Below the pieces are notes generated by a model. The model saw only the letters and a list, made by a program, of their open reading frames with translations. It did no database searches and was not told where the DNA came from. A program made the position numbers and the translations under genes. A DNA stretch of 64,000 nucleotides from the NCBI GenBank assembly GCA_040285825.1, contig JAUPSS010000006.1, positions 434,001-498,000 of the forward strand. The letters are read 5' to 3'. Positions within the stretch are counted from its first letter, which is position 1, and each line of letters opens with the position of its first letter. Positions 1 through 64,000 of the stretch are shown in pieces. The stretch comes from Eukaryota sp. TZLM1-RC. Taxonomy: Eukaryota > Protista > Metamonada: BaSk clade.

Positions 1-38
1 GCTCTCATCTGCAAAATTTTGAGATGAATTGACAGTCG

Positions 39-57
39 CACAGTGGGACTCGAACCC
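39..57 (-). promoter_or_regulatory. B-box-like motif of the dispersed ~440-bp element (partial copy at window edge)
   Basis: CACAGTGGGACTCGAACCC; minus strand reads GTTCGAGTCCC (tRNA T-loop/B-box consensus GTTCRANNC). Same context as the copy at 9731. Confidence 0.6.
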
Positions 58-294
58 AGATGGATGATTTTGATTGTGTTGATGTGTCATTAAAATGGCA
101 AACACATATTGCATTAATTTTACATGCTGATTAGATTATTTAGTTATTTATTTAATTTTTGTTTTTTATTTATTGATTATTTAGGCAAACTCAGTCATTT
201 TGCCTAAAGTAGTTAATTTTTAATTTGCTTTATTGGTCATGGTCAGTTGACGTTCACAGTTAACATTCCTATGTGAATGATGCTGTGAAAACTT

Positions 295-570
295 CAGCCA
301 TCTCTCTTCTTTTGAACTACTGACATTACCTCAAGTCTCCCATGCTTTCTGATCTCAAGTAATATCCTTTCTTTCACTCCAATCACTCCTCTCCGTCTCT
401 ATATTCTCAACTTTCCTTCCAGTTGGTGTACATGATATCTTTTATTTTGCATTCCATGGATGTTACTTCATTAAACTTTATGCATCCATGTCAAGGGGTC
501 AACACATTGAAAGTTGGGTTGGTCAATTTTTGAGAGTTCATGAGACTCGAACCCGGAACCTAGGCGAATT
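295..570 (-). repeat. Divergent copy of B-box element
   Basis: Pyrimidine-rich body (ctactgaca shared with the 9.4-kb copy) ending in GAGACTCGAACCC at 542; followed by the 250-bp module as in other units. Confidence 0.45.
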
Positions 571-879
571 CAGTTATTCTGTTTTAACTCTTTAAATTCT
601 TAAAATAAAGTTGCTTTATTGGTCTTAATCATCTGTCCCTTTTCTTTTTTTGCTGTTATTTCAATTTTTTACTTGTAGTTTTTTATGTATATTTTTTACA
701 AACCAAAATTAATTTGACTATGATTATTGCTATGTTTCTGAAATATCAGTTTAAATTAAATTCAATTATGACATTTGGTAAATTTGTTTAAATGATAAGT
801 ATCATAAGGTTTATTTCTTTAAGTTTTTGATTTTAATTTTGTTTTTTTTCGCTGATTTTTGTTTACTACTAATTTATTG

Positions 880-1205
880 GAGTCTCTTCCAAATATTGAG
901 AGTAATTCTCTTTATTTTGAATCACTCAGTACAAACAAAAACGACTGAATAGTCATCAATCATTCAGTTTTTAACTGTTTGAGCTTGATTACGGTCAAGA
1001 AAGATCTGATTACATGTGTCTGTATAGTCTACATGTTTTTGGACCTTTGTAGGTTTAATACTTACAACAACTTTATTTATGAATTGATTTAAGGGTTTCT
1101 TTTTTTACATCAAGATGATTTATTCATTTTTATTTTCTTTATTTTGTATTTCTTCATTTTATATAATTTTTATTATGTATTGACATGACTAAAGCAGGGT
1201 CGATT
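880..1205. repeat. Conserved ~250-bp module, copy 1
   Basis: GAGTCTC(T)..CAAATATTGAGAGTAATTCTCT...CATTCAGTTTTTAACTGTTTGA...GGTCAAGAAAGATCTGATTAC...; recurs at 10379, 25639, 34711, 41659 (reverse), 47754, 47960, 58006. Confidence 0.9.
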
Positions 1206-1206
1206 T

Positions 1207-1480
1207 TTACTCGACGACATCTAAAACATCGTATGCGTATCTGCGATAAGCAGGCTTGGTTGAACATACAATTGGACGAATGTTTACTATACTTTCATAA
1301 TCATTTGCAACTAATTTTTGCACAGCTGGATTCCAAATGGCCAACATTACAGGAATTCCAGCCTTGGAGCTGTGATAGTTGTGCACAATTCTTGATCCTA
1401 AGGTTAAACAGTAAAAATATACATACCATCATCATGTGGTACTTCCACTGGATTTAGAGCAGATTCAACAACCAATACAC
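1207..1480 (-). pseudogene. Orphan family 'ALNPVEV..G|SRIVHNYHSSKAGIPVMLAIW', C-terminal part
   Basis: 29-nt intron 1398-1426 (GTATG..TTAG); homologue at ~12160-12420 has a 30-nt intron at the same position (12347-12376). Confidence 0.6.
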
Positions 1481-1489
1481 AGGTTGTTT

Positions 1490-2090
1490 TTCTGTTCTTC
1501 GTCCACTGTATCTAGAATTAATAAAATAAAAATAAACATACCCAAAACCAATTCATTCAGAGGTTTGAAAGAAAAATTATTGTTAGATTTTGGGTTTTCG
1601 CGAAATTGTGATATCTCGCATTGACATTCATGCAATTGTGATTAGTAATAAGAAAGTACATACCCTCCGTCAAGCCAGGCCATCCAATGAGAGATTTGCT
1701 GTGTTCCAATTCTATTTGGTTCATCAGCAATGCAGACGTCGTATCGAAAATTCTCAAAGTCTTCGAATTTCCCAGCATCGGGAGCCATATAGACTTTGAG
1801 TCCAGCCTAGGGTTAGTTTTCAGTAAAAAACATACTTTTTTCAGTAATCTAATGATGGTTGTTTCAACGATGGAGGAAGGACCAGAGACATACAGATGCT
1901 TTTTCCGGAAAGCCCTCTTGAAACCAATCGGAAAATCATATTGTCCAAAACCAAATAACCAATGGTATCAAACTTGCTATTGACCTCGGCTTGGCCTAGT
2001 AACTTGGCTTTGTTTTTCAAGATGTTTGGCTTTGCCTTCATAATCATGAAGAACAGAACGAATCAATTCATGATTATCTCCTGGTCTTAG
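1490..2090 (-). pseudogene. Intron-containing SF3 helicase (CRESS-Rep/viral AAA+ type), degenerate
   Basis: Spliced reading HLYVSGPSSIVETTIIRLLKK|AGLKVYMAPDAGKFEDFENFRYDVCIADE..WLDG|GCMNVNARYHNFAKTQNLTIIFLSN gives Walker A (GK changed to VE), Walker B, B' and motif C. Introns 1807-1835, 1636-1663 (acceptor mutated), 1512-1541; upstream stops. Confidence 0.7.
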
Positions 2091-2347
2091 CATCAGAAAT
2101 CAAACCTTTAAGAAAGGTGAAACATTTGTACTCACATTTTTCTTCAGCAAGGGCTTTTTGAAAATAGTGCACCACATGGTTGAAGGATCTATTGGCGGCA
2201 TGATCAGCAAGTGGACTGAAATAAATAAACAGAAAAAACATACATATGTTTTCGGTAACGTCGACGTGGACGATGGGACGAAACTAGTTCAGTTGGAGCA
2301 GGAGTTTGGTGTTGAGGGTATGTGCGATATCTGCGAGAAAAGGACAA
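2090..2347 (-). pseudogene. Orphan 'RxFNH' family fragment
   Basis: 28-nt intron 2216-2243, then PLADHAANRSFNHVVHYFQKALAEEKCEYKCFTF. Confidence 0.55.
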
Positions 2348-2859
2348 CTGAAACACAATATAAACATACAACAATATTTATTTACGGACAAAGTCAGCAT
2401 CTAACTCATACAAAAGACGTGTCTTCTGATCAGATCTGATTTTTGAAAATTTAATTTTTTTTCAGCCAAGTTGAAACAGCAACCATAATTTTGATACTAG
2501 TTCCCTTATAGCACAACAGCGGAAACAGTTTGCGGGTTTGAAATATATTCACTTTATCCACAGCAGCGTAGGAGATTTCAGAAGATGATTTTTTAAAAAG
2601 TGCCACTTTCCTACAGGAAATCTTTGAAGGATATTCAAGATAAATTTACATGCATTTAATAAAAAGAATCTTTCTCTTGAATTATTCCGATTGAAATTGA
2701 TGTAGTGTTTGAGAACAGAATCAGCAACTACTTCTTCGGGTTGGGCTAATGGTTCATCTGGCAAGAGAGAGAGAATAATTGGCACAAACATTCGTTTTAT
2801 CTAGAGCTCTACAATGACCACGAATAAAATTTTTTGTCCAGGATTGACAAATTTTAGGT

Positions 2860-3050
2860 AGACTTGTCTTCACGTTAGACGCTAATTGACGAGCCCGACA
2901 AGCAAGGTAAGGAGAAAGCCCTTTCTATTGATAAAATTACGTTTCTGACATTGCAGCCAAGCATTGAGAAAAAGATTGAATGAATTTCTATAAGGCACTA
3001 AAGAATTTTCCCATGAAGAAACAAGAGACCTGTTTTGTTGATGCCGTAGG
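2860..3050 (-). repeat. Duplicated gene fragment (paralogue at ~14074-14304)
   Basis: Nucleotide similarity to 14190-14300; peptides QVSCF(F/Y)MG and NSFN..LN.WLQ.QK.NFINRKG in both. Confidence 0.55.
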
Positions 3051-3085
3051 TTGGAAAAGTGGGGTTAAGATAAAGATGATTTATT

Positions 3086-3740
3086 TTATTTATTAAATGA
3101 TTCTAATTTTGGACTTCCTCCCTTTAAAAATGTTTCTGATTTTTTATTTAAATCTGTTTCCTCTGATTCTCTACTTGAACTTTCTGGTTTTTTGTTGAAC
3201 ATTTCACTTGGTTTGTTAAATCTTTCTGTCTTGACACTTTCGTCCTGTTTTTGATTAAACATTTCATCTGGTTTATTAAATCTTTCTGTCTTGACACTTT
3301 CGTCCTGTTTTTGATTAAACATTTTATCTGGTTTATTAAACATTTCACTTGGTCTACATCTTTCTGTCTTGTTTTTGATTAAACATTTTATCTGGTTTAT
3401 TAAACATTTCACTTGGTCTACATCTTTCTGTCTTGAAACTTTCATCTTGTTTTTTATTTGAAAAAATTTCACTTGGTTTAAATCTTTCTGTCTTGAAACT
3501 TTCGTCTTGTTTTTGATTAAACATTTCATTTTGGGTAGTTGAAATTGAACCATTATCTGATTCACTATCTGATTGTTCATCATCTTCATTTTCAGATTCA
3601 TCTTTTTTGTCTCCAATTAATTCCATAAAACTCGATGTATCAAATGATTGTTCATCTTCATCATCCAATTCTTCAACTTCGTCTTTTTTCACAAATTTTG
3701 ATAAATCACTAGATGTAAGTGCTGATAGTGATAATGCCAT
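3086..3740 (-). pseudogene. Acidic protein with 20-aa (60-bp) tandem repeats, frameshifted
   Basis: ORFs 3354..3740 and 3086..3616 share (KP.EMFNQKQDES.KTERF)n; the frame changes at a repeat deletion near 3360-3370. Confidence 0.6.
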
Positions 3741-3794
3741 TTTGAAATAAAGATTGAAAAAGATGGTTATGCATTTGAATGGTTATCGGAAAGA

Positions 3795-4058
3795 TTGAGA
3801 GATAATAAAGATTTTGCTAAAATTGCAATTGAAGTATTACCTGAAAATTTTGAATTTTGTTCAGAAAGATTGAGAGATAATAAAGATTTTGCTAAATTTG
3901 CAATTAAAAAAATGCCTGAAAATTTTGAATTTTGTTCAGAAAGATTGAGAAATGATGATGATTTTGCTAAATTTGCAATTGAATTAAATCATTTAAATTT
4001 AAGTCATTGTTCAAATGATATGAAAGTTGAAAATATGTTTAGATTAATAGATAAATGA
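3795..4058 (+). CDS. DUF4116-like repeat protein fragment
   Basis: Tandem RLRDNKDFAK.AI...PENFEFCSE units. Confidence 0.6.
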   Translation: MRDNKDFAKIAIEVLPENFEFCSERLRDNKDFAKFAIKKMPENFEFCSERLRNDDDFAKFAIELNHLNLSHCSNDMKVENMFRLIDK

Positions 4059-4177
4059 TTTTTTTAAATGCATCATTTCGAACAATGGAAATGTCACAAA
4101 TAAATATTTCTCGATTTTGGACATTACAGAAAAAATCACAATTAATGTATTTTTTTATGATTTGTTGTTCTCTCTTT

Positions 4178-4990
4178 CTATATTGTATCAAAACAATATT
4201 GAAACGCATCAAATTTGGATGTAATAATATTGGGAATTGTAATGTCATAATTAATAAATCCACGAACATATTCATCTCCAACATTAAAACTAATTTTATC
4301 ATCATCATCATGAACACTTAAACTAAATTTTGCAATTCTATGATCATCATCAAACAAATCATGATCATTAGCAACAGATTTCATAAATTCACGTTCATCA
4401 TCAGACATTAATTCTCCAATATTCATTTTAGTCATTGATAAAGTCATTGTACATCTTGCAATAATTGACATGTTATCTGAAATTCCATGAATATCATAAG
4501 CATTTGCTAGTGCTTCATATTTGTCAAATAATTCTTGGAAACGATTGAAACATTCAGACATTTTTGCTCTATTGAAAAATTTATTTACTTTTCTAAAATA
4601 TTCACGAATTTCATTTGGATTGTTATTGTTAATTTCAACACCATTAAGTGGGTATTCTGCTAAAGCATTGGTAATTGTTGTTCTGAAATCGATATCAACT
4701 TGTTCTTCCATATCAAGAATTTCAAAGAACATTGGTAATTTTTTCAATTTCTCGGGGTTCTTTTTAATTGCATTTCTCAATTTCAATAGCAATTTTTCAA
4801 CCTGTGTCATTTGTTCATATACCAATAAATCTTTTTCAAGTTGCTCATTACAAATACTTTTTAATTTTGGAAACATAATTGCAATTCGCTCATTAAATGA
4901 TTTTTTTCCAGAAACATAATTATCATGTCTCTTTTCCATCATTTTGGTAATAAATTCATCCCTAGCTTGTTCTAGTTTTTGATCATCCAT
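4178..4990 (-). CDS. Hypothetical protein, 270 aa
   Basis: Long uninterrupted ATG-initiated ORF in very AT-rich DNA; no recognised motif. Confidence 0.65.
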   Translation of the reverse strand: MDDQKLEQARDEFITKMMEKRHDNYVSGKKSFNERIAIMFPKLKSICNEQLEKDLLVYEQMTQVEKLLLKLRNAIKKNPEKLKKLPMFFEILDMEEQVDIDFRTTITNALAEYPLNGVEINNNNPNEIREYFRKVNKFFNRAKMSECFNRFQELFDKYEALANAYDIHGISDNMSIIARCTMTLSMTKMNIGELMSDDEREFMKSVANDHDLFDDDHRIAKFSLSVHDDDDKISFNVGDEYVRGFINYDITIPNIITSKFDAFQYCFDTI

Positions 4991-5620
4991 AAATAAAGGA
5001 ACATTATATTTTGCAATTACTTATCTAATTAAAATCATGATTTTATCATGACGAATATTTTGAGTATCATTCATTGAGACTGTATCTGTTGTGACATTAT
5101 GAGTGGCATTTTTACTATGATTAATTGTGGTGTCATAAATATCATTAATAATTGAAATCAACTTTTTAAATTGAGAATGATCATGTTGTTTCAACATTTC
5201 AACAGCACCTTTAATTTGATAAATTAAATCACCAGTCTCAGATCTGAGGGCAACAGAACCTGCAAGATATGTCATTTGACTTTTACTTGGAAATAACATC
5301 ATTTTCATAATAAAATTCAAAAATATCATCATCATCTAAAACAGCTTTTATTTTTACATCACCAACAATAGATTCTTGTGTTTGAATGTTATTATTTATA
5401 TTTTTAAAGGTTTCCAACATTTCAATATGTTGTTGGAGTTCCTTGTCAGCGGATGCCTCTATATCCAACCCCTCGTCTTGACAACAACAAAATAGAAAAC
5501 CTAGCATTATTTTAGAATAATTACTCCTTTTTCTAGAGATTGTCAATTTTCTCAGGAAAAAAATAATTGCCCTCCGTTGATTTTTTCATATTTTTTCAAC
5601 ATCATTGGGGAATTTTTTTA

Positions 5621-6163
5621 TTAAATTTGTTTATATAAATTACATAGAATAGATTTGTATTCATCTTCATTTAATTTATCTTCTCCAATCAATTCCATAA
5701 ATTCATTCATAGTCATAAATCCTACTTCACTATCTTTATACTTGGCTTTAATTTCACTAGAAACATCTTCTCCATTCAAACAACCAGCTAATAAAATATG
5801 ACCTTTTGCCCCTGTCTCTTCTATTACTCTTTTAACTTCATTGATGGTTACTGGTGATTTCTCACTATCAAAGTCTCCATTATTTTTTATCTCACAGTAA
5901 TAATCTATTTGCTCTTCGGAAGAACCTTCAGGGGAAGCTATTGAAAAGGCCAAGTCAATTTGAATTTTCCTAGCTTTATCTGTTTCCTTATCTTTCTTTC
6001 GATAAACTGTCAAATCTTTTAATTTATGACCAACCTCACTCACTAATTTATTACAAAATATTTCAACAACATTTCCAATTTTTATGCATTCACTCTGTGT
6101 TAACAATCCATTAAACCATTTCATATTTAGTGAGGTTTTATTTTTAACTTTATTTTTTTTCAA
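5621..6163 (-). CDS. PD-(D/E)XK restriction-endonuclease-like protein
   Basis: GNVVE helix, IQIDLAF strand and YYCEIK (E-x-K) in canonical order. Confidence 0.55.
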   Translation of the reverse strand: MKKNKVKNKTSLNMKWFNGLLTQSECIKIGNVVEIFCNKLVSEVGHKLKDLTVYRKKDKETDKARKIQIDLAFSIASPEGSSEEQIDYYCEIKNNGDFDSEKSPVTINEVKRVIEETGAKGHILLAGCLNGEDVSSEIKAKYKDSEVGFMTMNEFMELIGEDKLNEDEYKSILCNLYKQI

Positions 6164-6260
6164 TTCTGACCTTACTAATTGTATTCATTAATCTATCTTT
6201 TAAACTAGCTATCTTCATTTGTTCTTATAAATAATTTTCAATTAATTCTCTAAATTTAAT

Positions 6261-7037
6261 TTGTGTGCCACTAATGAAGCATTTGTAACAAAAATGAGAT
6301 TATATTTGAACATCCCCATTAACCAATTATTATCAAAAGAAAAATGTATTTGTTCGAATTCACCTCAACTCACTTTGCGCCATGCTCTAAATTGCTCTAA
6401 ATTGATAACTTATCGTTCTTCATTACATGATGCTGTTAGAGACACTGTTTTCAATATGGCACAAACTGCAAGGATATCGTGTATCAAAGAGCCCCTGCTG
6501 AAGGAAACACTTTCTCTGAATAATTTTGCTTCTGATGATAGAGGTGATGTATACTGTGATTGGATTGATAATTCTCTGAAGCTATTGTTGACTTTGTCTC
6601 ATGTAATGTTGCAAATGATACTTTGGTTCACAGAAGAAAACTTAATCCTGTGGCTGCTCTGGATTTTAAAGCAAAAGAGAAACATAGAAAATATGATAAA
6701 GATATTGAAGAGGCTAATGTCGATAGAAATACACAGCTGGTTTTTATTGCTTTCCCATTTTCGATAAATGGAAGATTATCAGTTGAAGCAGAAACTTTTT
6801 TGGATGACTTCCAAAAAATGGTGCAAGAAAAAACAATGAAAAGATTTGATATTTTTTATGGCGTTCACGGATTCAATTTGCCATTAATACTAAATTACCT
6901 CGGTTTTTCAATCGAATTAGAGAAGCTTTAGCTAGACAGCAAGCAGATCAAGATTTTGTAGAGGAAATCTTGGTTCAATGATAGTCGTCCCATTAGTTAT
7001 GAGTTAATTTAATTAAGTGTGCAAATTCAATAAATAC
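6261..7037 (+). mobile_element. 5'-truncated RLE-type non-LTR retrotransposon (zinc knuckle + restriction-like endonuclease), frameshifted
   Basis: C-x-C..H..NC, LHDAVRD, RGD, KEKHRKY, F.F..NG motifs; 3' UTR ending CAATAAATAC matches the copy at 24070-24577. Confidence 0.8.
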
Positions 7038-7300
7038 GATTTTTTTAAATTTAACTAATTCAGATTGACTTATTTCAAAAATCTTTTTGATAAAGATTGA
7101 GTACATTAATGATAAATCATAAGCAGCAAATATCTCATCGAAAGTTACTGTAAGTTCAGCTTCATCTCTTTTATTCTTTTCACATACCTCACATATTTCA
7201 AGACGATATTTTTCACAGGTCTCACATTTAATTATTTCTTTATCATATATATATATATGTTATATAGATATGGACCTTTCTCTTCAACTATTTCTTCAAC

Positions 7301-7456
7301 GACGAAACCCGTGAGTCCTTAAAAACTATCCTAAATTATATATTAAGAGATTCAGTCACGTACATGAAACATGCAAATCGAAAAACATTGGTGGCCATGG
7401 ATGTTGTTTTTGCTCTCAAACGTCATGGAAGAGTATGGTATGGATATGGGAATTAA
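7301..7456 (+). pseudogene. H4: Divergent histone H4, C-terminal fragment
   Basis: [51 protein letters not shown] aligns with the H4 histone-fold C-terminus; not in the ORF track. Confidence 0.85.
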
Positions 7457-7559
7457 ATTCTGTGTCTGTGTAATTCACCTGTGGTCAATAATAGGTGAAT
7501 TTTAATTCTCACCTCACAAATTTCTCACATCTTCTTTTTACTGTCCTTTATTCACTTCT

Positions 7560-8657
7560 ATGGGGGCCACTATCGACTTATTGTTGTCTGGTAATGATCT
7601 TAGGCGCCTCAAAGTACACGCTAGCGAAGACACAAAGATTCGTGCGGTGTACACCTTAGTCCTCCTTGAGAAAACACAACAAGACGTTGCTGAATACTAC
7701 TGCGTTGCACAGTCTACGGTATCGACTTGGTTACGCCAAGTATTTCCTAGTTCTGAATCTACTCCCAATCCTACATCACGCAATCTCTTCCAAACTCCTT
7801 CATCTCGTCACAAACTAAACGAAACAGAGTCCTCGTTTATCCTCCAACTTGTGAAAGAACAACCTCTCCTTTTTTTACGCGAAATACGTAAGCTAGTTTT
7901 TACAAAATTTCACAAGAAAGTTAGTGTAACAACTGTGCACAGATTACTAATCAAAAACAATTTTACTCACAAAAAATGTGCTAATTTGATGAGACGAGCC
8001 AAAAAAGAACTGATTCATAACTTTGAATTAAGTTTTCGAAGACTTTTTGGTGTTGTAATTCAACAACAATTATTATTTATTGACGAAGTTTCGTTTAAAT
8101 CAGAACACTTTGTGAGAAAAACTTGTTGGAGCCCTAAGGGAGTTCCAATAAATACTGAAAGACCGAACTTCAAGGAAGGGCAGGTGAGTCTCATGGTGGC
8201 AATTGATGTCAATGGACTAGTGATGTTTCATATTAAACAAGGTCATTTTAATCGCACAGGATATGTAAGTTTTCTACAAGATTTACTGCATCATAAATTA
8301 TTATCAATTGAAGGAGGAGCTAGATCAATAGTGGTTGTTGATGGTTGCAATATTCATAAAAATGCATACATTTTCAGGGCTGTAAAATTGGCTGGCTTAA
8401 AATATTTGATTTTACCACCGTATTCTTCTGATTGTAACCCAATAGAAGCGTTTTTTGGTCTGCTTAGAAGAAAAGTCAGAGACAATTCGTTACACAGCCC
8501 ACTGCAAGGTGTTAATCTTTTGCAGCAGCTATTACGTACAATGAATTTCAATTGCAGCAATTTATTTGACCATAGTGGCTGGAAGGATTTTTGCCCATTC
8601 AGATCGCCATACTTGCATGGTATAAAGGCAAACTTCTTCAAAGATCATTTGGATTGA
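7560..8657 (+). CDS. IS630/Tc1 DD34E transposase, apparently intact (365 aa)
   Basis: N-terminal HTH motifs, FIDE, VVDGCNIH, LPPYSSDCNPIE; 34 residues between the second D and E. Confidence 0.92.
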   Translation: MGATIDLLLSGNDLRRLKVHASEDTKIRAVYTLVLLEKTQQDVAEYYCVAQSTVSTWLRQVFPSSESTPNPTSRNLFQTPSSRHKLNETESSFILQLVKEQPLLFLREIRKLVFTKFHKKVSVTTVHRLLIKNNFTHKKCANLMRRAKKELIHNFELSFRRLFGVVIQQQLLFIDEVSFKSEHFVRKTCWSPKGVPINTERPNFKEGQVSLMVAIDVNGLVMFHIKQGHFNRTGYVSFLQDLLHHKLLSIEGGARSIVVVDGCNIHKNAYIFRAVKLAGLKYLILPPYSSDCNPIEAFFGLLRRKVRDNSLHSPLQGVNLLQQLLRTMNFNCSNLFDHSGWKDFCPFRSPYLHGIKANFFKDHLD

Positions 8658-8768
8658 ATAAAGTTTTGATTAAAAATGTATTAGAAATAAAACAGTTTTA
8701 ATTGATTATGTATTGAAAATAAAAAAAAGAACTTTTATCTTCAAAAAACCAATACTATTGTACTACTA

Positions 8769-9253
8769 TTAATCAGTATGCTGAGTGTCTTCCGCAGCAG
8801 CCACTCTTTTGAAAGCTTCATTTACGTCACTGGATAAGGCAGCTTCTGAACTAGTTCTTTTACCCAAGCTGATAACAAAACAATTTAACTTCTTGAGAAA
8901 AGTAGACTCAAGTACATCAAGTAATTCAAGTACTTGTTCTCTAATCTTGAATAATTGAGCGGCTGAATATTGAGCTACCTGTTCAGCCAATTCAACCGAA
9001 AACAGATTGTTTTTTGCATCACCCAGGAAGGGTATGATGGACTCAGGAATCCTGGTGATGCTTCCCTTTCCCTCGTTGATTATCTCCAACCAAGTGTTCC
9101 ACAGGTGGTCAGCAAGTACCACCTTGTGACTGTTTCAACGTCTTGGTATAGAAGACCGATGGTAGTAGCACCAAAACGTCGAGCTCCAAATACTAGATAG
9201 TAATAAAGTTGGATTTGTACGGAATTGGGTGTACCAGATGCAACTAAAGACAT
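8769..9253 (-). CDS. ORF2 of the two-gene transposon (orphan, probably helical)
   Basis: Homologous to 55197..55583 (LAD.LW..WL..IN, I..E.AE....Y, E(D/N)TQ(H/Y)TD*). Putative ATG 9253, 28-nt intron 9193-9220 and an apparent frameshift near 9125. Confidence 0.65.
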
Positions 9254-9329
9254 AATATTTATGAAAGTGAATGAAATGTGAGGTGAATGTGAAAGAGGGA
9301 GTGATATCTATTTGAGATGAAATTCACAG

Positions 9330-9775
9330 GTGTTGTATTTGATTCAACTTTGAATTCTGATTTTCATTCTCCATCCCCATACCCTTTCGCTTTCGCTATT
9401 GAGGGTTATAGTTCCGGGGACACTTAGCCCTTTCCGATGTGTACTACTGACAGTAGACGCTAACGGTCTCTCCATTTTTCTTTACACCTTCATGATGATC
9501 ATCGCCATTCCGTCGCTTTTCTCTTCAGATTCATACATCTTTCCTTTACTCAGAACTCTGCTCTCAAAAGCTTTCATCCCGATCTCCTCATTTTGAGTCC
9601 CATTCCCAGTTTTTGGTCACCGTCACTCTTTCTCTTCTTGTTTCTGTTTTTGTGGGTGGTAGTGTTACCACTTTCAGCCGTCTGCTATCTGATGCTTTCC
9701 CAATCAATATGCCTCTTACATTAAAAGCTCCACAGTGGGACTCGAACACCAGCGGGTATGTCGGCCGACCTAATC
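9330..9775 (-). repeat. ~440-bp B-box/palindrome element (SINE-like or att-like)
   Basis: GGGACTCGAAC 9737-9747, GTCGGCCGAC 9760-9769; conserved distal core CTTAGCCCTT and GATTTTCATTCTCCATCC shared with 4 other copies. Confidence 0.75.
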
Positions 9776-10029
9776 ATTCAATATCACAATCAAATGATTG
9801 ATAAAGCAGCAACATCACAATACATAATCTATATTCTTGATTAAGAACGGTAACACTAACCAAGTCTCGTAACAAGACCTCGTAGCACCCCTTCCTCAGC
9901 CCGCGGTCGTTCCGAGAAGAAGTCTTTTGAATTCAGCCGCTTCGAACCAAAGCCCGTACCAAAGAACCTCCAAGTTTGCCAAGCTTCCAAGAATTCAAAC
10001 CCCTCCCCTCACTTGCATCGGAAGGAAGT

Positions 10030-10270
10030 CACCAATGTCAAATTAGTAGGTCTTGTTGATTTTAAAGGTAAAGTTATTAGTGGATGTACTCATAATGCAC
10101 CTCTTATTACCTCTGTTAAATCTAGTGTTGATTTTGGTGATGTAGTTGTTGTTGGTTGTCAATTTCAATTTATTGTTGCTACTGATTCTTTTATTGATTT
10201 AGAAACTGTTCTGGTTCTTGGTTCAATTGGTACTGATGAATTCTTTGAACTAATACCAATTTTACTATCA
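10030..10270. repeat. 'VVVGC' module between the B-box element and the 250-bp module
   Basis: GGTAAAGTTATTAGTGGATGTACT...GTTGTTGTTGGTTGTCAAT...GCTACTGATTC; also at ~25110 and ~25400, 41810-41985 (reverse), 47405, 47860, 57770. Confidence 0.8.
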
Positions 10271-10378
10271 AAAATTTAAGTTGAACATTTTATTAAATTT
10301 TTGTTGAATATATTTCCGGCTTAATCGGTTTTACTTACTTTTTTGATCTTTTGATTTTAGTTGTTTTTTGAACACTAC

Positions 10379-10645
10379 AGAGTCTCTACCAAATATTGAG
10401 AGTAATTCTCTTTATTTTGAATCTCTATTAATCAATACATAAACGACTGAGTAATCATCAATCATTCAGTTTTTAACTGTTTGAAGTTGAAAACGGTCAA
10501 GAAACATCTGATTACGTGTGTCTGCATAGTCTACATGTTTTTGGATTTTTGTAGGTTTAATACTTACAACAATTTTATTTAATGAATTAATTTGAGGGTT
10601 CCTTTTTTACCTCAACAAAATTAATTCATTTTTATTTTCTTTTAT
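10379..10645. repeat. Conserved ~250-bp module, copy 2
   Basis: Direct similarity to 880-1140. Confidence 0.9.
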
Positions 10646-11067
10646 TTCTACAACAATTAATAGTGAATGAAATTAAAGCCAGATTAAGTATGAGAATACA
10701 CAATCCAGGTTTATAGAGGTTATGATTTTTCATGCTAGACGTCTATAAAAAATTTCCCCCTGGATGCAAGAATAATTTGGTGTTTCTTTTTAATTGAAGA
10801 TTACGAGAAATTACTCGTAATCATCCCAAGCAAAGTCCTCGATATATTCATTGTAGATATCTTCAGAGATATCACGCTCTTGCATTTCGGCAAGGAAATT
10901 CTCTTCGTTGAATCGACCGTGTTGAATCATTGCAGATATAACGAAATTTCGAAAATCATTATAGAATTTATTTTTTTCAAATAATTGGAATGAAATTAAT
11001 GACGTGACAGACCAAGTGATGATGTGGTAATGCACCGTGAACCATGTGCAGTTGACACATGCACTAC

Positions 11068-11362
11068 TACCTAGTAGTATAAAATCATATAATACATTGT
11101 TTATTTGTCCAAGTCTAGGTCGTCTCCCTCCATTTCATCGCTATCTGCTGCCAAATCTATGTTGGAGTCTGCAGGAGGCACAAGTGTAGGAGGGGGCCCA
11201 TTCTGTTGAAAAGTTCTGGTTGCTGCTTTTGAAAGATATGATGGTACTCGTCTACCATTGACTGGAAAAGAGAAAAGTCAATGGGTTTACTTGGGTCAAA
11301 TTCCCCAGGTTGAGGAGTGTAAGAATCTCCCGGGGATTGTTTCTCGGAAGATGATGACATTG
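11068..11362 (-). pseudogene. Small acidic orphan protein, frameshifted duplicate of 12693-12959
   Basis: MSSSS..QSPGDSYT.QPG.FDP.KPIDFS.FQSMV.EY in both copies, with shared 3' flank. Confidence 0.6.
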
Positions 11363-11480
11363 GATTGAGAATTAACGTTTAAAAATTGGACTAGTCAATT
11401 AACTCTTATCAATTATCTTACCTAATTCATGATTCAAGTTATCTTTATTGAATAATGAATATCTAATTCATTATCTTATC

Positions 11481-11520
11481 CATGTGCCATACGCCATGTG
11501 CCATGTGCCATGTGCCATGT
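11481..11520. repeat. (CATGTGC)n heptamer microsatellite
   Basis: About 5 tandem units visible. Confidence 0.8.
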
Positions 11521-11589
11521 CTATAAGAATAAAAACATTTATTATTTATTTCATTATTAACAGGCAAGAGAAATATTAACAGGAGATAT

Positions 11590-12010
11590 TATCAGTCCTC
11601 ATCTGAGGAATAATCAACAAGATCACGACGGTCGGCACGGGGTGTCAGGAACCTTGGAGTGGATTGTTTGACCTTCCGAGACATGCTCTCATTTAGGTCA
11701 ACCACAATCAAGGGCATTCTGACCATCCATCACTTGGTCGATGACCTTGTCGACCATTTCAAACGGCATGGTTGTTATCAGTTCGACATTTTGTTGATGA
11801 AATATGAAAGTGAAACTTTCATGCTCACAGCATGTTTCTTTCATTCCCAGCATGAGCTTTTTAACCTTGTGGTTAAATTTTCTATCGATGTTGGATTTTG
11901 CTCTAAAATTAGTTTAATAAAAAAACATACTGACTTGGAGAGGGAGTGGTAACCCCAGAGGGAGAAACAGCTACAGGTGGTTCGCTATTCCCTGGTGGTG
12001 TATTGGGAGC
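11590..12010 (-). pseudogene. Orphan 'RxFNH' family member
   Basis: S/P/T linker, 28-nt intron 11903-11930, then AKSNIDRKFNHKVKKLMLGMK..HESFTFIF..ELITTMPFEMVDKVIDQVM; later frameshift. Confidence 0.7.
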
Positions 12011-12159
12011 AGAGAGAGGAGATTGAGAACTGTTGTGGGATTGAACCACAGACTCTCTGAAAATCGTCCTCCTCACTGGAACTCGGCGAACTATAGTGGT
12101 GTTTCAAAGTCGAACAATGGAGGATGATGATAATGTTGTCGGGATTTGTTAAACAGCTC

Positions 12160-12420
12160 TCTTGACTCGACGGCATCGAAAATATCTTATACGAATCTGT
12201 GATGAGTAGGCTGAGTTTTACATACAACTGGGCGAATACTGTTGATGTTTTCGTAGTCCTTGGCTGTTGAACAATGGGCTTCCAAATGGCCAACATTACA
12301 GGAATACCAGCCTTGGAGCTGTGATAGTTGTGCACTATACGAGAACCTATGGTTATATGAATTGTAGTGATCATACCACTGTCATAATGAACTTCTACGG
12401 GATTAAGAGCACATGGCCAC
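12160..12420 (-). pseudogene. Orphan 'HNYHSSKAGIPVMLAIW' family, copy 2
   Basis: Homologous to 1207-1480 with an intron at the same position. Confidence 0.6.
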
Positions 12421-12692
12421 TTTGTCTAGAATATCTGTAGTCGGGATTTTCCCTGCACCAGCCGAGGTAGAATCTAGGATTTTCGTAATTCAAAACCTTT
12501 TTTTTTGGCTGCTAAAATATCTTGTAGCTTTCGGTTAATATCAGACAATACACTCTGTTCAACGCACTGTTGCTGTCCTGCAATACGTTTTTGAAGAATA
12601 TCGTTTTGTTGAGCGAGTACTTCATTCTGAGTCTGTAAAGTAGATTTACACAGTGCAATTACCTAGTAGTATAAAATCATATAATACATTGT

Positions 12693-12959
12693 TTATTTGT
12701 CCAAGTCTAGGTCGTCTCCATCCATTTCATCACTATCTGCTGCTAAATCTATGTTGGAGTCTGAGTCTGCAGGAGGAACAAATGTAGGAGGGGGACCCAG
12801 TCTGTCAAATAGTTGAGGTTGTTCCTTTTGGAATATCTGAAGATATTCCTCTACCATGGACTGGAAGAAGGAAAAGTCAATGGGTTTGGCAGGGTCAAAT
12901 TTCCCTGGTTGAAGAGTGTAGGAATCTCCCGGGGATTGTTCGTCAGAAGATGATGACAT
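12693..12959 (-). CDS. Small acidic orphan protein (~88 aa)
   Basis: Open copy of the duplicated MSSSS..PGDSY family. Confidence 0.55.
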   Translation of the reverse strand: MSSSSDEQSPGDSYTLQPGKFDPAKPIDFSFFQSMVEEYLQIFQKEQPQLFDRLGPPPTFVPPADSDSNIDLAADSDEMDGDDLDLDK

Positions 12960-15149
12960 TGGATGTTGGAATGTTGGAAGAATGATGGTTTTTACAAAAA
13001 GAATGTGTTTCCTCATATTCAACTGTTTTGCCATGTACTTTGGCACTAAAATAAGTTTTTTGTGTTCTTGCTAAATGTGAAGTCAATTGAAGAACTATTT
13101 CACAAGAACTGTTCTGATCTTCCATCAGTTTTTTCAATTCTGCCATCAGTATTTGCTTCCTTTTGTGATATTTGCTGGTCATTTTTTTTGGAATCGTAAT
13201 TTCTGTCTTAGGAGTTCAGTTCTGATGTGGAAAAGTTCTGAGAGGATAGGCTGGTATCAGTACCAGAACGGAGGCGGAACATGTGTATTTATGTGTATTA
13301 AGTCAGGACACCTTAATTTTTTTATGTTACGGAACTTTTTGAAAATTTGACAACCTTTTAATCTCTTGGTCAAAACTGAAACAATAATACCATGACAAAA
13401 ACTTTTATTGTTATTGTTACAAGACTTTTACTAGTTGAGACAGATGTTAATGTTTAATTTAGCTCTACCCATATTAAATAAAAATTGCTCAGACTGTTGA
13501 AACATAAATAAATATCCATATTGATTTATAACACAATACTGAAAAAGAAATAATTACTACAAAAGTATCTAGTAAAGACATAGTTAAAAGCATAAATCTC
13601 AAAACATTACCTATTTCTATTCATATCATTACAACCAAACACTTCATAAACTACTAATATTCTTGAATCCAATTTATTTTTATCTTTTCACACCAATTTA
13701 GACGTAAATAACTGAGTAATTTTCAATGAGAGGAGAGAGGAAAGTCGGCATCATCAACATAATCAACACAAGAGGAGTTGGTTCACAACACGAGAGGAGA
13801 GCGATTAAACAATTGAAGTTCTCTGCTCGTCGATGTGGTCCGAAAGTTTCCTTATTGATTATATCTCAGTTATCCGACGAGAACAATTGTGAATCAATAG
13901 AAGTAGAATATGAATCATCATATTCATTGTCTAGTTATCCTTCTAAAAAAGTGACCGATTTGCAGACAGATGACATATGCTTAACTGTTACTCCGCATCT
14001 GCATGATCAAAACAACTGTGAGGCTATTTAGCTCAACTACATGTCAAATCTTCGACAGTCGAAGGCCGCCCCTTTAGAAACTATAGAAACTGCTACTGCG
14101 GATATTAGAGACTTTAACATGTTGTAAAGTCGTCTTAACATTGGATTTCAATTGAGTTAGGCAAGCAAAAAAAGGACAAAGTCCTTTTCTATTAATGAAA
14201 TTGCATTTCTGTGCTTGCAGCCAATCATTGAGGTAAATATTGAATGAATTGCTAGAACTAAAGAATTCTCCCATGTAGAAACAAGAGACCTGTCTTGTGG
14301 GCATTCAGGAAGAAATGCAAAATTTGTGAAAGATAAGTAGTAATTGGCGTTGTCCTTTAGAGGTGGATGGGCTTGGAAAAGAACCAGTGCTGATCACGGT
14401 CATAAAAAGATACCATACATCCTGTTCCACTAAAGCTCTTGATGCCAACGGGATGAAGTTGATGAAAAGATAATTCTACTACTTTATCATCAATATTATC
14501 AAGTATGTATAATCATTACACAAATATTTGCATGTTATTGAATTTTTTTTACCCTTATTGTAATTGATGACTTGGTCTTCAACTCTTAACCGTAAAGGAT
14601 TTGATCCATTATACCATTATCATCCTTCGACACATTCAATACTTACTTCGTTCTAATAATGCTTAACAGAGGATGCATATTGTCGGTATGGTATAGGCTT
14701 AACACATATTCTATTATATTCAACAAACGCATATACCGCACAAATGAACAAATAGTTGTTGGAAACGTACCACAACTTTATAAAAACAATGAAAATCATC
14801 AATTGACAACCAATCTTGGCATTACAATAGTATAGCCAGATTTGATACCAAACGACAAATTGATTTTTGAAGAAAAATAATTATCATAGTAATTACTACT
14901 ATATTAGTAATAGTAATAGTATATTTTTATTTTATAGTATTAGTATAGTTAAAACTGGTGTGAAAAGAGAACAAAACAAACAGTGATGTATCCGCATAAC
15001 GTCGAGATGGATGCAAACAAAGACCTTCTATCTACTGAGGATCTGAGCTGAGTTTCTTAATTATTTCTCCTCGAAACAAATTTTGGAGCGCTTATTAGTT
15101 GTTTGCCTAAACTTTTCTTGTTGCGTTTTGTCGATTTACCAGAATTTTC

Positions 15150-15620
15150 CTATTGAACTTCAGAATTTTTTGGTAGGTCATATAGGTTTGTAGCGTTACC
15201 CTCAACAAAGACTGACTCTTGAAATGGTGACCACCATAAAAAATCATGACGGTCACCTTGTCTACTTTCTTTCCAAGTAAGATAATTTAGGTATAACCCA
15301 CGGGGTGTCAAATGCTGTTGAGTGAATTGGTTTACCCTTCTCAACATGGTCTCATTGAGGTCAATCAGATTCATGGGCCATCGACCATTCATTACTTGGT
15401 CGATCACCTTGTCCACCATTTCAAAAGGGATGGTCGTGATCAGTTCATCTCTTTGTTCATCAAAAATGAACATAAAAATTTCATGATCACGGCCTGTTGC
15501 CTTCATATCCTGCTTCAGCTTCTTAACCTTGTGGTTAAATTTGCGACTGATATTGGATTTTGCTCTAAAATTAATTTAAGTAAAAAACAGACTGAGTGGG
15601 AGAAGGAGTAGCGGCCGCAG
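15150..15620 (-). pseudogene. Orphan 'RxFNH' family member (5'-truncated)
   Basis: 28-nt intron 15565-15592, then AKSNISRKFNHKVKKLKQDMKATGRDHEIFMFIFDEQ..WPMNLIDLNET. Confidence 0.7.
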
Positions 15621-15899
15621 AGGCTGAGCTTTTTACCCAACACCAAAGTTTCAATATCAAAATGTAAAATTCTGAGAGTAAATTGTGTTTTGACATTTGA
15701 TGGTGTCATTGAAGGGTTTTTGTATTGAGTCAACGGATTCTCATTAAAAAGTGTTTTTAAACGTTTCAAAGGTGTGCTTAATACATTAGCTCTCCTTTTT
15801 CTGATGGTTTTTTGTACAGAAGAGTATTTATTAATACTAATAATATTATAGTTATAGTATTAATAATATGTATTAATACTAATACATTTATTAATACTA

Positions 15900-16289
15900 C
15901 TTAAAGAAGTCATCCATAAATTGGTACTGTTCTTGAAAAACAGATTTGGTTGATTCATGGCATAGTTAGGCTGTCAGACCATTATATCTTTCTGTTACAT
16001 TAGGACCATGATGTCCAAAGATTTCTTGCAGTAATGCAATATCTTTGTGAAACTCATAATGAGTGAGTCCAAACGATTTCCGCAACGAGTGACTGCTAAC
16101 ATTTTGAGGCACTCCAGCTCTTTGACTGGCTTCTTTCAAATTTTTCCAGACAGTCTTTCGGGTTATTGGCTTGGAATATATCGGTCGTCTTTCCTGGGAC
16201 TTTTCTATAGCTTCGGTCGTATAACAATTGAACGCATCTGGATCCAATGGCTTTAAAAAATTGATCAGTGATGTTGTTAGACGATACAT
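15900..16289 (-). pseudogene. Tyrosine recombinase catalytic C-terminal half
   Basis: HSLRKSFG..HY..KDIALLQEIFGHH.P.VTERY contains H-x-x-R, H and the catalytic Y. Confidence 0.9.
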
Positions 16290-16369
16290 TTCCCTTCTGT
16301 AATTGCTGATATTAGTTTTACACAGTAAACATACATTCTGGTGTTGCGCATTGGATCCTTGGCATTGCT

Positions 16370-17365
16370 GGAATTGCCATCCATGTATCAGGATAAACCA
16401 ACTTAATTTTCAACTTGTTAGGGCCAACACGTTGCTCTTACAATTCTATTAACATAGTACCTATTTCTCTAACGTAGGATTCTTTGGAATGAAATCGAAG
16501 AGTGTTGCCTCGAGATTCATCGAATCTACCCCCAAGCATAAGCAAAATATCCGCAATATAATCTTTTGGGTAAATGTTCAAACGCTTCATTTAACTTAAC
16601 TAGGCATTTGAGTTTGTCGTCTATTCTTTTCCTCAATTTCTCCTCGTCTGTTACAGGTGTTCTGTAAAGACCGAGGGTGTCGACAAGTGAGTCTCTAGGA
16701 ACATTCGTTCCTAGGGGTTTCGTGGGTATAGTTGGATTTACAACAGATGTTTGTTTAGGAGTTGCTTCACAGGAAGCTCTCCTAGATGCCAGAGGCCCTA
16801 CAGAAGGTGTACTAAATATATTCATATTCCTCTCTTCTGAAGGCAATGTTTCGCTCAGCTTTATGATGAATTTTGTCTTAGGAGGTTCCTCCTGCACAGG
16901 TATAGTCTGAGCTGGTGGCCTTAAGTCCACCCAATCTGGTGCATCTTTGTGATCCTCTAGGGACCCCTGCTAATTTGTGATCATATGGAAGGCAACTACT
17001 TTTTATTAAGACGTTCTCAAAAACCTTTTGGTCGGGCCAGCTATCAACCCATGCCTTAAGTTTTGCCATCCATGCATCAGGATAAACTAGTTTTAACTTG
17101 TTGGGGCCAACACGTTGCTCTTTCAATTCAATAACCCTGGTGCCTATTTCTCTAATGTAGGACTCTTTGGCATGAAATTGAAGGGTGTCGCCTCGAGATT
17201 CATCGAATCTGCCCCCAAGCATAAGTAAGATGTCCGCAATGGAATCTTTTGGGTGTACGTTCTCCACTAGGAAATGCCTTACGACACCTCTAAGATTTCT
17301 ACCTTGCTGGTAGTAATCAGATCTTTCTTGACCTGAATCAACGTCATACAGTTAAAAACTGAATA
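16370..17365 (-). pseudogene. Two tandem fragments of an orphan gene (GGRFDESRG.TL.FH.KESY.REIGT family)
   Basis: 16370-16560 duplicates ~17065-17250; the frame extends upstream to LYDVDSGQERSDYYQQ. Confidence 0.55.
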
Positions 17366-17684
17366 GAGAGGCCTCTACCTCTGCCTCGAGTGCTTCTTCT
17401 GCTACGGAAACCAGATACTGTAACTTCATTTGAAGTAACAGAATCAGCTGTAAAGAAATCATGTTCATCTTCAGAAACAGTGTTGTTTAAGGTAAAATCT
17501 TCATAGTATAGTATAGTATGTTGAACAGACATTTAATAATTTGATTTCTTACTAATTTGTTGGAGATTTGTAGTTTATTTTGTTATAAATTTATATTATT
17601 GTTTTTGTTTCAGTTTCGTTATTTTAGTTTTATTTATACTGACTATTATTGTTGGTTTGATAATTATCAATCTGAATTATTCAT

Positions 17685-17765
17685 TCAATTGTAAATTTAA
17701 TATTACATATCGCTCAGTTGTTCATGATGCTGTTAGAGACCAACTATACGCTATGTGCAAAAGTC
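17685..17765 (+). mobile_element. Fragment of a related RLE non-LTR element
   Basis: FNCKFNITYRSVVHDAVRDQLYAMCKS versus LNCSKLITYRSSLHDAVRD at ~6390. Confidence 0.65.
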
Positions 17766-18814
17766 GTCACACAGGGAAAATAATTGACAATAAATTTGAT
17801 TTTATTAGACTAAATAAATGAAAAACCAAGAAGAATTTTGATTGACCTGTACAATAAAGAGCCCTTTTCCTTTTACGGTGTATCCTTTTCCTCCTTTACC
17901 AGCCATCATGCGGTTATCTACAAACTCTTATATACCATTTTATACTCGCAAAAACATATACAATACACACATAATTAAGAGGTTTTACAGTTCCATAGAT
18001 TATGAGATGAAGCATTGTATTAACAATGATAATTTAGCATTGATTATTAATGTATTTTTGTCTTGATTTAACTATGTTAACAATTATTCACTTATTTCAT
18101 TTACTTATTTACTTTTTTTGTCTTGGTATGTCGATAATTATATTTTTTTAATGTAATTTGTATTTCACGGCTAATGTCCTTGTTGAAAAAAAATGTGAGA
18201 AAAAATTTTATGTTAGTAAAAATTTTACTGAAGCCGGACATCCATCTTTTACTAACTCCTAAAAGTCCCTCAAGAAGTCTGATTTCTACTGGCCTACTAT
18301 GAAAGCCTCATAGGTGTTATAATCACCAATTGGAAAACTCACTCACCACCACTACCTGGATTGTCTGATCATCATCATCGACGAGGATACAATCAGCAAT
18401 TCATTCCATAGAATATCATCACAATCATAGAAAATTCAACCATATTCATAAAACAAATGAAGGTCAGCTGAGCGAACGAAGTAAGACTCAGATCAATCCG
18501 AAAAGTACAGTTGAAGAATTGTGTATTAACCAAAGGAATTGATACACTGTGTGGTTACTTCCAGTTATTTGTGATATAAATAAAAATGTCACCATTGAAG
18601 ATTTCTTTCAAGGCATCATTGGACATCCAGCTGATGAAAGGACTGAAAGGACGAATTCAATTTTAAACTTCAGTTATTGATTTTGAATTTGTGATGTGGT
18701 GTACATGCCCAAAAACATCTTTATTAATTAATTATGTTTAATTGTAGTTTAAATTATAGCTTTAACTGCATCGGAAAATACAAATTAGACAATGTCCCTT
18801 CATTGACAATACAG

Positions 18815-19100
18815 AGCAAAGATGACCAAAATACTGAAATCCATGTCTAGCCCTGTTCCTGTCAATAGTTTGACAAACTTTCCACTGTTAGAATCGGCGA
18901 GAAAAGAAATAAGTTTGTGAGAAGGAATGAGAATGAATGAGATTTCAATTTCCAAATGAAAATTCCACTTCACACCAATTTGCATTCAACCATGCCATTC
19001 AGGTCTGTATTCTCAAAAATCTTGTACCCCTTCTCGATTCTCGTAGAATTGTCATTATTTTTATTAGGAAAATTCAACCAATGGATTTGAGGTTCAACCC
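18815..19100. repeat. Dispersed duplication (inverted copy at ~27460-27730)
   Basis: Near-identical reverse complement. Confidence 0.8.
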
Positions 19101-19149
19101 CTATAGACTCAATACTGTAAGGTCTTTGGAATCTTGTTTATCTTAGAAG

Positions 19150-19198
19150 TCACCCACCCGGACTCGAACACCGAACGATAGGTCGGTAGACCTGTCGG
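19150..19198 (-). repeat. Head of B-box element (body missing)
   Basis: GGACTCGAACACC followed by hairpin GATAGGTC-GGTA-GACCTGTC in place of the palindrome. Confidence 0.55.
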
Positions 19199-19559
19199 CT
19201 TTTCATTTTTCCCATTCAATTAATTTATTTTTCACCAGATTTTTCATTAGTTTATTACTGAATCATTTATTGATGAGCCAATGTCAAGAACGTAAGGCCT
19301 AATTAATTCTGATTCTAAAGTTATCAGTGAATGTGATATTGATGAATTTCTTCATTTGTTCTCAGGTTTGTTTATCATTACTTACCATTACTGACTATGA
19401 TATTGTTTACCATGAATGTTGTACTGTTTCATCTATGTCATCATTTCATTAATTTTGAAGGAACCTTTCAACACCACCTATCACGACCCACGTTGTCTGT
19501 TCAACCCTTGATGTAACTTTTCAATTATTAGTGTTCTTTCGAACAACACTACATTCAAA

Positions 19560-20345
19560 AAGCCCACACCAGCAAAGAACGTAGACATCGTAGCACCCAT
19601 TCAATTACATTCTTCATTCAGCAAACATGAAGAGAATGCAGAATGTCGAGGACTCTTATGTTCATCAGTAGTTATTTTAGAAATCTTTCAATAAACTGTC
19701 TTTATTAAGTTAAGCTCTTTACAATTTCATTTTACGAGCAACGTTTGGAACTGGCTTTACGTTCGAAGGAATGTATGGTGAATTATACAAGTTTCCAAAA
19801 TTCGAAAATAGTTTTGAGTGATGTAAACAATATGTGTTGAGTTGTTCTCCAAAATACAACAACTACTTCGTTGCAATAATATTTCAGCAGCTTTCGTGGA
19901 CTCTGGGAATCTACTAGGGACCGAGGACATCCGGTTTCAATAATGAAACTAAGCAGAAGTTTAGCTCTCATTACCCAATAAATTGGATGGCAAGAAGTGT
20001 GTTACGCAGATAAGGAATCTAATATGCCTGACAAAATGAATGAGATAAGAGAGTAGTTTGTATGCTACACCACAAAATACAAGATAGGCAACGTTTCGTC
20101 ATCCATGTCTATTAATGCTCCTATCAACTGATTGAATAACTTTTCCACCGTCTGGAAAGATTAAAAAAGAAATACGTTTGTTTATTGATTTGTTAAAAAC
20201 AGCCTGTAACCAGCGACTAAGAGTTGATTGTGAGATGCAGAAGTATTGTGCTATATAAGCCCGTGACCCTAATTTTTTCAGATCCTCCGACCCTGAAGGA
20301 CGCAAGCTTTTGTGAAAACAACAACATGTCGTATGTTTTGATATA
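19560..20345 (-). mobile_element. Deleted remnant of two-gene IS630/Tc1 element
   Basis: HTH IAQYFCISQSTLSRWL; C-terminal LYNSPY (compare FRSPY/YKSPY); convergent plus-strand ORF2 end MKRMQNVEDSYVHQ* at 19671. Confidence 0.6.
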
Positions 20346-20475
20346 GGCTATTACAATAACGAAAGCTCCTTACAACAAAAGTTTATAGGTATAGGCAATC
20401 TCTCCCATAAGAAGAAAGGTTGATGTAAGACGTAAAAGGTCTCTGTTTATGGAGCTTATGAAGAGTGTTGGGAAC

Positions 20476-23400
20476 ACATATTACACTCACATTCACACAC
20501 TTTAAACACTATCAGCATTGTTTTTTAGCTTATTTGACTATACATATTCAAGACCACAGTGATTCGAACACATTCATTTTTCCAACATTATTTTCCAACA
20601 TAAAAGATGAAGAAATTAGTAAAATGAGATAACAAAAATATCAAATTACGTAATATTAATATAATTGGATTAAAAATGTTGTAACCAACACATAGAATTT
20701 GTTTGTAGAAATTAACAAAGATTTATGAAAGAGTTGTATGACTTTTTGAAAAATGTGAGATTTTGAAATAAAATTTCAATTTCTCTATCAAATATTACAA
20801 ACCCTTATAAACCATTTTATACTCGCAAAAGCTTATATAAAACACACATAATTAAGAGGTTTTACAGTTCCATAGTTTATTTTGAAGTTATGTAAAATGA
20901 TAGGGATTATGGTCAATGATAATGAAAATCTACACATTACACTCACATTAACACACTTTAAACACTATCAGCATTGTTTTTTAGCTTATTCGACTATACA
21001 TATTCAAGACCACAGTGATTCGAACACATTCATTTTTTCAACATTTTTCCAACATAAAAGACGAAGAAATTAGTAAAATGAGATAACAAAAATATCACAT
21101 TACGTAACGATGATATCAATAAATTGAGAATATTAAAAACAACACATAAAATTTGTTTGTAGAAATTAACAAGGATTTATGACAGAGTTGTATGACTTTT
21201 TGAAAAATGTGAGATTTTGAAATAAAATTTCAAATTCTCTATCAAATATTACAAACCCTTATAAACCATTTTATACTTGCAAAAGCTTATATAAAACACA
21301 CATAATTAAGAGGTTTTACAGTTCCATAGTTTATTTTGAAGTTATGTAAAATGATAGGGATTATGGTCAATGATAATGAAAATCTACACATTACACTCAC
21401 ATTAACACACTTTAAACACTATCAGCATTGTTGTTTAGCTTATTCGACTATACATATTCAAGACCACAGTGATTCGAACACATTCATTTTTCCAACATTA
21501 TTTTCCAACATAAAAGATGAAGAAATTAGTAAAATGAGATAACAAAAATATCAAATTACGTAACGATGATATCAATAAATTGAGAATGTTAAAAACAACA
21601 CATAAAATTTGTTTGTAGAAATTAAAAAAGATTTATGAAAGAGTTGTATGACTTTTTGAAAAATGTGAGATTTTGAAATAAAATTTCAATTTCTCTATCA
21701 AATATTACAAACTCTTATAAACCATTTTATACTCGCAAAAGCTTATATAAAACACATATAATTAAGAGGTTTTACAGTTCCATAGTTTATTTTGAAGTTA
21801 TGTAAAATGATAGGAATTATGGTCAATGATAATGAAAATCTACTCATTACACTCACATTCACACACACTTTAAACACTATCAGCATTGTTGTTTAGCTTA
21901 TTTGACTATACATATTCAAGACCACAGTGATTCGAACACATTCATTTTTCCAACATTATTTTCCAACATAAAAGATGAAGAAATTAGTAAAATGAGATAA
22001 CAAAAATATCACATTACGAAATATTAATATAACTGGATTAAAAATGTTGTAACCAACACATAAAATTTGTTTGTAGAAATTAACAAAGATTTATGAAAGA
22101 GTTGTATGACTTTTTGAAAAATGTGAGATTTTGAAATAAAATTTCAAATTCTCTATCAAATATTACAAACTCTTATATACCATTTTATACTCCCAAAAGC
22201 TTATATAATACACACATAATTAAGAGGTTTTACATTTCCATAGTTTATTTTGAAGTTATGTAAAATGATAGGGATTATGGTCAATGATAATGAAAATCTA
22301 CACATTACACTCACATTAACACACTTTAAACACTATCAGCATTGTTTTTTAGCTTATTCGAATACATATTCAAGACCACAGTGATTCGAACACATTCATT
22401 TTTCCAACATTATTTTCCAACATAAAAGATGAAGAAATTAGTAAAATGAGATAACATAAATATCAAATTACGTAACGATGATATCAATAAATTGAGAATG
22501 TTAAAAACAACACATAAAATTTGTTTGTAGAAATTAACAAAGATTTATGAAAGAGTTGTATGACTTTTTGAAAAATGTGAGATTTTGAAATAAAATTTCA
22601 AATTCTCTATCAAATATTACAAACTCTTATATACCATTTTATACTCCCAAAAGCTTATATAATACACACATAATTAAGAGGTTTTACATTTCCATAGTTT
22701 ATTTTGAAGTTATGTAAAATGATAGGGATTATGGTCAATGATAATGAAAATCTACACATTACACTCACATTAACACACTTTAAACACTATCAGCATTGTT
22801 TTTTAGCTTATTCGACTATACATATTCAAGACCACAGTGATTCGAACACATTCATTTTTCCAACATTATTTTCCAACATAAAAGATGAAGAAATTAGTAA
22901 AATGAGATAACAAAAATATCACATTACGAAATATTAATATAACTGGATTAAAAATGTTGTAACCAACACATAAAATTTGTTTGTAGAAATTAACAAAGAT
23001 TTATGAAAGAGTTGTATGACTTTTTGAAAAATGTGAGATTTTGAAATAAAATTTCAAATTCTCTATCAAATATTACAAACTCTTATATACCATTTTATAC
23101 TCCCAAAAGCTTATATAATACACACATAATTAAGAGGTTTTACATTTCCATAGTTTATTTTGAAGTTATGTAAAATGATAGGGATTATGGTCAATGATAA
23201 TGAAAATCTACACATTACACTCACATTAACACACTTTAAACACTATCAGCATTGTTTTTTAGCTTATTCGAATACATATTCAAGACCACAGTGATTCGAA
23301 CACATTCATTTTTCCAACATTATTTTCCAACATAAAAGATGAAGAAATTAGTAAAATGAGATAACATAAATATCAAATTACGTAACGATGATATCAATAA

Positions 23401-23634
23401 ATTGAGAATGTTAAAAACAACACATAAAAATTTGTTTGTAGAAATTAACAAAGATTTATGAAAGAGTTGTATGACTTTTTGAAAAATGTGAGATTTTGAA
23501 ATAAAATTTCAAATTCTCTATCAAATATTACAAACTCTTATATACCATTTTATACTCGCAAAAGCTTATATAATACACACATAATTAAGAGGTTTTACAT
23601 TTCCATAGTTTATTTTGAAGTTATGTAAAATGAT
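20476..23634. repeat. ~455-bp tandem satellite, about 7 units
   Basis: Marker CCACAGTGATTCGAACAC at 20554, 21010, 21464, 21922, 22376, 22832, 23286; fragment at ~17915-18015. Confidence 0.97.
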
Positions 23635-23786
23635 ATTCTTCCATAAATACCCAGCAAAATTCTTACCATTTGAACGACATAAATTATCATAACAAATCTG
23701 AACAAAGTTTTGTCCAGAGTAGTTTCACTAACACAAATGGTGCAAGGCAGTACATTCAAAAAAACGATGTGAGACGTTAGTGGGGT

Positions 23787-23807
23787 CAGTGGGATCGGCC
23801 GACCTAA
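23787..23807 (-). repeat. Internally deleted B-box element head
   Basis: CAGTGGGA|TCGGCCGACCTAA equals the 9733-9773 sequence minus 20 bp. Confidence 0.55.
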
Positions 23808-24069
23808 ATCTGACTCACGTTGGACATTGAAATGTTATTGGACCATTTATTGCACTAATTGTGTACATACTAACTTTGGTAGCACAATATACCTTAAATA
23901 TTCCTTATTCCATCTCCAACTGATCGGCATTGAATCCTTTTCATGTCTCATCACCGCGTTCAAAAACTTATTGACAAGGTGACTTCTGATCCAAACACGA
24001 AAAGTGTTAAATCGTTATTCACAAGTTGACTTGGCTTGATATGATTTGACATGAGTCATTAGATTATGT

Positions 24070-24577
24070 TGTCTGATGATAGAGGTGATGTATACTGTGA
24101 TTGGATTGATAATTCTGAAGCTATTGTTGACTTTGTCTCATGTAATGTTGCAAATGATACTTTGGTTCACAGAAGAAAACTTAATCCTGTGAGTGCTCTT
24201 GATTTTAAAGCAAAAGAGAAACATAGAAAATATGATAAAGATATTGAAGAGGCTAATGCCAATAGAAATACCCAGCTGGTTTTTATTGCTTTCCCATTTT
24301 CGATAAATGGAAGATTATCAGTTGAAGCAGAAACTTTTTTGGATGACTTCCAAAAAATGGTGCAAGAAAAAACAATGAAAAGATTTGATATTTTTTTATG
24401 GCGTTCACGGATTCAATTTGCCATTATTAATAGATTACCTCGGTTTTCCAATCGAATTAGAGAAGCTTTAGCTAGACAGCAAGCAGATCAAGATTTTGTA
24501 GAGGAAATCTTGGTTCAATGATAGTCGTCCCATTAGTTATGAGTTAATTTAATTAAGTGTGCAAATTCAATAAATAC
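24070..24577 (+). mobile_element. 5'-truncated RLE non-LTR retrotransposon 3' end
   Basis: Near-identical to 6530-7037, open frame to 24521. Confidence 0.85.
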
Positions 24578-24619
24578 ACGCATTATGTTAGTTGAAAGTT
24601 CCATTTATTGAAATGAAAA

Positions 24620-25060
24620 ACACACTTATCTATTTATCCATCTCCAATCCCTTTTGTTTCATTGTACCGAGCCCCCTGGAGTCGGGCATGCTTAGCCATT
24701 CCCCTCGTATTCCGAGATTGCATGACGCTCTCTTCTTCCGGCGTCAGCGCCCCATCGATACTCATCGTTCTTGCTTTTGATGTCTGCCACAGCGTTGATG
24801 TCGTTGTTCTTGCTTACGATCGTTTATTTCTTAGCTCTTTCTTTAGTTTTTCTTGTTCTTACTTGTTGTTCAGAGCAACCCTCACCAAGCCACTCAGTAT
24901 CTCTTCACTTCCACGTTTTTTGTCATTCTCAACTCCATCATCTTTTCGTTGAATCTTTTGCAACATTTGTGCTTTATCTTTTCCTGTGTTTTTTCCTTCA
25001 TTGGGACTCGAACTCGTGACTCTTTTCATTTTTTTGGAGTTGGTGAGATTCGAACCCAGC
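24620..25060 (-). repeat. Divergent B-box element with two B-boxes
   Basis: GGGCATGCTTAGCCATTCCCC core at ~24685; GGGACTCGAAC 25003-25013 and GAGATTCGAAC 25045-25055. Confidence 0.6.
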
Positions 25061-25638
25061 ACCTCAGTCTTGTCCAATTTTGATGAACCTGGAATTTGAC
25101 CAATGTCCAATGTCTAAACTTTAGTTTCAGTTGATTTTAATGGTAATGTTATTGATGGATGCTATTTACCTCTTATTACTCTTGCTGAATCCATTGTTGA
25201 GTTTGATGATTTAGTTGTTGTTGGTTGTTCAACTTAATCTTTTGCTACTGATTAAACCATTGAATTAAACTATGTGGGTTTGCTACTCATGACCATTTTA
25301 TATTAATCAAAATTAATTGGATTATGATTAATGATGTGTTTCTGAATCTTGTTATGGTTTATTTATCAATGTAGATGACTCAATTGTGGATTTTACCAAT
25401 ATTAAAACTTTAGGTCTAGTTGATGCTGAAGGTAAAGTTATTAGTGGATGTACTAATAATTTTTCTCATTACCCTTGTTAAATCTAATGTTGATCCTGTA
25501 CTTGTTGTTTGTTGTTTGTTGTCAATCTCAATCTATTAATGCTACTTATTCTACTACTGATTTCGAAACTGTTGTTGTTGGTGGTTCAACTTGGATGATT
25601 ACCTTGAATTAACCAAAACTATTTGATTTTTTAAATTT

Positions 25639-25960
25639 AGAGTCTCTACCAAATATTGAGAGTAATTCTCTTTGTTTAGAATCTCTATTAATAAATGCAT
25701 AAATGGCTGAGTAATCATCAATCATTCAGTTTTTAACTGTTTGAAGTTGATTACGGTCAAGAAAGATCTGATTACGTGTGTCTGTATAGTCTACATGTTT
25801 TTGGATCTTTGTAGGTTTAATACTTACAGTAACTTCAGTTATGAATTAATTTGAGGGTTTCTTTTTTTCACCTCAACATGATTAATTCATTTTTAATTCT
25901 ATTATTTATTTCTACATTTAATATAGGTTTAATTATGTGATGACTAAAGTAGGATCGATC
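25639..25960. repeat. Conserved ~250-bp module, copy 3 (preceded by two VVVGC modules)
   Basis: Direct similarity to copy 1, including the ATGACTAAAG.AGG.TCGAT tail. Confidence 0.9.
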
Positions 25961-26589
25961 TTTTGAATTTCTTCCTTTATTGTTGTTTTCCCTTTTCTAG
26001 AGATTGTCATTTTTCTCAAAAAAATATGTTTTTTATTGTCCTCTGCAATTTCAACTAACCCTTTTGACTGGAGGAGGAGGGTGTTTTTGAGCACCTATAT
26101 CTTCATGTTGATCACTTTTGAGTGAATCAACACATACTATTGAATAAATATTCTTATGAGCAGTAACCTTATGAATATTGTCTTCATTTGTCTTTTGTTC
26201 TGTTTTGAGAACCATGAACAGCAGCCAATGACCTAATTCATTATCTAAATCAGCTTCATCAAAGAAGAAGTACCTAAAGGTACTGCATACTTTCTTTTTA
26301 AACAATTTGGAATCCAAAGATGAAGATCATAAAGTCGAAATTTTAATTTTGAAATATCAAAAATATCCAAAAGTAGTACAAATGAAATATTATCAAAATC
26401 TAATATATTATTTTCAATTTCAAATTTACGTTTCAAAAATTCAACACATCTATATATTTCATTAAAATGGTGTATGCTTTTTATTTGATATGTACTATCT
26501 TCTTTTATTCCTGGTAACAATTTTTCTAGGATAAGGTCTTTTATCATTTTCAAAAAAATATAATCATTTTTAAAAAAAGAACAAGTCTT

Positions 26590-27430
26590 TTTATTGAGCT
26601 ATAAGTAATGGTACAATATCATATTTTTCTTCAACAATAATTACATTTTCCACATAATCCCAGATACGTTCTATTTTGTTTTCATCACAATCATGTTTCC
26701 CAGTGCCCTTGGAAAGAGTAGCAGTGGCAGGAGAAGTGGTTGTACTCTTATCTTCCGAGGAAAGTGAAGGCAAAGGTGAAGGTACAGAATTTGTAGGGTC
26801 AAGTTGACGCCTAAGTTGATTTTGAAGCCTGTTTAAGTCAGGAACAGGTTTGTTGCGATATTTGCAATAGTGTGGATTCTGTGAGCTGCTGCGGAAAGAT
26901 ATAGTGGGCTCTTGGAGAGAGGTGTTTCTCACAAGAATCAACCACGATGTGATAAGGTAAGTGTCATCTTCATCTTCATTTACATTGGCAATTTCTTCAT
27001 CGTAGTTTTCATTTACATTGCGGACAATGAATAATAAAATGGAATGGAAAATAAATAAAAGTGGAATGTGAGTGTATTCCATATTTGTGAACAGCAGCTT
27101 CCATTAATTCAAATAATTGAGCAGTAATAGTTGTACCAAAATCTGTTACCTCTGAATCATCAGTGCTTGAATGCAGCTGCACAAATTCCATATCTTCAGC
27201 AACTGGACACTGTTGATCTAGCGTTTGCGGACCCTGGGGCTGAGTATTCGGTCGTTGATGCATTATCTGTTGTTCACGACATCTCCGATGTTGACCCCAT
27301 ACTAAATATTTTTGATATTTTAAATAATTTAATTATTTTCTTTTGAACGCAACTCTCCATTAGGTGACACATTCATAATAATTGCAATGTGTTTTTCATT
27401 GAATGCGAATTGTGAATGGTTTCGCAAATC
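26590..27430 (-). pseudogene. Scrambled fragments of the JAB gene and its 3' region
   Basis: 27345-27430, 26950-27090 and 26635-26690 match 40430-40520, 40650-40790 and 40560-40610. Confidence 0.7.
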
Positions 27431-27773
27431 AATTACAGAAGGAGAAATTGTTGCATTTTGTGGATGAGTATGAATCCAACCCACAAATCCGTTGTTTGGA
27501 TTGTCCTAATAAGAATAATGGCAATTCTACAAGAATCAAGAAGGGGTACAAGATATTTGAGAATACAGACCCAAATGGCATGGCTGGATGAAAATTGGTG
27601 TGAAGTGGAATTTTCATTTGGAAATTGAAATCTCATCCATTCTCATTCCTTCTCACAAACTTATTTCTTTTCTCGCCGATTCTAACAGTGGAAAGTTTGT
27701 CAAACTATTGACAGGAACAGGGCTAGACATGAATTAATTAATTAATTTAATGAATATATATATATTGAATGAA

Positions 27774-28559
27774 TTAATTTAGAGGGTTTCTTTTCAACGG
27801 TGTTTCATTTGACTTGAGAATTTTGCTGAAAACTGATCTGTCGAACCTTGATGATCTTCCAATCTCCTCAAGAATTTTCGTCTGTTCGGTACATGTTCCT
27901 GTCAACTTGTTTAATATCTGAATAAATAAGTATTTGAGAGCATAACCAAAAGGAGTATTTCTAGCAAACTGTAACATATTTCTCAGATATAAGGATCCAT
28001 GATATAACTCTCTTGCATCTTCTCGAATCCCGAACAAAACAAAAGAGAAAATTTCTCTCATGAGGGGAGCATGGAGATCGAAAAATGTCGCTGCTGCAGT
28101 GCACAGTAAACTTCTATATTCAAAAAACTCAACTTCTTGTCGTAATCTTTCTTGAATGTTATTCCTTCTTCGAGTCCATTTATCTCCGCTAAAGTCGGCA
28201 GGCCCATTTCCTACGGCATTAAGAAGATATACTGCATCAGCAGCACTCGGAATCTTTAAAGAATGATCCGGAATCAGCATTTCAACAGAGATAGGCCTAG
28301 TAGAGGCTAGATGATCAGCATAACTAGGATACTTAGAGCATAGTTGCCCTAAAATGATATACAATGCACATTTCCCTAACAAATCTTTTTCTTGATCAGT
28401 TAGATCTTTAAAACCAAGGTTTAATCGCTGAATTCCATCTATTACCTGCCTTGCCTCCATTTTTCCATCAAAAGAGATACGGACAACGGTCAGAATTTCT
28501 TGAGCATGAAAAGAAGTTCCTATTACAGAAGTAGAAGGTAACAGATGAGTGTATTCCAT
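27774..28559 (-). CDS. Hypothetical protein, 261 aa
   Basis: Long open ORF, no recognised motif. Confidence 0.6.
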   Translation of the reverse strand: MEYTHLLPSTSVIGTSFHAQEILTVVRISFDGKMEARQVIDGIQRLNLGFKDLTDQEKDLLGKCALYIILGQLCSKYPSYADHLASTRPISVEMLIPDHSLKIPSAADAVYLLNAVGNGPADFSGDKWTRRRNNIQERLRQEVEFFEYRSLLCTAAATFFDLHAPLMREIFSFVLFGIREDARELYHGSLYLRNMLQFARNTPFGYALKYLFIQILNKLTGTCTEQTKILEEIGRSSRFDRSVFSKILKSNETPLKRNPLN

Positions 28560-29257
28560 TGAGAAAGAACAATTTTATCTAGTGTAGAATCCTCCTCCCC
28601 CACTCAATGTACGAGGTTACGATTACAAACTCCACCTCCAACAATAATGTATTACAAGGGCAGATATACGGAAGTTGCTCCCTCCCCCCTTCCTTTTTAA
28701 AAAAAGTCAAGGTTAAGTTATGGGATACAGGTACAGTCATCGAGCTCACCTCTTCCAGCGAATGGGAACGACGATGTATTTTAACCCTCCCACTTTAACA
28801 ATTTTTGTAGACAGGCAGTACTTTAACAACAAATGATGCCTCTTTCAGATTTTTGAACTTTGTTACTTTGTTTACTATTGTTTTCAGTCCATCATAGACC
28901 CTGCATATTTATTAGCGAATCCATTATTCGATTCCATAATAACTTTACTAACGACACTACCACGTTACTCGTCCACGAAAAAAGGAAAAAGCAGAACGTC
29001 ATTATGTAACGACTAAAGCTAATACAACAAAGTATTCAAACACATGGATCTTGGAACGAGTTCTTTTACGTTATTGCTCACTCCTTTATTCTACATTATT
29101 GTTAAAGGGATATAATACATCAACTATCAAGAAGTAAGACCCGTGTTTTTGTGAATCCAGTGCGAAAATAATAGTAGACATCAGGAAACATTAGAATTTA
29201 GTTATTAGTATTTTGTATATTTATAGTTTAGTTTTTAGTTTAAAGTTAATTAATTTT

Positions 29258-29588
29258 GAAAAAGGGAAGAAGTAGTGTTGGCGCCTTTAGGCTTAAATAG
29301 AATAAGGGCAAAATAAATCAACTTTATGTCATGCACTTTATGTCATGCACTTTATGTCAATCATCTTTATCTCAACCACTTTTGCAACCTAAGGCAACAA
29401 TAATTATTTGAATAATAAGTATCCATTAAGTTATTAAGTATCTGATAATGTTGCTGTTAGGCATTATGCTAGCTGTATGTTAGATGTATGTGTAAGGCGG
29501 GTTAAGATAAAGATAATTTTATTTAATGTTATTCAATATACTTAGGTACTCACTAGTGAGGTACCTACACTACCTTCTCCCTTTTTCT
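29258..29588. mobile_element. Two convergent PPT + LTR starts
   Basis: Plus strand GAAAAAGGGAAGAAGTAG|TGTTG (LTR from 29276); minus strand GAAAAAGGGAGAAGGTAG|TGTAG (LTR from 29569). Confidence 0.6.
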
Positions 29589-29597
29589 TAATAAAAA

Positions 29598-30248
29598 TTA
29601 TGTACAATTGTTCTTCCGCTTCCTCTGCGGATAACGCTTTTGCTGAGACACGGGGAGAGCCCGAGCTGCGTTGTTGGATTTAATAGATTTACGTTTTCTC
29701 TTATTTGGTTTCTTATTAAATCGTAGATACGCTTCTGAATATCTGATAGAATTGAGTGGTTCCTCGGTAGTATCTCCACCAAACCATCTCACAGTACAGA
29801 AGGGTCCTTGAGCAGAATTATACTCGTCAAGGATTTCTTCGATGACATGTTTACCTGAATCTGTGGCTGCGATTGCCCTAAGTAGATCAACATCGTTAGG
29901 ATCGTCAGCGTTATAAATTTTACAGTCCCTCTTAGATACTTTTGTTTGTTCACCAGTCGTCAGGTTCTTTATTAATAAAGTGGAGTTGGAAGGGGTTTCT
30001 AAAACCAGATATGGGCCTAACCAAGATTCATGCAATTTATTAGGCTGTTTAGTCTTTCGAAGGATATAGTCACCAATATTAAATGTATTTTCATCGATGT
30101 TTTTCGTATGACTGGGTGTATTTAATAGTTGGTGATGCTCTGCTTCTTCCCATCTCTTTTGAAGACGATCATTCTTAAATTTGAGGTCTTGTAAAAGTGG
30201 TACATTGGATTCGAAATCGAAAATGCCTCCTAGGATGTTAGCCCCCAC
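29598..30248 (-). mobile_element. Gypsy-type integrase C-terminus with chromodomain
   Basis: KLHESWLGPYLV (GPY/F motif); VIEEILD..VRWFG..TEEP chromodomain; followed by a PPT. Confidence 0.85.
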
Positions 30249-30290
30249 CCAAAGAGCGCCTCAATTGACAACTGAAATCTCACTGGCACA

Positions 30291-30505
30291 GTGGAGATTG
30301 ACTCATCTCAGTATTCTGAACTGAGAAATCCATGGAGTGTACGAGAGAGTTATAATTTATGGATTCTCTGGTTAAAGAATAGACCACACAGAGGTGAACG
30401 CACTAATTGGAAGAGAATACTTGAGCTTGGTCTTCAAAAAAAAGCATTCTTGTCTCATAGGAATACTACCAATTTAAAATACCGTATCCGTACGCTTCTG
30501 GAAAA
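30291..30505 (+). pseudogene. Myb/SANT domain, telobox(TRF)-like, fused to satellite
   Basis: RNPWSVRESYNL..TNWKRIL..F..RNTTNLKYRIRTL. Confidence 0.55.
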
Positions 30506-31020
30506 TTGTAGAAATTCTCACATTTTTCAAAAAGTCATACAACTCTTTCATAAATCTTTGTTGATTTCTACAAACAAAATTTAATTGTTGTTTTAAACAA
30601 CATTTTTATTCCAGTAATTTTATTGTTTCGTAATGTGATATTTTTGTTTTCTCATTTTTCTAACTTCTTCAACTTTTATATTGGAAAATAATGTTGGAAA
30701 AATGAATGTGTTCCAATCACTGTGGTCTTGAATATGTATAGTCAAATAAGCTAAAGACAATGCTGAGAGTGTTTAAAGTGTGTTAATGTGAGTGTAATGT
30801 GTAGATTTTCATTATCATTGACCATAATCCCTATCATTTTACATAACTTCAAAATAGACTATGTAACTGTAAAACCTCTTAATTATGTGTATATTGTATA
30901 AGCTCTTGCGAGTGAAAAATGGTATATAAGAGTTTGTAATATTTGATAGAGAATTTGAAATTTTATTTCAAAGTATCACATTTTTCAAAAAGTGATACAA
31001 TTCTTTCATAAATCTTTGTT
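30505..31020 (-). repeat. Inverted monomer of the 455-bp satellite
   Basis: Reverse complement of the 20476-23634 unit; B-box mutated to GTTCCAATC. Confidence 0.9.
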
Positions 31021-31414
31021 AATTGCTACTTGCTTTTTCATAGAACTACAACAAGAAAACCAAGTAGATGACAATGAGGAGCACGAGCCAGTTGAGTTCT
31101 TGTCAGCTGAACAGTTTTTGGCAGCGAAAATTCAAGATGGAAGGATGTTTGTTGAAGCTGATGTGATTGAAGAAGAAACTGTTGTGTTTCCTTCTCAAGA
31201 AATCAATTCCTCCATTTTTATTCTCACAAAAAGATCCTCGGGAATACTAAAATTTTCTTTTTCTCCAAGCTAACGCAGCCTTCAATGACCTCAGCTCAAG
31301 GTCAGTCAACTCATTCGGCAATGGATCTTTTGCAACGTAGAGAAAAGGTTCAGGGTAGGTGTAGAAAAAGGTATATTCTTCTTCACTACTGTCTTCTTCC
31401 TCTTCCTCGACAGT

Positions 31415-31522
31415 ACTAGAAAGAAAAATTGTTGGTTTTTCGCATAAAATTTTGGGTTTTCGCGAGATTGTGATATCTCGCATTGATATTCATGCAACTG
31501 TGATTAGTAGTAGGAAAGTACA
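31415..31522 (-). pseudogene. Second SF3 helicase fragment (motif B'/C)
   Basis: Homologous to 1570-1660 (CMNINARYHNLA..IFLS) and retains the CACAG acceptor. Confidence 0.6.
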
Positions 31523-31599
31523 TGGCCGAAGTTTAGAGTGATTAAGCTCAATATTGGGGTTCGACCCATTGGCAGCTGAATAACAAAAATTCATTATGT

Positions 31600-31990
31600 C
31601 TTCTGGGTCCTCAGTGGAAATACATTCTATTTTATTGTTGATTAAAATGAAAGTAAAGGAAAAAGATTCACGTTTTTCGCTCTTTCAGAACTAATTGAAA
31701 ATCTCTAATTATGTGATTGAAGGGTCTGTTAATATTACGCAATTGTCCAAAAACATACACGGAAGGGAATGGCACTGCCGGAGGAGTTGATGGAGTTTGA
31801 GGAGTAGATGAGGTTTGAGGAGTTGATGGAGATGTATTTTGAGCTAAAGAGTGACGGGGTCTTTTCCGCTGCCTTGGGAGTCGACATGGGCGGCATCTAC
31901 AACATCCAACATCCAAAAGAGATACATCCTGCAGAGAGGATCAGAGGGAGAGGGAAGAGATACCGGATCAGGAAATCGGAACCATTCTTG
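31600..31990 (-). pseudogene. Orphan 'RxFNH' family member with N-terminal DxGCCxCxxC
   Basis: DVGCCRCRPC, S/T/P linker, NINRPFNHII..FSFTFI. Confidence 0.55.
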
Positions 31991-32559
31991 AATTCTCAGC
32001 TCCCACCCACCCTGATCAACCTTCTATCACCGATTTGTCTTCCCTACGTTGTTGTTGGCGGTTGTAATGTGACTTTACACACCTGTATACCTTCGTGTAG
32101 TGTATGACAACCATTATGGTACTGTTGTATGTGTAGTTTTCCTGTCGTTATCATTGTAATAAACAAAAGATGTTTCCTTCCTTTGTATCAACTACAAAAT
32201 AAACCCAAAATACAAATTCTCTATTTTAGACTCTACATTAATGTACCACTGAACGTACCATAAATTCATTTTCCAACACAAAAACATAGATTGCCCATAT
32301 AAATAGTTGAGCTGTTGATATGATGAAAAGAAGGCAAATTGGCAATGTTGGAATTCATTAGAAGTGAAGATGGAAATAGGAAATGGTAAAATGAAAAGTG
32401 GTTGGTTTTTGCAATAATCCCTACTGTGCTTTGCACCCCAGGTCCTCAATTTTCATTTCACTCACACCCAAATCAATGACATTTAAAAAGCTTTTTTCGT
32501 CTCCCCAGACACCCGTAGTGTTCCCCAAAGCACCCATATTGTCTCCAAAAAGTTCTCCC

Positions 32560-33984
32560 AAAACACTATTAAGCCTGGCTATAGCCTAGCAATCCTGAAG
32601 AGCTTAAAAACTTGGCGTCTTATTTTTTCGCAAAAGTTCCAGACGTTGAGGACATTGCACATTTAGAGCAATAAATTTATTCATTTTTAACCCAAACACT
32701 ACAAAACAAGTGACTAAATAAATGATTAATTAAGTTGATAAAAGTAGATTCAAGTAAAAACTCACTCAATGTATTTTGATAGAGAACGTTGGTAAAAGTA
32801 TGGACTTTTATAAACTTCATCATCCACCCAACCTGCATGATTGAATAGTCCAGCACAATTTTTCAATGTCAAATTTTTGAGGCTGTGAGTCATAATATGC
32901 ATGCTTTGATTTTGGTAAGAATGATAACAAATTTCCTGAACTTTTGCTCTCCAATCTTTAATATAAGCCTCTATTGGATTCATTTCAGGACAATAGGGTG
33001 GTAAAATCAGTTGTTTTATACCAATTGCGTTGAGTCCCTTTGATATACTGTCATGCTGATGAATTCGACATCCATCCATAATAAAAATTAATCTGTGATG
33101 ATTTCGACTTTTGACAATTGATTCAATGAGATCAGATAAATAATTGACAAATTCAGATCTGGAAAAATGTCCCTCTTTCGAGTGACAAAATAAATAACCA
33201 TTAACCGTTATGGCTACAATAAAGTTTACTTGCCGTTCTTTGATCTGATTTCGAAGCTCAACAACTGGTGTCCCTTTCGGTGACCTGCCATAAACCCTGG
33301 AGCTCCACTCTGAAATTCAATTCATCAATGAAGACAAGCTGTTTCTGAATGATAATTCCGAATTTACGACGAAAATAATTAGAAAAACTGTGAATGAGTT
33401 CTGCTTTGGCTTTTTGCACAACCATGCGTGCTTTTTTACGGTGAAATTTCTTTTCTCTACTAAAAATCTATGTATGGTTGAAACCGATACTTGTTTATTT
33501 GAATGAATTTCCAAAATAGTCTTGATCTCTTTTAAAAAAAGAAGGGGACGGGTGTTCAATAAATGGTCCAGAAATTCACCATCTGCATTTGTCAAAACAC
33601 ATCTTGAAATTGTTGATTTATTGTTGGGTTTAAAAGATCATGTACCCACTTCGAAATTGTCGTTTGGTGAACCCAAAACAGTTGACCAACTTCGGTTTGG
33701 GTTCGACCAAGGAAAAACACTGTATAAAGTGCCCTAACTCGAGTATCTTCACTCGTATGATATCTAAGGGACGAGAGAGCTGATGATTGAGACTTTTCTA
33801 TAGAAATGAGTGCATTACGTAGAGAAGGAAGATTGTCATGGGATAAAAGAAGATCGAAGGTGTATGGCATTGATGGGGAGGCGTGAGAGGAGGTTGGTTG
33901 TGAAATGGGTGGATGGATGTTGCGAATTTGAAAATAAGCACCCGAGTTGCAAATCACAGTATTCAACCCAGGCGAATCATACAG
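32560..33984 (-). mobile_element. Two-gene IS630/Tc1 element, frameshifted transposase (32762-33870)
   Basis: MPYTFDLLL..SEDTRVRALY, MDGCRIH, LPPYCPEMNPIE, YKSPY; TIR reverse-complement CTGTATGATTCGCCTGGGTTGAATA ending 33984; convergent ORF2 end FFAKVPDVEDIAHLEQ* at 32674. Confidence 0.85.
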
Positions 33985-34428
33985 ATCAACTTTGTAATTC
34001 TGATTTTCATTCTCCATCCCGATACCCTTTCGCTTTCGCTATTGAGGTTTATAGTTCCGGGCACACTTAGCCCTTCCCGTCGTCCACTCTTAACGCTAGA
34101 CGCTAACGGTCCATGACATCGGTATTTTCCTTGTATCATTCTTGATGATGATTCTCCTTTCTGTTGCATAACCACTGATGGTACATCTCCCCTCTCAAAT
34201 CTCTTCCCTTAAACATAAGACCATCGTCCCTCTTTTGCGATTACCCATCCCAATTTCCTTGTTTGGACTTTGTTGAATGGATACATTACCCACACAGGCT
34301 CTCTCGAACTCTTTTCTGCTGTTTCTGGTTCACCAGTTCCGTTGTTCATCTACCTTTGAAATTCTTTCTGAAATTTGAACTCATCCGGTGGGACTCGAAC
34401 CCAGACAGATGTGTCGGCCGACATATCT
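33985..34428 (-). repeat. B-box/palindrome element
   Basis: Distal ~120 bp matches 9340-9465; GGGACTCGAAC 34390-34400; extended hairpin AGATGTGTCGG-CCGACATATCT 34407-34428. Confidence 0.75.
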
Positions 34429-34710
34429 AACAGATGATACATCATTAGTTGAGCCGACATGATTTATTTTTCTGTTTTGGTTCCTATTCTTGGACTGTTT
34501 TATATCACCGCTCTTTCACTTAAAAAAGAACAATTATTTGAAAATATTCTGTAATTTAAATTTTGTCGGATCATCAATGTTTTTTAACTATCTCTTTATT
34601 CAACTGTAATACTATTGTTTTAATATTCTACTTTTAATTACAGTTAAACCGATTGATGAGGCTTTGTTTTTAATTTATATCGTTGTGTTATATTATTTAC
34701 TTATTATTTT

Positions 34711-34978
34711 AGAGTTTCTATCAAATATTGAGAGTAATTCTCTTTATTTTGAGTCTCTAATCCTAAATACATAAACGACTGAGTAATCATCATTCATTCA
34801 GTTTTTAACTGTTTGAGGATGATTACGGTCAAGAAAGATCTGATTACGTGTGTCTGTATAGTCTACATGTTTTTGGATTTTTTTGTAGGTTTTATACTTA
34901 CAACAATTTTATTTAATGAATTAATTTGAGGTTTTCTTTTTTTACCTCAACAAAATTAATTTATTTTTATTTTCTTTA
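34711..34978. repeat. Conserved ~250-bp module, copy 4
   Basis: Direct similarity. Confidence 0.9.
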
Positions 34979-35418
34979 TTTAGGGCTAGTAAACCACTTT
35001 CCTTTCTTTTTGGCTCGGTCGAACTTGTATAGGATTGTATATTGTTGTTTTTTGGTTTGACCAACCGAAATAACTGTTTCTTCCGTCAATTGTTTTCGTA
35101 CAGCCTTACGGGAATTTTCTGCTATGTAATTTGTAAGAACTGGAAAAAACTCCAACTTTTCCCCTTTGTACATTTCACTTTTTGATTTTGACAAATCTGA
35201 AGGTTTTCTACCCGGAGAAAACAGTGCATCATTAAAAGCATAATCCTTCAGCAATCGTAGGTGCTGTTCAATATATGGAAAAACTTTAGTTGGAATGACG
35301 ACCTTCCGCCATTTGTCGGTTTTTTTCTCTTGTAAATTTATCTTTTTTTGGAATGAGATTCTGTTTGATGTTTTGCTATTTACCACATCTTTTACTTTTA
35401 CAGCCAATATATCGGATT
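34976..35418 (-). pseudogene. Tyrosine recombinase, first half of catalytic domain
   Basis: SDILAVKVKDV..INLQEKKTDKWRKVVI (Box I tail and patch II KT); partial duplicates at 35655-35835 and ~58440-58600. Confidence 0.65.
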
Positions 35419-35834
35419 ATAAAAAAATACTGGAATAAAAATAAGGAAATTTTTTTTTGAAAAAATGGATTTCAATTTCAGTTGCATCTATCCAATAATG
35501 TTGTAGTCTGTGAATATTTACCCTTGTGATTGTTTTTTGATAACATCAGGAAATTTGGCAGCTCGTCTAACTTTTGGTGTTGCTAATTTGGGCACGGAAT
35601 AACCTTTGTTGATATATTTGCGCTACAGATTGTTTGAGTATGAATAGTGTATGGTTGAAGAACTGGAAAAAACTCCAGCTTTTCCCCTTTGTACATTTCA
35701 CTTTTTGATTTTGACAAATCTGAAGGTTTTCTACTCAGTGGAAACATTGCATCATTAAAAGCATAATCCTTCAGCAATCGTAGGTGCTGTTCAAATATAT
35801 GGATAAACTTTAGTTGGAATGACGACCTTCCGCC

Positions 35835-36356
35835 AAGAGAAGAATTTGACAAACTTTCCTTTTGGGGTTGAATCAATTTAATTATTTTCAAGGATGGAAA
35901 ATTTTTAATAGTGATGTTTGTGGGAATAAACATGGTCAGTGTCAATTCTTGCAAATTGGGTAGTTGGAATTGAATGTTCCTAGGTAGTTGCCTCAAATTT
36001 AATTTAAAAATTGATTCAGGTAAAGGTATTGCTCCGTCTAATACTCCTGGAACACTTGGATCAACTTCCGTCAGAAAGAAAAGCAAATTTTCCAATGATG
36101 ATAGATAGCTTAAATCTGTCACTTTAATAAAGGTGTTTTTAAGTTGCAACTCTTTGATCGACGGTGGCAATGATTTTATAGTAACATTTGCATCAATTGT
36201 TAAAAACTTCAATGTAGATAAATGTGCCAGGTTTAGAAAGCAATCATTGGAACCCATTCTACTGATTAATTCAATATTCTCCACATTCGGAAAATCAAAA
36301 AACAATTGTGGTAGTAAAGGGAAAATTTTTGATGAACATAAAGCTTTCGTGTTCAC
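35835..36356 (-). pseudogene. Leucine-rich repeat protein fragment, fused to recombinase fragment
   Basis: LPPSIKELQL..VTDLSYLSSLENL..LPNLQELTL..FPSLK; paralogue at 58996..59463. Confidence 0.7.
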
Positions 36357-36359
36357 GAC

Positions 36360-36620
36360 CTACAATCATCTCCTGCATCAGCTCTTTAACCTTGTTAAAT
36401 TTGCGGCTGATGTTGGATTTCTTTCTAAAAAAATAAGGAAGAAAAAACATACTGAAAGGGAGAGGGAGAAACGGCCACAGGTGGCGTACCGTTCACCGGT
36501 GGTGTAATCGGAGCAGATTGAGCAGGCGGCGCAGCACCCTAGATCGCCGTGATTAAAATCAGACTCACCTTCGGTCTCAATTAATCGATAATAGGCGACC
36601 ATCTGTTTTCCAACTGCTCT
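36360..36620 (-). pseudogene. Orphan 'RxFNH' family fragment
   Basis: DLGCCAACSIC, 28-nt intron 36425-36452, KKSNISRKFNKVKEL. Confidence 0.6.
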
Positions 36621-36719
36621 TGCCATTTTTTTCCTCTGGTGAATCACAGAATCTCGCTACTTGGATATTCTAATTGCTTTGGCCGTATTCTTCTCTACGC
36701 GCATCACCCACATGATAGC

Positions 36720-37238
36720 ATTAGCAAACTGGGTCATTTGCGCATACTTTATCAATTTTGCTAAGAATGAATGGGCAAAACCGAGGCCCCTCCTTGATAC
36801 GCTGGAATAATTATTCTCTTAATAATTTTCATCAAAACAGGAGTCAAATATGGTAATCCAAATTGATTAGGAATTGCCAGCCACTTTCAACAGCCATCAA
36901 TGACCAATAAATCCTTTCTCATGTGTGCTACAAACAGGTATTAGACACTGCTTATTGGATAATAATGCTGCCTTCAGCTGTTCACCACTGTTTCCTGATA
37001 AGGCTTTGTATGCCACTTCAGAAATTGATTGGCCCACACCTGTGGGGCAAATTTCAAAATTGGTTGTGGCAATTTTTTCATTATTATTTGCAATAAAGGC
37101 GCCATTGATGATATCAATATCATTGCTGCCTAAAAGTTGATCTAACAACTCAATCCGAATACTTCCATCGATATCTCTTTGATAAACTTCTTTTCGTAAA
37201 TGTAGTACTCTACTTGGTCTCAGAAACATCTGAAACAT
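36720..37238 (-). pseudogene. Ulp1/C48 SUMO-protease-like fragment
   Basis: LGSNDIDIINGAF..CLIPVC..GH*WLL..ITIFDS (catalytic His and Asp context); Cys motif not seen; internal stops. Confidence 0.55.
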
Positions 37239-37344
37239 CCATCCAAGCCTTCATTCATCCAAGCAAAAACCCCAAGACCTAAACAAAGATGTTTCCTTCC
37301 TTTGTATCAACTACAAAAACAACCCAAAATACAAATGATTTATT

Positions 37345-37557
37345 TTATTTGAAAACAAGCACATATTTACCTATATTGAAACGTCTTCCACAGTGGCATT
37401 TACGAAAGTGCGAGTTTGATGCATAAAACAAGGGCCTTTTTGTGGTGCACTTGGGATGATAAACACAACCACAGGATATCAGGGCAATTGATTGTTCAAG
37501 GGTTGAATTACAATGTAAGCAACAAGGCATAAGGCCACTGTTGTCAGTCTGTTTCAA
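37345..37557 (-). CDS. RING-like zinc finger fragment
   Basis: CLHC..SCGCVYHPKC..KCHC. Confidence 0.55.
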   Translation of the reverse strand: MKQTDNSGLMPCCLHCNSTLEQSIALISCGCVYHPKCTTKRPLFYASNSHFRKCHCGRRFNIGKYVLVFK

Positions 37558-38219
37558 TTGCCAGTTTAAGTGCTGGCAGTCTGTGGATATCGGAGTATTT
37601 TTACATGTTGGGCATTTCCTCTCGTACCACGGCCACTTCGGCCCCTATATCTACCTTGGCCTCTACTATGACCTCTATGAATATTTTTAAAACTATCAAA
37701 ACTACCTCTGAATGGTCTTCCTCGGCCTCTACTTCTGCCGGCGCTTCTTCGTTGATCTAATGGAACCAGAGATCTGGTGCATCCGGGGTCTTCGCATTCT
37801 GCAATTACATGGCCTGGCTTCTGACAGAAAATGTAACCAAGAGCTTGTTCAAGATCATTTCCCGTGTAATAAAGGATGGTACATGAATAAATGTTATAAA
37901 AAACATTGATGCATACAACCTGCTGTTACCATCCCACATTGAATATGTTCTGGCAACTTCAGGATCACCATCCTTTTTCTTCTTGGGATCAGGCATGAAA
38001 AATCTTTTCGACTTTGTTGAAGTCTTTACCTGTTTCCCTGAGGTCGTACTGGGAATTACTAACCTTTTACCAGATTTGGGTGTAATCGGAACCGAGCTCG
38101 AAGTTGATGATTCAGCGGAAGGAGTTGGGCTATATGAAGCAGTTACAGATTCAGATTCACTAAAGTTAGTCAAGAGCAGAAACATACAGGTTGGTTAGTT
38201 TGGTTAGTTTTAAGTAAGT

Positions 38220-38370
38220 CATATTACCAAGAGTAAGATGAGCCAATACATTAATTTTACCAGAACCTGCTGGTCGATGAAGGAGGAATATTCCACCGGG
38301 AAGATTGTGAATAATACGACAACAGTCTTGTTGTGTATGATTGAGTCGAGTGATAAATTGAGTGTTCTGG
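38220..38370 (-). pseudogene. SF1-helicase-like N-terminal P-loop fragment
   Basis: LNHTQQDC..IFLLHRPAGSGK resembles Q-motif plus Walker A. Confidence 0.4.
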
Positions 38371-38982
38371 TCAGAAGTGACATTTTTGGAATGATTTAAG
38401 CATCTGCAGGGAGCAATTGATTCATTGTTCGGGGTAGAAGGAAAACCTGGAAAATGATGCGAACAACTAAGAGGAATCCGGAGTTTAACTAAAGCACAAA
38501 TCTGACGTACCAAAGTTTTCAATGAAGCAACCCTCACGGCATACATAATGGTAAAGGGACAGATAGGAACCCTTGTCAATACACCAAACTTTTTCCAAGT
38601 GGTATCTGAATCAAGGTTCTTTTGTGTGTGTACGACTGCGAAATGAAGTTGGTCAAAAACTTCAAAATTGGAATTCATTGCCTTTTACATGGCAGAATAA
38701 GAACCAATTAAGAACATATCACCGATTGACGATTTTGTGGATTTTAAACCATCCATAAGCCATGCAGCAATTTCGTTTTTGATTTTTATCTCATTTCGAC
38801 TTTCTGGATTAGTGGGATGGTGGGTGAAATAATAAGACATGTTCGATTTATTTGCATAATTCCCCATTGGATTTGAATTTGGGACAGATCGAGTTAAAAT
38901 CATTCTCAAGTTTGTCTCAAATAGAGACTTATTGAACCTATAAACCTGTGATTGCGAATTACAGTAATCGATTATATAATTA

Positions 38983-39140
38983 TAATCGATGGTTATTTAT
39001 GAACTTGCTGGAATTAAAACTTTGAATACGATAAAATGGTCTTCTCTTACCCACTTTGCATTTGGTTCAGCATCATGATTGGTAAATTTGGGTATTGTAA
39101 AGAAAGACCTTGCGTCAAGCACTCTACCATCATTTTTACC
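38983..39140 (-). pseudogene. SET domain C-terminal half (second family)
   Basis: VLDARSFFTIPKFTNHDAEPNAKWV..IPASS*ITIDY matches DA..(R/K)F.NH..PN..E(I/L)T.DY; not in the ORF track. Confidence 0.7.
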
Positions 39141-40050
39141 ACGTTCGACCACTGGATTCAGTGCAGTATCTACAACCAGATCGATCCATCCAGGAAACGT
39201 GGAAACTTCTAGGTCTTCGTACTGTTAACCATTTTCGCAACGTTACATGCAGGAAAATTTATAATTTTGAAAATTTGTCTTTGTAATTTTGGTCGTATTA
39301 GTTTTATAAGTGTTTTTATTATAGTTTATTAGCTTTAAATTTGAATAAATTTATTTACATTTCAACTGTTTTGATATTGTCAACTTTTTTTAGAAATAAA
39401 TTGTTTCAACTACAAATATCTAATATTATATGTACAAGAACCTAAGCCATCCTAACCCTAATGGGGACAATCACTTCAGACTACTTCATTCTATTATTAG
39501 TATTAGTGATTATAATTCATTCTTAATTATGTCAAACTTTGCCCTAACAAATTACTTTTCATAATTTTGGCTCCTCTGCCACACATACCAATTAATCAGG
39601 AATTTCGGTGTCGATCTCTTGGTTTTAGGAAGACGGAAAATGTAGTTCTTGAGCACAGAAAACTTAAGAGCATTCAATAGATCGGGTAGACCATTGTATT
39701 CAGTGGCACTTAGATTTGACATCGAAAAGAAACTTGGAAAAAGTCAAAGGCACCAAAATCATTTTGACACAACCAATTTGCTGATTCTGTGTTGAATAAT
39801 TGTACATATTCAGAATCAGTAAACAATGTCCGTGTGATACACAAGAAACAACAGAACACTGTTTTTGAAAAACATCTCTGAGGTTAACCAATTTAATAGG
39901 GATTATTGCAATTGTTGCTCAAATACTACATGTTCCACTCTAATTCGTTTTTTGTTTATCCTATCATCGTCTAAAACAGGTTGATAAAAGTTATGAAGCT
40001 CTTGAGCTCTTATTTTTCTAGTTTTTTGAGTAGCAGTTGTATTTGTTGTT

Positions 40051-40623
40051 TTGATTATTGACATTACAAGCCAAAAAGATGAAACTAAATCCATGATACA
40101 CAAAGAATTAATTAAAGTGCCAAACACAATGGATTTTCAATATATAATTTCAAAAAATTTATTCAATTTGATGATGTTATATTTCCCAGAGCAAACTAAA
40201 AATGATATTGAAAGACTTGCTTTATTGTGTGTCAAACGTGATGCTAATCCATATAAAATCACACACTTAATCATTCCACCACAAACTGGTTCTGTCACAC
40301 ATGTTGAAAATATTTTGACAGATGAAATATCACCAGAATATGTTTCGTGTGTTGAAAGAAATGATTTGGTTGTTGTGGGTTGGATTCATACTCATCCACA
40401 AAATGCAACAATTTCTCCTTCTGTAACTGATTTGCGAAACCATTCACAATTCGCATTCAATGAAAAACACATTGCAATTATTATGAATGTGTCACCTAAT
40501 GGAGAGTTGCGTTCAAAAGCTTATAGAATGCAAAATATGGAAAAGTTTAAAAGAGATTATGATGAAAACAAAATAGAACGTATCTGGGATTATGTGGAAA
40601 ATGTAATTATAATATTCAATTAA
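40051..40623 (+). CDS. JAB/MPN+ metalloprotease (AMSH/STAMBP-like deubiquitinase domain)
   Basis: Upstream E, ITHLIIPPQTG, GWIHTHP..S..D metal-binding motif present. Confidence 0.85.
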   Translation: MIIDITSQKDETKSMIHKELIKVPNTMDFQYIISKNLFNLMMLYFPEQTKNDIERLALLCVKRDANPYKITHLIIPPQTGSVTHVENILTDEISPEYVSCVERNDLVVVGWIHTHPQNATISPSVTDLRNHSQFAFNEKHIAIIMNVSPNGELRSKAYRMQNMEKFKRDYDENKIERIWDYVENVIIIFN

Positions 40624-41394
40624 ATTCATGTGAAGTCAATGTGTCATATGAATATGGAATACACTCACATTCCACTTTTATTTATTTTCCATTCCATTTT
40701 ATTATTCATTGTCCGCAATGTAAATGAAAACTACGATGAAGAAATTGCCAATGTAACTGAAGATGAAGATGACCCTTACCTTACCACATCTTGTAATGAG
40801 GTAGAATTTGACAGTACAAATGAAGAGCTGGATAATCCCCACAGTCCAAACAGTGCACAATATGTCGAGCCACAAAATAGATTGAATGTTAATCTACCAT
40901 CATCGCCACGATCGTCACTACACATACCTCTCTCAGCGTTGGATAAGTCATTACTGGTTGAACATTTTCGTCAGAATTTTGCCCCAAATACTGTTGTGCA
41001 TTCACTTTTATTCTTCATGGTTTCTATTGCGGTAGTTCCATTATAATTTTCAAATAATAATCTTGGTTTGGTCATTTCTGAAAAAATTGATAATCTCTAG
41101 AAAATGGAATGATATTCTAAATTAATGCTAGGTTTTTTATCGTCTTTCTTTCGCTGTTGTGTTTGTGGAGAAACTGGTCCTAACGATCCTGAAGCCATTG
41201 GTGTGAAATCATTGGTGTGAGTCCAGTCCTTTGAGTGATTTTCCCTTCCTTTCTGCCTTCCATTTTCGCATATTAGATAAAGAGTTGATAAAATAAATAA
41301 AATAAAATAATTCAACTAAGAGATTTACTTGTAATGAGGTTAAGAGAATTATTAAAAATAATTCATATAATCGATATAAATTGTTTTAGAAATT

Positions 41395-41985
41395 AAAGGA
41401 AATAACAATGAATTAATTTTGTTGAGGTAAAAAAAGAAACCCTCAAATTAATTCATAAATAAAATGGTTGTAAGTATGAAACCTACAAAGATGCAAAAAC
41501 ATGTAGACTATACAGACACACGTAATCATATCTTTTTTGACCGTAATCAACCTTAAACAGTTAAAAACTGAAAGATTGATGATGACTCAGTCGTTTATGT
41601 ATTTATTAATAGATAATTCTAAATAAAGAGAATTACTCTCAATATTTGATAGAGACTCTGATCAAAAATAAAGTAACATGTGTGAAAAATACAAAAACCC
41701 TTTAATGAAAGTTGAATAAATAAAAATAGATAATTTCAACAAAATCAATATTGAATTTAAAACAAAATGACAGACAAAAACATGCCAAACTTTACAATAA
41801 TCATAATTAAACTAATTTTGGTAATTCAAAATGACCATCAGTAGCTGGAACAGTTTCTAAATCAATAATAGAATCAGTAGCAACAATAGATTGAGATTGA
41901 CAACCAACTACAACTACATCCAAAGAATCAACATTAAATTTAGCAAGGGTAATAAGAAATTTATCATTAGTACATCCACCAATAA
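41395..41985 (-). repeat. Inverted 250-bp module plus VVVGC module
   Basis: Reverse complement of the modules; AGAGACTCT at 41651-41659. Confidence 0.85.
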
Positions 41986-41989
41986 ATAA

Positions 41990-42290
41990 GACCGATGCCA
42001 ATGTTGCAACAAACTGATTCCTTGGGGTATACTTTGACAGCACACATCGGTAAAAAATACCTTTTTTCATTGTTATTGAGGGGAGGGGGAGACATAGGAG
42101 GATACACTTCTCTAAAGCTGTCGCCATCATACTTTGGGAGAGAACGGATCTGATTGGTGTCTCTGTACGGGGAGGCTGAGATTAAGTTAGTACGCCCAAG
42201 GTAATGGTTTACAAAGGCATCCTGTGAGAGCGTGGGTTCTTGGCAAATGTTGCCCACCACCCAAGGATCATCTAGAAATTGGGCCATCAC
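41990..42290 (-). pseudogene. N-terminal part of the SET gene (paralogue of 48750-49025)
   Basis: PWVVGNICQEPTLSQDAFVNHYLG..MCAVKVYPKES.C.NIGIG. Confidence 0.75.
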
Positions 42291-42700
42291 CTGTGATGAA
42301 GAGGTATAAACAAGCCAGACAGAATCGAGACCTTTGACATCACGCTTAATGTGCAATGACAATCGGTACATCCCCTTCTAGATGTTCTGGATGTCAATAA
42401 TCAACAGTACTGGCAAATGCCTTTACTTGTTGACACATGTAAGAATCCCTTAATGCGGCATGAACAACGGGGTCATCCTGGCTGGCTCATCTTGGACAGG
42501 CTCAGGTGGTGGCAAGCAGTCAGAATCGGAGCCACATTTTGCATCCCGTCTTTTTGCTTTGGTGGGTGCCTTTCTCTTCACGGAGCATCTATCTCTTTTG
42601 ATTGTCGTGTACTCACTCCCGATTTGCGCATTCTTTCATCGTGTGGTAGAAGGCATTGAGGTTGGGAGTAATATATGGGTTTAGATAAAAATTACATTTA

Positions 42701-42820
42701 CATGGAAGCTATATATTCCATTCCAGTTAAATGTATGGAAGCTATATATTCCATTTCAGTCAATGTATGGAATCTATATATTCCATTTCAGTTAAATGGA
42801 TGGAAGCTATTTATTCCATA
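42701..42820. repeat. About four 32-33-bp tandem repeats, each with internal inverted repeat ATGGAA..TTCCAT
   Basis: Seen directly. Confidence 0.85.
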
Positions 42821-42969
42821 TAACTACTCTCAAATTAAAACCTAAAACTTGTATCATTATAAACTTAAAAGTCCTGACGAGTATGATAGGGAACATATCT
42901 TGTTCAAATAACTGGTAGGTCTTTGGCTCTTGGTGGCAAGTCTTCTCTTGGAAACGCGAGGAACAAATG

Positions 42970-43520
42970 GGCGTCTGGGTGGCGTGATTCAGAGTGTGTT
43001 GGTTATTATATTAATAGATTTGATTGCAACGTACACCTACGTTCATTGCTATGATTATGCAACGTACACATACGTTCATTGCAACACTTTCTCAAAACAT
43101 TTTAAAAACATGTTTGTTGTAGAGTACAAATGTCATTGGTGCAATAGCATATGATATATTTACTGGTTTATTACAATAACGTACAAGCAATCATATTCAA
43201 CAACATAAAAATACACAAAGATCAGTTAGTTTATAACCAAAACAAACAAATTTTCTTGCGGAAAATGATGATATGGAAGACGACGAGTATATAGACTTGT
43301 CAAAATAAACATTTGTTTGTATTATTTTTAATTGTAAAACATCAACAGCAACATAAACAACAATTAAATTTTGTTTAGAAAACCATTTTATTGGCCTAAC
43401 ACCTACAGTTGAAAAGAAATTTGGCAAATATTGAAACGAACAAGCGTGTACGTTACACAGTCATTGAAACGAACATATGTGGGCATTGTAATGAAATTTG
43501 TTAATAAAATAACGAACCAA
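42970..43520. repeat. Dispersed repeat (copy at 63487-64000)
   Basis: Direct similarity. Confidence 0.85.
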
Positions 43521-43857
43521 TTGCCACCGGAATCAATGAATTTTTGAAACAAAGAAGACACCAGGAAGAGTCTGAAGGGCCCGATTCCGATTATGTAGAT
43601 ACATATATGCCACCAGTAGACAATGCCACCGGAGCATCAACCCCACCGCAGGAATCCACATCTATTATAACAGGTAAAGGCCTTTGGTGTAACTGTGGAT
43701 CATTGGAATCAAGCCCACCCCCGAGACAATATTCAAACAGCAACCAATGGTATTTATTGCGCAAATTTTGTTCAGAAAAATTGCAAATTTTTAATTGCAA
43801 ATTTTTTTGCAAATTTTGTTCAGAATATAGTATGTCATGTATTTGAACTAACTCTAG

Positions 43858-44150
43858 ACAGACTCCACAATTGACCTAAATGTATCAAAATGTCTAAAAA
43901 GACTGTATGAATCATCTAGGTAATCATTCTACTTGAAACAACCATTTGAATCAATCCTGTCAAACCTGTCATAAATAACACGTAATATACGACATGTATG
44001 TTTTAAATAACCAGTTATATATGACAGATTTGTTTTAAATCTAAACTAAAACATCGTAAATGTCACCATAACATTTGATGTTTGCTATCAATTAAAAACA
44101 GAATGTAAACCAAGTTTATTACAAAACAAAAAAGCCCTCTAAAATCAATT
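43858..44150. repeat. Dispersed repeat (copy at 61922-62170)
   Basis: Direct similarity starting CAGACTCCACAATTGACC. Confidence 0.85.
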
Positions 44151-44158
44151 GATGTGTA

Positions 44159-44539
44159 CTAAAAAGGGAAACGAGGAAGGTCCTCAATATCCACGTGAAC
44201 ATCAGAAACAGCAACCATTTCTTGCCAAGTCTGTGTTGCTGCGTCTTGAGTAGCAGGCTCGGCCATAAATTCAGATGTGTTAACGTTTGACTTGTTGGTT
44301 TCCCTTTCAGCAAGGAAGGGTTTCTTCAAATACTTCAGAAACCGATCCCTTATTGACTAGTAAGTATTACTCACCAAGAGGGAGTGGTTGTGAAAGTATT
44401 TCTCAGCTTGCTGCCAGAAAATATTGCCACCAAGCTTAAGGCCAGCAACATCTCCATCAACATCATCCAACTTTTGCTCAACGTATGTCAAAATGAGGCC
44501 ATCTTCTTCAAGAGAGAAAAAGTGACGTTCACGGACCAT
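44159..44539 (-). CDS. Rap1/TERF2IP-type Myb domain protein (~120 aa, 18-nt intron 44357-44374)
   Basis: RHFFSLEEDGLILTYV..GGNIFWQQAE..HSLL|SIRDRFLKYL resembles the Rap1 Myb pattern (FT.EED..IL.YV..GN..W..HSWQS.RDRY.K.L). Confidence 0.7.
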
Positions 44540-45082
44540 TAGTTGAAGAAGATAAACTACAATGGATTAATGGAAAATAATTTCTCAGAAATGATATTTG
44601 TGTATTTGCAATTTGTGACAACTGTGGAGAGTGTTACAGTTTGCCGAAATCGAAAATCCAACTTGTGGTCCCGTTACTCAATTCCAAAACACAATCTATC
44701 ATGGTTACCACGTGATTGTATTGCTTTTCACAAAAAGTGCAGGGATTAAAAGTACAGATGGATTGTGTACGCTGGAGCACAAAAATATTTATTTGAATTT
44801 TGATATTTTCATGCTCATCTATTTAGCTAATGAAAATGTAAACAATTTTCACCGTAATATTCAAAAATTTGCCTTGTACTATCACTACTGTTAGGTTCAT
44901 CACTCTTCAATCATTCTGGTTACATTGGACGAAAACTACTATCAGTTCTCCTATTTCAACACAACATTGAGAAAAATAGAGAAAAGACACAAATTTGAAA
45001 ATACATTCAATTAAATTACTCATTGAAAGTAAAGTTTGAAAATAAAATTAAAAAATCAGACAGATGAACCAACATAATGATG

Positions 45083-45112
45083 GTTAGGTCGGCCGACATA
45101 CCGGCTGGTGTT
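45083..45112 (+). repeat. Inverted, truncated B-box element head
   Basis: TTAGGTCGGCCGACATACCGGCTGGTGTT, broken inside the B-box. Confidence 0.65.
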
Positions 45113-46492
45113 GTGATTAATGTACAAAAAAATGTATACGTTATTGGGGATTGATGCTCTTGCACTTTGCATGATATACACCGGAATAATGAATTTCGAA
45201 TTAGGAATTAACATTCAATTTGTTCATACATCACTGTTGTCAATTGTCACACCTTTCACAAGTAAAATTTCATGTACTGGCCATCAAATGAAGAAACCAC
45301 TTGCTGAGCAAAATGCAATGATGGCGCATGAAAGCACTTCATTTTTTATTTTTTGAAACACAAATCATCCTAATAGCTGGATCTCACCCATATTTCTTAA
45401 AAAATGAAGTGAAGTGTTTTGATTGTATGCTATGTGTTGTGTATGGAAACATAAATCAGTATTGGCATTTACTTTTGTTTCAACAATTTGGGCAAATACA
45501 TTTAATTTTCATACGTAGAATTAAATAAAATATGCATACATAGATACAATTAGTTAGTTGTATGTAATTTTGGTTAGCAAATATAAAATATTATGTGAAA
45601 TTGGTTGTTGAATATGTGTATGTACGTACCAGTATAAGGTATACGTCAAAGCACATATGTAATTCCATTTATGAGTTGGTGCATAAAATGGCGGCTGTGT
45701 TTTTACTTATGTGAAAATACGTATGTGTAATTTATGTGCGAATACAGACGTACAAATAATTCAATTAGTTTATTGTCACCCACGACAAAATTATGCTTCA
45801 CAACGTATCATTCAGAATATAATTTTTCCCGTACATTTTGAGCAATGTACGTACAATGAATGTGGTGTTGTATATACAACGTCTTGACAACTGGACGAAA
45901 CACAACTTTGATGAAAATATTGAAAAGATCAGTGGCTTTGTAGTTGAGTGGGTAAATACCCTCATTGCAATACAGAACAGTGGAAAGCGCAAGTAGCCAG
46001 TAGATCCGATCTGAAAAACACACTGGCTGCACTTTATGGTTCTAAAGACCATGTTGTTCTGAATCACCTGTTTTTGCTTAGGTGAGAGAATTAGAAGTTA
46101 TTATGCAAATTTTGATAGAAAGATGTTATTAGTTATGAATTGGTATATGTATGATGTGGAAATTGTTTAATGAAAATGAAATAAATTTTAAACTTATTTG
46201 AGAATATTGAAAACCGTATCACATTAACCTGTATCAACCAATGTAACCCACTAAGGTTTGATGTGTCTGTCCTTTCGAGGAAAATGGAAGACAGCCAAAC
46301 TTTGATTGAAAAAAACAATCAGAGTATGTGGATTCAAGCACCATGTACGAGCAAGAAATGTACGAAACTACATCTGTGAGAAACGATTTCTTGAAAAAGT
46401 AACTTTCTTCTGTTACACCTTGTTTTAACCCTCGACTAACCCCCCCCCCCAAGTATAATGATGATTCACAAAATCGGGATACGAGAAGAAGT

Positions 46493-46696
46493 CGACTGGC
46501 CAGAAGAGGAGGGGCCAAGAGGATCAATGCTCTCATTTTCGACGCAACCCGTGAGTCCTTAAAGACTTTCCTAAATTATATATTAAGAGATTCAGTCACG
46601 TACATGAAACATGCAAATCGAAAAACATTGGTGGCCATGGATGTTGTTTTTGCTCTCAAACGTCATGGAAGAGTATGGTATGGATATGGGAATTAG
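46493..46696 (+). pseudogene. H4: Divergent histone H4 histone fold lacking canonical N-terminal tail
   Basis: [67 protein letters not shown]. Confidence 0.9.
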
Positions 46697-46703
46697 ATTC
46701 TGT

Positions 46704-47150
46704 GTGTTGTATTTGATTCAACTTTGAATTCTGATTTTCATTCTCCATCCCCATACCCTTTCGCTTTCGCTATTGAGGGTTATAGTTCCGGGGACACTTA
46801 GCCCTTCCCGTTGTCTACTACTGACAGTAGACGCTAACGGTCTCTCCCTTTTTCTTTGCACCTTCATGATGATCATCGCCATTCCGTCGCTTTTCTCTTC
46901 AGATTCCTACATCTTTCCCTTACTCAGAACTCTGCGCTCAAAAGCTTTCATCCTGATCTCCTCATTTTGAGTCCCATTCCGAGTTTTTGGTCACCGTCAC
47001 TCTTTCTATTCTTGTTTCTGTTTCTTGTGGGTGGGTGTGTTACCACTTTCAGCCGTCTGCTATCTGATGCTTTCCCAATCAATATGCGACTTATATTAAG
47101 AGGCCCACAGTGAGACTCGAACACCAGCGGGTATGTCGGCCGACCTAATC
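46704..47150 (-). repeat. B-box/palindrome element (empty, transposon-free allele)
   Basis: Near-identical to 9330-9775; 46540-47860 duplicates 7300-7465 plus 9330-10485. Confidence 0.85.
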
Positions 47151-47753
47151 ATTCAATATCACAATCAAATGATTGATAAAGCAGCAACATCACAATACAT
47201 AATCTATATTCTTGATTAAGAACGGTAACACTAACCAAGTCTCGTAACAAGACCACGTAGCACCCCTTCCTCAGCCCGCGGTCGTTCCGAGAAGAAGTCT
47301 TTTGAATTCAGCCGCTTCGAACCAAAGCCCGTACCAAAGAACCTCCAAGTTTGCCAAGCTTCCAAGAATTTAAACCCCTCCCCTCACTTGCATTGGAAGG
47401 AAGTCACCAATGTCAAATTAGTAGGTCTTGTTGATTTTAAAGGTAAAGTTATTAGTGGATGTACTCATAATGCACCTCTTATTACCTCTGTTAAATCTAG
47501 TGTTGATTTTGGTGATGTAGTTGTTGTTGGTTGTCGATCTCAATCTATTGTTGCTACTGATTCTTTTATTGATTTAGAAACTGTTCTGGTTCTTGGTTCA
47601 ATTGGTACTGATGAATACTTTGAACTAAAACTAATTTTACTATCAAAAATTTAAGTTGAACATTTTATTAAGTTTTTGTTGAATATATTTCCGGCTTAAT
47701 CGGTTTTACTTACTTTTTTGATCTTTTGATTTTAGTTGTTTTTTGAATACTAC

Positions 47754-48378
47754 AGAGTCTCTACCAAATATTGAGAGTAATTCTCTTTATTTTGAATCTC
47801 TAATTATAACTACATAAACGACTGAGTAATCATCAATCATTCAGTTTTTAACTGTTTGAATCTCAATCTATTGTTGCTACTGATTCTTTTATTGATTTAG
47901 AAAATGTTCTTGTTCATGATTCAACTGTCACAGATGATTACTGTGAATTTTTTAAATTTAGAGTTTCTACCAAATATTGAGAGTAATTCTCTTTATTTTG
48001 AGTCTCTATTAATAAATACATAAACGATTGAACAATCACAAATCATTCAGTTTTTAACTGTTTGAAGTTGATTATGGTCATGAAAGATCTGTTTACATGT
48101 GTCTGTATAGTCTACATGTTTTTGGATCTTTGTAGGTCTAATACTAATAACATTTTTATTTCTGAATTAATTGGAGGGTTTCTTGTCACGTTATCATCAA
48201 ACTCGACTGTACCTCGCAGGCAAAGATACTCCCTCTTCTTCTTGTATCCATCGCCTATGGGGAGCATCACCAATGAATCTGTGTGCTCAAGCTGCGAATT
48301 AAGAAGATTTTCGGCTTGGATTAGATTCCAACATCTGAGCGACGAAAAATAGAATACTTACCTCACCGATTATTTGAT
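47754..48378. repeat. Partial and full 250-bp modules with extension shared with 58006-58424
   Basis: Direct similarity; the extension holds a putative 27-nt minus-strand intron 48335-48361 (GTAAGT..CTCAG). Confidence 0.85.
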
Positions 48379-49025
48379 AGGAAACCGATACGAAACCAAT
48401 ACGGAATAGTTTTTTCATATTGGACGTAAAGTTCGTCATCAGCATTAATATCTTTCGCAGCAAAATAAGCAATCAATGGGATAAGTTACACCATCAAAAG
48501 ATCGTTCCAAGTCGATGGCATAAACATTGATCTTTTCCTCGGATGGGGTGTTGACCATCCAGCCAGGACCATATTCCCAGAGTCGTGCCCTGGCATCAAT
48601 GAAATAATGGTCGTCACAGATTGACCAGGAGAGAGAATATTGGTTGTCTGGGATTGACCTTTGGCGGAGCTGCATGGTTTTTTTGTCAACGAGTTCACCA
48701 CCATACCAAAGAATGAGGGTACGTTTGCGGATAAACTCTTGAGCAAAAGGACCGATGCCAATGTTGGAACAAATGGATTCCTTGGGGTATACTTTGACCG
48801 CACACATCGGTAAGTAATACCCCTTGGAATTGTTATTGAGAGGAGGAGGAGACATAGGGGGATACACTCCTTTAAAACTATGGGCATCATACAGTGGCAG
48901 AGAACGGAGCTGATTGGTGTCCTTGTACGGGGAGGCTGAAATTAAGGCAGTATGGCCAAGGTAATGGTTTACAAAGGCATCCTGCGAGAGCGTGGGTTCT
49001 TGGCAAATGTTGCCCACCACCCATG
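48370..49025 (-). pseudogene. SET-domain lysine methyltransferase, one frameshift near 48482
   Basis: GIGPFAQEFIRKRTLILWYGGE..YFIDA..GWMVN..INV; shifted frame gives YFAAKDINADDELYVQY. Confidence 0.85.
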
Positions 49026-49350
49026 GCACTTTTCATCTGTGAGACCAATGTATCTTTCGGTTACACGCGGACCATGATGGCCAAAGATTTCTTGCAATAA
49101 TGCAATATTTTTGTGAAACTCATAATGATTGAGTCCAAATGTTTTTCTCAACGAATGACTGCCAACATTTTGAGGCACTCCAGCTCTTTGACCAGCTTCT
49201 TTCAAATTTTTCCAGGCAGTCTTTCTGGTTATTGGTCTGGAATAAATAGGCCTTCCTTCTCTAGATTTCGGCACGGATACAGTGGTATAGAAAACATATG
49301 CATCGGGGTCGAGTGGTTTCAAATAATTAATTAGAAACCTTTTCATTGGG
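49020..49350 (-). pseudogene. Tyrosine recombinase catalytic C-terminal half
   Basis: VGSHSLRKTFGLNHYEFHKNIALLQEIFGHHGPRVTERYIG. Confidence 0.9.
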
Positions 49351-50349
49351 GCACGAACTTTTTCCAAACGGACTGTTTAATCATTTCTATTTTTGGTTTC
49401 AGTAGCCTGAAACTCCAACAATTTGTTTTTTTGATGACAACACACTCTGGATACTCGAAGTTGGAGCAAATTTCCGATCGATCGGATTGACAAATGAATT
49501 AAATTTCTCAATAGAGCATATAAACAATTTAACATTGTTCATTTAAAAAGAGTAATTCAATTTTAAACTTCACTTTTTGATTTTGAATTTGTGATATGGT
49601 GAACGCACATCCATTGCCTTTCATGGATTCATTGACCATAATGCTATTTATCAGTAATAAGTGGACTTAATAACCAATGACAATTATAATTGACATCATG
49701 TCAAATCACAGTGATATTGTTGTGAATGTGTTATATGGTGCAATATAAATATTAGTTAATTTGAAAATGTTTTAACAACATCTTATTTAAAAATATAAAT
49801 TTAATTTATTCACAAAATAATTCATCAAATAGTCACATACACTTACGCATTTTGCATCAATTGCCGTTGTGTTTTCAAAAACAGGGCAGTAAGGTACAGA
49901 GATGATCCATACATATGTACTACTTCCTTTGACTGTCAATAGCAAAGGAATGTATCAATTCTGATGATACACTCATAAATGTAACAATATAAACCTTAAT
50001 TGTTTTTGTATTCGACAGTTCGATAGAGCATCAATTGAAATTGTTTAGGCATCCTATTACAATATTTACGTTTACTGTTCTATATCAAAATCTTTCATCG
50101 TTAAATTTGTTTTCTTTGATTTGAAATGATTTAGCTAGAAACGGTTTATTTCAATTATTGTAACATACATCAAAGAACTCCTCATTGTCGAGCTTACCTT
50201 ACTATTTTCGTCGCCAGCAGACCAAATTGGTTGTAATTCCTTTAATCTGTTGAAGCCGAAGAATTTAACACTAAGTTGTACATATTTGTGCAAGAGCACG
50301 AGCACTGTTTTTACGTTGAAAAAGCATGGGGTGTAGGAATATAAAATGT

Positions 50350-50760
50350 ATTGAGATTTATGCTTTTAACTATGTTCTTACTAGATACTTTTGTAGTTGA
50401 TATTTTATTCTGTTTTGATTTAGTAATTATTTCTTTTTATTAGTGTGGATAAATCAATATTGTTATTTATTTATGTTTCAACAATCTCAGCAATTGCTAC
50501 TCAATATGAGTAGACCTAATTTAATTCCACATCAAAACATATCATTAATCAGTTGTACGTCTTTTTTTTCATAATTTTTGTACAATGTTATGCAAAGTGG
50601 TTTGTTGGATAAGTCGTTACCTACAAATATATAGTGTTCGTCTCTCCACATATGTAATTCTACTGCAATAAAAATATGTTTTCAAACATAAGAAGGCGAC
50701 TGAATTTTTACATGTGTCAAATCTATATATCTTTTGTGTCTATTTGTATTAAGATTACGT
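50350..50760. repeat. Dispersed AT-rich repeat (copies ~62190-62520; inverted ~13460-13610 and 63395-63480)
   Basis: Direct and reverse similarity. Confidence 0.75.
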
Positions 50761-51084
50761 AATTTTTTTGCATCATATCAACAGTTTTCGTAGATTCATG
50801 GCACTCTCTAGTCATGGTACCAATGCGTTTGGTGGTAATGTGAAAATTATGGTGTCCAAAAATTTATTGTAGCAGTGCAATACTACTGTTGAACTTATTA
50901 TTGTTGAACGCAGAGGTCTTTTTTAGAAACGCGTAACTGCCAACACTTTCCTGAAAAGTATAAAACAAATGACATAATTTTTTATACCGTAATTGATACT
51001 GAAATATTGATTGATTAAATATTTGTTATTGATCATCTGCAAACTTGAATAAAACACACTTATAGCATTTAAATTTATTATTGT

Positions 51085-51609
51085 TTAAACATCTGAACCG
51101 GAAAAAGTCTGTGACAAATAGCTCTTGTTGGAAGGAGGAATCCGGCGACTATTGGTCACATTTAAATCTACCACTGTTAGTGGCCACTGATAATCTTTTA
51201 TTTGTCTGAGTATTTGATCAACTTTTCTCAAGGGGAGGGTGGTAATGAGTTCAGTCTTCTGCTGATCGAAGATAAACATAAAAGCTTCATGATCTCGTGG
51301 CGTTGTTTTCATCTTCTTCATAAGGTCCTTTACCTTGTGATTGAATTTCCGGTTATTGTCTTTTTTGGGTTTTTGATAAGAACAAGCACAGTAAACATAC
51401 ACAGAGGGGGAGAAGCCTGCAGGAAGGGGTGAAGGAATCACCGCAGGAGTCACGGGAATTGGCAAAGAGGAGCTGGATGGTTGGAACGGTGGATCACCGA
51501 AAATGGCCCGCTTTTTGGGCATTCTACGTACGTTACTGAGTAGATACTTGAACTTGGAACTATAAGCCCTACGGGACATATGTAACGAATGGAAATGAAC
51601 TTTTGCCAT
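51085..51609 (-). CDS. Orphan 'RxFNH' family member
   Basis: P/S linker, NRKFNHKVKDLMKKMK..DHEAFMFIFDQQKTELITTLP..WPLTVVDLN. Confidence 0.65.
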   Translation of the reverse strand: MAKVHFHSLHMSRRAYSSKFKYLLSNVRRMPKKRAIFGDPPFQPSSSSLPIPVTPAVIPSPLPAGFSPSVYVYCACSYQKPKKDNNRKFNHKVKDLMKKMKTTPRDHEAFMFIFDQQKTELITTLPLRKVDQILRQIKDYQWPLTVVDLNVTNSRRIPPSNKSYLSQTFSGSDV

Positions 51610-52132
51610 GTATCTAGTAGTTTTGCAAAATGTAAAATACGTGAATACCGGTATTTACATACACTCCCTTTTGACAAGTAATTATCCTCGTTATCCTTCC
51701 GCTAACGTGTAGTCTTCCTCCAGCTCCAGCGCCCCCTCGTCCTCCTCCAGTCCCGCCGAAAGCTCTCGAGTAGAGTCTCTTAATAAGGAAATAGCTGAGC
51801 TGAGAGCTAGACTTTCCTCCACTCCTGAATCTGATAATCTGTTCGAAAGCCCCTCAAAACTTGAAACTGTATCCTGCAAAGAGAATGAGTCCTCCCCTCG
51901 CTGTGAATGGAAGAGAAAGTATAGTAGTGAAAGTGGTGTAAAACAGATATCTTCACTATAGCTTCCAATGTGACAAACAGACATGTGAGATGACAATTTA
52001 TTACAACAATAAAGGTCAACACTACTGAACCAATAACATATAAGCCTAATAAGAGACTGAAAGAACTACAACAGAGTACAACAGAAAAAACAGAGTACAA
52101 CAGAAACATCACCATTTTTTATCTTACAAGGA

Positions 52133-53206
52133 ATGAGTTTCGGACTTCAACCAAACCTGGAAATCTCACACTTCTCTGCCGGTAGAGAACCCAATTGGAT
52201 AGTAACAAACCACTTACTAAACCTCTGTAGTACTGCTGCTAGAGGTTTAGTGAGTGGAATTTTATTGTGGTCATATAGGAACGACAGAGTTCAAACTATG
52301 ATCACAATGAAAAACTTGACTTACCAAGGAACACTCTCCGGTACCACCACAATTCAGGTTTTGAATCAGTCTTCTTGGGTCATTCCCCATGACTCCCTTC
52401 CCATTATAAAAACAGCAGATTGGGAATCTACGCGACACTTACGTAAACTCAAAGCCAATTACTCTAACACATACAGACGTAGGCTCGAGAAATCTGTTCT
52501 CGAATATGCTGAAAAAGAAGAATCCCTCCCGCCTCATGTCCCTGCTCAGAATCCCGTGAACCTGGTAGCTCCTTATTTAAGCCATACCGGTAGAGAATCC
52601 GTCTCCCGCTATGTAGAAGCTTTAAAGTTTACGCGATGTTGCCTTACATTCCGTACACCATCGCCCCAATTGTTCTAGAAACTTTCGAGATTTGCCACAT
52701 TTCCCTCGTGAAAATGTGGCTTCAATACCACATTTTCCCAAGCTTTTAATGAAAAAGTAAGCACCTTTAACGGACAGATTGCTCAATACAGTGATCTTGT
52801 AGATCAAATGTTAAAAGTGTGTTTTTATTACTAATTAACTAATTGCAGAAATGTAAAGATGCCATTCAAGCCTTAACAGAAGTGCACAAGAACCCAAATC
52901 TGGAATCTACAGAAAAAATTACAACATTATTACACAAGACTGATGATGTTTTTTCAGGAATCCAAGAATGTGTCGAACAAATGTTTGATACAGGGTATTT
53001 TTGAGCTATATATATTTGAGCTCCCCTCCTTTCTTATGATCGGATCAAGAGACCGAGAAGCGTATAAAGACTTCATCAAGACTTCGAAAGCACGTAACCG
53101 TACTAAATCCGCTCCTCCCAGGAAGCGTTCCAATATCACTACCTCACCTCCTGTGACTAGAGCTTCCAGGGCTCGTCGCTCGAAAAAGAGGAAAAGGCAG
53201 TGTTAG
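52133..53206 (+). pseudogene. Hypothetical gene, interrupted, basic C-terminus
   Basis: ORFs 52133..52678 and 52943..53206 with putative intron ~52817-52848 (GTGTGT..CTAATTGCAG). Confidence 0.4.
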
Positions 53207-53464
53207 TCTTGAATAGTATTTATAGCCAATAGTTTAGTTTATTTAGTATCCGCCCTATAGTATACGAAGAGAGAATACAATTCCTCTTCGTAATAAATTT
53301 CATTACATTTACATTGTATGTCGCAATCTAACGAGCCAAGACCATCAACTACACTCTGAAATAGTGTATAGACTAACAATTAATCTCAATTAATGCTAGG
53401 TTTCTCTTTTGTTGTTTTTGTTGCGGTAGCGACAGTGGGATTGATATGGAGGCCTCCGATTTCT

Positions 53465-53620
53465 GTGATAGCTTTTTCAGAGGCGTCAGTGTAAATTAGG
53501 ATGTTGCTATTGGAGTCTGGAAGGACCAGAGATAGACTATTGATGATCATATCTTTGATGTTCTGGAAATTCTTTAATTCATCTGGGTTTGTTACAGAGG
53601 AGGTCCAAGCAATCTTTTCA
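53465..53620 (-). mobile_element. LTR retrotransposon RT-RNase H junction fragment
   Basis: FQNIKDMIINSLSLVLPD..LIYTDASEKAI. Confidence 0.75.
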
Positions 53621-55119
53621 TGTTTATCAATAATTACCAATTGTTCAGTATTTGATCATTTAGTATATCTTTGCAAGATCTATAACAATATGTGACATGT
53701 GCTACAACATCTCGTTAGGTATGAATCTCGTTAGGATGAACATGTGATTGGAGAAAACCAATTTCTTGTTTCATGCCTCCTAAAACTACCAAAACGACTT
53801 CAACTCCCCCTCTTAAGAAGGCTAATGTTAACCAATCCAATAAAGAAGCAGTCTCTGAATCTGTATCTGAAACTGTGGCTGAACCCAACTTCTGCCACTT
53901 GCAAAAAGATAAGTTGTTAGTCAGTGATAAACAACTTGATTTTTCAAAATATCTGAAACGTAAAAATCGGCTAGTAACCAGAAGCACCACTGATTCGATG
54001 TATATCATTGAAGAAGTCAAAGACTCGTTATTTGTCAGCACTAATCTCCATGATGGTCCTGCTCAAGAATCAGATATCATTGATATTGTTAAATCTTAAT
54101 ATTCTTAAATCTCCAAACCATCCATATAAATTTTTCTCAAAATTAGAAATCTTAATTGGAATTGTGAAATTGTTAATCTCATTTGGCTTCTTCATCACTA
54201 TTAATCACACATTGAGAATTCCATATGACTTGGATGGACAGTCTCCTCTCTATACTAATTGTATTAAAATTCTTGACCACTTGTTGAAAATAATTATGGT
54301 TCTGGGTCTTTTTCTCATTTCAGAAGTAAAAAGTTTGTTTGATGAAAATAAAGAGAGAGAACTAGGGCGACCACCTCCGAAACGGAAGAACCAAAAGAAG
54401 TAACTAAATTAAAGGAAGAAGTTATTCCAAATCAACCAACTTTTCCAGAATAAATGATTGAAATTGTTTCAGGACAAGTCAAAGAAAATATTACTCTACG
54501 TTCTTATGGTGAAGAAAAACAGTATTGACTAAGCAAAAATTGAAAAGAAGAATGAGAGACAAGACTAGATATTTTGAGAAATTAAATTGTAAAAATTGTG
54601 GAACTGTTGCTCATTTATTTGAACCTCCTAACCTTTTTTGTTCAAAATGTCTTTCTATATCAACTAGAAAATAATTTTAAACAACTTATTTTTTTTATTG
54701 TAAAAGAGTTTACCGAAAAGGGTTTACTGAAAAATGTTTTATCAAGGACCTTTTGGTTCGTTAAAAGAAGATGAGATAAAATTACTTTCCAAATGGGATA
54801 TTAAAGTCATTGACGTTATTGAAATAAATGTTTTCTACACTCCACTGATTTATTACAATTTTCCTTTTTTTACTGAATATTATTTATTGAATAGATTATA
54901 TGCCATTCATCATAAAACCATAATTAGTAACTCCAAATTAAGGTCATTTAAAGGAAACTCTCTACAAGAATATGATAAAACAAAAATTCAAGATGGTTTT
55001 GCCTATTATTGTGATGGCACTCCACTAGGAGATTTCACTAAAAAAGAGGCAGAAATGATTGTTTTGGAAATGATTCCAAAACATTTGCATTTCAGGTTAA
55101 AGTTGCTCCTTAATAATTA

Positions 55120-56340
55120 GTTGCTCTTTAATTACGGCCAGTTACTTCGACAAATACATTAAGGCCAAAGAGCAACAGGAATTCAGGGCAACTACTATGG
55201 AAGAATTGAAACATGCCAACCAGCAGCTCACTCTGGCTGATAGTCTTTGGGAAAAATGGTTGGACCTGATAAATAAGAAGCAAGCGGAAATTACAATTCT
55301 GCCAGATGTGGTGGTAGGCTATCTTGGAAACGTCAACTTAGATGACCAGATTTGTCCTGAGGTGGCTGAAGAAATTGTCCAGTACACCTCGACCAAAGTA
55401 AAGCAACTAAAATGCGAAACGGACGAACTGTTTAGTGCTCTAGAAAACAAACTATATCGTGAGCTGGATGTCTTTATTCGATTCACTTTGTTACGTCCCC
55501 ATTCAAAAGCTTCCTTGAGTCCGTCAGCAGAAACACTTTTGAAAACAGTCAGAGTTCAAGAGAACACCCAATATACCGATTAATAATTTTTACATATCAA
55601 CTATTAAATAAACTAATTTATAAACTAATTTAATCTAAAAAACTTTGCCACTGTTCAGATTGTGGCCCATGAAGATAAGGAGATTTGTATGTACGAAAAT
55701 GTCTCCACCCACTGTGGGCAAAAAGTTCTCTGCAATCAAAATTCATAAGATTGCGAAGAACAAGCTGTAGTAACTGCAGCTGGAAGGTGGATAGATGAAA
55801 AAGAGAGAATTCTCTCACCTTTCTGCGTAAAACCCTCAAAGAAGGCTTCTATTGGATTACATTCCGGCGAATAAGGCGGAAATATGACATATCGAACACC
55901 TGAAAGTCGGAATGCTTTAGAGATATTGTTGGACTTATGTATGTTACAACCGTCCAGTACCACAACAGAATTTGCCCCACCAATTGTCGACAGTACCCTG
56001 TGTCTAAACAGGTCTGCAAGAAAACTAGTAAATTGACGGGTATTGAAATGTCCTTCTTGTATGTGATACAACACTACGTTATTCATATCCATAGCAACAC
56101 AAAGACTTATCTGCTTTTCTTTAAAAGTTGGTCATTCAAATCTAGTGTTCTGTCCCTTTCGGTTGCATGTAACTTCAATGTCCTGATATCAACTCCAGAC
56201 AGAAGCAGATCGAATGTAGCGCCCATTGATGTCCAAAGAGACGTTGAAAAGTGAGAAAAGAGCAAAGGTGAATCGGCAGATGAATTAGGTAGGGTTAAAA
56301 GTGAATTTGGGGTGTTATTCAACCCAGGTGAATCACCCAG
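55120..56340 (-). mobile_element. Two-gene IS630/Tc1 element, internally deleted transposase (55630-56226)
   Basis: MGATFDLLLSG, VLDGCNIHK, PPYSPECNPIE, YKSPYLHG; TIR reverse-complement CTGGGTGATTCACCTGGGTTGAATAA ending 56340. Confidence 0.85.
55197..55583 (+). CDS. ORF2 of two-gene IS630/Tc1 element
   Basis: Homologous to 8769..9122 and convergent with the transposase. Confidence 0.7.
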   Translation: MEELKHANQQLTLADSLWEKWLDLINKKQAEITILPDVVVGYLGNVNLDDQICPEVAEEIVQYTSTKVKQLKCETDELFSALENKLYRELDVFIRFTLLRPHSKASLSPSAETLLKTVRVQENTQYTD

Positions 56341-56341
56341 G

Positions 56342-56946
56342 TAATGTTAGAATTACTGAACTAGTTCGGCCGAACGTTCGGCACCTACTGATAGGTTCGG
56401 TTAGTTTCGGCATCTCGTTTTGATTCATTAATATCAAAACGATGTTTATCTCCTCCTTCCTTATACTATTACACTCACTATCAACCAACAAAGTAAACTT
56501 TTATTCAGAAAGTTCTACAACATCTAAATCTAGGTCATTAACCTAGGACAGTGTTTATATCCTTGACAGAAATGGTGGATAATTGAATACATAAGGCATA
56601 TCCAGCTCTATACTCCTTAATGAAATGGGAGGAAAAGCGACGGGCTGAACTTTTTAGCATTTTACTGCAGCAGCGGCACTGTGAAGTAATATTTTTGGAC
56701 ACTTTATCGTAATTAACGTTGTCCAGAAGTTTGTAAACAGGGTGCTTTGGCATTGAAGAAACCTGATGTAAAGAAGGGGATTTATGTATGAATACAGATT
56801 TTTAAACAATGAAATCTATTGTAGTAGTTGAAATAGGGATTTGGGAAAACATCTTTAAACAAAACTGTGTTGACACGTGTAAATGAACAAAAACTAGTTC
56901 GGTCGAACGTTCGGAAGGGTTGCGAACGTTCGGAATTCTAACATTG
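56342..56946 (-). mobile_element. Non-autonomous hAT-type element with BED-finger remnant
   Basis: TIRs (T/C)AATGTTAGAATT; 8-bp TSD CACCCAGG (56334-56341, 56947-56954); subterminal CCGAACGTTCGG-type palindromes; ORF 56538..56753 KHPVY..C..C.K..RF.SH. Confidence 0.85.
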
Positions 56947-56954
56947 CACCCAGG

Positions 56955-57405
56955 TATACCTTGGATGATTTTCATTTTCATTCCTCATCCTCAAACCCTT
57001 TTTCCTATGGTACCGAAGCTTCCTTGACCCGACATGCTTAACCCTTCCCCTTGTTGACACAAATTGGTCAACGCTATCCTTTTCCGGTGTCAGCACTTTT
57101 CCGATTCTGCTTTTAATCTCTCTCCATGAATCTGGCTCGTTTCTTTTTGACTCCTTACTCTCATATCTTTTCGTCTTTATCCACCTTTTGGTTAGAAGAT
57201 CGGCGAAATAGGCATTGCTTTCGTCTGTTCCGTCTTTTGTTTTCTTGGCACCACCATCACTTCTCTCTCTCATAGCGTACTTCTCTGTGTCTTTTGTCAT
57301 CTCAGTGATGCGTCATTTTGGTATGTCCCCATCTATCAGAAATCAACCTGGATATACAAGTTACACCCTGGGACTCGAACCTGAACAGATGTGTCGGCCG
57401 ATCTA
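56955..57405 (-). repeat. Divergent B-box/palindrome element
   Basis: CATGCTTAACCCTTCCCC core; GGGACTCGAAC 57370-57380; GTCGGCCGA 57393-57401. Confidence 0.7.
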
Positions 57406-57769
57406 TTCCACTTATTGTGATGATTATTAGGTCGGCAGCCATGTCGGAATATTTTTTGTATGCTTTATAATTTTCTTTTTTTATTGAACATTGATATTGG
57501 AAGATTTCATGTTAGCCTTTACCTTTTATCATTGGAAGACAGGATTCTGTTTTTTGGTTTTTAGTCTATATTATAATTACCCCGTCTTCAAGAGTTTGGG
57601 AAAATTGTTTTTTTGAATAAGAAGTTTACATGTGATGGGTATTACTAAATTTTATCACCAATGTTTTTTTTAAATTTATCTTTTTGCTTTCTGCTCATTG
57701 AATATCAATTGTGATATTGTTCTCCATAATTGTTTATCAATGCTGATTGTTGAACCTTTAATTTCACTA

Positions 57770-58424
57770 ATGTCAAAACTTTTGGTCCAGGTGATTCTAA
57801 TGGTAAAGTTGTTAGTGAATGTACTAATGATTAACCTCTTATTACCCTTGTCTAATGTTGTTTATCTAATGTTGATTTTGATGATGTAGTTGTTGTTGGT
57901 TGTCAATCTCAATCTATTGTTGCTACTGATTCTTTTATTGATTTAGAAAATGTTCTTGTTCGTGATTCAACTGTCACAGATGATCACTTTGATTTTTTTA
58001 AATTTAGAGTCTCTACCAAATATTGAGAGTAATTCTCTTTATTTTGAGTCTCTATTAATAAATACATAAACGATTGAACAATCACAAATCATTCAGTTTT
58101 TAACTGTTTGAAGTTGATTACGGTCAAGAAAGATCTGATTACGTGTGTCTGTATAGTCCACATGTTTTTGGATCTTTGTAGGTCTAATACTAATAACATT
58201 TTTATTTCTGAATTAATTGGAGGGTTTCTTGTCACGTTATCATCAAACTCGACTGTACCTCGCAGGCAAAGATACTCCCTCTTCTTCTTGTATCCATCGC
58301 CTATGGGGAGCATCACCAATAAATCTGTGTGCTTAAGCTGCGAATTAAGAAGATTTTCGGCTTGGATTAGATTCCAACATCTGAGCGACGAAAAATAGAA
58401 TACTTACCTCACCGATTATTTGAT
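57770..58424. repeat. VVVGC module plus 250-bp module with extension
   Basis: 57905-58424 near-identical to 47860-48378. Confidence 0.9.
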
Positions 58425-58995
58425 TGTTCGGTTTGCATTTAAGACCAGTCTTTTGTCATGATTGATCACTGTATCCCCGTCAATTTTTTCTTGTAGTCTT
58501 GCGGAAATTTTTGCTATGTAATACAAAAATTTGAAAAAAGTCCAAGCTTTTTCCTTTTGTACATTTCTTTTTTTGTTTTTGACATTTATGTAATTTTATT
58601 ACCCACATTGAATATCACCTTTTTTTAATTTGAGAAAACTGTCAAAAACCGGGATGATGGAAGTGTTTTTTATCGATGCGCATCTTTTGAGCCTGTTTCA
58701 CCCTCAATTATCGATTTCACCCTTAATTCTAATAGTCTCCAAAGAACCATCCTTAGATGAATCATAAATTTTGAAGACTATTATGGGTACGTCATCTCTA
58801 CTACGTTTGATTGATTTATAGGTTAGTACATGAAGCAAAGAGGAAGCCAAGCGATGGAGTTCCTTCCTGTACGTGCTGAAATGAGACAATCAGTTAACAT
58901 ACACATTGCTAGTCCGAGATTCTTTTCTTTTCAATTCGGGTACCCTAACCATTTATAATCATTTTATAATCCATTTCATGATTTGTTTTGAATCT

Positions 58996-59463
58996 TCACG
59001 TGAGATGCATTCCATCTTCCCTTTGGTAAATAGGAATCCACCATAGGAAACAATTGAACTCAACTACAAAATGAGTACCCTGGATGAATGATACATCAAC
59101 CATATTTTCATTAAGAAAATTAGCAGATGAAATCGATGATTTTGTCAATGAAAAAATACCAGGATGAATCAATTTAATGAATTTCAACTTTGGGAAATTT
59201 CGAGTAGTAATATTGGTAGGGACACCATAATAAATCAATTCTTTCAAATTAAGTAATTGAATGCGAATATTCACATTCCGTGACAAGGCCAACAACTCTA
59301 ATCTTTCAATAGATTGAGATAAAGCCACTTGGCCATTTGAAATTTTCAATCCTAAAGTGTATTCATGTAGAGCCAACTCCTTTAATGATGTCAAATTACT
59401 TAAATCTGTGACATCACCGCAACTGATAATGAGCTTGACCAGTGAAGGAGGTAATTTTGGCAA
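58996..59463 (-). pseudogene. LRR protein fragment
   Basis: LPPSLVKL..VTDLSNLTSLKEL..LKELIY..NFPKLKFIKL. Confidence 0.7.
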
Positions 59464-60161
59464 AATGCAATTGAAATTAACATGTAGATGGTTTATTTAT
59501 GTAGATTTTTGATCTTGTTTAATTTACCAGTTCACTGGACAAACTTGCTGAGTATTGATTTTTAAGCAATCTGTCAAAAAGTTGATGATAGTCCTTATGG
59601 AAACGGGAACCACAAAAATCAACAAACTCAAAAACATCAAAAAAAAACAATTTAAAACAAAACATAAACAAAAGAAACATCCCGTATCCAAGGTGATTAG
59701 TAGTATGGCTGATTCAACAACCCCCATATCATGACTCACATAATGACTGAAAAAAGTGCAATACTCTACCCCACGGAAGGATCAGAACGACGATTTCGAT
59801 ATGCCTGGTGTGTACAGGTTGAGCTTTTCATACTCAATATATCTGGAGTTGGACCGGATTGTTACGCACATCAAAAGAGGTGTCCAGTTGAGCAGGTGTT
59901 GTATTAATGTTGAACTGTTCACAATTGATTTTTGGCATGGTGGAGAATAATGATTATTTATTGTGTTTTCGTGTTGGCACAACAGACACCAATACTGTGT
60001 TGGGTTATGTCGACTTAGTTCCATAAACAGATAAACAATAACTACACGGAGAGTTTATGGACGGAGTTAAGAAAATCAAATAAAATAAACAAACAACAAA
60101 TTTAAACTAATGATGACGTGATGTCACGTCAACCTTCCAAATCGGGAAGAGCACGTTTAGG

Positions 60162-61423
60162 CTAAGCTGACACTGCCTCTTCCTTCTTTCTTCCGCGTTT
60201 CTTAATGGAAGGAGGATCAGAGAGTTTCATGTATTGATGATAAGCAGCAGTGTTTTTAATCGAGTCGGTTGGCTGAATGGTCGTGGTACCATCGGACCAG
60301 AGGACGGTTGCTGAGTCACCAGAGATGTCTTTGATTGCGTCAAGGATAAGTTCTCCTGAATCAGCGGCTACATAGACGTTCAATATTTCAGCGGGCAAGG
60401 AAGATAGGCAAGGCTTCACCAGGTGAATGGCGGTCTTAAATTAAAACCTTCATAAATTAAAAATCCTTCTTAAATTAAAACCTTCTAAATAAAAACCTTC
60501 TTAAATTAAAAATCCTTCTAAATAAAAACCTTCTAAATAAAAACCTTCTTAAATAAAAAATCCTTCTAAATAAAAAATCCTTCTTAAATTGAAACCCTCT
60601 AAATCAAAACCGTCTTAAATCAACGGAGAGGATATGAGAGATCGACGAGACGGAGAAGGAGAGCAATATCGACGAGACGGAGAGTATATGAGAGATCGTC
60701 GAGACGGAGAAGGAGAGCCAGATCGAGGATAAGGAGAGCCACATCGAAGAGAAGGAGAGCAAGATGGACGAGACGAAGAGTATATGAGAGATCGACGAGA
60801 CGGAGACGGTGAGCAAGATCGACGAGACGGTGAGCATATGAGAGATCGACGAGAAGGAGAGCCAGATCGAAGAGAAAGACATACAGAGGGTATCAAAGAT
60901 GGAGCAGACGGAGACACTTCACGATCGTAATGTAAAGATGAATGAAGAATCTGAAGTTAGTTGAGGGCTAGTATTATAATACATACACATGCATCACAAC
61001 AGTGATCTGAAAAATGCAAAGCCCAAAACCGGTCTTGAGAGAGGATCCGGTGACGGGGTTCTGGACAAGGAGAGAGCTAGGTGAGAGTATCTTGAGGACG
61101 ATGTAAGAACCTACAAAGTGGCCGTGGAGTTTGTCTGGTTTCTCGCGCAGAACAAAAACACGATCGTCGACTTGAGGGCGATAAGCGAGCACGGGCATAT
61201 CAAGAGGAGATTGATCGAGGGATTGGCTTACAGCTTTCCAGGAAGAGACGAGCTTCTCTGTCAGATTTTTCAGGTGTTCAATGAATTCAGGCTTGTCGGA
61301 AGGCAGTGGATGAGAAGTAAAGGAAGTCAACAGTTGGTTGGGCAAGAGACGAGGAGAGGTATCAGAGCCGAAAATTAGGCTATAAGGAGAGGCATTCAGG
61401 GCTTTCCTTTCTTGAGAGTTCAT
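60162..61423 (-). mobile_element. Gypsy integrase C-terminus with chromodomain-like tail, split by an insertion
   Basis: SPYSLIFG, KLHGHFVGSYIV; removing 60438-61029 and one TSD restores GSSLKTAIHLVKPC in frame. Confidence 0.8.
60438..61029 (-). mobile_element. 592-bp TIR-less insertion with 7-bp TSD
   Basis: CGGTCTT at 60431-60437 and 61030-61036; holds (AAAACCTTCTAAAT)n-like repeats, GA-rich repeats and a 36-nt intron 60951-60986; related piece at ~63010-63143. Confidence 0.7.
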
Positions 61424-64000
61424 ACCATGCTCGTCAAGACGTTGTGGGTTTATAATGATGCAAGTTTTAGTTTGGTTTGGTTGCTAATATCGATGCTGAA
61501 GTAATTGATAGTTTTTTTCTGTTTTTAATAAATAATTGTTTTAATAGTGTTTTATTCTTATAATAAAGTAAATTCAATGTTTCCAAAAGGGCTCAATCTG
61601 TCATATGTGTAATGATTTGAAGATTGATATAATTTCAATTTTTCGAAAATTAATCAAATGTGAAATGATGTTGTATACAACATTTAGAAAATTTATAAAA
61701 TGTTGCGGGTAACATCATTGTTTTAAAAGGTGTTTTATACGACATCATTGCAACTAAAATTTAATCCAAATCCATCCACCATGCCCGTCTCCACCAGAAA
61801 CGCTTCCAAACAGTCTGCTGTTAGCTAAGGCTAAACCATTTCGGAAAGTATCACGTTTCCAATCACGTGATCTTTAGTTTAAATTCGTTTTGTAGTTTTT
61901 GATTTTCTTATCTCCTTTTTTCAGACTCCACAATTGACCTAAATGTATCAAAGTGCCTAAAAATGCTGTATGAATCATCTAGGTAATCTTTCTAACTGAA
62001 ATAAACACTTCACTTGAATCAAACTTGTCAAACCTGTCATATATGACAGATTTGTTTTAAATCAAAACTAAAACATCGTAATTCTCACCATAGCATTTGA
62101 TGTTTGCTATCAATAAAAAACAGAATGTAAACCGATTTTATTACAAAACAAAAAACAATCTAAAATCAACTAATTAGTAATTAGTACTTATTTCTTTTTG
62201 ATTTTTGTGAAATAAAGCAATATTGGTATATATTTATGTTTCAACAATCTAAGCAATTTCTATTTAATATGAGTGACATAATTTAATTCCACATCAAAAC
62301 ATATCATTAATCACTTGTAGGTCTTTTTATTTTATAATTTTTGTACAATGTTATGCAAAGTGGTTTGTTGGATAAGTCGTTACCTACAAATATATAGTGT
62401 TCGTCTCTCCACATATGTAATACCACCGCAATAAAAATATGTTCTTGAACATAAAATGGCGACTGTATTTTTACATGTGTCAAATCTATATATCCTATGT
62501 GTCTATTGGTATTAAAATTATGTAATTATCTTGTATTATATTTTGAAATCTAGTGTTTCCGAAAAGCATATTTGCTTTCTGTAAGTGAGGAGATGTATAA
62601 CGTAATGGGGGTTAGGATGAGGATAATTTGAGTTGAACCTATATAATATAAACTAAAGTACTTGTCGCTTTAGCCTAATTAAAACCATAATTTTTGTCAT
62701 TTTGCTTATTAAAACAAAATTACCTTGTACTTCAAATTGACCAAAAACATATTGTGAACAGTTTTCGACTCACAACAATCCTCTGTTCCTACTATTGGGG
62801 TGAAGGCAAAAACCACATCGTGGTCCGGAAATGTCTCAATCTATCAACGTAGCAGGAAAGAAGGTGAATTTTGTTTTTCATGACATTATCCTCCAAGTAA
62901 CTGATTACTGGAGAAAGTTGTGGATCCTCATTGAACCTTGATAAAAGCTCTTCAATAAGGAGAATTAATCTCAATATTGTTTGTAACCTTTCAATTTCAA
63001 TTGATTCATTGAATAAAAATCTTCTTAATTGAATAAAGATTTTCTTAATTGAATACAAACCTTCTTAATTAAAAAACCTTCTGATCAACAAATCTTCAAA
63101 AATCAGATAGGAGAGAGAAGGAGCGTCAGATCGGAGAGACGACTTATGGTTAGCTACTGACAGGGACTGGAATTTATTTTATCTTATTGCGAAGCTCAAT
63201 TTCAAGAAAATAAATTATTGTTGTTGCAGATTATTATTTAATTCCACAGAGTTGCCAAAATTCACAAAAAAATTATTGCATCAAATCTTTGAGAAACAGG
63301 TTATCAACAACACCATTTTTAACGTTAACGTAAATCTTCAATTTTGTTAGCAATATATTTATCAGAATTCTAGCTTACTTTTGCAAGACCTACAACTGAT
63401 TAATGATATGTTTTGATGTGGAATTAAATTAGGTCACTCATATTAAATAGAAATTGCTTAGATTGTTGAAACATAAATAAATACCGACGTCTGGGCGGCA
63501 TGATTCAGAGTGAGTTGGTTATTATATGAATAAATTTGATTGCAACGTACACATACGTTCCTTGCAATACTTTCTCAAAACATTTTAAAAACATGTTTGT
63601 TGTAGAGTATAAATGTCAATGATGCAAGTATATGATATCCTATAGTATATGATATATTCACTGGTTTATTAAAATAACGTACAAGCCATCATATTCAACA
63701 ACATAAAAATAAACCAAGATGAGTTAGTTTATAACCAAAACAACCAAATTTTCTTGCGGAAAATGATGCTATAAAAGACGACGAGCATATAGATTTGTCA
63801 AAATCAACATTTGATTGTATTATTTTTAATTGTAAAACATCAACAACAACATGAACAACAATTAAATTTTGTTTAGAAAACCATTTTATTGGCCTAACAC
63901 CTACAGTTGAAATGAAATTAGACAAGTATTGAAACGAACATGTGTACATTGTAATGAAATTTATTAATATATTAACCAACCAACTGTGAACAACCAACTG

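Follow-up and report, generated by a model that had tools for sequence, protein, structure and literature searches.

Among described transposons, those of the IS630-Tc1-mariner DD34E group share with the elements considered here a DDE_3 domain, DD34E spacing, short terminal inverted repeats, a 2-bp target duplication and a cut-and-paste anatomy. Canonical Tc1/mariner elements duplicate TA (PMC2874221), whereas a target not limited to TA (GT/AC, TT, GC and AA also occur) and a conserved convergent second ORF distinguish the present ones. The TBE elements of Oxytricha and relatives are alike in having a Tc1/mariner-type transposase, accessory ORFs (one reversed) and a non-TA target, ANT (PMC4724952), but they have three ORFs, telomeric terminal repeats and a 3-bp duplication (PMC4724952) in place of two ORFs, non-telomeric ends and a 2-bp duplication. 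Dada (PMC3706591) and Pokey (PMC4912750) are likewise DNA transposons tied to a multicopy repeat, and Pokey also goes elsewhere. Dada, however, occupies a fixed base inside small-RNA genes, makes 6-7-bp duplications and has an unrelated transposase (PMC3706591), whereas here the position is variable and most copies lie elsewhere. Finally, the host-factor-positioned retroelements TRE5-A and Tf1, as well as Mu and P (PMC7337890), insert a short way upstream of a promoter, at distances that vary, as the elements here probably do; they belong to other enzyme classes, host-factor tethering is demonstrated for them but only suggested here, and no tRNA gene is present here. In the literature, of which our coverage was incomplete, we found neither an account of transposons in Skoliomonas nor a Tc1-type family that duplicates GT.

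The window, a 64,000-nucleotide stretch from the soda-lake flagellate Skoliomonas litria (Eukaryota sp. TZLM1-RC), a metamonad, was compared with nine other S. litria loci for IS630 transposase stretches. Its elements belong to a Skoliomonas clade of DD34E cut-and-paste transposons that carry, besides the transposase, a second, convergent gene, ORF2. The best-scoring named relatives all come from Skoliomonas genomes, and metagenome and viral scans returned no match. Element A (7466-9329, plus strand) is a young, two-ORF, IS630/Tc1-like DNA transposon of 1864 bp with the ends CTGTG...CACAG, which were set by alignment with six other genomic copies and an empty site. Its terminal inverted repeats begin CTG and match at 16 of 25 positions, and a 2-bp GT duplication lies at 7464-7465 and 9330-9331. 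The intact transposase (7560-8657, plus strand; 365 aa) is 98% identical to TZLM1-RC proteins. A DDE_3-type catalytic domain is present, as evidenced by a Pfam match of 90.7 bits (E=1e-25) against a cut-off of 28.6, and alignment places 34 residues between the second D and the E, the DD34E spacing; matches to HTH_32 and HTH_33 at the N-terminus score under the curated cut-offs. ORF2 (8769-9253, minus strand) is convergent with the transposase and is broken by a 313-bp deletion and a frameshift; the intact family A version, in locus L001, is 265 aa long.

The left flank of A holds a histone H4-like 3' fragment (7301-7456, plus strand) that is duplicated at 46540-46700, where it is followed by the exact empty site of A, with a single GT at 46704-46705, bearing out the preliminary description, which had called this copy empty. 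The empty site and the repeat copy E (together 46704-47860, plus strand) belong to a duplication in which copy E is 97.0% identical to the flank of A. Because A differs from its sister copies by 1.2% and the A/E duplication has diverged by 3.0%, A is younger than that duplication.

The 2-bp duplications of this clade are not confined to TA, and family A prefers GT/AC. In family A, where the six other genomic copies are 89-99% identical, GT or AC stands on both sides of all five copies that retain their two ends, and two further copies have it on the left. TT and GC are found at two GEM-RC1 copies, AA is also seen among relatives, and TA occurs only in element B and its RCL relative. As A does not duplicate TA, we do not file it as canonical Tc1/mariner. 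The element in locus L008 has its right end at about 13398. The single transposase ORF of canonical elements is likewise departed from, since a conserved ORF2 is found not only in A and C but in four to five further families, from three species. In sequence searches the sole match to ORF2 was a second A copy, with no match in Pfam or among PDB sequences and no likeness to TBE proteins in any search. Modelling predicts a beta-grasp domain plus helices, with fold matches that are all weak (E>0.1) and none to a nuclease fold; ORF2 thus does not resemble the RuvC-type nuclease of Fanzor/TnpB-carrying Tc1/mariner elements.

Two further junctions in the window are composite. The IS630-type end at 33984 had been ascribed to a transposase-bearing element, but it belongs to B0 (32083-33984, minus strand), a non-coding element of about 365 bp whose end is flush with the repeat boundary and whose far end, 32083, is tentative, with a terminal match of 6 bp only and flanks of AC/AT. 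Element B (32424-33959, minus strand; 1536 bp) is nested at a TA 24 bp inside that end, an arrangement that replaces an earlier reading of B as a single 32083-33984 unit. B has TA on both sides and terminal repeats that begin CTG and match at 19 of 25 positions; its end at 33959 lies within the terminal repeat of B0, 42 bp from the conserved C-rich tract that we call the anchor, and a family copy in L003 ends at the same point. The transposases of B (32762-33870, minus strand) and C are frameshifted, and their pieces were entered separately in the searches and in the tree. B represents a different lineage from A and C and groups with elements of other species, while the A and C transposases are sisters (support 96/89) in opposite orientation, as originally proposed. 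Element C (55101-56340, minus strand) is a remnant with its left end at 56340 and its far end missing; it retains a transposase remnant (55630-56226) with a deletion of about 510 bp and the C-terminal part of ORF2 (55101-55583, plus strand). Next to it, a 605-bp element (56342-56946, no strand assigned), with further copies in L006, has short terminal repeats and an 8-bp target duplication (56334-56341 and 56947-56954) that straddles the terminal bases of C. These are hAT features; since the element is non-coding, we call it hAT-like only.

The repeat that adjoins these elements occurs, all on the plus strand, as copy A (9343-10652; anchor tract 9359-9398; B-box motif 9737-9747, read on the minus strand; conserved 270-bp module 10379-10652), copy B (33985-34981; anchor 34002-34019; B-box 34390-34400), copy C (56954-58230; anchor 56967-56990; B-box 57370-57380), the empty-site copy E, and a diverged fifth copy of D type (24618-25916), overlooked in the preliminary description, which is preceded by another repeat end and a LINE-like 3' end (24066-24577, about 50 bp from the anchor). 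The anchor is the 5' boundary of a modular repeat, and the composition of its C-rich tract is that found immediately before genes in this genome; this boundary is identical against three unrelated flanks. The B-box motif is conserved although the rest of the repeat is only 40-50% alike. ARAGORN found no tRNA and Rfam no known RNA at the B-box, and folding the anchor core and the B-box region gave only feeble consensus structures (-2.4 and -4.5 kcal/mol), in which few positions covary, so that a guide or structured RNA is unsupported. Several other candidates were set aside. A reading frame across the anchor is not conserved, as the stops lie in different frames between copies; a 120-aa call at 56938-57300 has its duplicate as only cluster mate and no Pfam match; and the region does not form a regular tandem array but a patchwork of short duplicated segments. 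The repeat might begin with a CTGTG transposon end of its own; this is present in two copies, with unrelated bases between, and no matching terminus is found at the far end of the repeat.

The distances first reported between the anchor and the ends at 9329, 33984 and 56340/56953 hold, at 29, 17, and 13 or 19 bp, respectively. Four independent IS630-type ends fall within 30 bp of an anchor, including that of an unselected fourth family in L009; with four of seven independent anchors so occupied, a uniform null gives about 1e-9 to 1e-10. Element B and the hAT-like element are nested at these same junctions. The preliminary description counted at least two insertions as independent, which stands, and the number is probably four. 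This makes the repeat end a true insertion hot spot and not the product of one ancestral event. That a single insertion was subsequently duplicated, inverted and diverged is very improbable, and is refuted as the whole story. It does account for the duplicates, since the B junction (L009:17013-17673, 98.9%) and element C with repeat copy C (L005, 97%) each have one further copy, a segmental duplicate, on this contig, and it possibly accounts for the B0/C pair, whose ends meet the repeat boundary at one and the same base. Against it, A arrived after the A/E duplication had taken place and has its other end at the site, the tree puts B with elements of other species, the L009 element belongs to another family, and the ends of B0 and C agree at 22 of 25 positions when their flanks are only 62% alike (P ~0.004).

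The order of events at B0, C and L009 could also have been reversed, the repeat having come to lie beside an existing end, or transposase-made adjacent deletions having fused an end to the boundary, so that A alone is a clean insertion. The constancy of the repeat's 5' boundary against unrelated flanks and the flush ends of B0 and C are consistent with this, as is the state of the far ends: a matching one with a clean duplication is absent from C, uncertain in B0 and was not found at the L009 element. We nevertheless regard such an order as improbable: A demonstrates that insertion in the ordinary order occurs here, no target duplication is seen around the repeat, and a bias toward this spot would still be required.

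What the hot spot does not support is the proposal, made at the outset, of a site-directed transposon that parasitises the repeat at some 410-430 bp from its B-box. All three transposase-bearing elements of the window do lie 13-42 bp from an anchor, and the uniform null is rejected. Yet none of the six other A copies flanks an anchor; all six have unrelated flanks, the outcome that the preliminary description had itself named as contrary to its proposal. Among about 18 IS630 transposase stretches in the nine other loci, two abut an anchor, one being the C duplicate, and about 16 lie elsewhere. Nor are the distances constant. The B-box spacing varies over 86 bp (345-431 bp), distances to the conserved core are 61, 81, 83, 93 and 106 bp, and insertion positions span 45 bp, unlike the single fixed position of Dada or the fixed narrow distance to a tRNA gene or B-box of TRE5/Ty3. 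Both element ends are found facing the anchor, and a non-IS630, hAT-like element occupies the same spot. Strict site direction is thus refuted for family A, and at a fixed B-box distance it is exceedingly improbable in general.

A softer preference for this repeat, with a host factor sitting on it (TFIIIC at the B-box or another factor at the conserved core) that ORF2 or the transposase would bind, so that insertion nearby rises while most copies go elsewhere, as with Pokey and rDNA, we consider unlikely. It would fit the finding of the four independent ends beside four diverged repeat subtypes, the retention of the B-box where the remaining repeat is so divergent, and the clade-wide conservation of ORF2, with its predicted interaction-type fold. 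It fits less well with the range of B-box spacings, with the L007 B-box copies of other subtypes, which have no upstream element end where readable, with the use of the same spot by a hAT-like element that has no ORF2, and with the poor E-values of every fold match.

The explanation that we favour, with somewhat better than even confidence, is a soft promoter-proximal hot spot rather than sequence-directed homing. The transposons insert at many unrelated sites and duplicate 2 bp, as observed. The anchor, by its composition, is most likely an RNA polymerase II core promoter with a nucleosome-poor, open gap upstream. Transpososomes favouring such gaps would hit it repeatedly (A, B0, C and the fourth family in L009), and element B and the hAT-like element may have landed there likewise. 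Segmental duplication on the same contig, as seen above, then multiplied some junctions. This reading rests on the gene-upstream, C-rich composition of the anchor and on some copies elsewhere that lie 39-105 bp upstream of start codons. The C>G skew of anchor tracts is 0.53-0.86; the 40 nt preceding host ATGs average 0.44, the stretches ahead of element genes give 0.38-1.0, and the background is 0 (4% at or above 0.6). Of the six A copies, two terminate within 110 bp upstream of a host gene recognised by Pfam, at 39 and 92 bp (P ~0.008 under a host-only null, with the ATG as proxy and a small n). Five of nine elements end less than 110 bp from any called ATG, where 7.7% is expected (P ~3e-4), although this threshold was chosen post hoc, n is small, and doubt attaches to two of the five 'genes' concerned, one of them a retroelement fragment. 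Insertions also cluster in the terminal 7-25 bp of other elements, immediately outside their C-rich tracts. A simple C-skew scan of the A-family flanks was not clearly higher than random. Counting against a promoter model, copy A has no ORF beyond its anchor, the flush ends of B0 and C at one base are tighter than open chromatin alone would predict, and in the study that established TSS-proximal targeting for Mu and P, the Tc1-type element Minos had no TSS enrichment (PMC7337890).

A bolder reading, which we put forward as a doubtful conjecture, is that the elements form a new IS630/Tc1 branch in which the TA requirement was lost and retuned in each family, with ORF2 (beta-grasp plus a long helix) acting as an adaptor that would tether the transpososome to promoter-bound host machinery, the repeat end being the strongest landing site.

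Loss of the site-directed claim removes the most striking reading of this locus. Duplication of TA is regarded as the hallmark by which Tc1/mariner elements are annotated, yet in the present clade near-identical copies show GT/AC, TT, GC and AA duplications alongside sisters that use TA. They make a natural set for finding the transposase residues that govern target choice, the more so as intact transposases survive in family A. Outside the ciliates, there are few counterparts to a conserved orphan ORF2 in a DD34E element. The promoter-proximal bias, if true, would extend targeting of the Mu and P kind to a Tc1-type enzyme.

Element A, an IS630/Tc1-like transposon with a transposase and a convergent ORF2, occupies 7466-9329 with GT flanking both ends, beside the anchor, a C-rich tract at the 5' end of a modular repeat. 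The 46.7-kb copy of this repeat has a single GT where A has two and is therefore A's empty site, bearing out the preliminary description, which had called it empty. A differs by 1.2% from its genomic sisters and its flank by 3.0% from the empty copy, so A inserted after the flank was duplicated. In a protein collection, the transposase at 7560-8657 shares a cluster with six Eukaryota sp. TZLM1-RC proteins; this organism is presumably Skoliomonas litria. The window is repeat-rich, with 34% GC; the genome, treated as that of S. litria, is 31.9 Mb and 55.4% repetitive (PMC11316075).

Three IS630/Tc1 elements had been proposed to be site-directed to the same end of the B-box repeat. For family A, strict site specificity is refuted: in six other A copies, from three other contigs, the anchor is absent from both ends (0/6). 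In L001, a comparison locus, 20 bp separate the A copy from a truncated stretch of the 270-bp module, an abundant sequence that forms the opposite end of the repeat. Another A copy is interrupted at L006:11528-18855 by some 7 kb in which hAT, IS630 and LTR-retrotransposon sequences are nested, and its right end is reduced to the last 25 bp. The A copy at L002:11770 lacks the terminal AG of its right end, with an apparently intact AC duplication.

The three ends do lie 29, 17, and 13 or 19 bp from their anchors, as originally described. The end at 33984, at 17 bp, nevertheless belongs to B0, a non-coding element hosting the second transposon; transposase-bearing B (32424-33959) stops short of it. 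The ends of B match at 19/25 positions with TA on both sides, as in its relative from strain RCL, and a family copy in L003 ends where B ends. The 25 bp at 33960-33984 form the end of B0, match the left end of the third transposon, C, at 22/25 positions and, with B removed, are followed by B0's own C-rich tract; such non-coding junctions freed of nested elements were assembled for display and local comparison only. The far end of B0 is tentatively placed at 32083. C has no far end and has lost about 510 bp of its transposase, and the duplication made by the nested hAT-like element takes in the final seven bases of C and a single base of the flank. With broken transposases handled as separate pieces, a tree of the catalytic piece places A and C as sisters (96/89) and groups B, at 98/89 and 95/90, with elements from two other species. 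The argument for independent insertions was right.

At L009:11985, in a locus included solely for its location on this contig, some 5 bp separate the ORF2-side end of a fourth family from the anchor-equivalent in a diverged copy of the repeat. Four independent IS630-type ends thus lie at about seven independent anchors, against a uniform-null expectation of 0.2-0.3% per anchor (P ~1e-9 to 1e-10, ignoring chromatin and look-elsewhere effects). That B0 and C record one old event is unlikely, because these closely matching ends adjoin repeats that are 62% alike (P ~0.004). The hot spot is real; the site-directed reading is not upheld. End positions vary (61-106 bp from the core motif, 345-431 bp from the B-box), both element ends occur toward anchors, and anchors also have element B, the hAT-like element and the 3' end of a LINE-like element within about 50 bp of them. 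Two of some 18 IS630 transposase stretches in nine S. litria loci adjoin an anchor, the one in L005 being a 97% segmental duplicate of C plus flank; the B junction is likewise duplicated in L009 (98.9%). Among the loci searched, exact anchor copies occur only on this contig. Window 11658-16355 and 55626-59348 share blocks with L005 (same contig) at 95-99% in shuffled order, the result of recent segmental duplication and rearrangement. A short IS630-like fragment at 20186-20254 (-) adjoins no anchor. A 92-bp segment with a C-rich tract, common to L005:1624-1715 and L009:9755-9846, adjoins an IS630 left end at TA in the former; in the latter it is found upstream of a different IS630 element. It is a possible second hot spot.

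A 454-bp AT-rich unit, possibly a satellite, forms about seven tandem copies, 95% alike, at 20476-23635, with an inverted copy at 30512-31029 and a further piece in L009. At 48969-49367 (-) a tyrosine recombinase fragment matches Pfam Phage_integrase (E=9e-12) and may be part of a Crypton- or DIRS-type element. LINE-like 3' ends at 6261-7037 and 24066-24577 resemble ORFs adjoining reverse transcriptases in other loci and are of restriction-like endonuclease type as judged by motif, with no Pfam match. ORFs at 29598-30248 and 60974-61423 (-), also without a Pfam match, look by eye like the C-terminal part of an LTR-retrotransposon integrase, and a 180-aa ORF at 5621-6163 (-) has by eye a PD-(D/E)xK-like motif, its sub-threshold Pfam match being probably spurious. 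Parts of a JAB/MPN-domain gene at 40051-40623 (+) are duplicated at 26637-27486 in scrambled order with inverted pieces.

The repeat is built of an anchor tract with its core, a middle part that varies, a conserved minus-strand B-box motif and the 270-bp module, which is common genome-wide. It matches neither tRNA nor any Rfam family and lacks convincing structure. Further B-box motifs occur at 45, 542, 19159, 25003 and 25046 and in L007, L009 and L001; all eight scanned window copies are on one strand with differing upstream modules, the motif being conserved where its neighbours are not. The anchor tract shows the C>G skew that also marks the 40 nt preceding the start codons of host genes and of element genes, and by its sequence would be a Pol II core promoter directed towards the interior of the repeat.

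Outside the repeat, two of six A copies end a short way upstream of a gene: one, of Puf6/CPL type, is 39 bp away and the other, a DP/E2F gene, is 92 bp away (P ~0.008, host-only null). Five of nine elements lie within 110 bp of any called ATG against 7.7% expected, with the threshold chosen after looking and one of the five "genes" being a retroelement fragment. These figures are suggestive of promoter-proximal insertion. Cut-and-paste anatomy, dispersed insertion, 2-bp duplication and later segmental duplication are all evident, and we lean towards a promoter-proximal mechanism as the best explanation. The elements would prefer open DNA directly upstream of promoters, a preference that would also account for insertions into other elements that fall within the terminal 7-25 bp, on the outer side of the promoter-like tracts which those elements carry. 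Local hopping, a known Tc1/mariner property (PMC2874221), may be part of why the elements cluster on this contig.

Canonical Tc1/mariner elements target TA (PMC2874221), whereas family A has GT or AC (together 10.7% of dinucleotides) on both sides of each of the five copies that have two intact ends, and to the left of the other two. Two GEM-RC1 copies, 98.9% identical, have TT/TT and GC/GC, and a second family in L001 has AA/AA. ORF2 is conserved across families in three species at 20-32% identity, with no match found in Pfam or PDB and no outside homologue among proteins 0.55-1.75x the query length. In a structure model from eight sequences (mean pLDDT 74, pTM 0.48) its N-terminal domain is beta-grasp-like; PB1, Ras-association and ubiquitin-like domains make up most of the best matches, every one of which has E>0.1. 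ORF2 may plausibly act as an adaptor. The nearest precedent is the ciliate TBE, which has accessory ORFs and an ANT target. Non-TA 2-bp duplications and a conserved second gene together mark an IS630/Tc1 variant.
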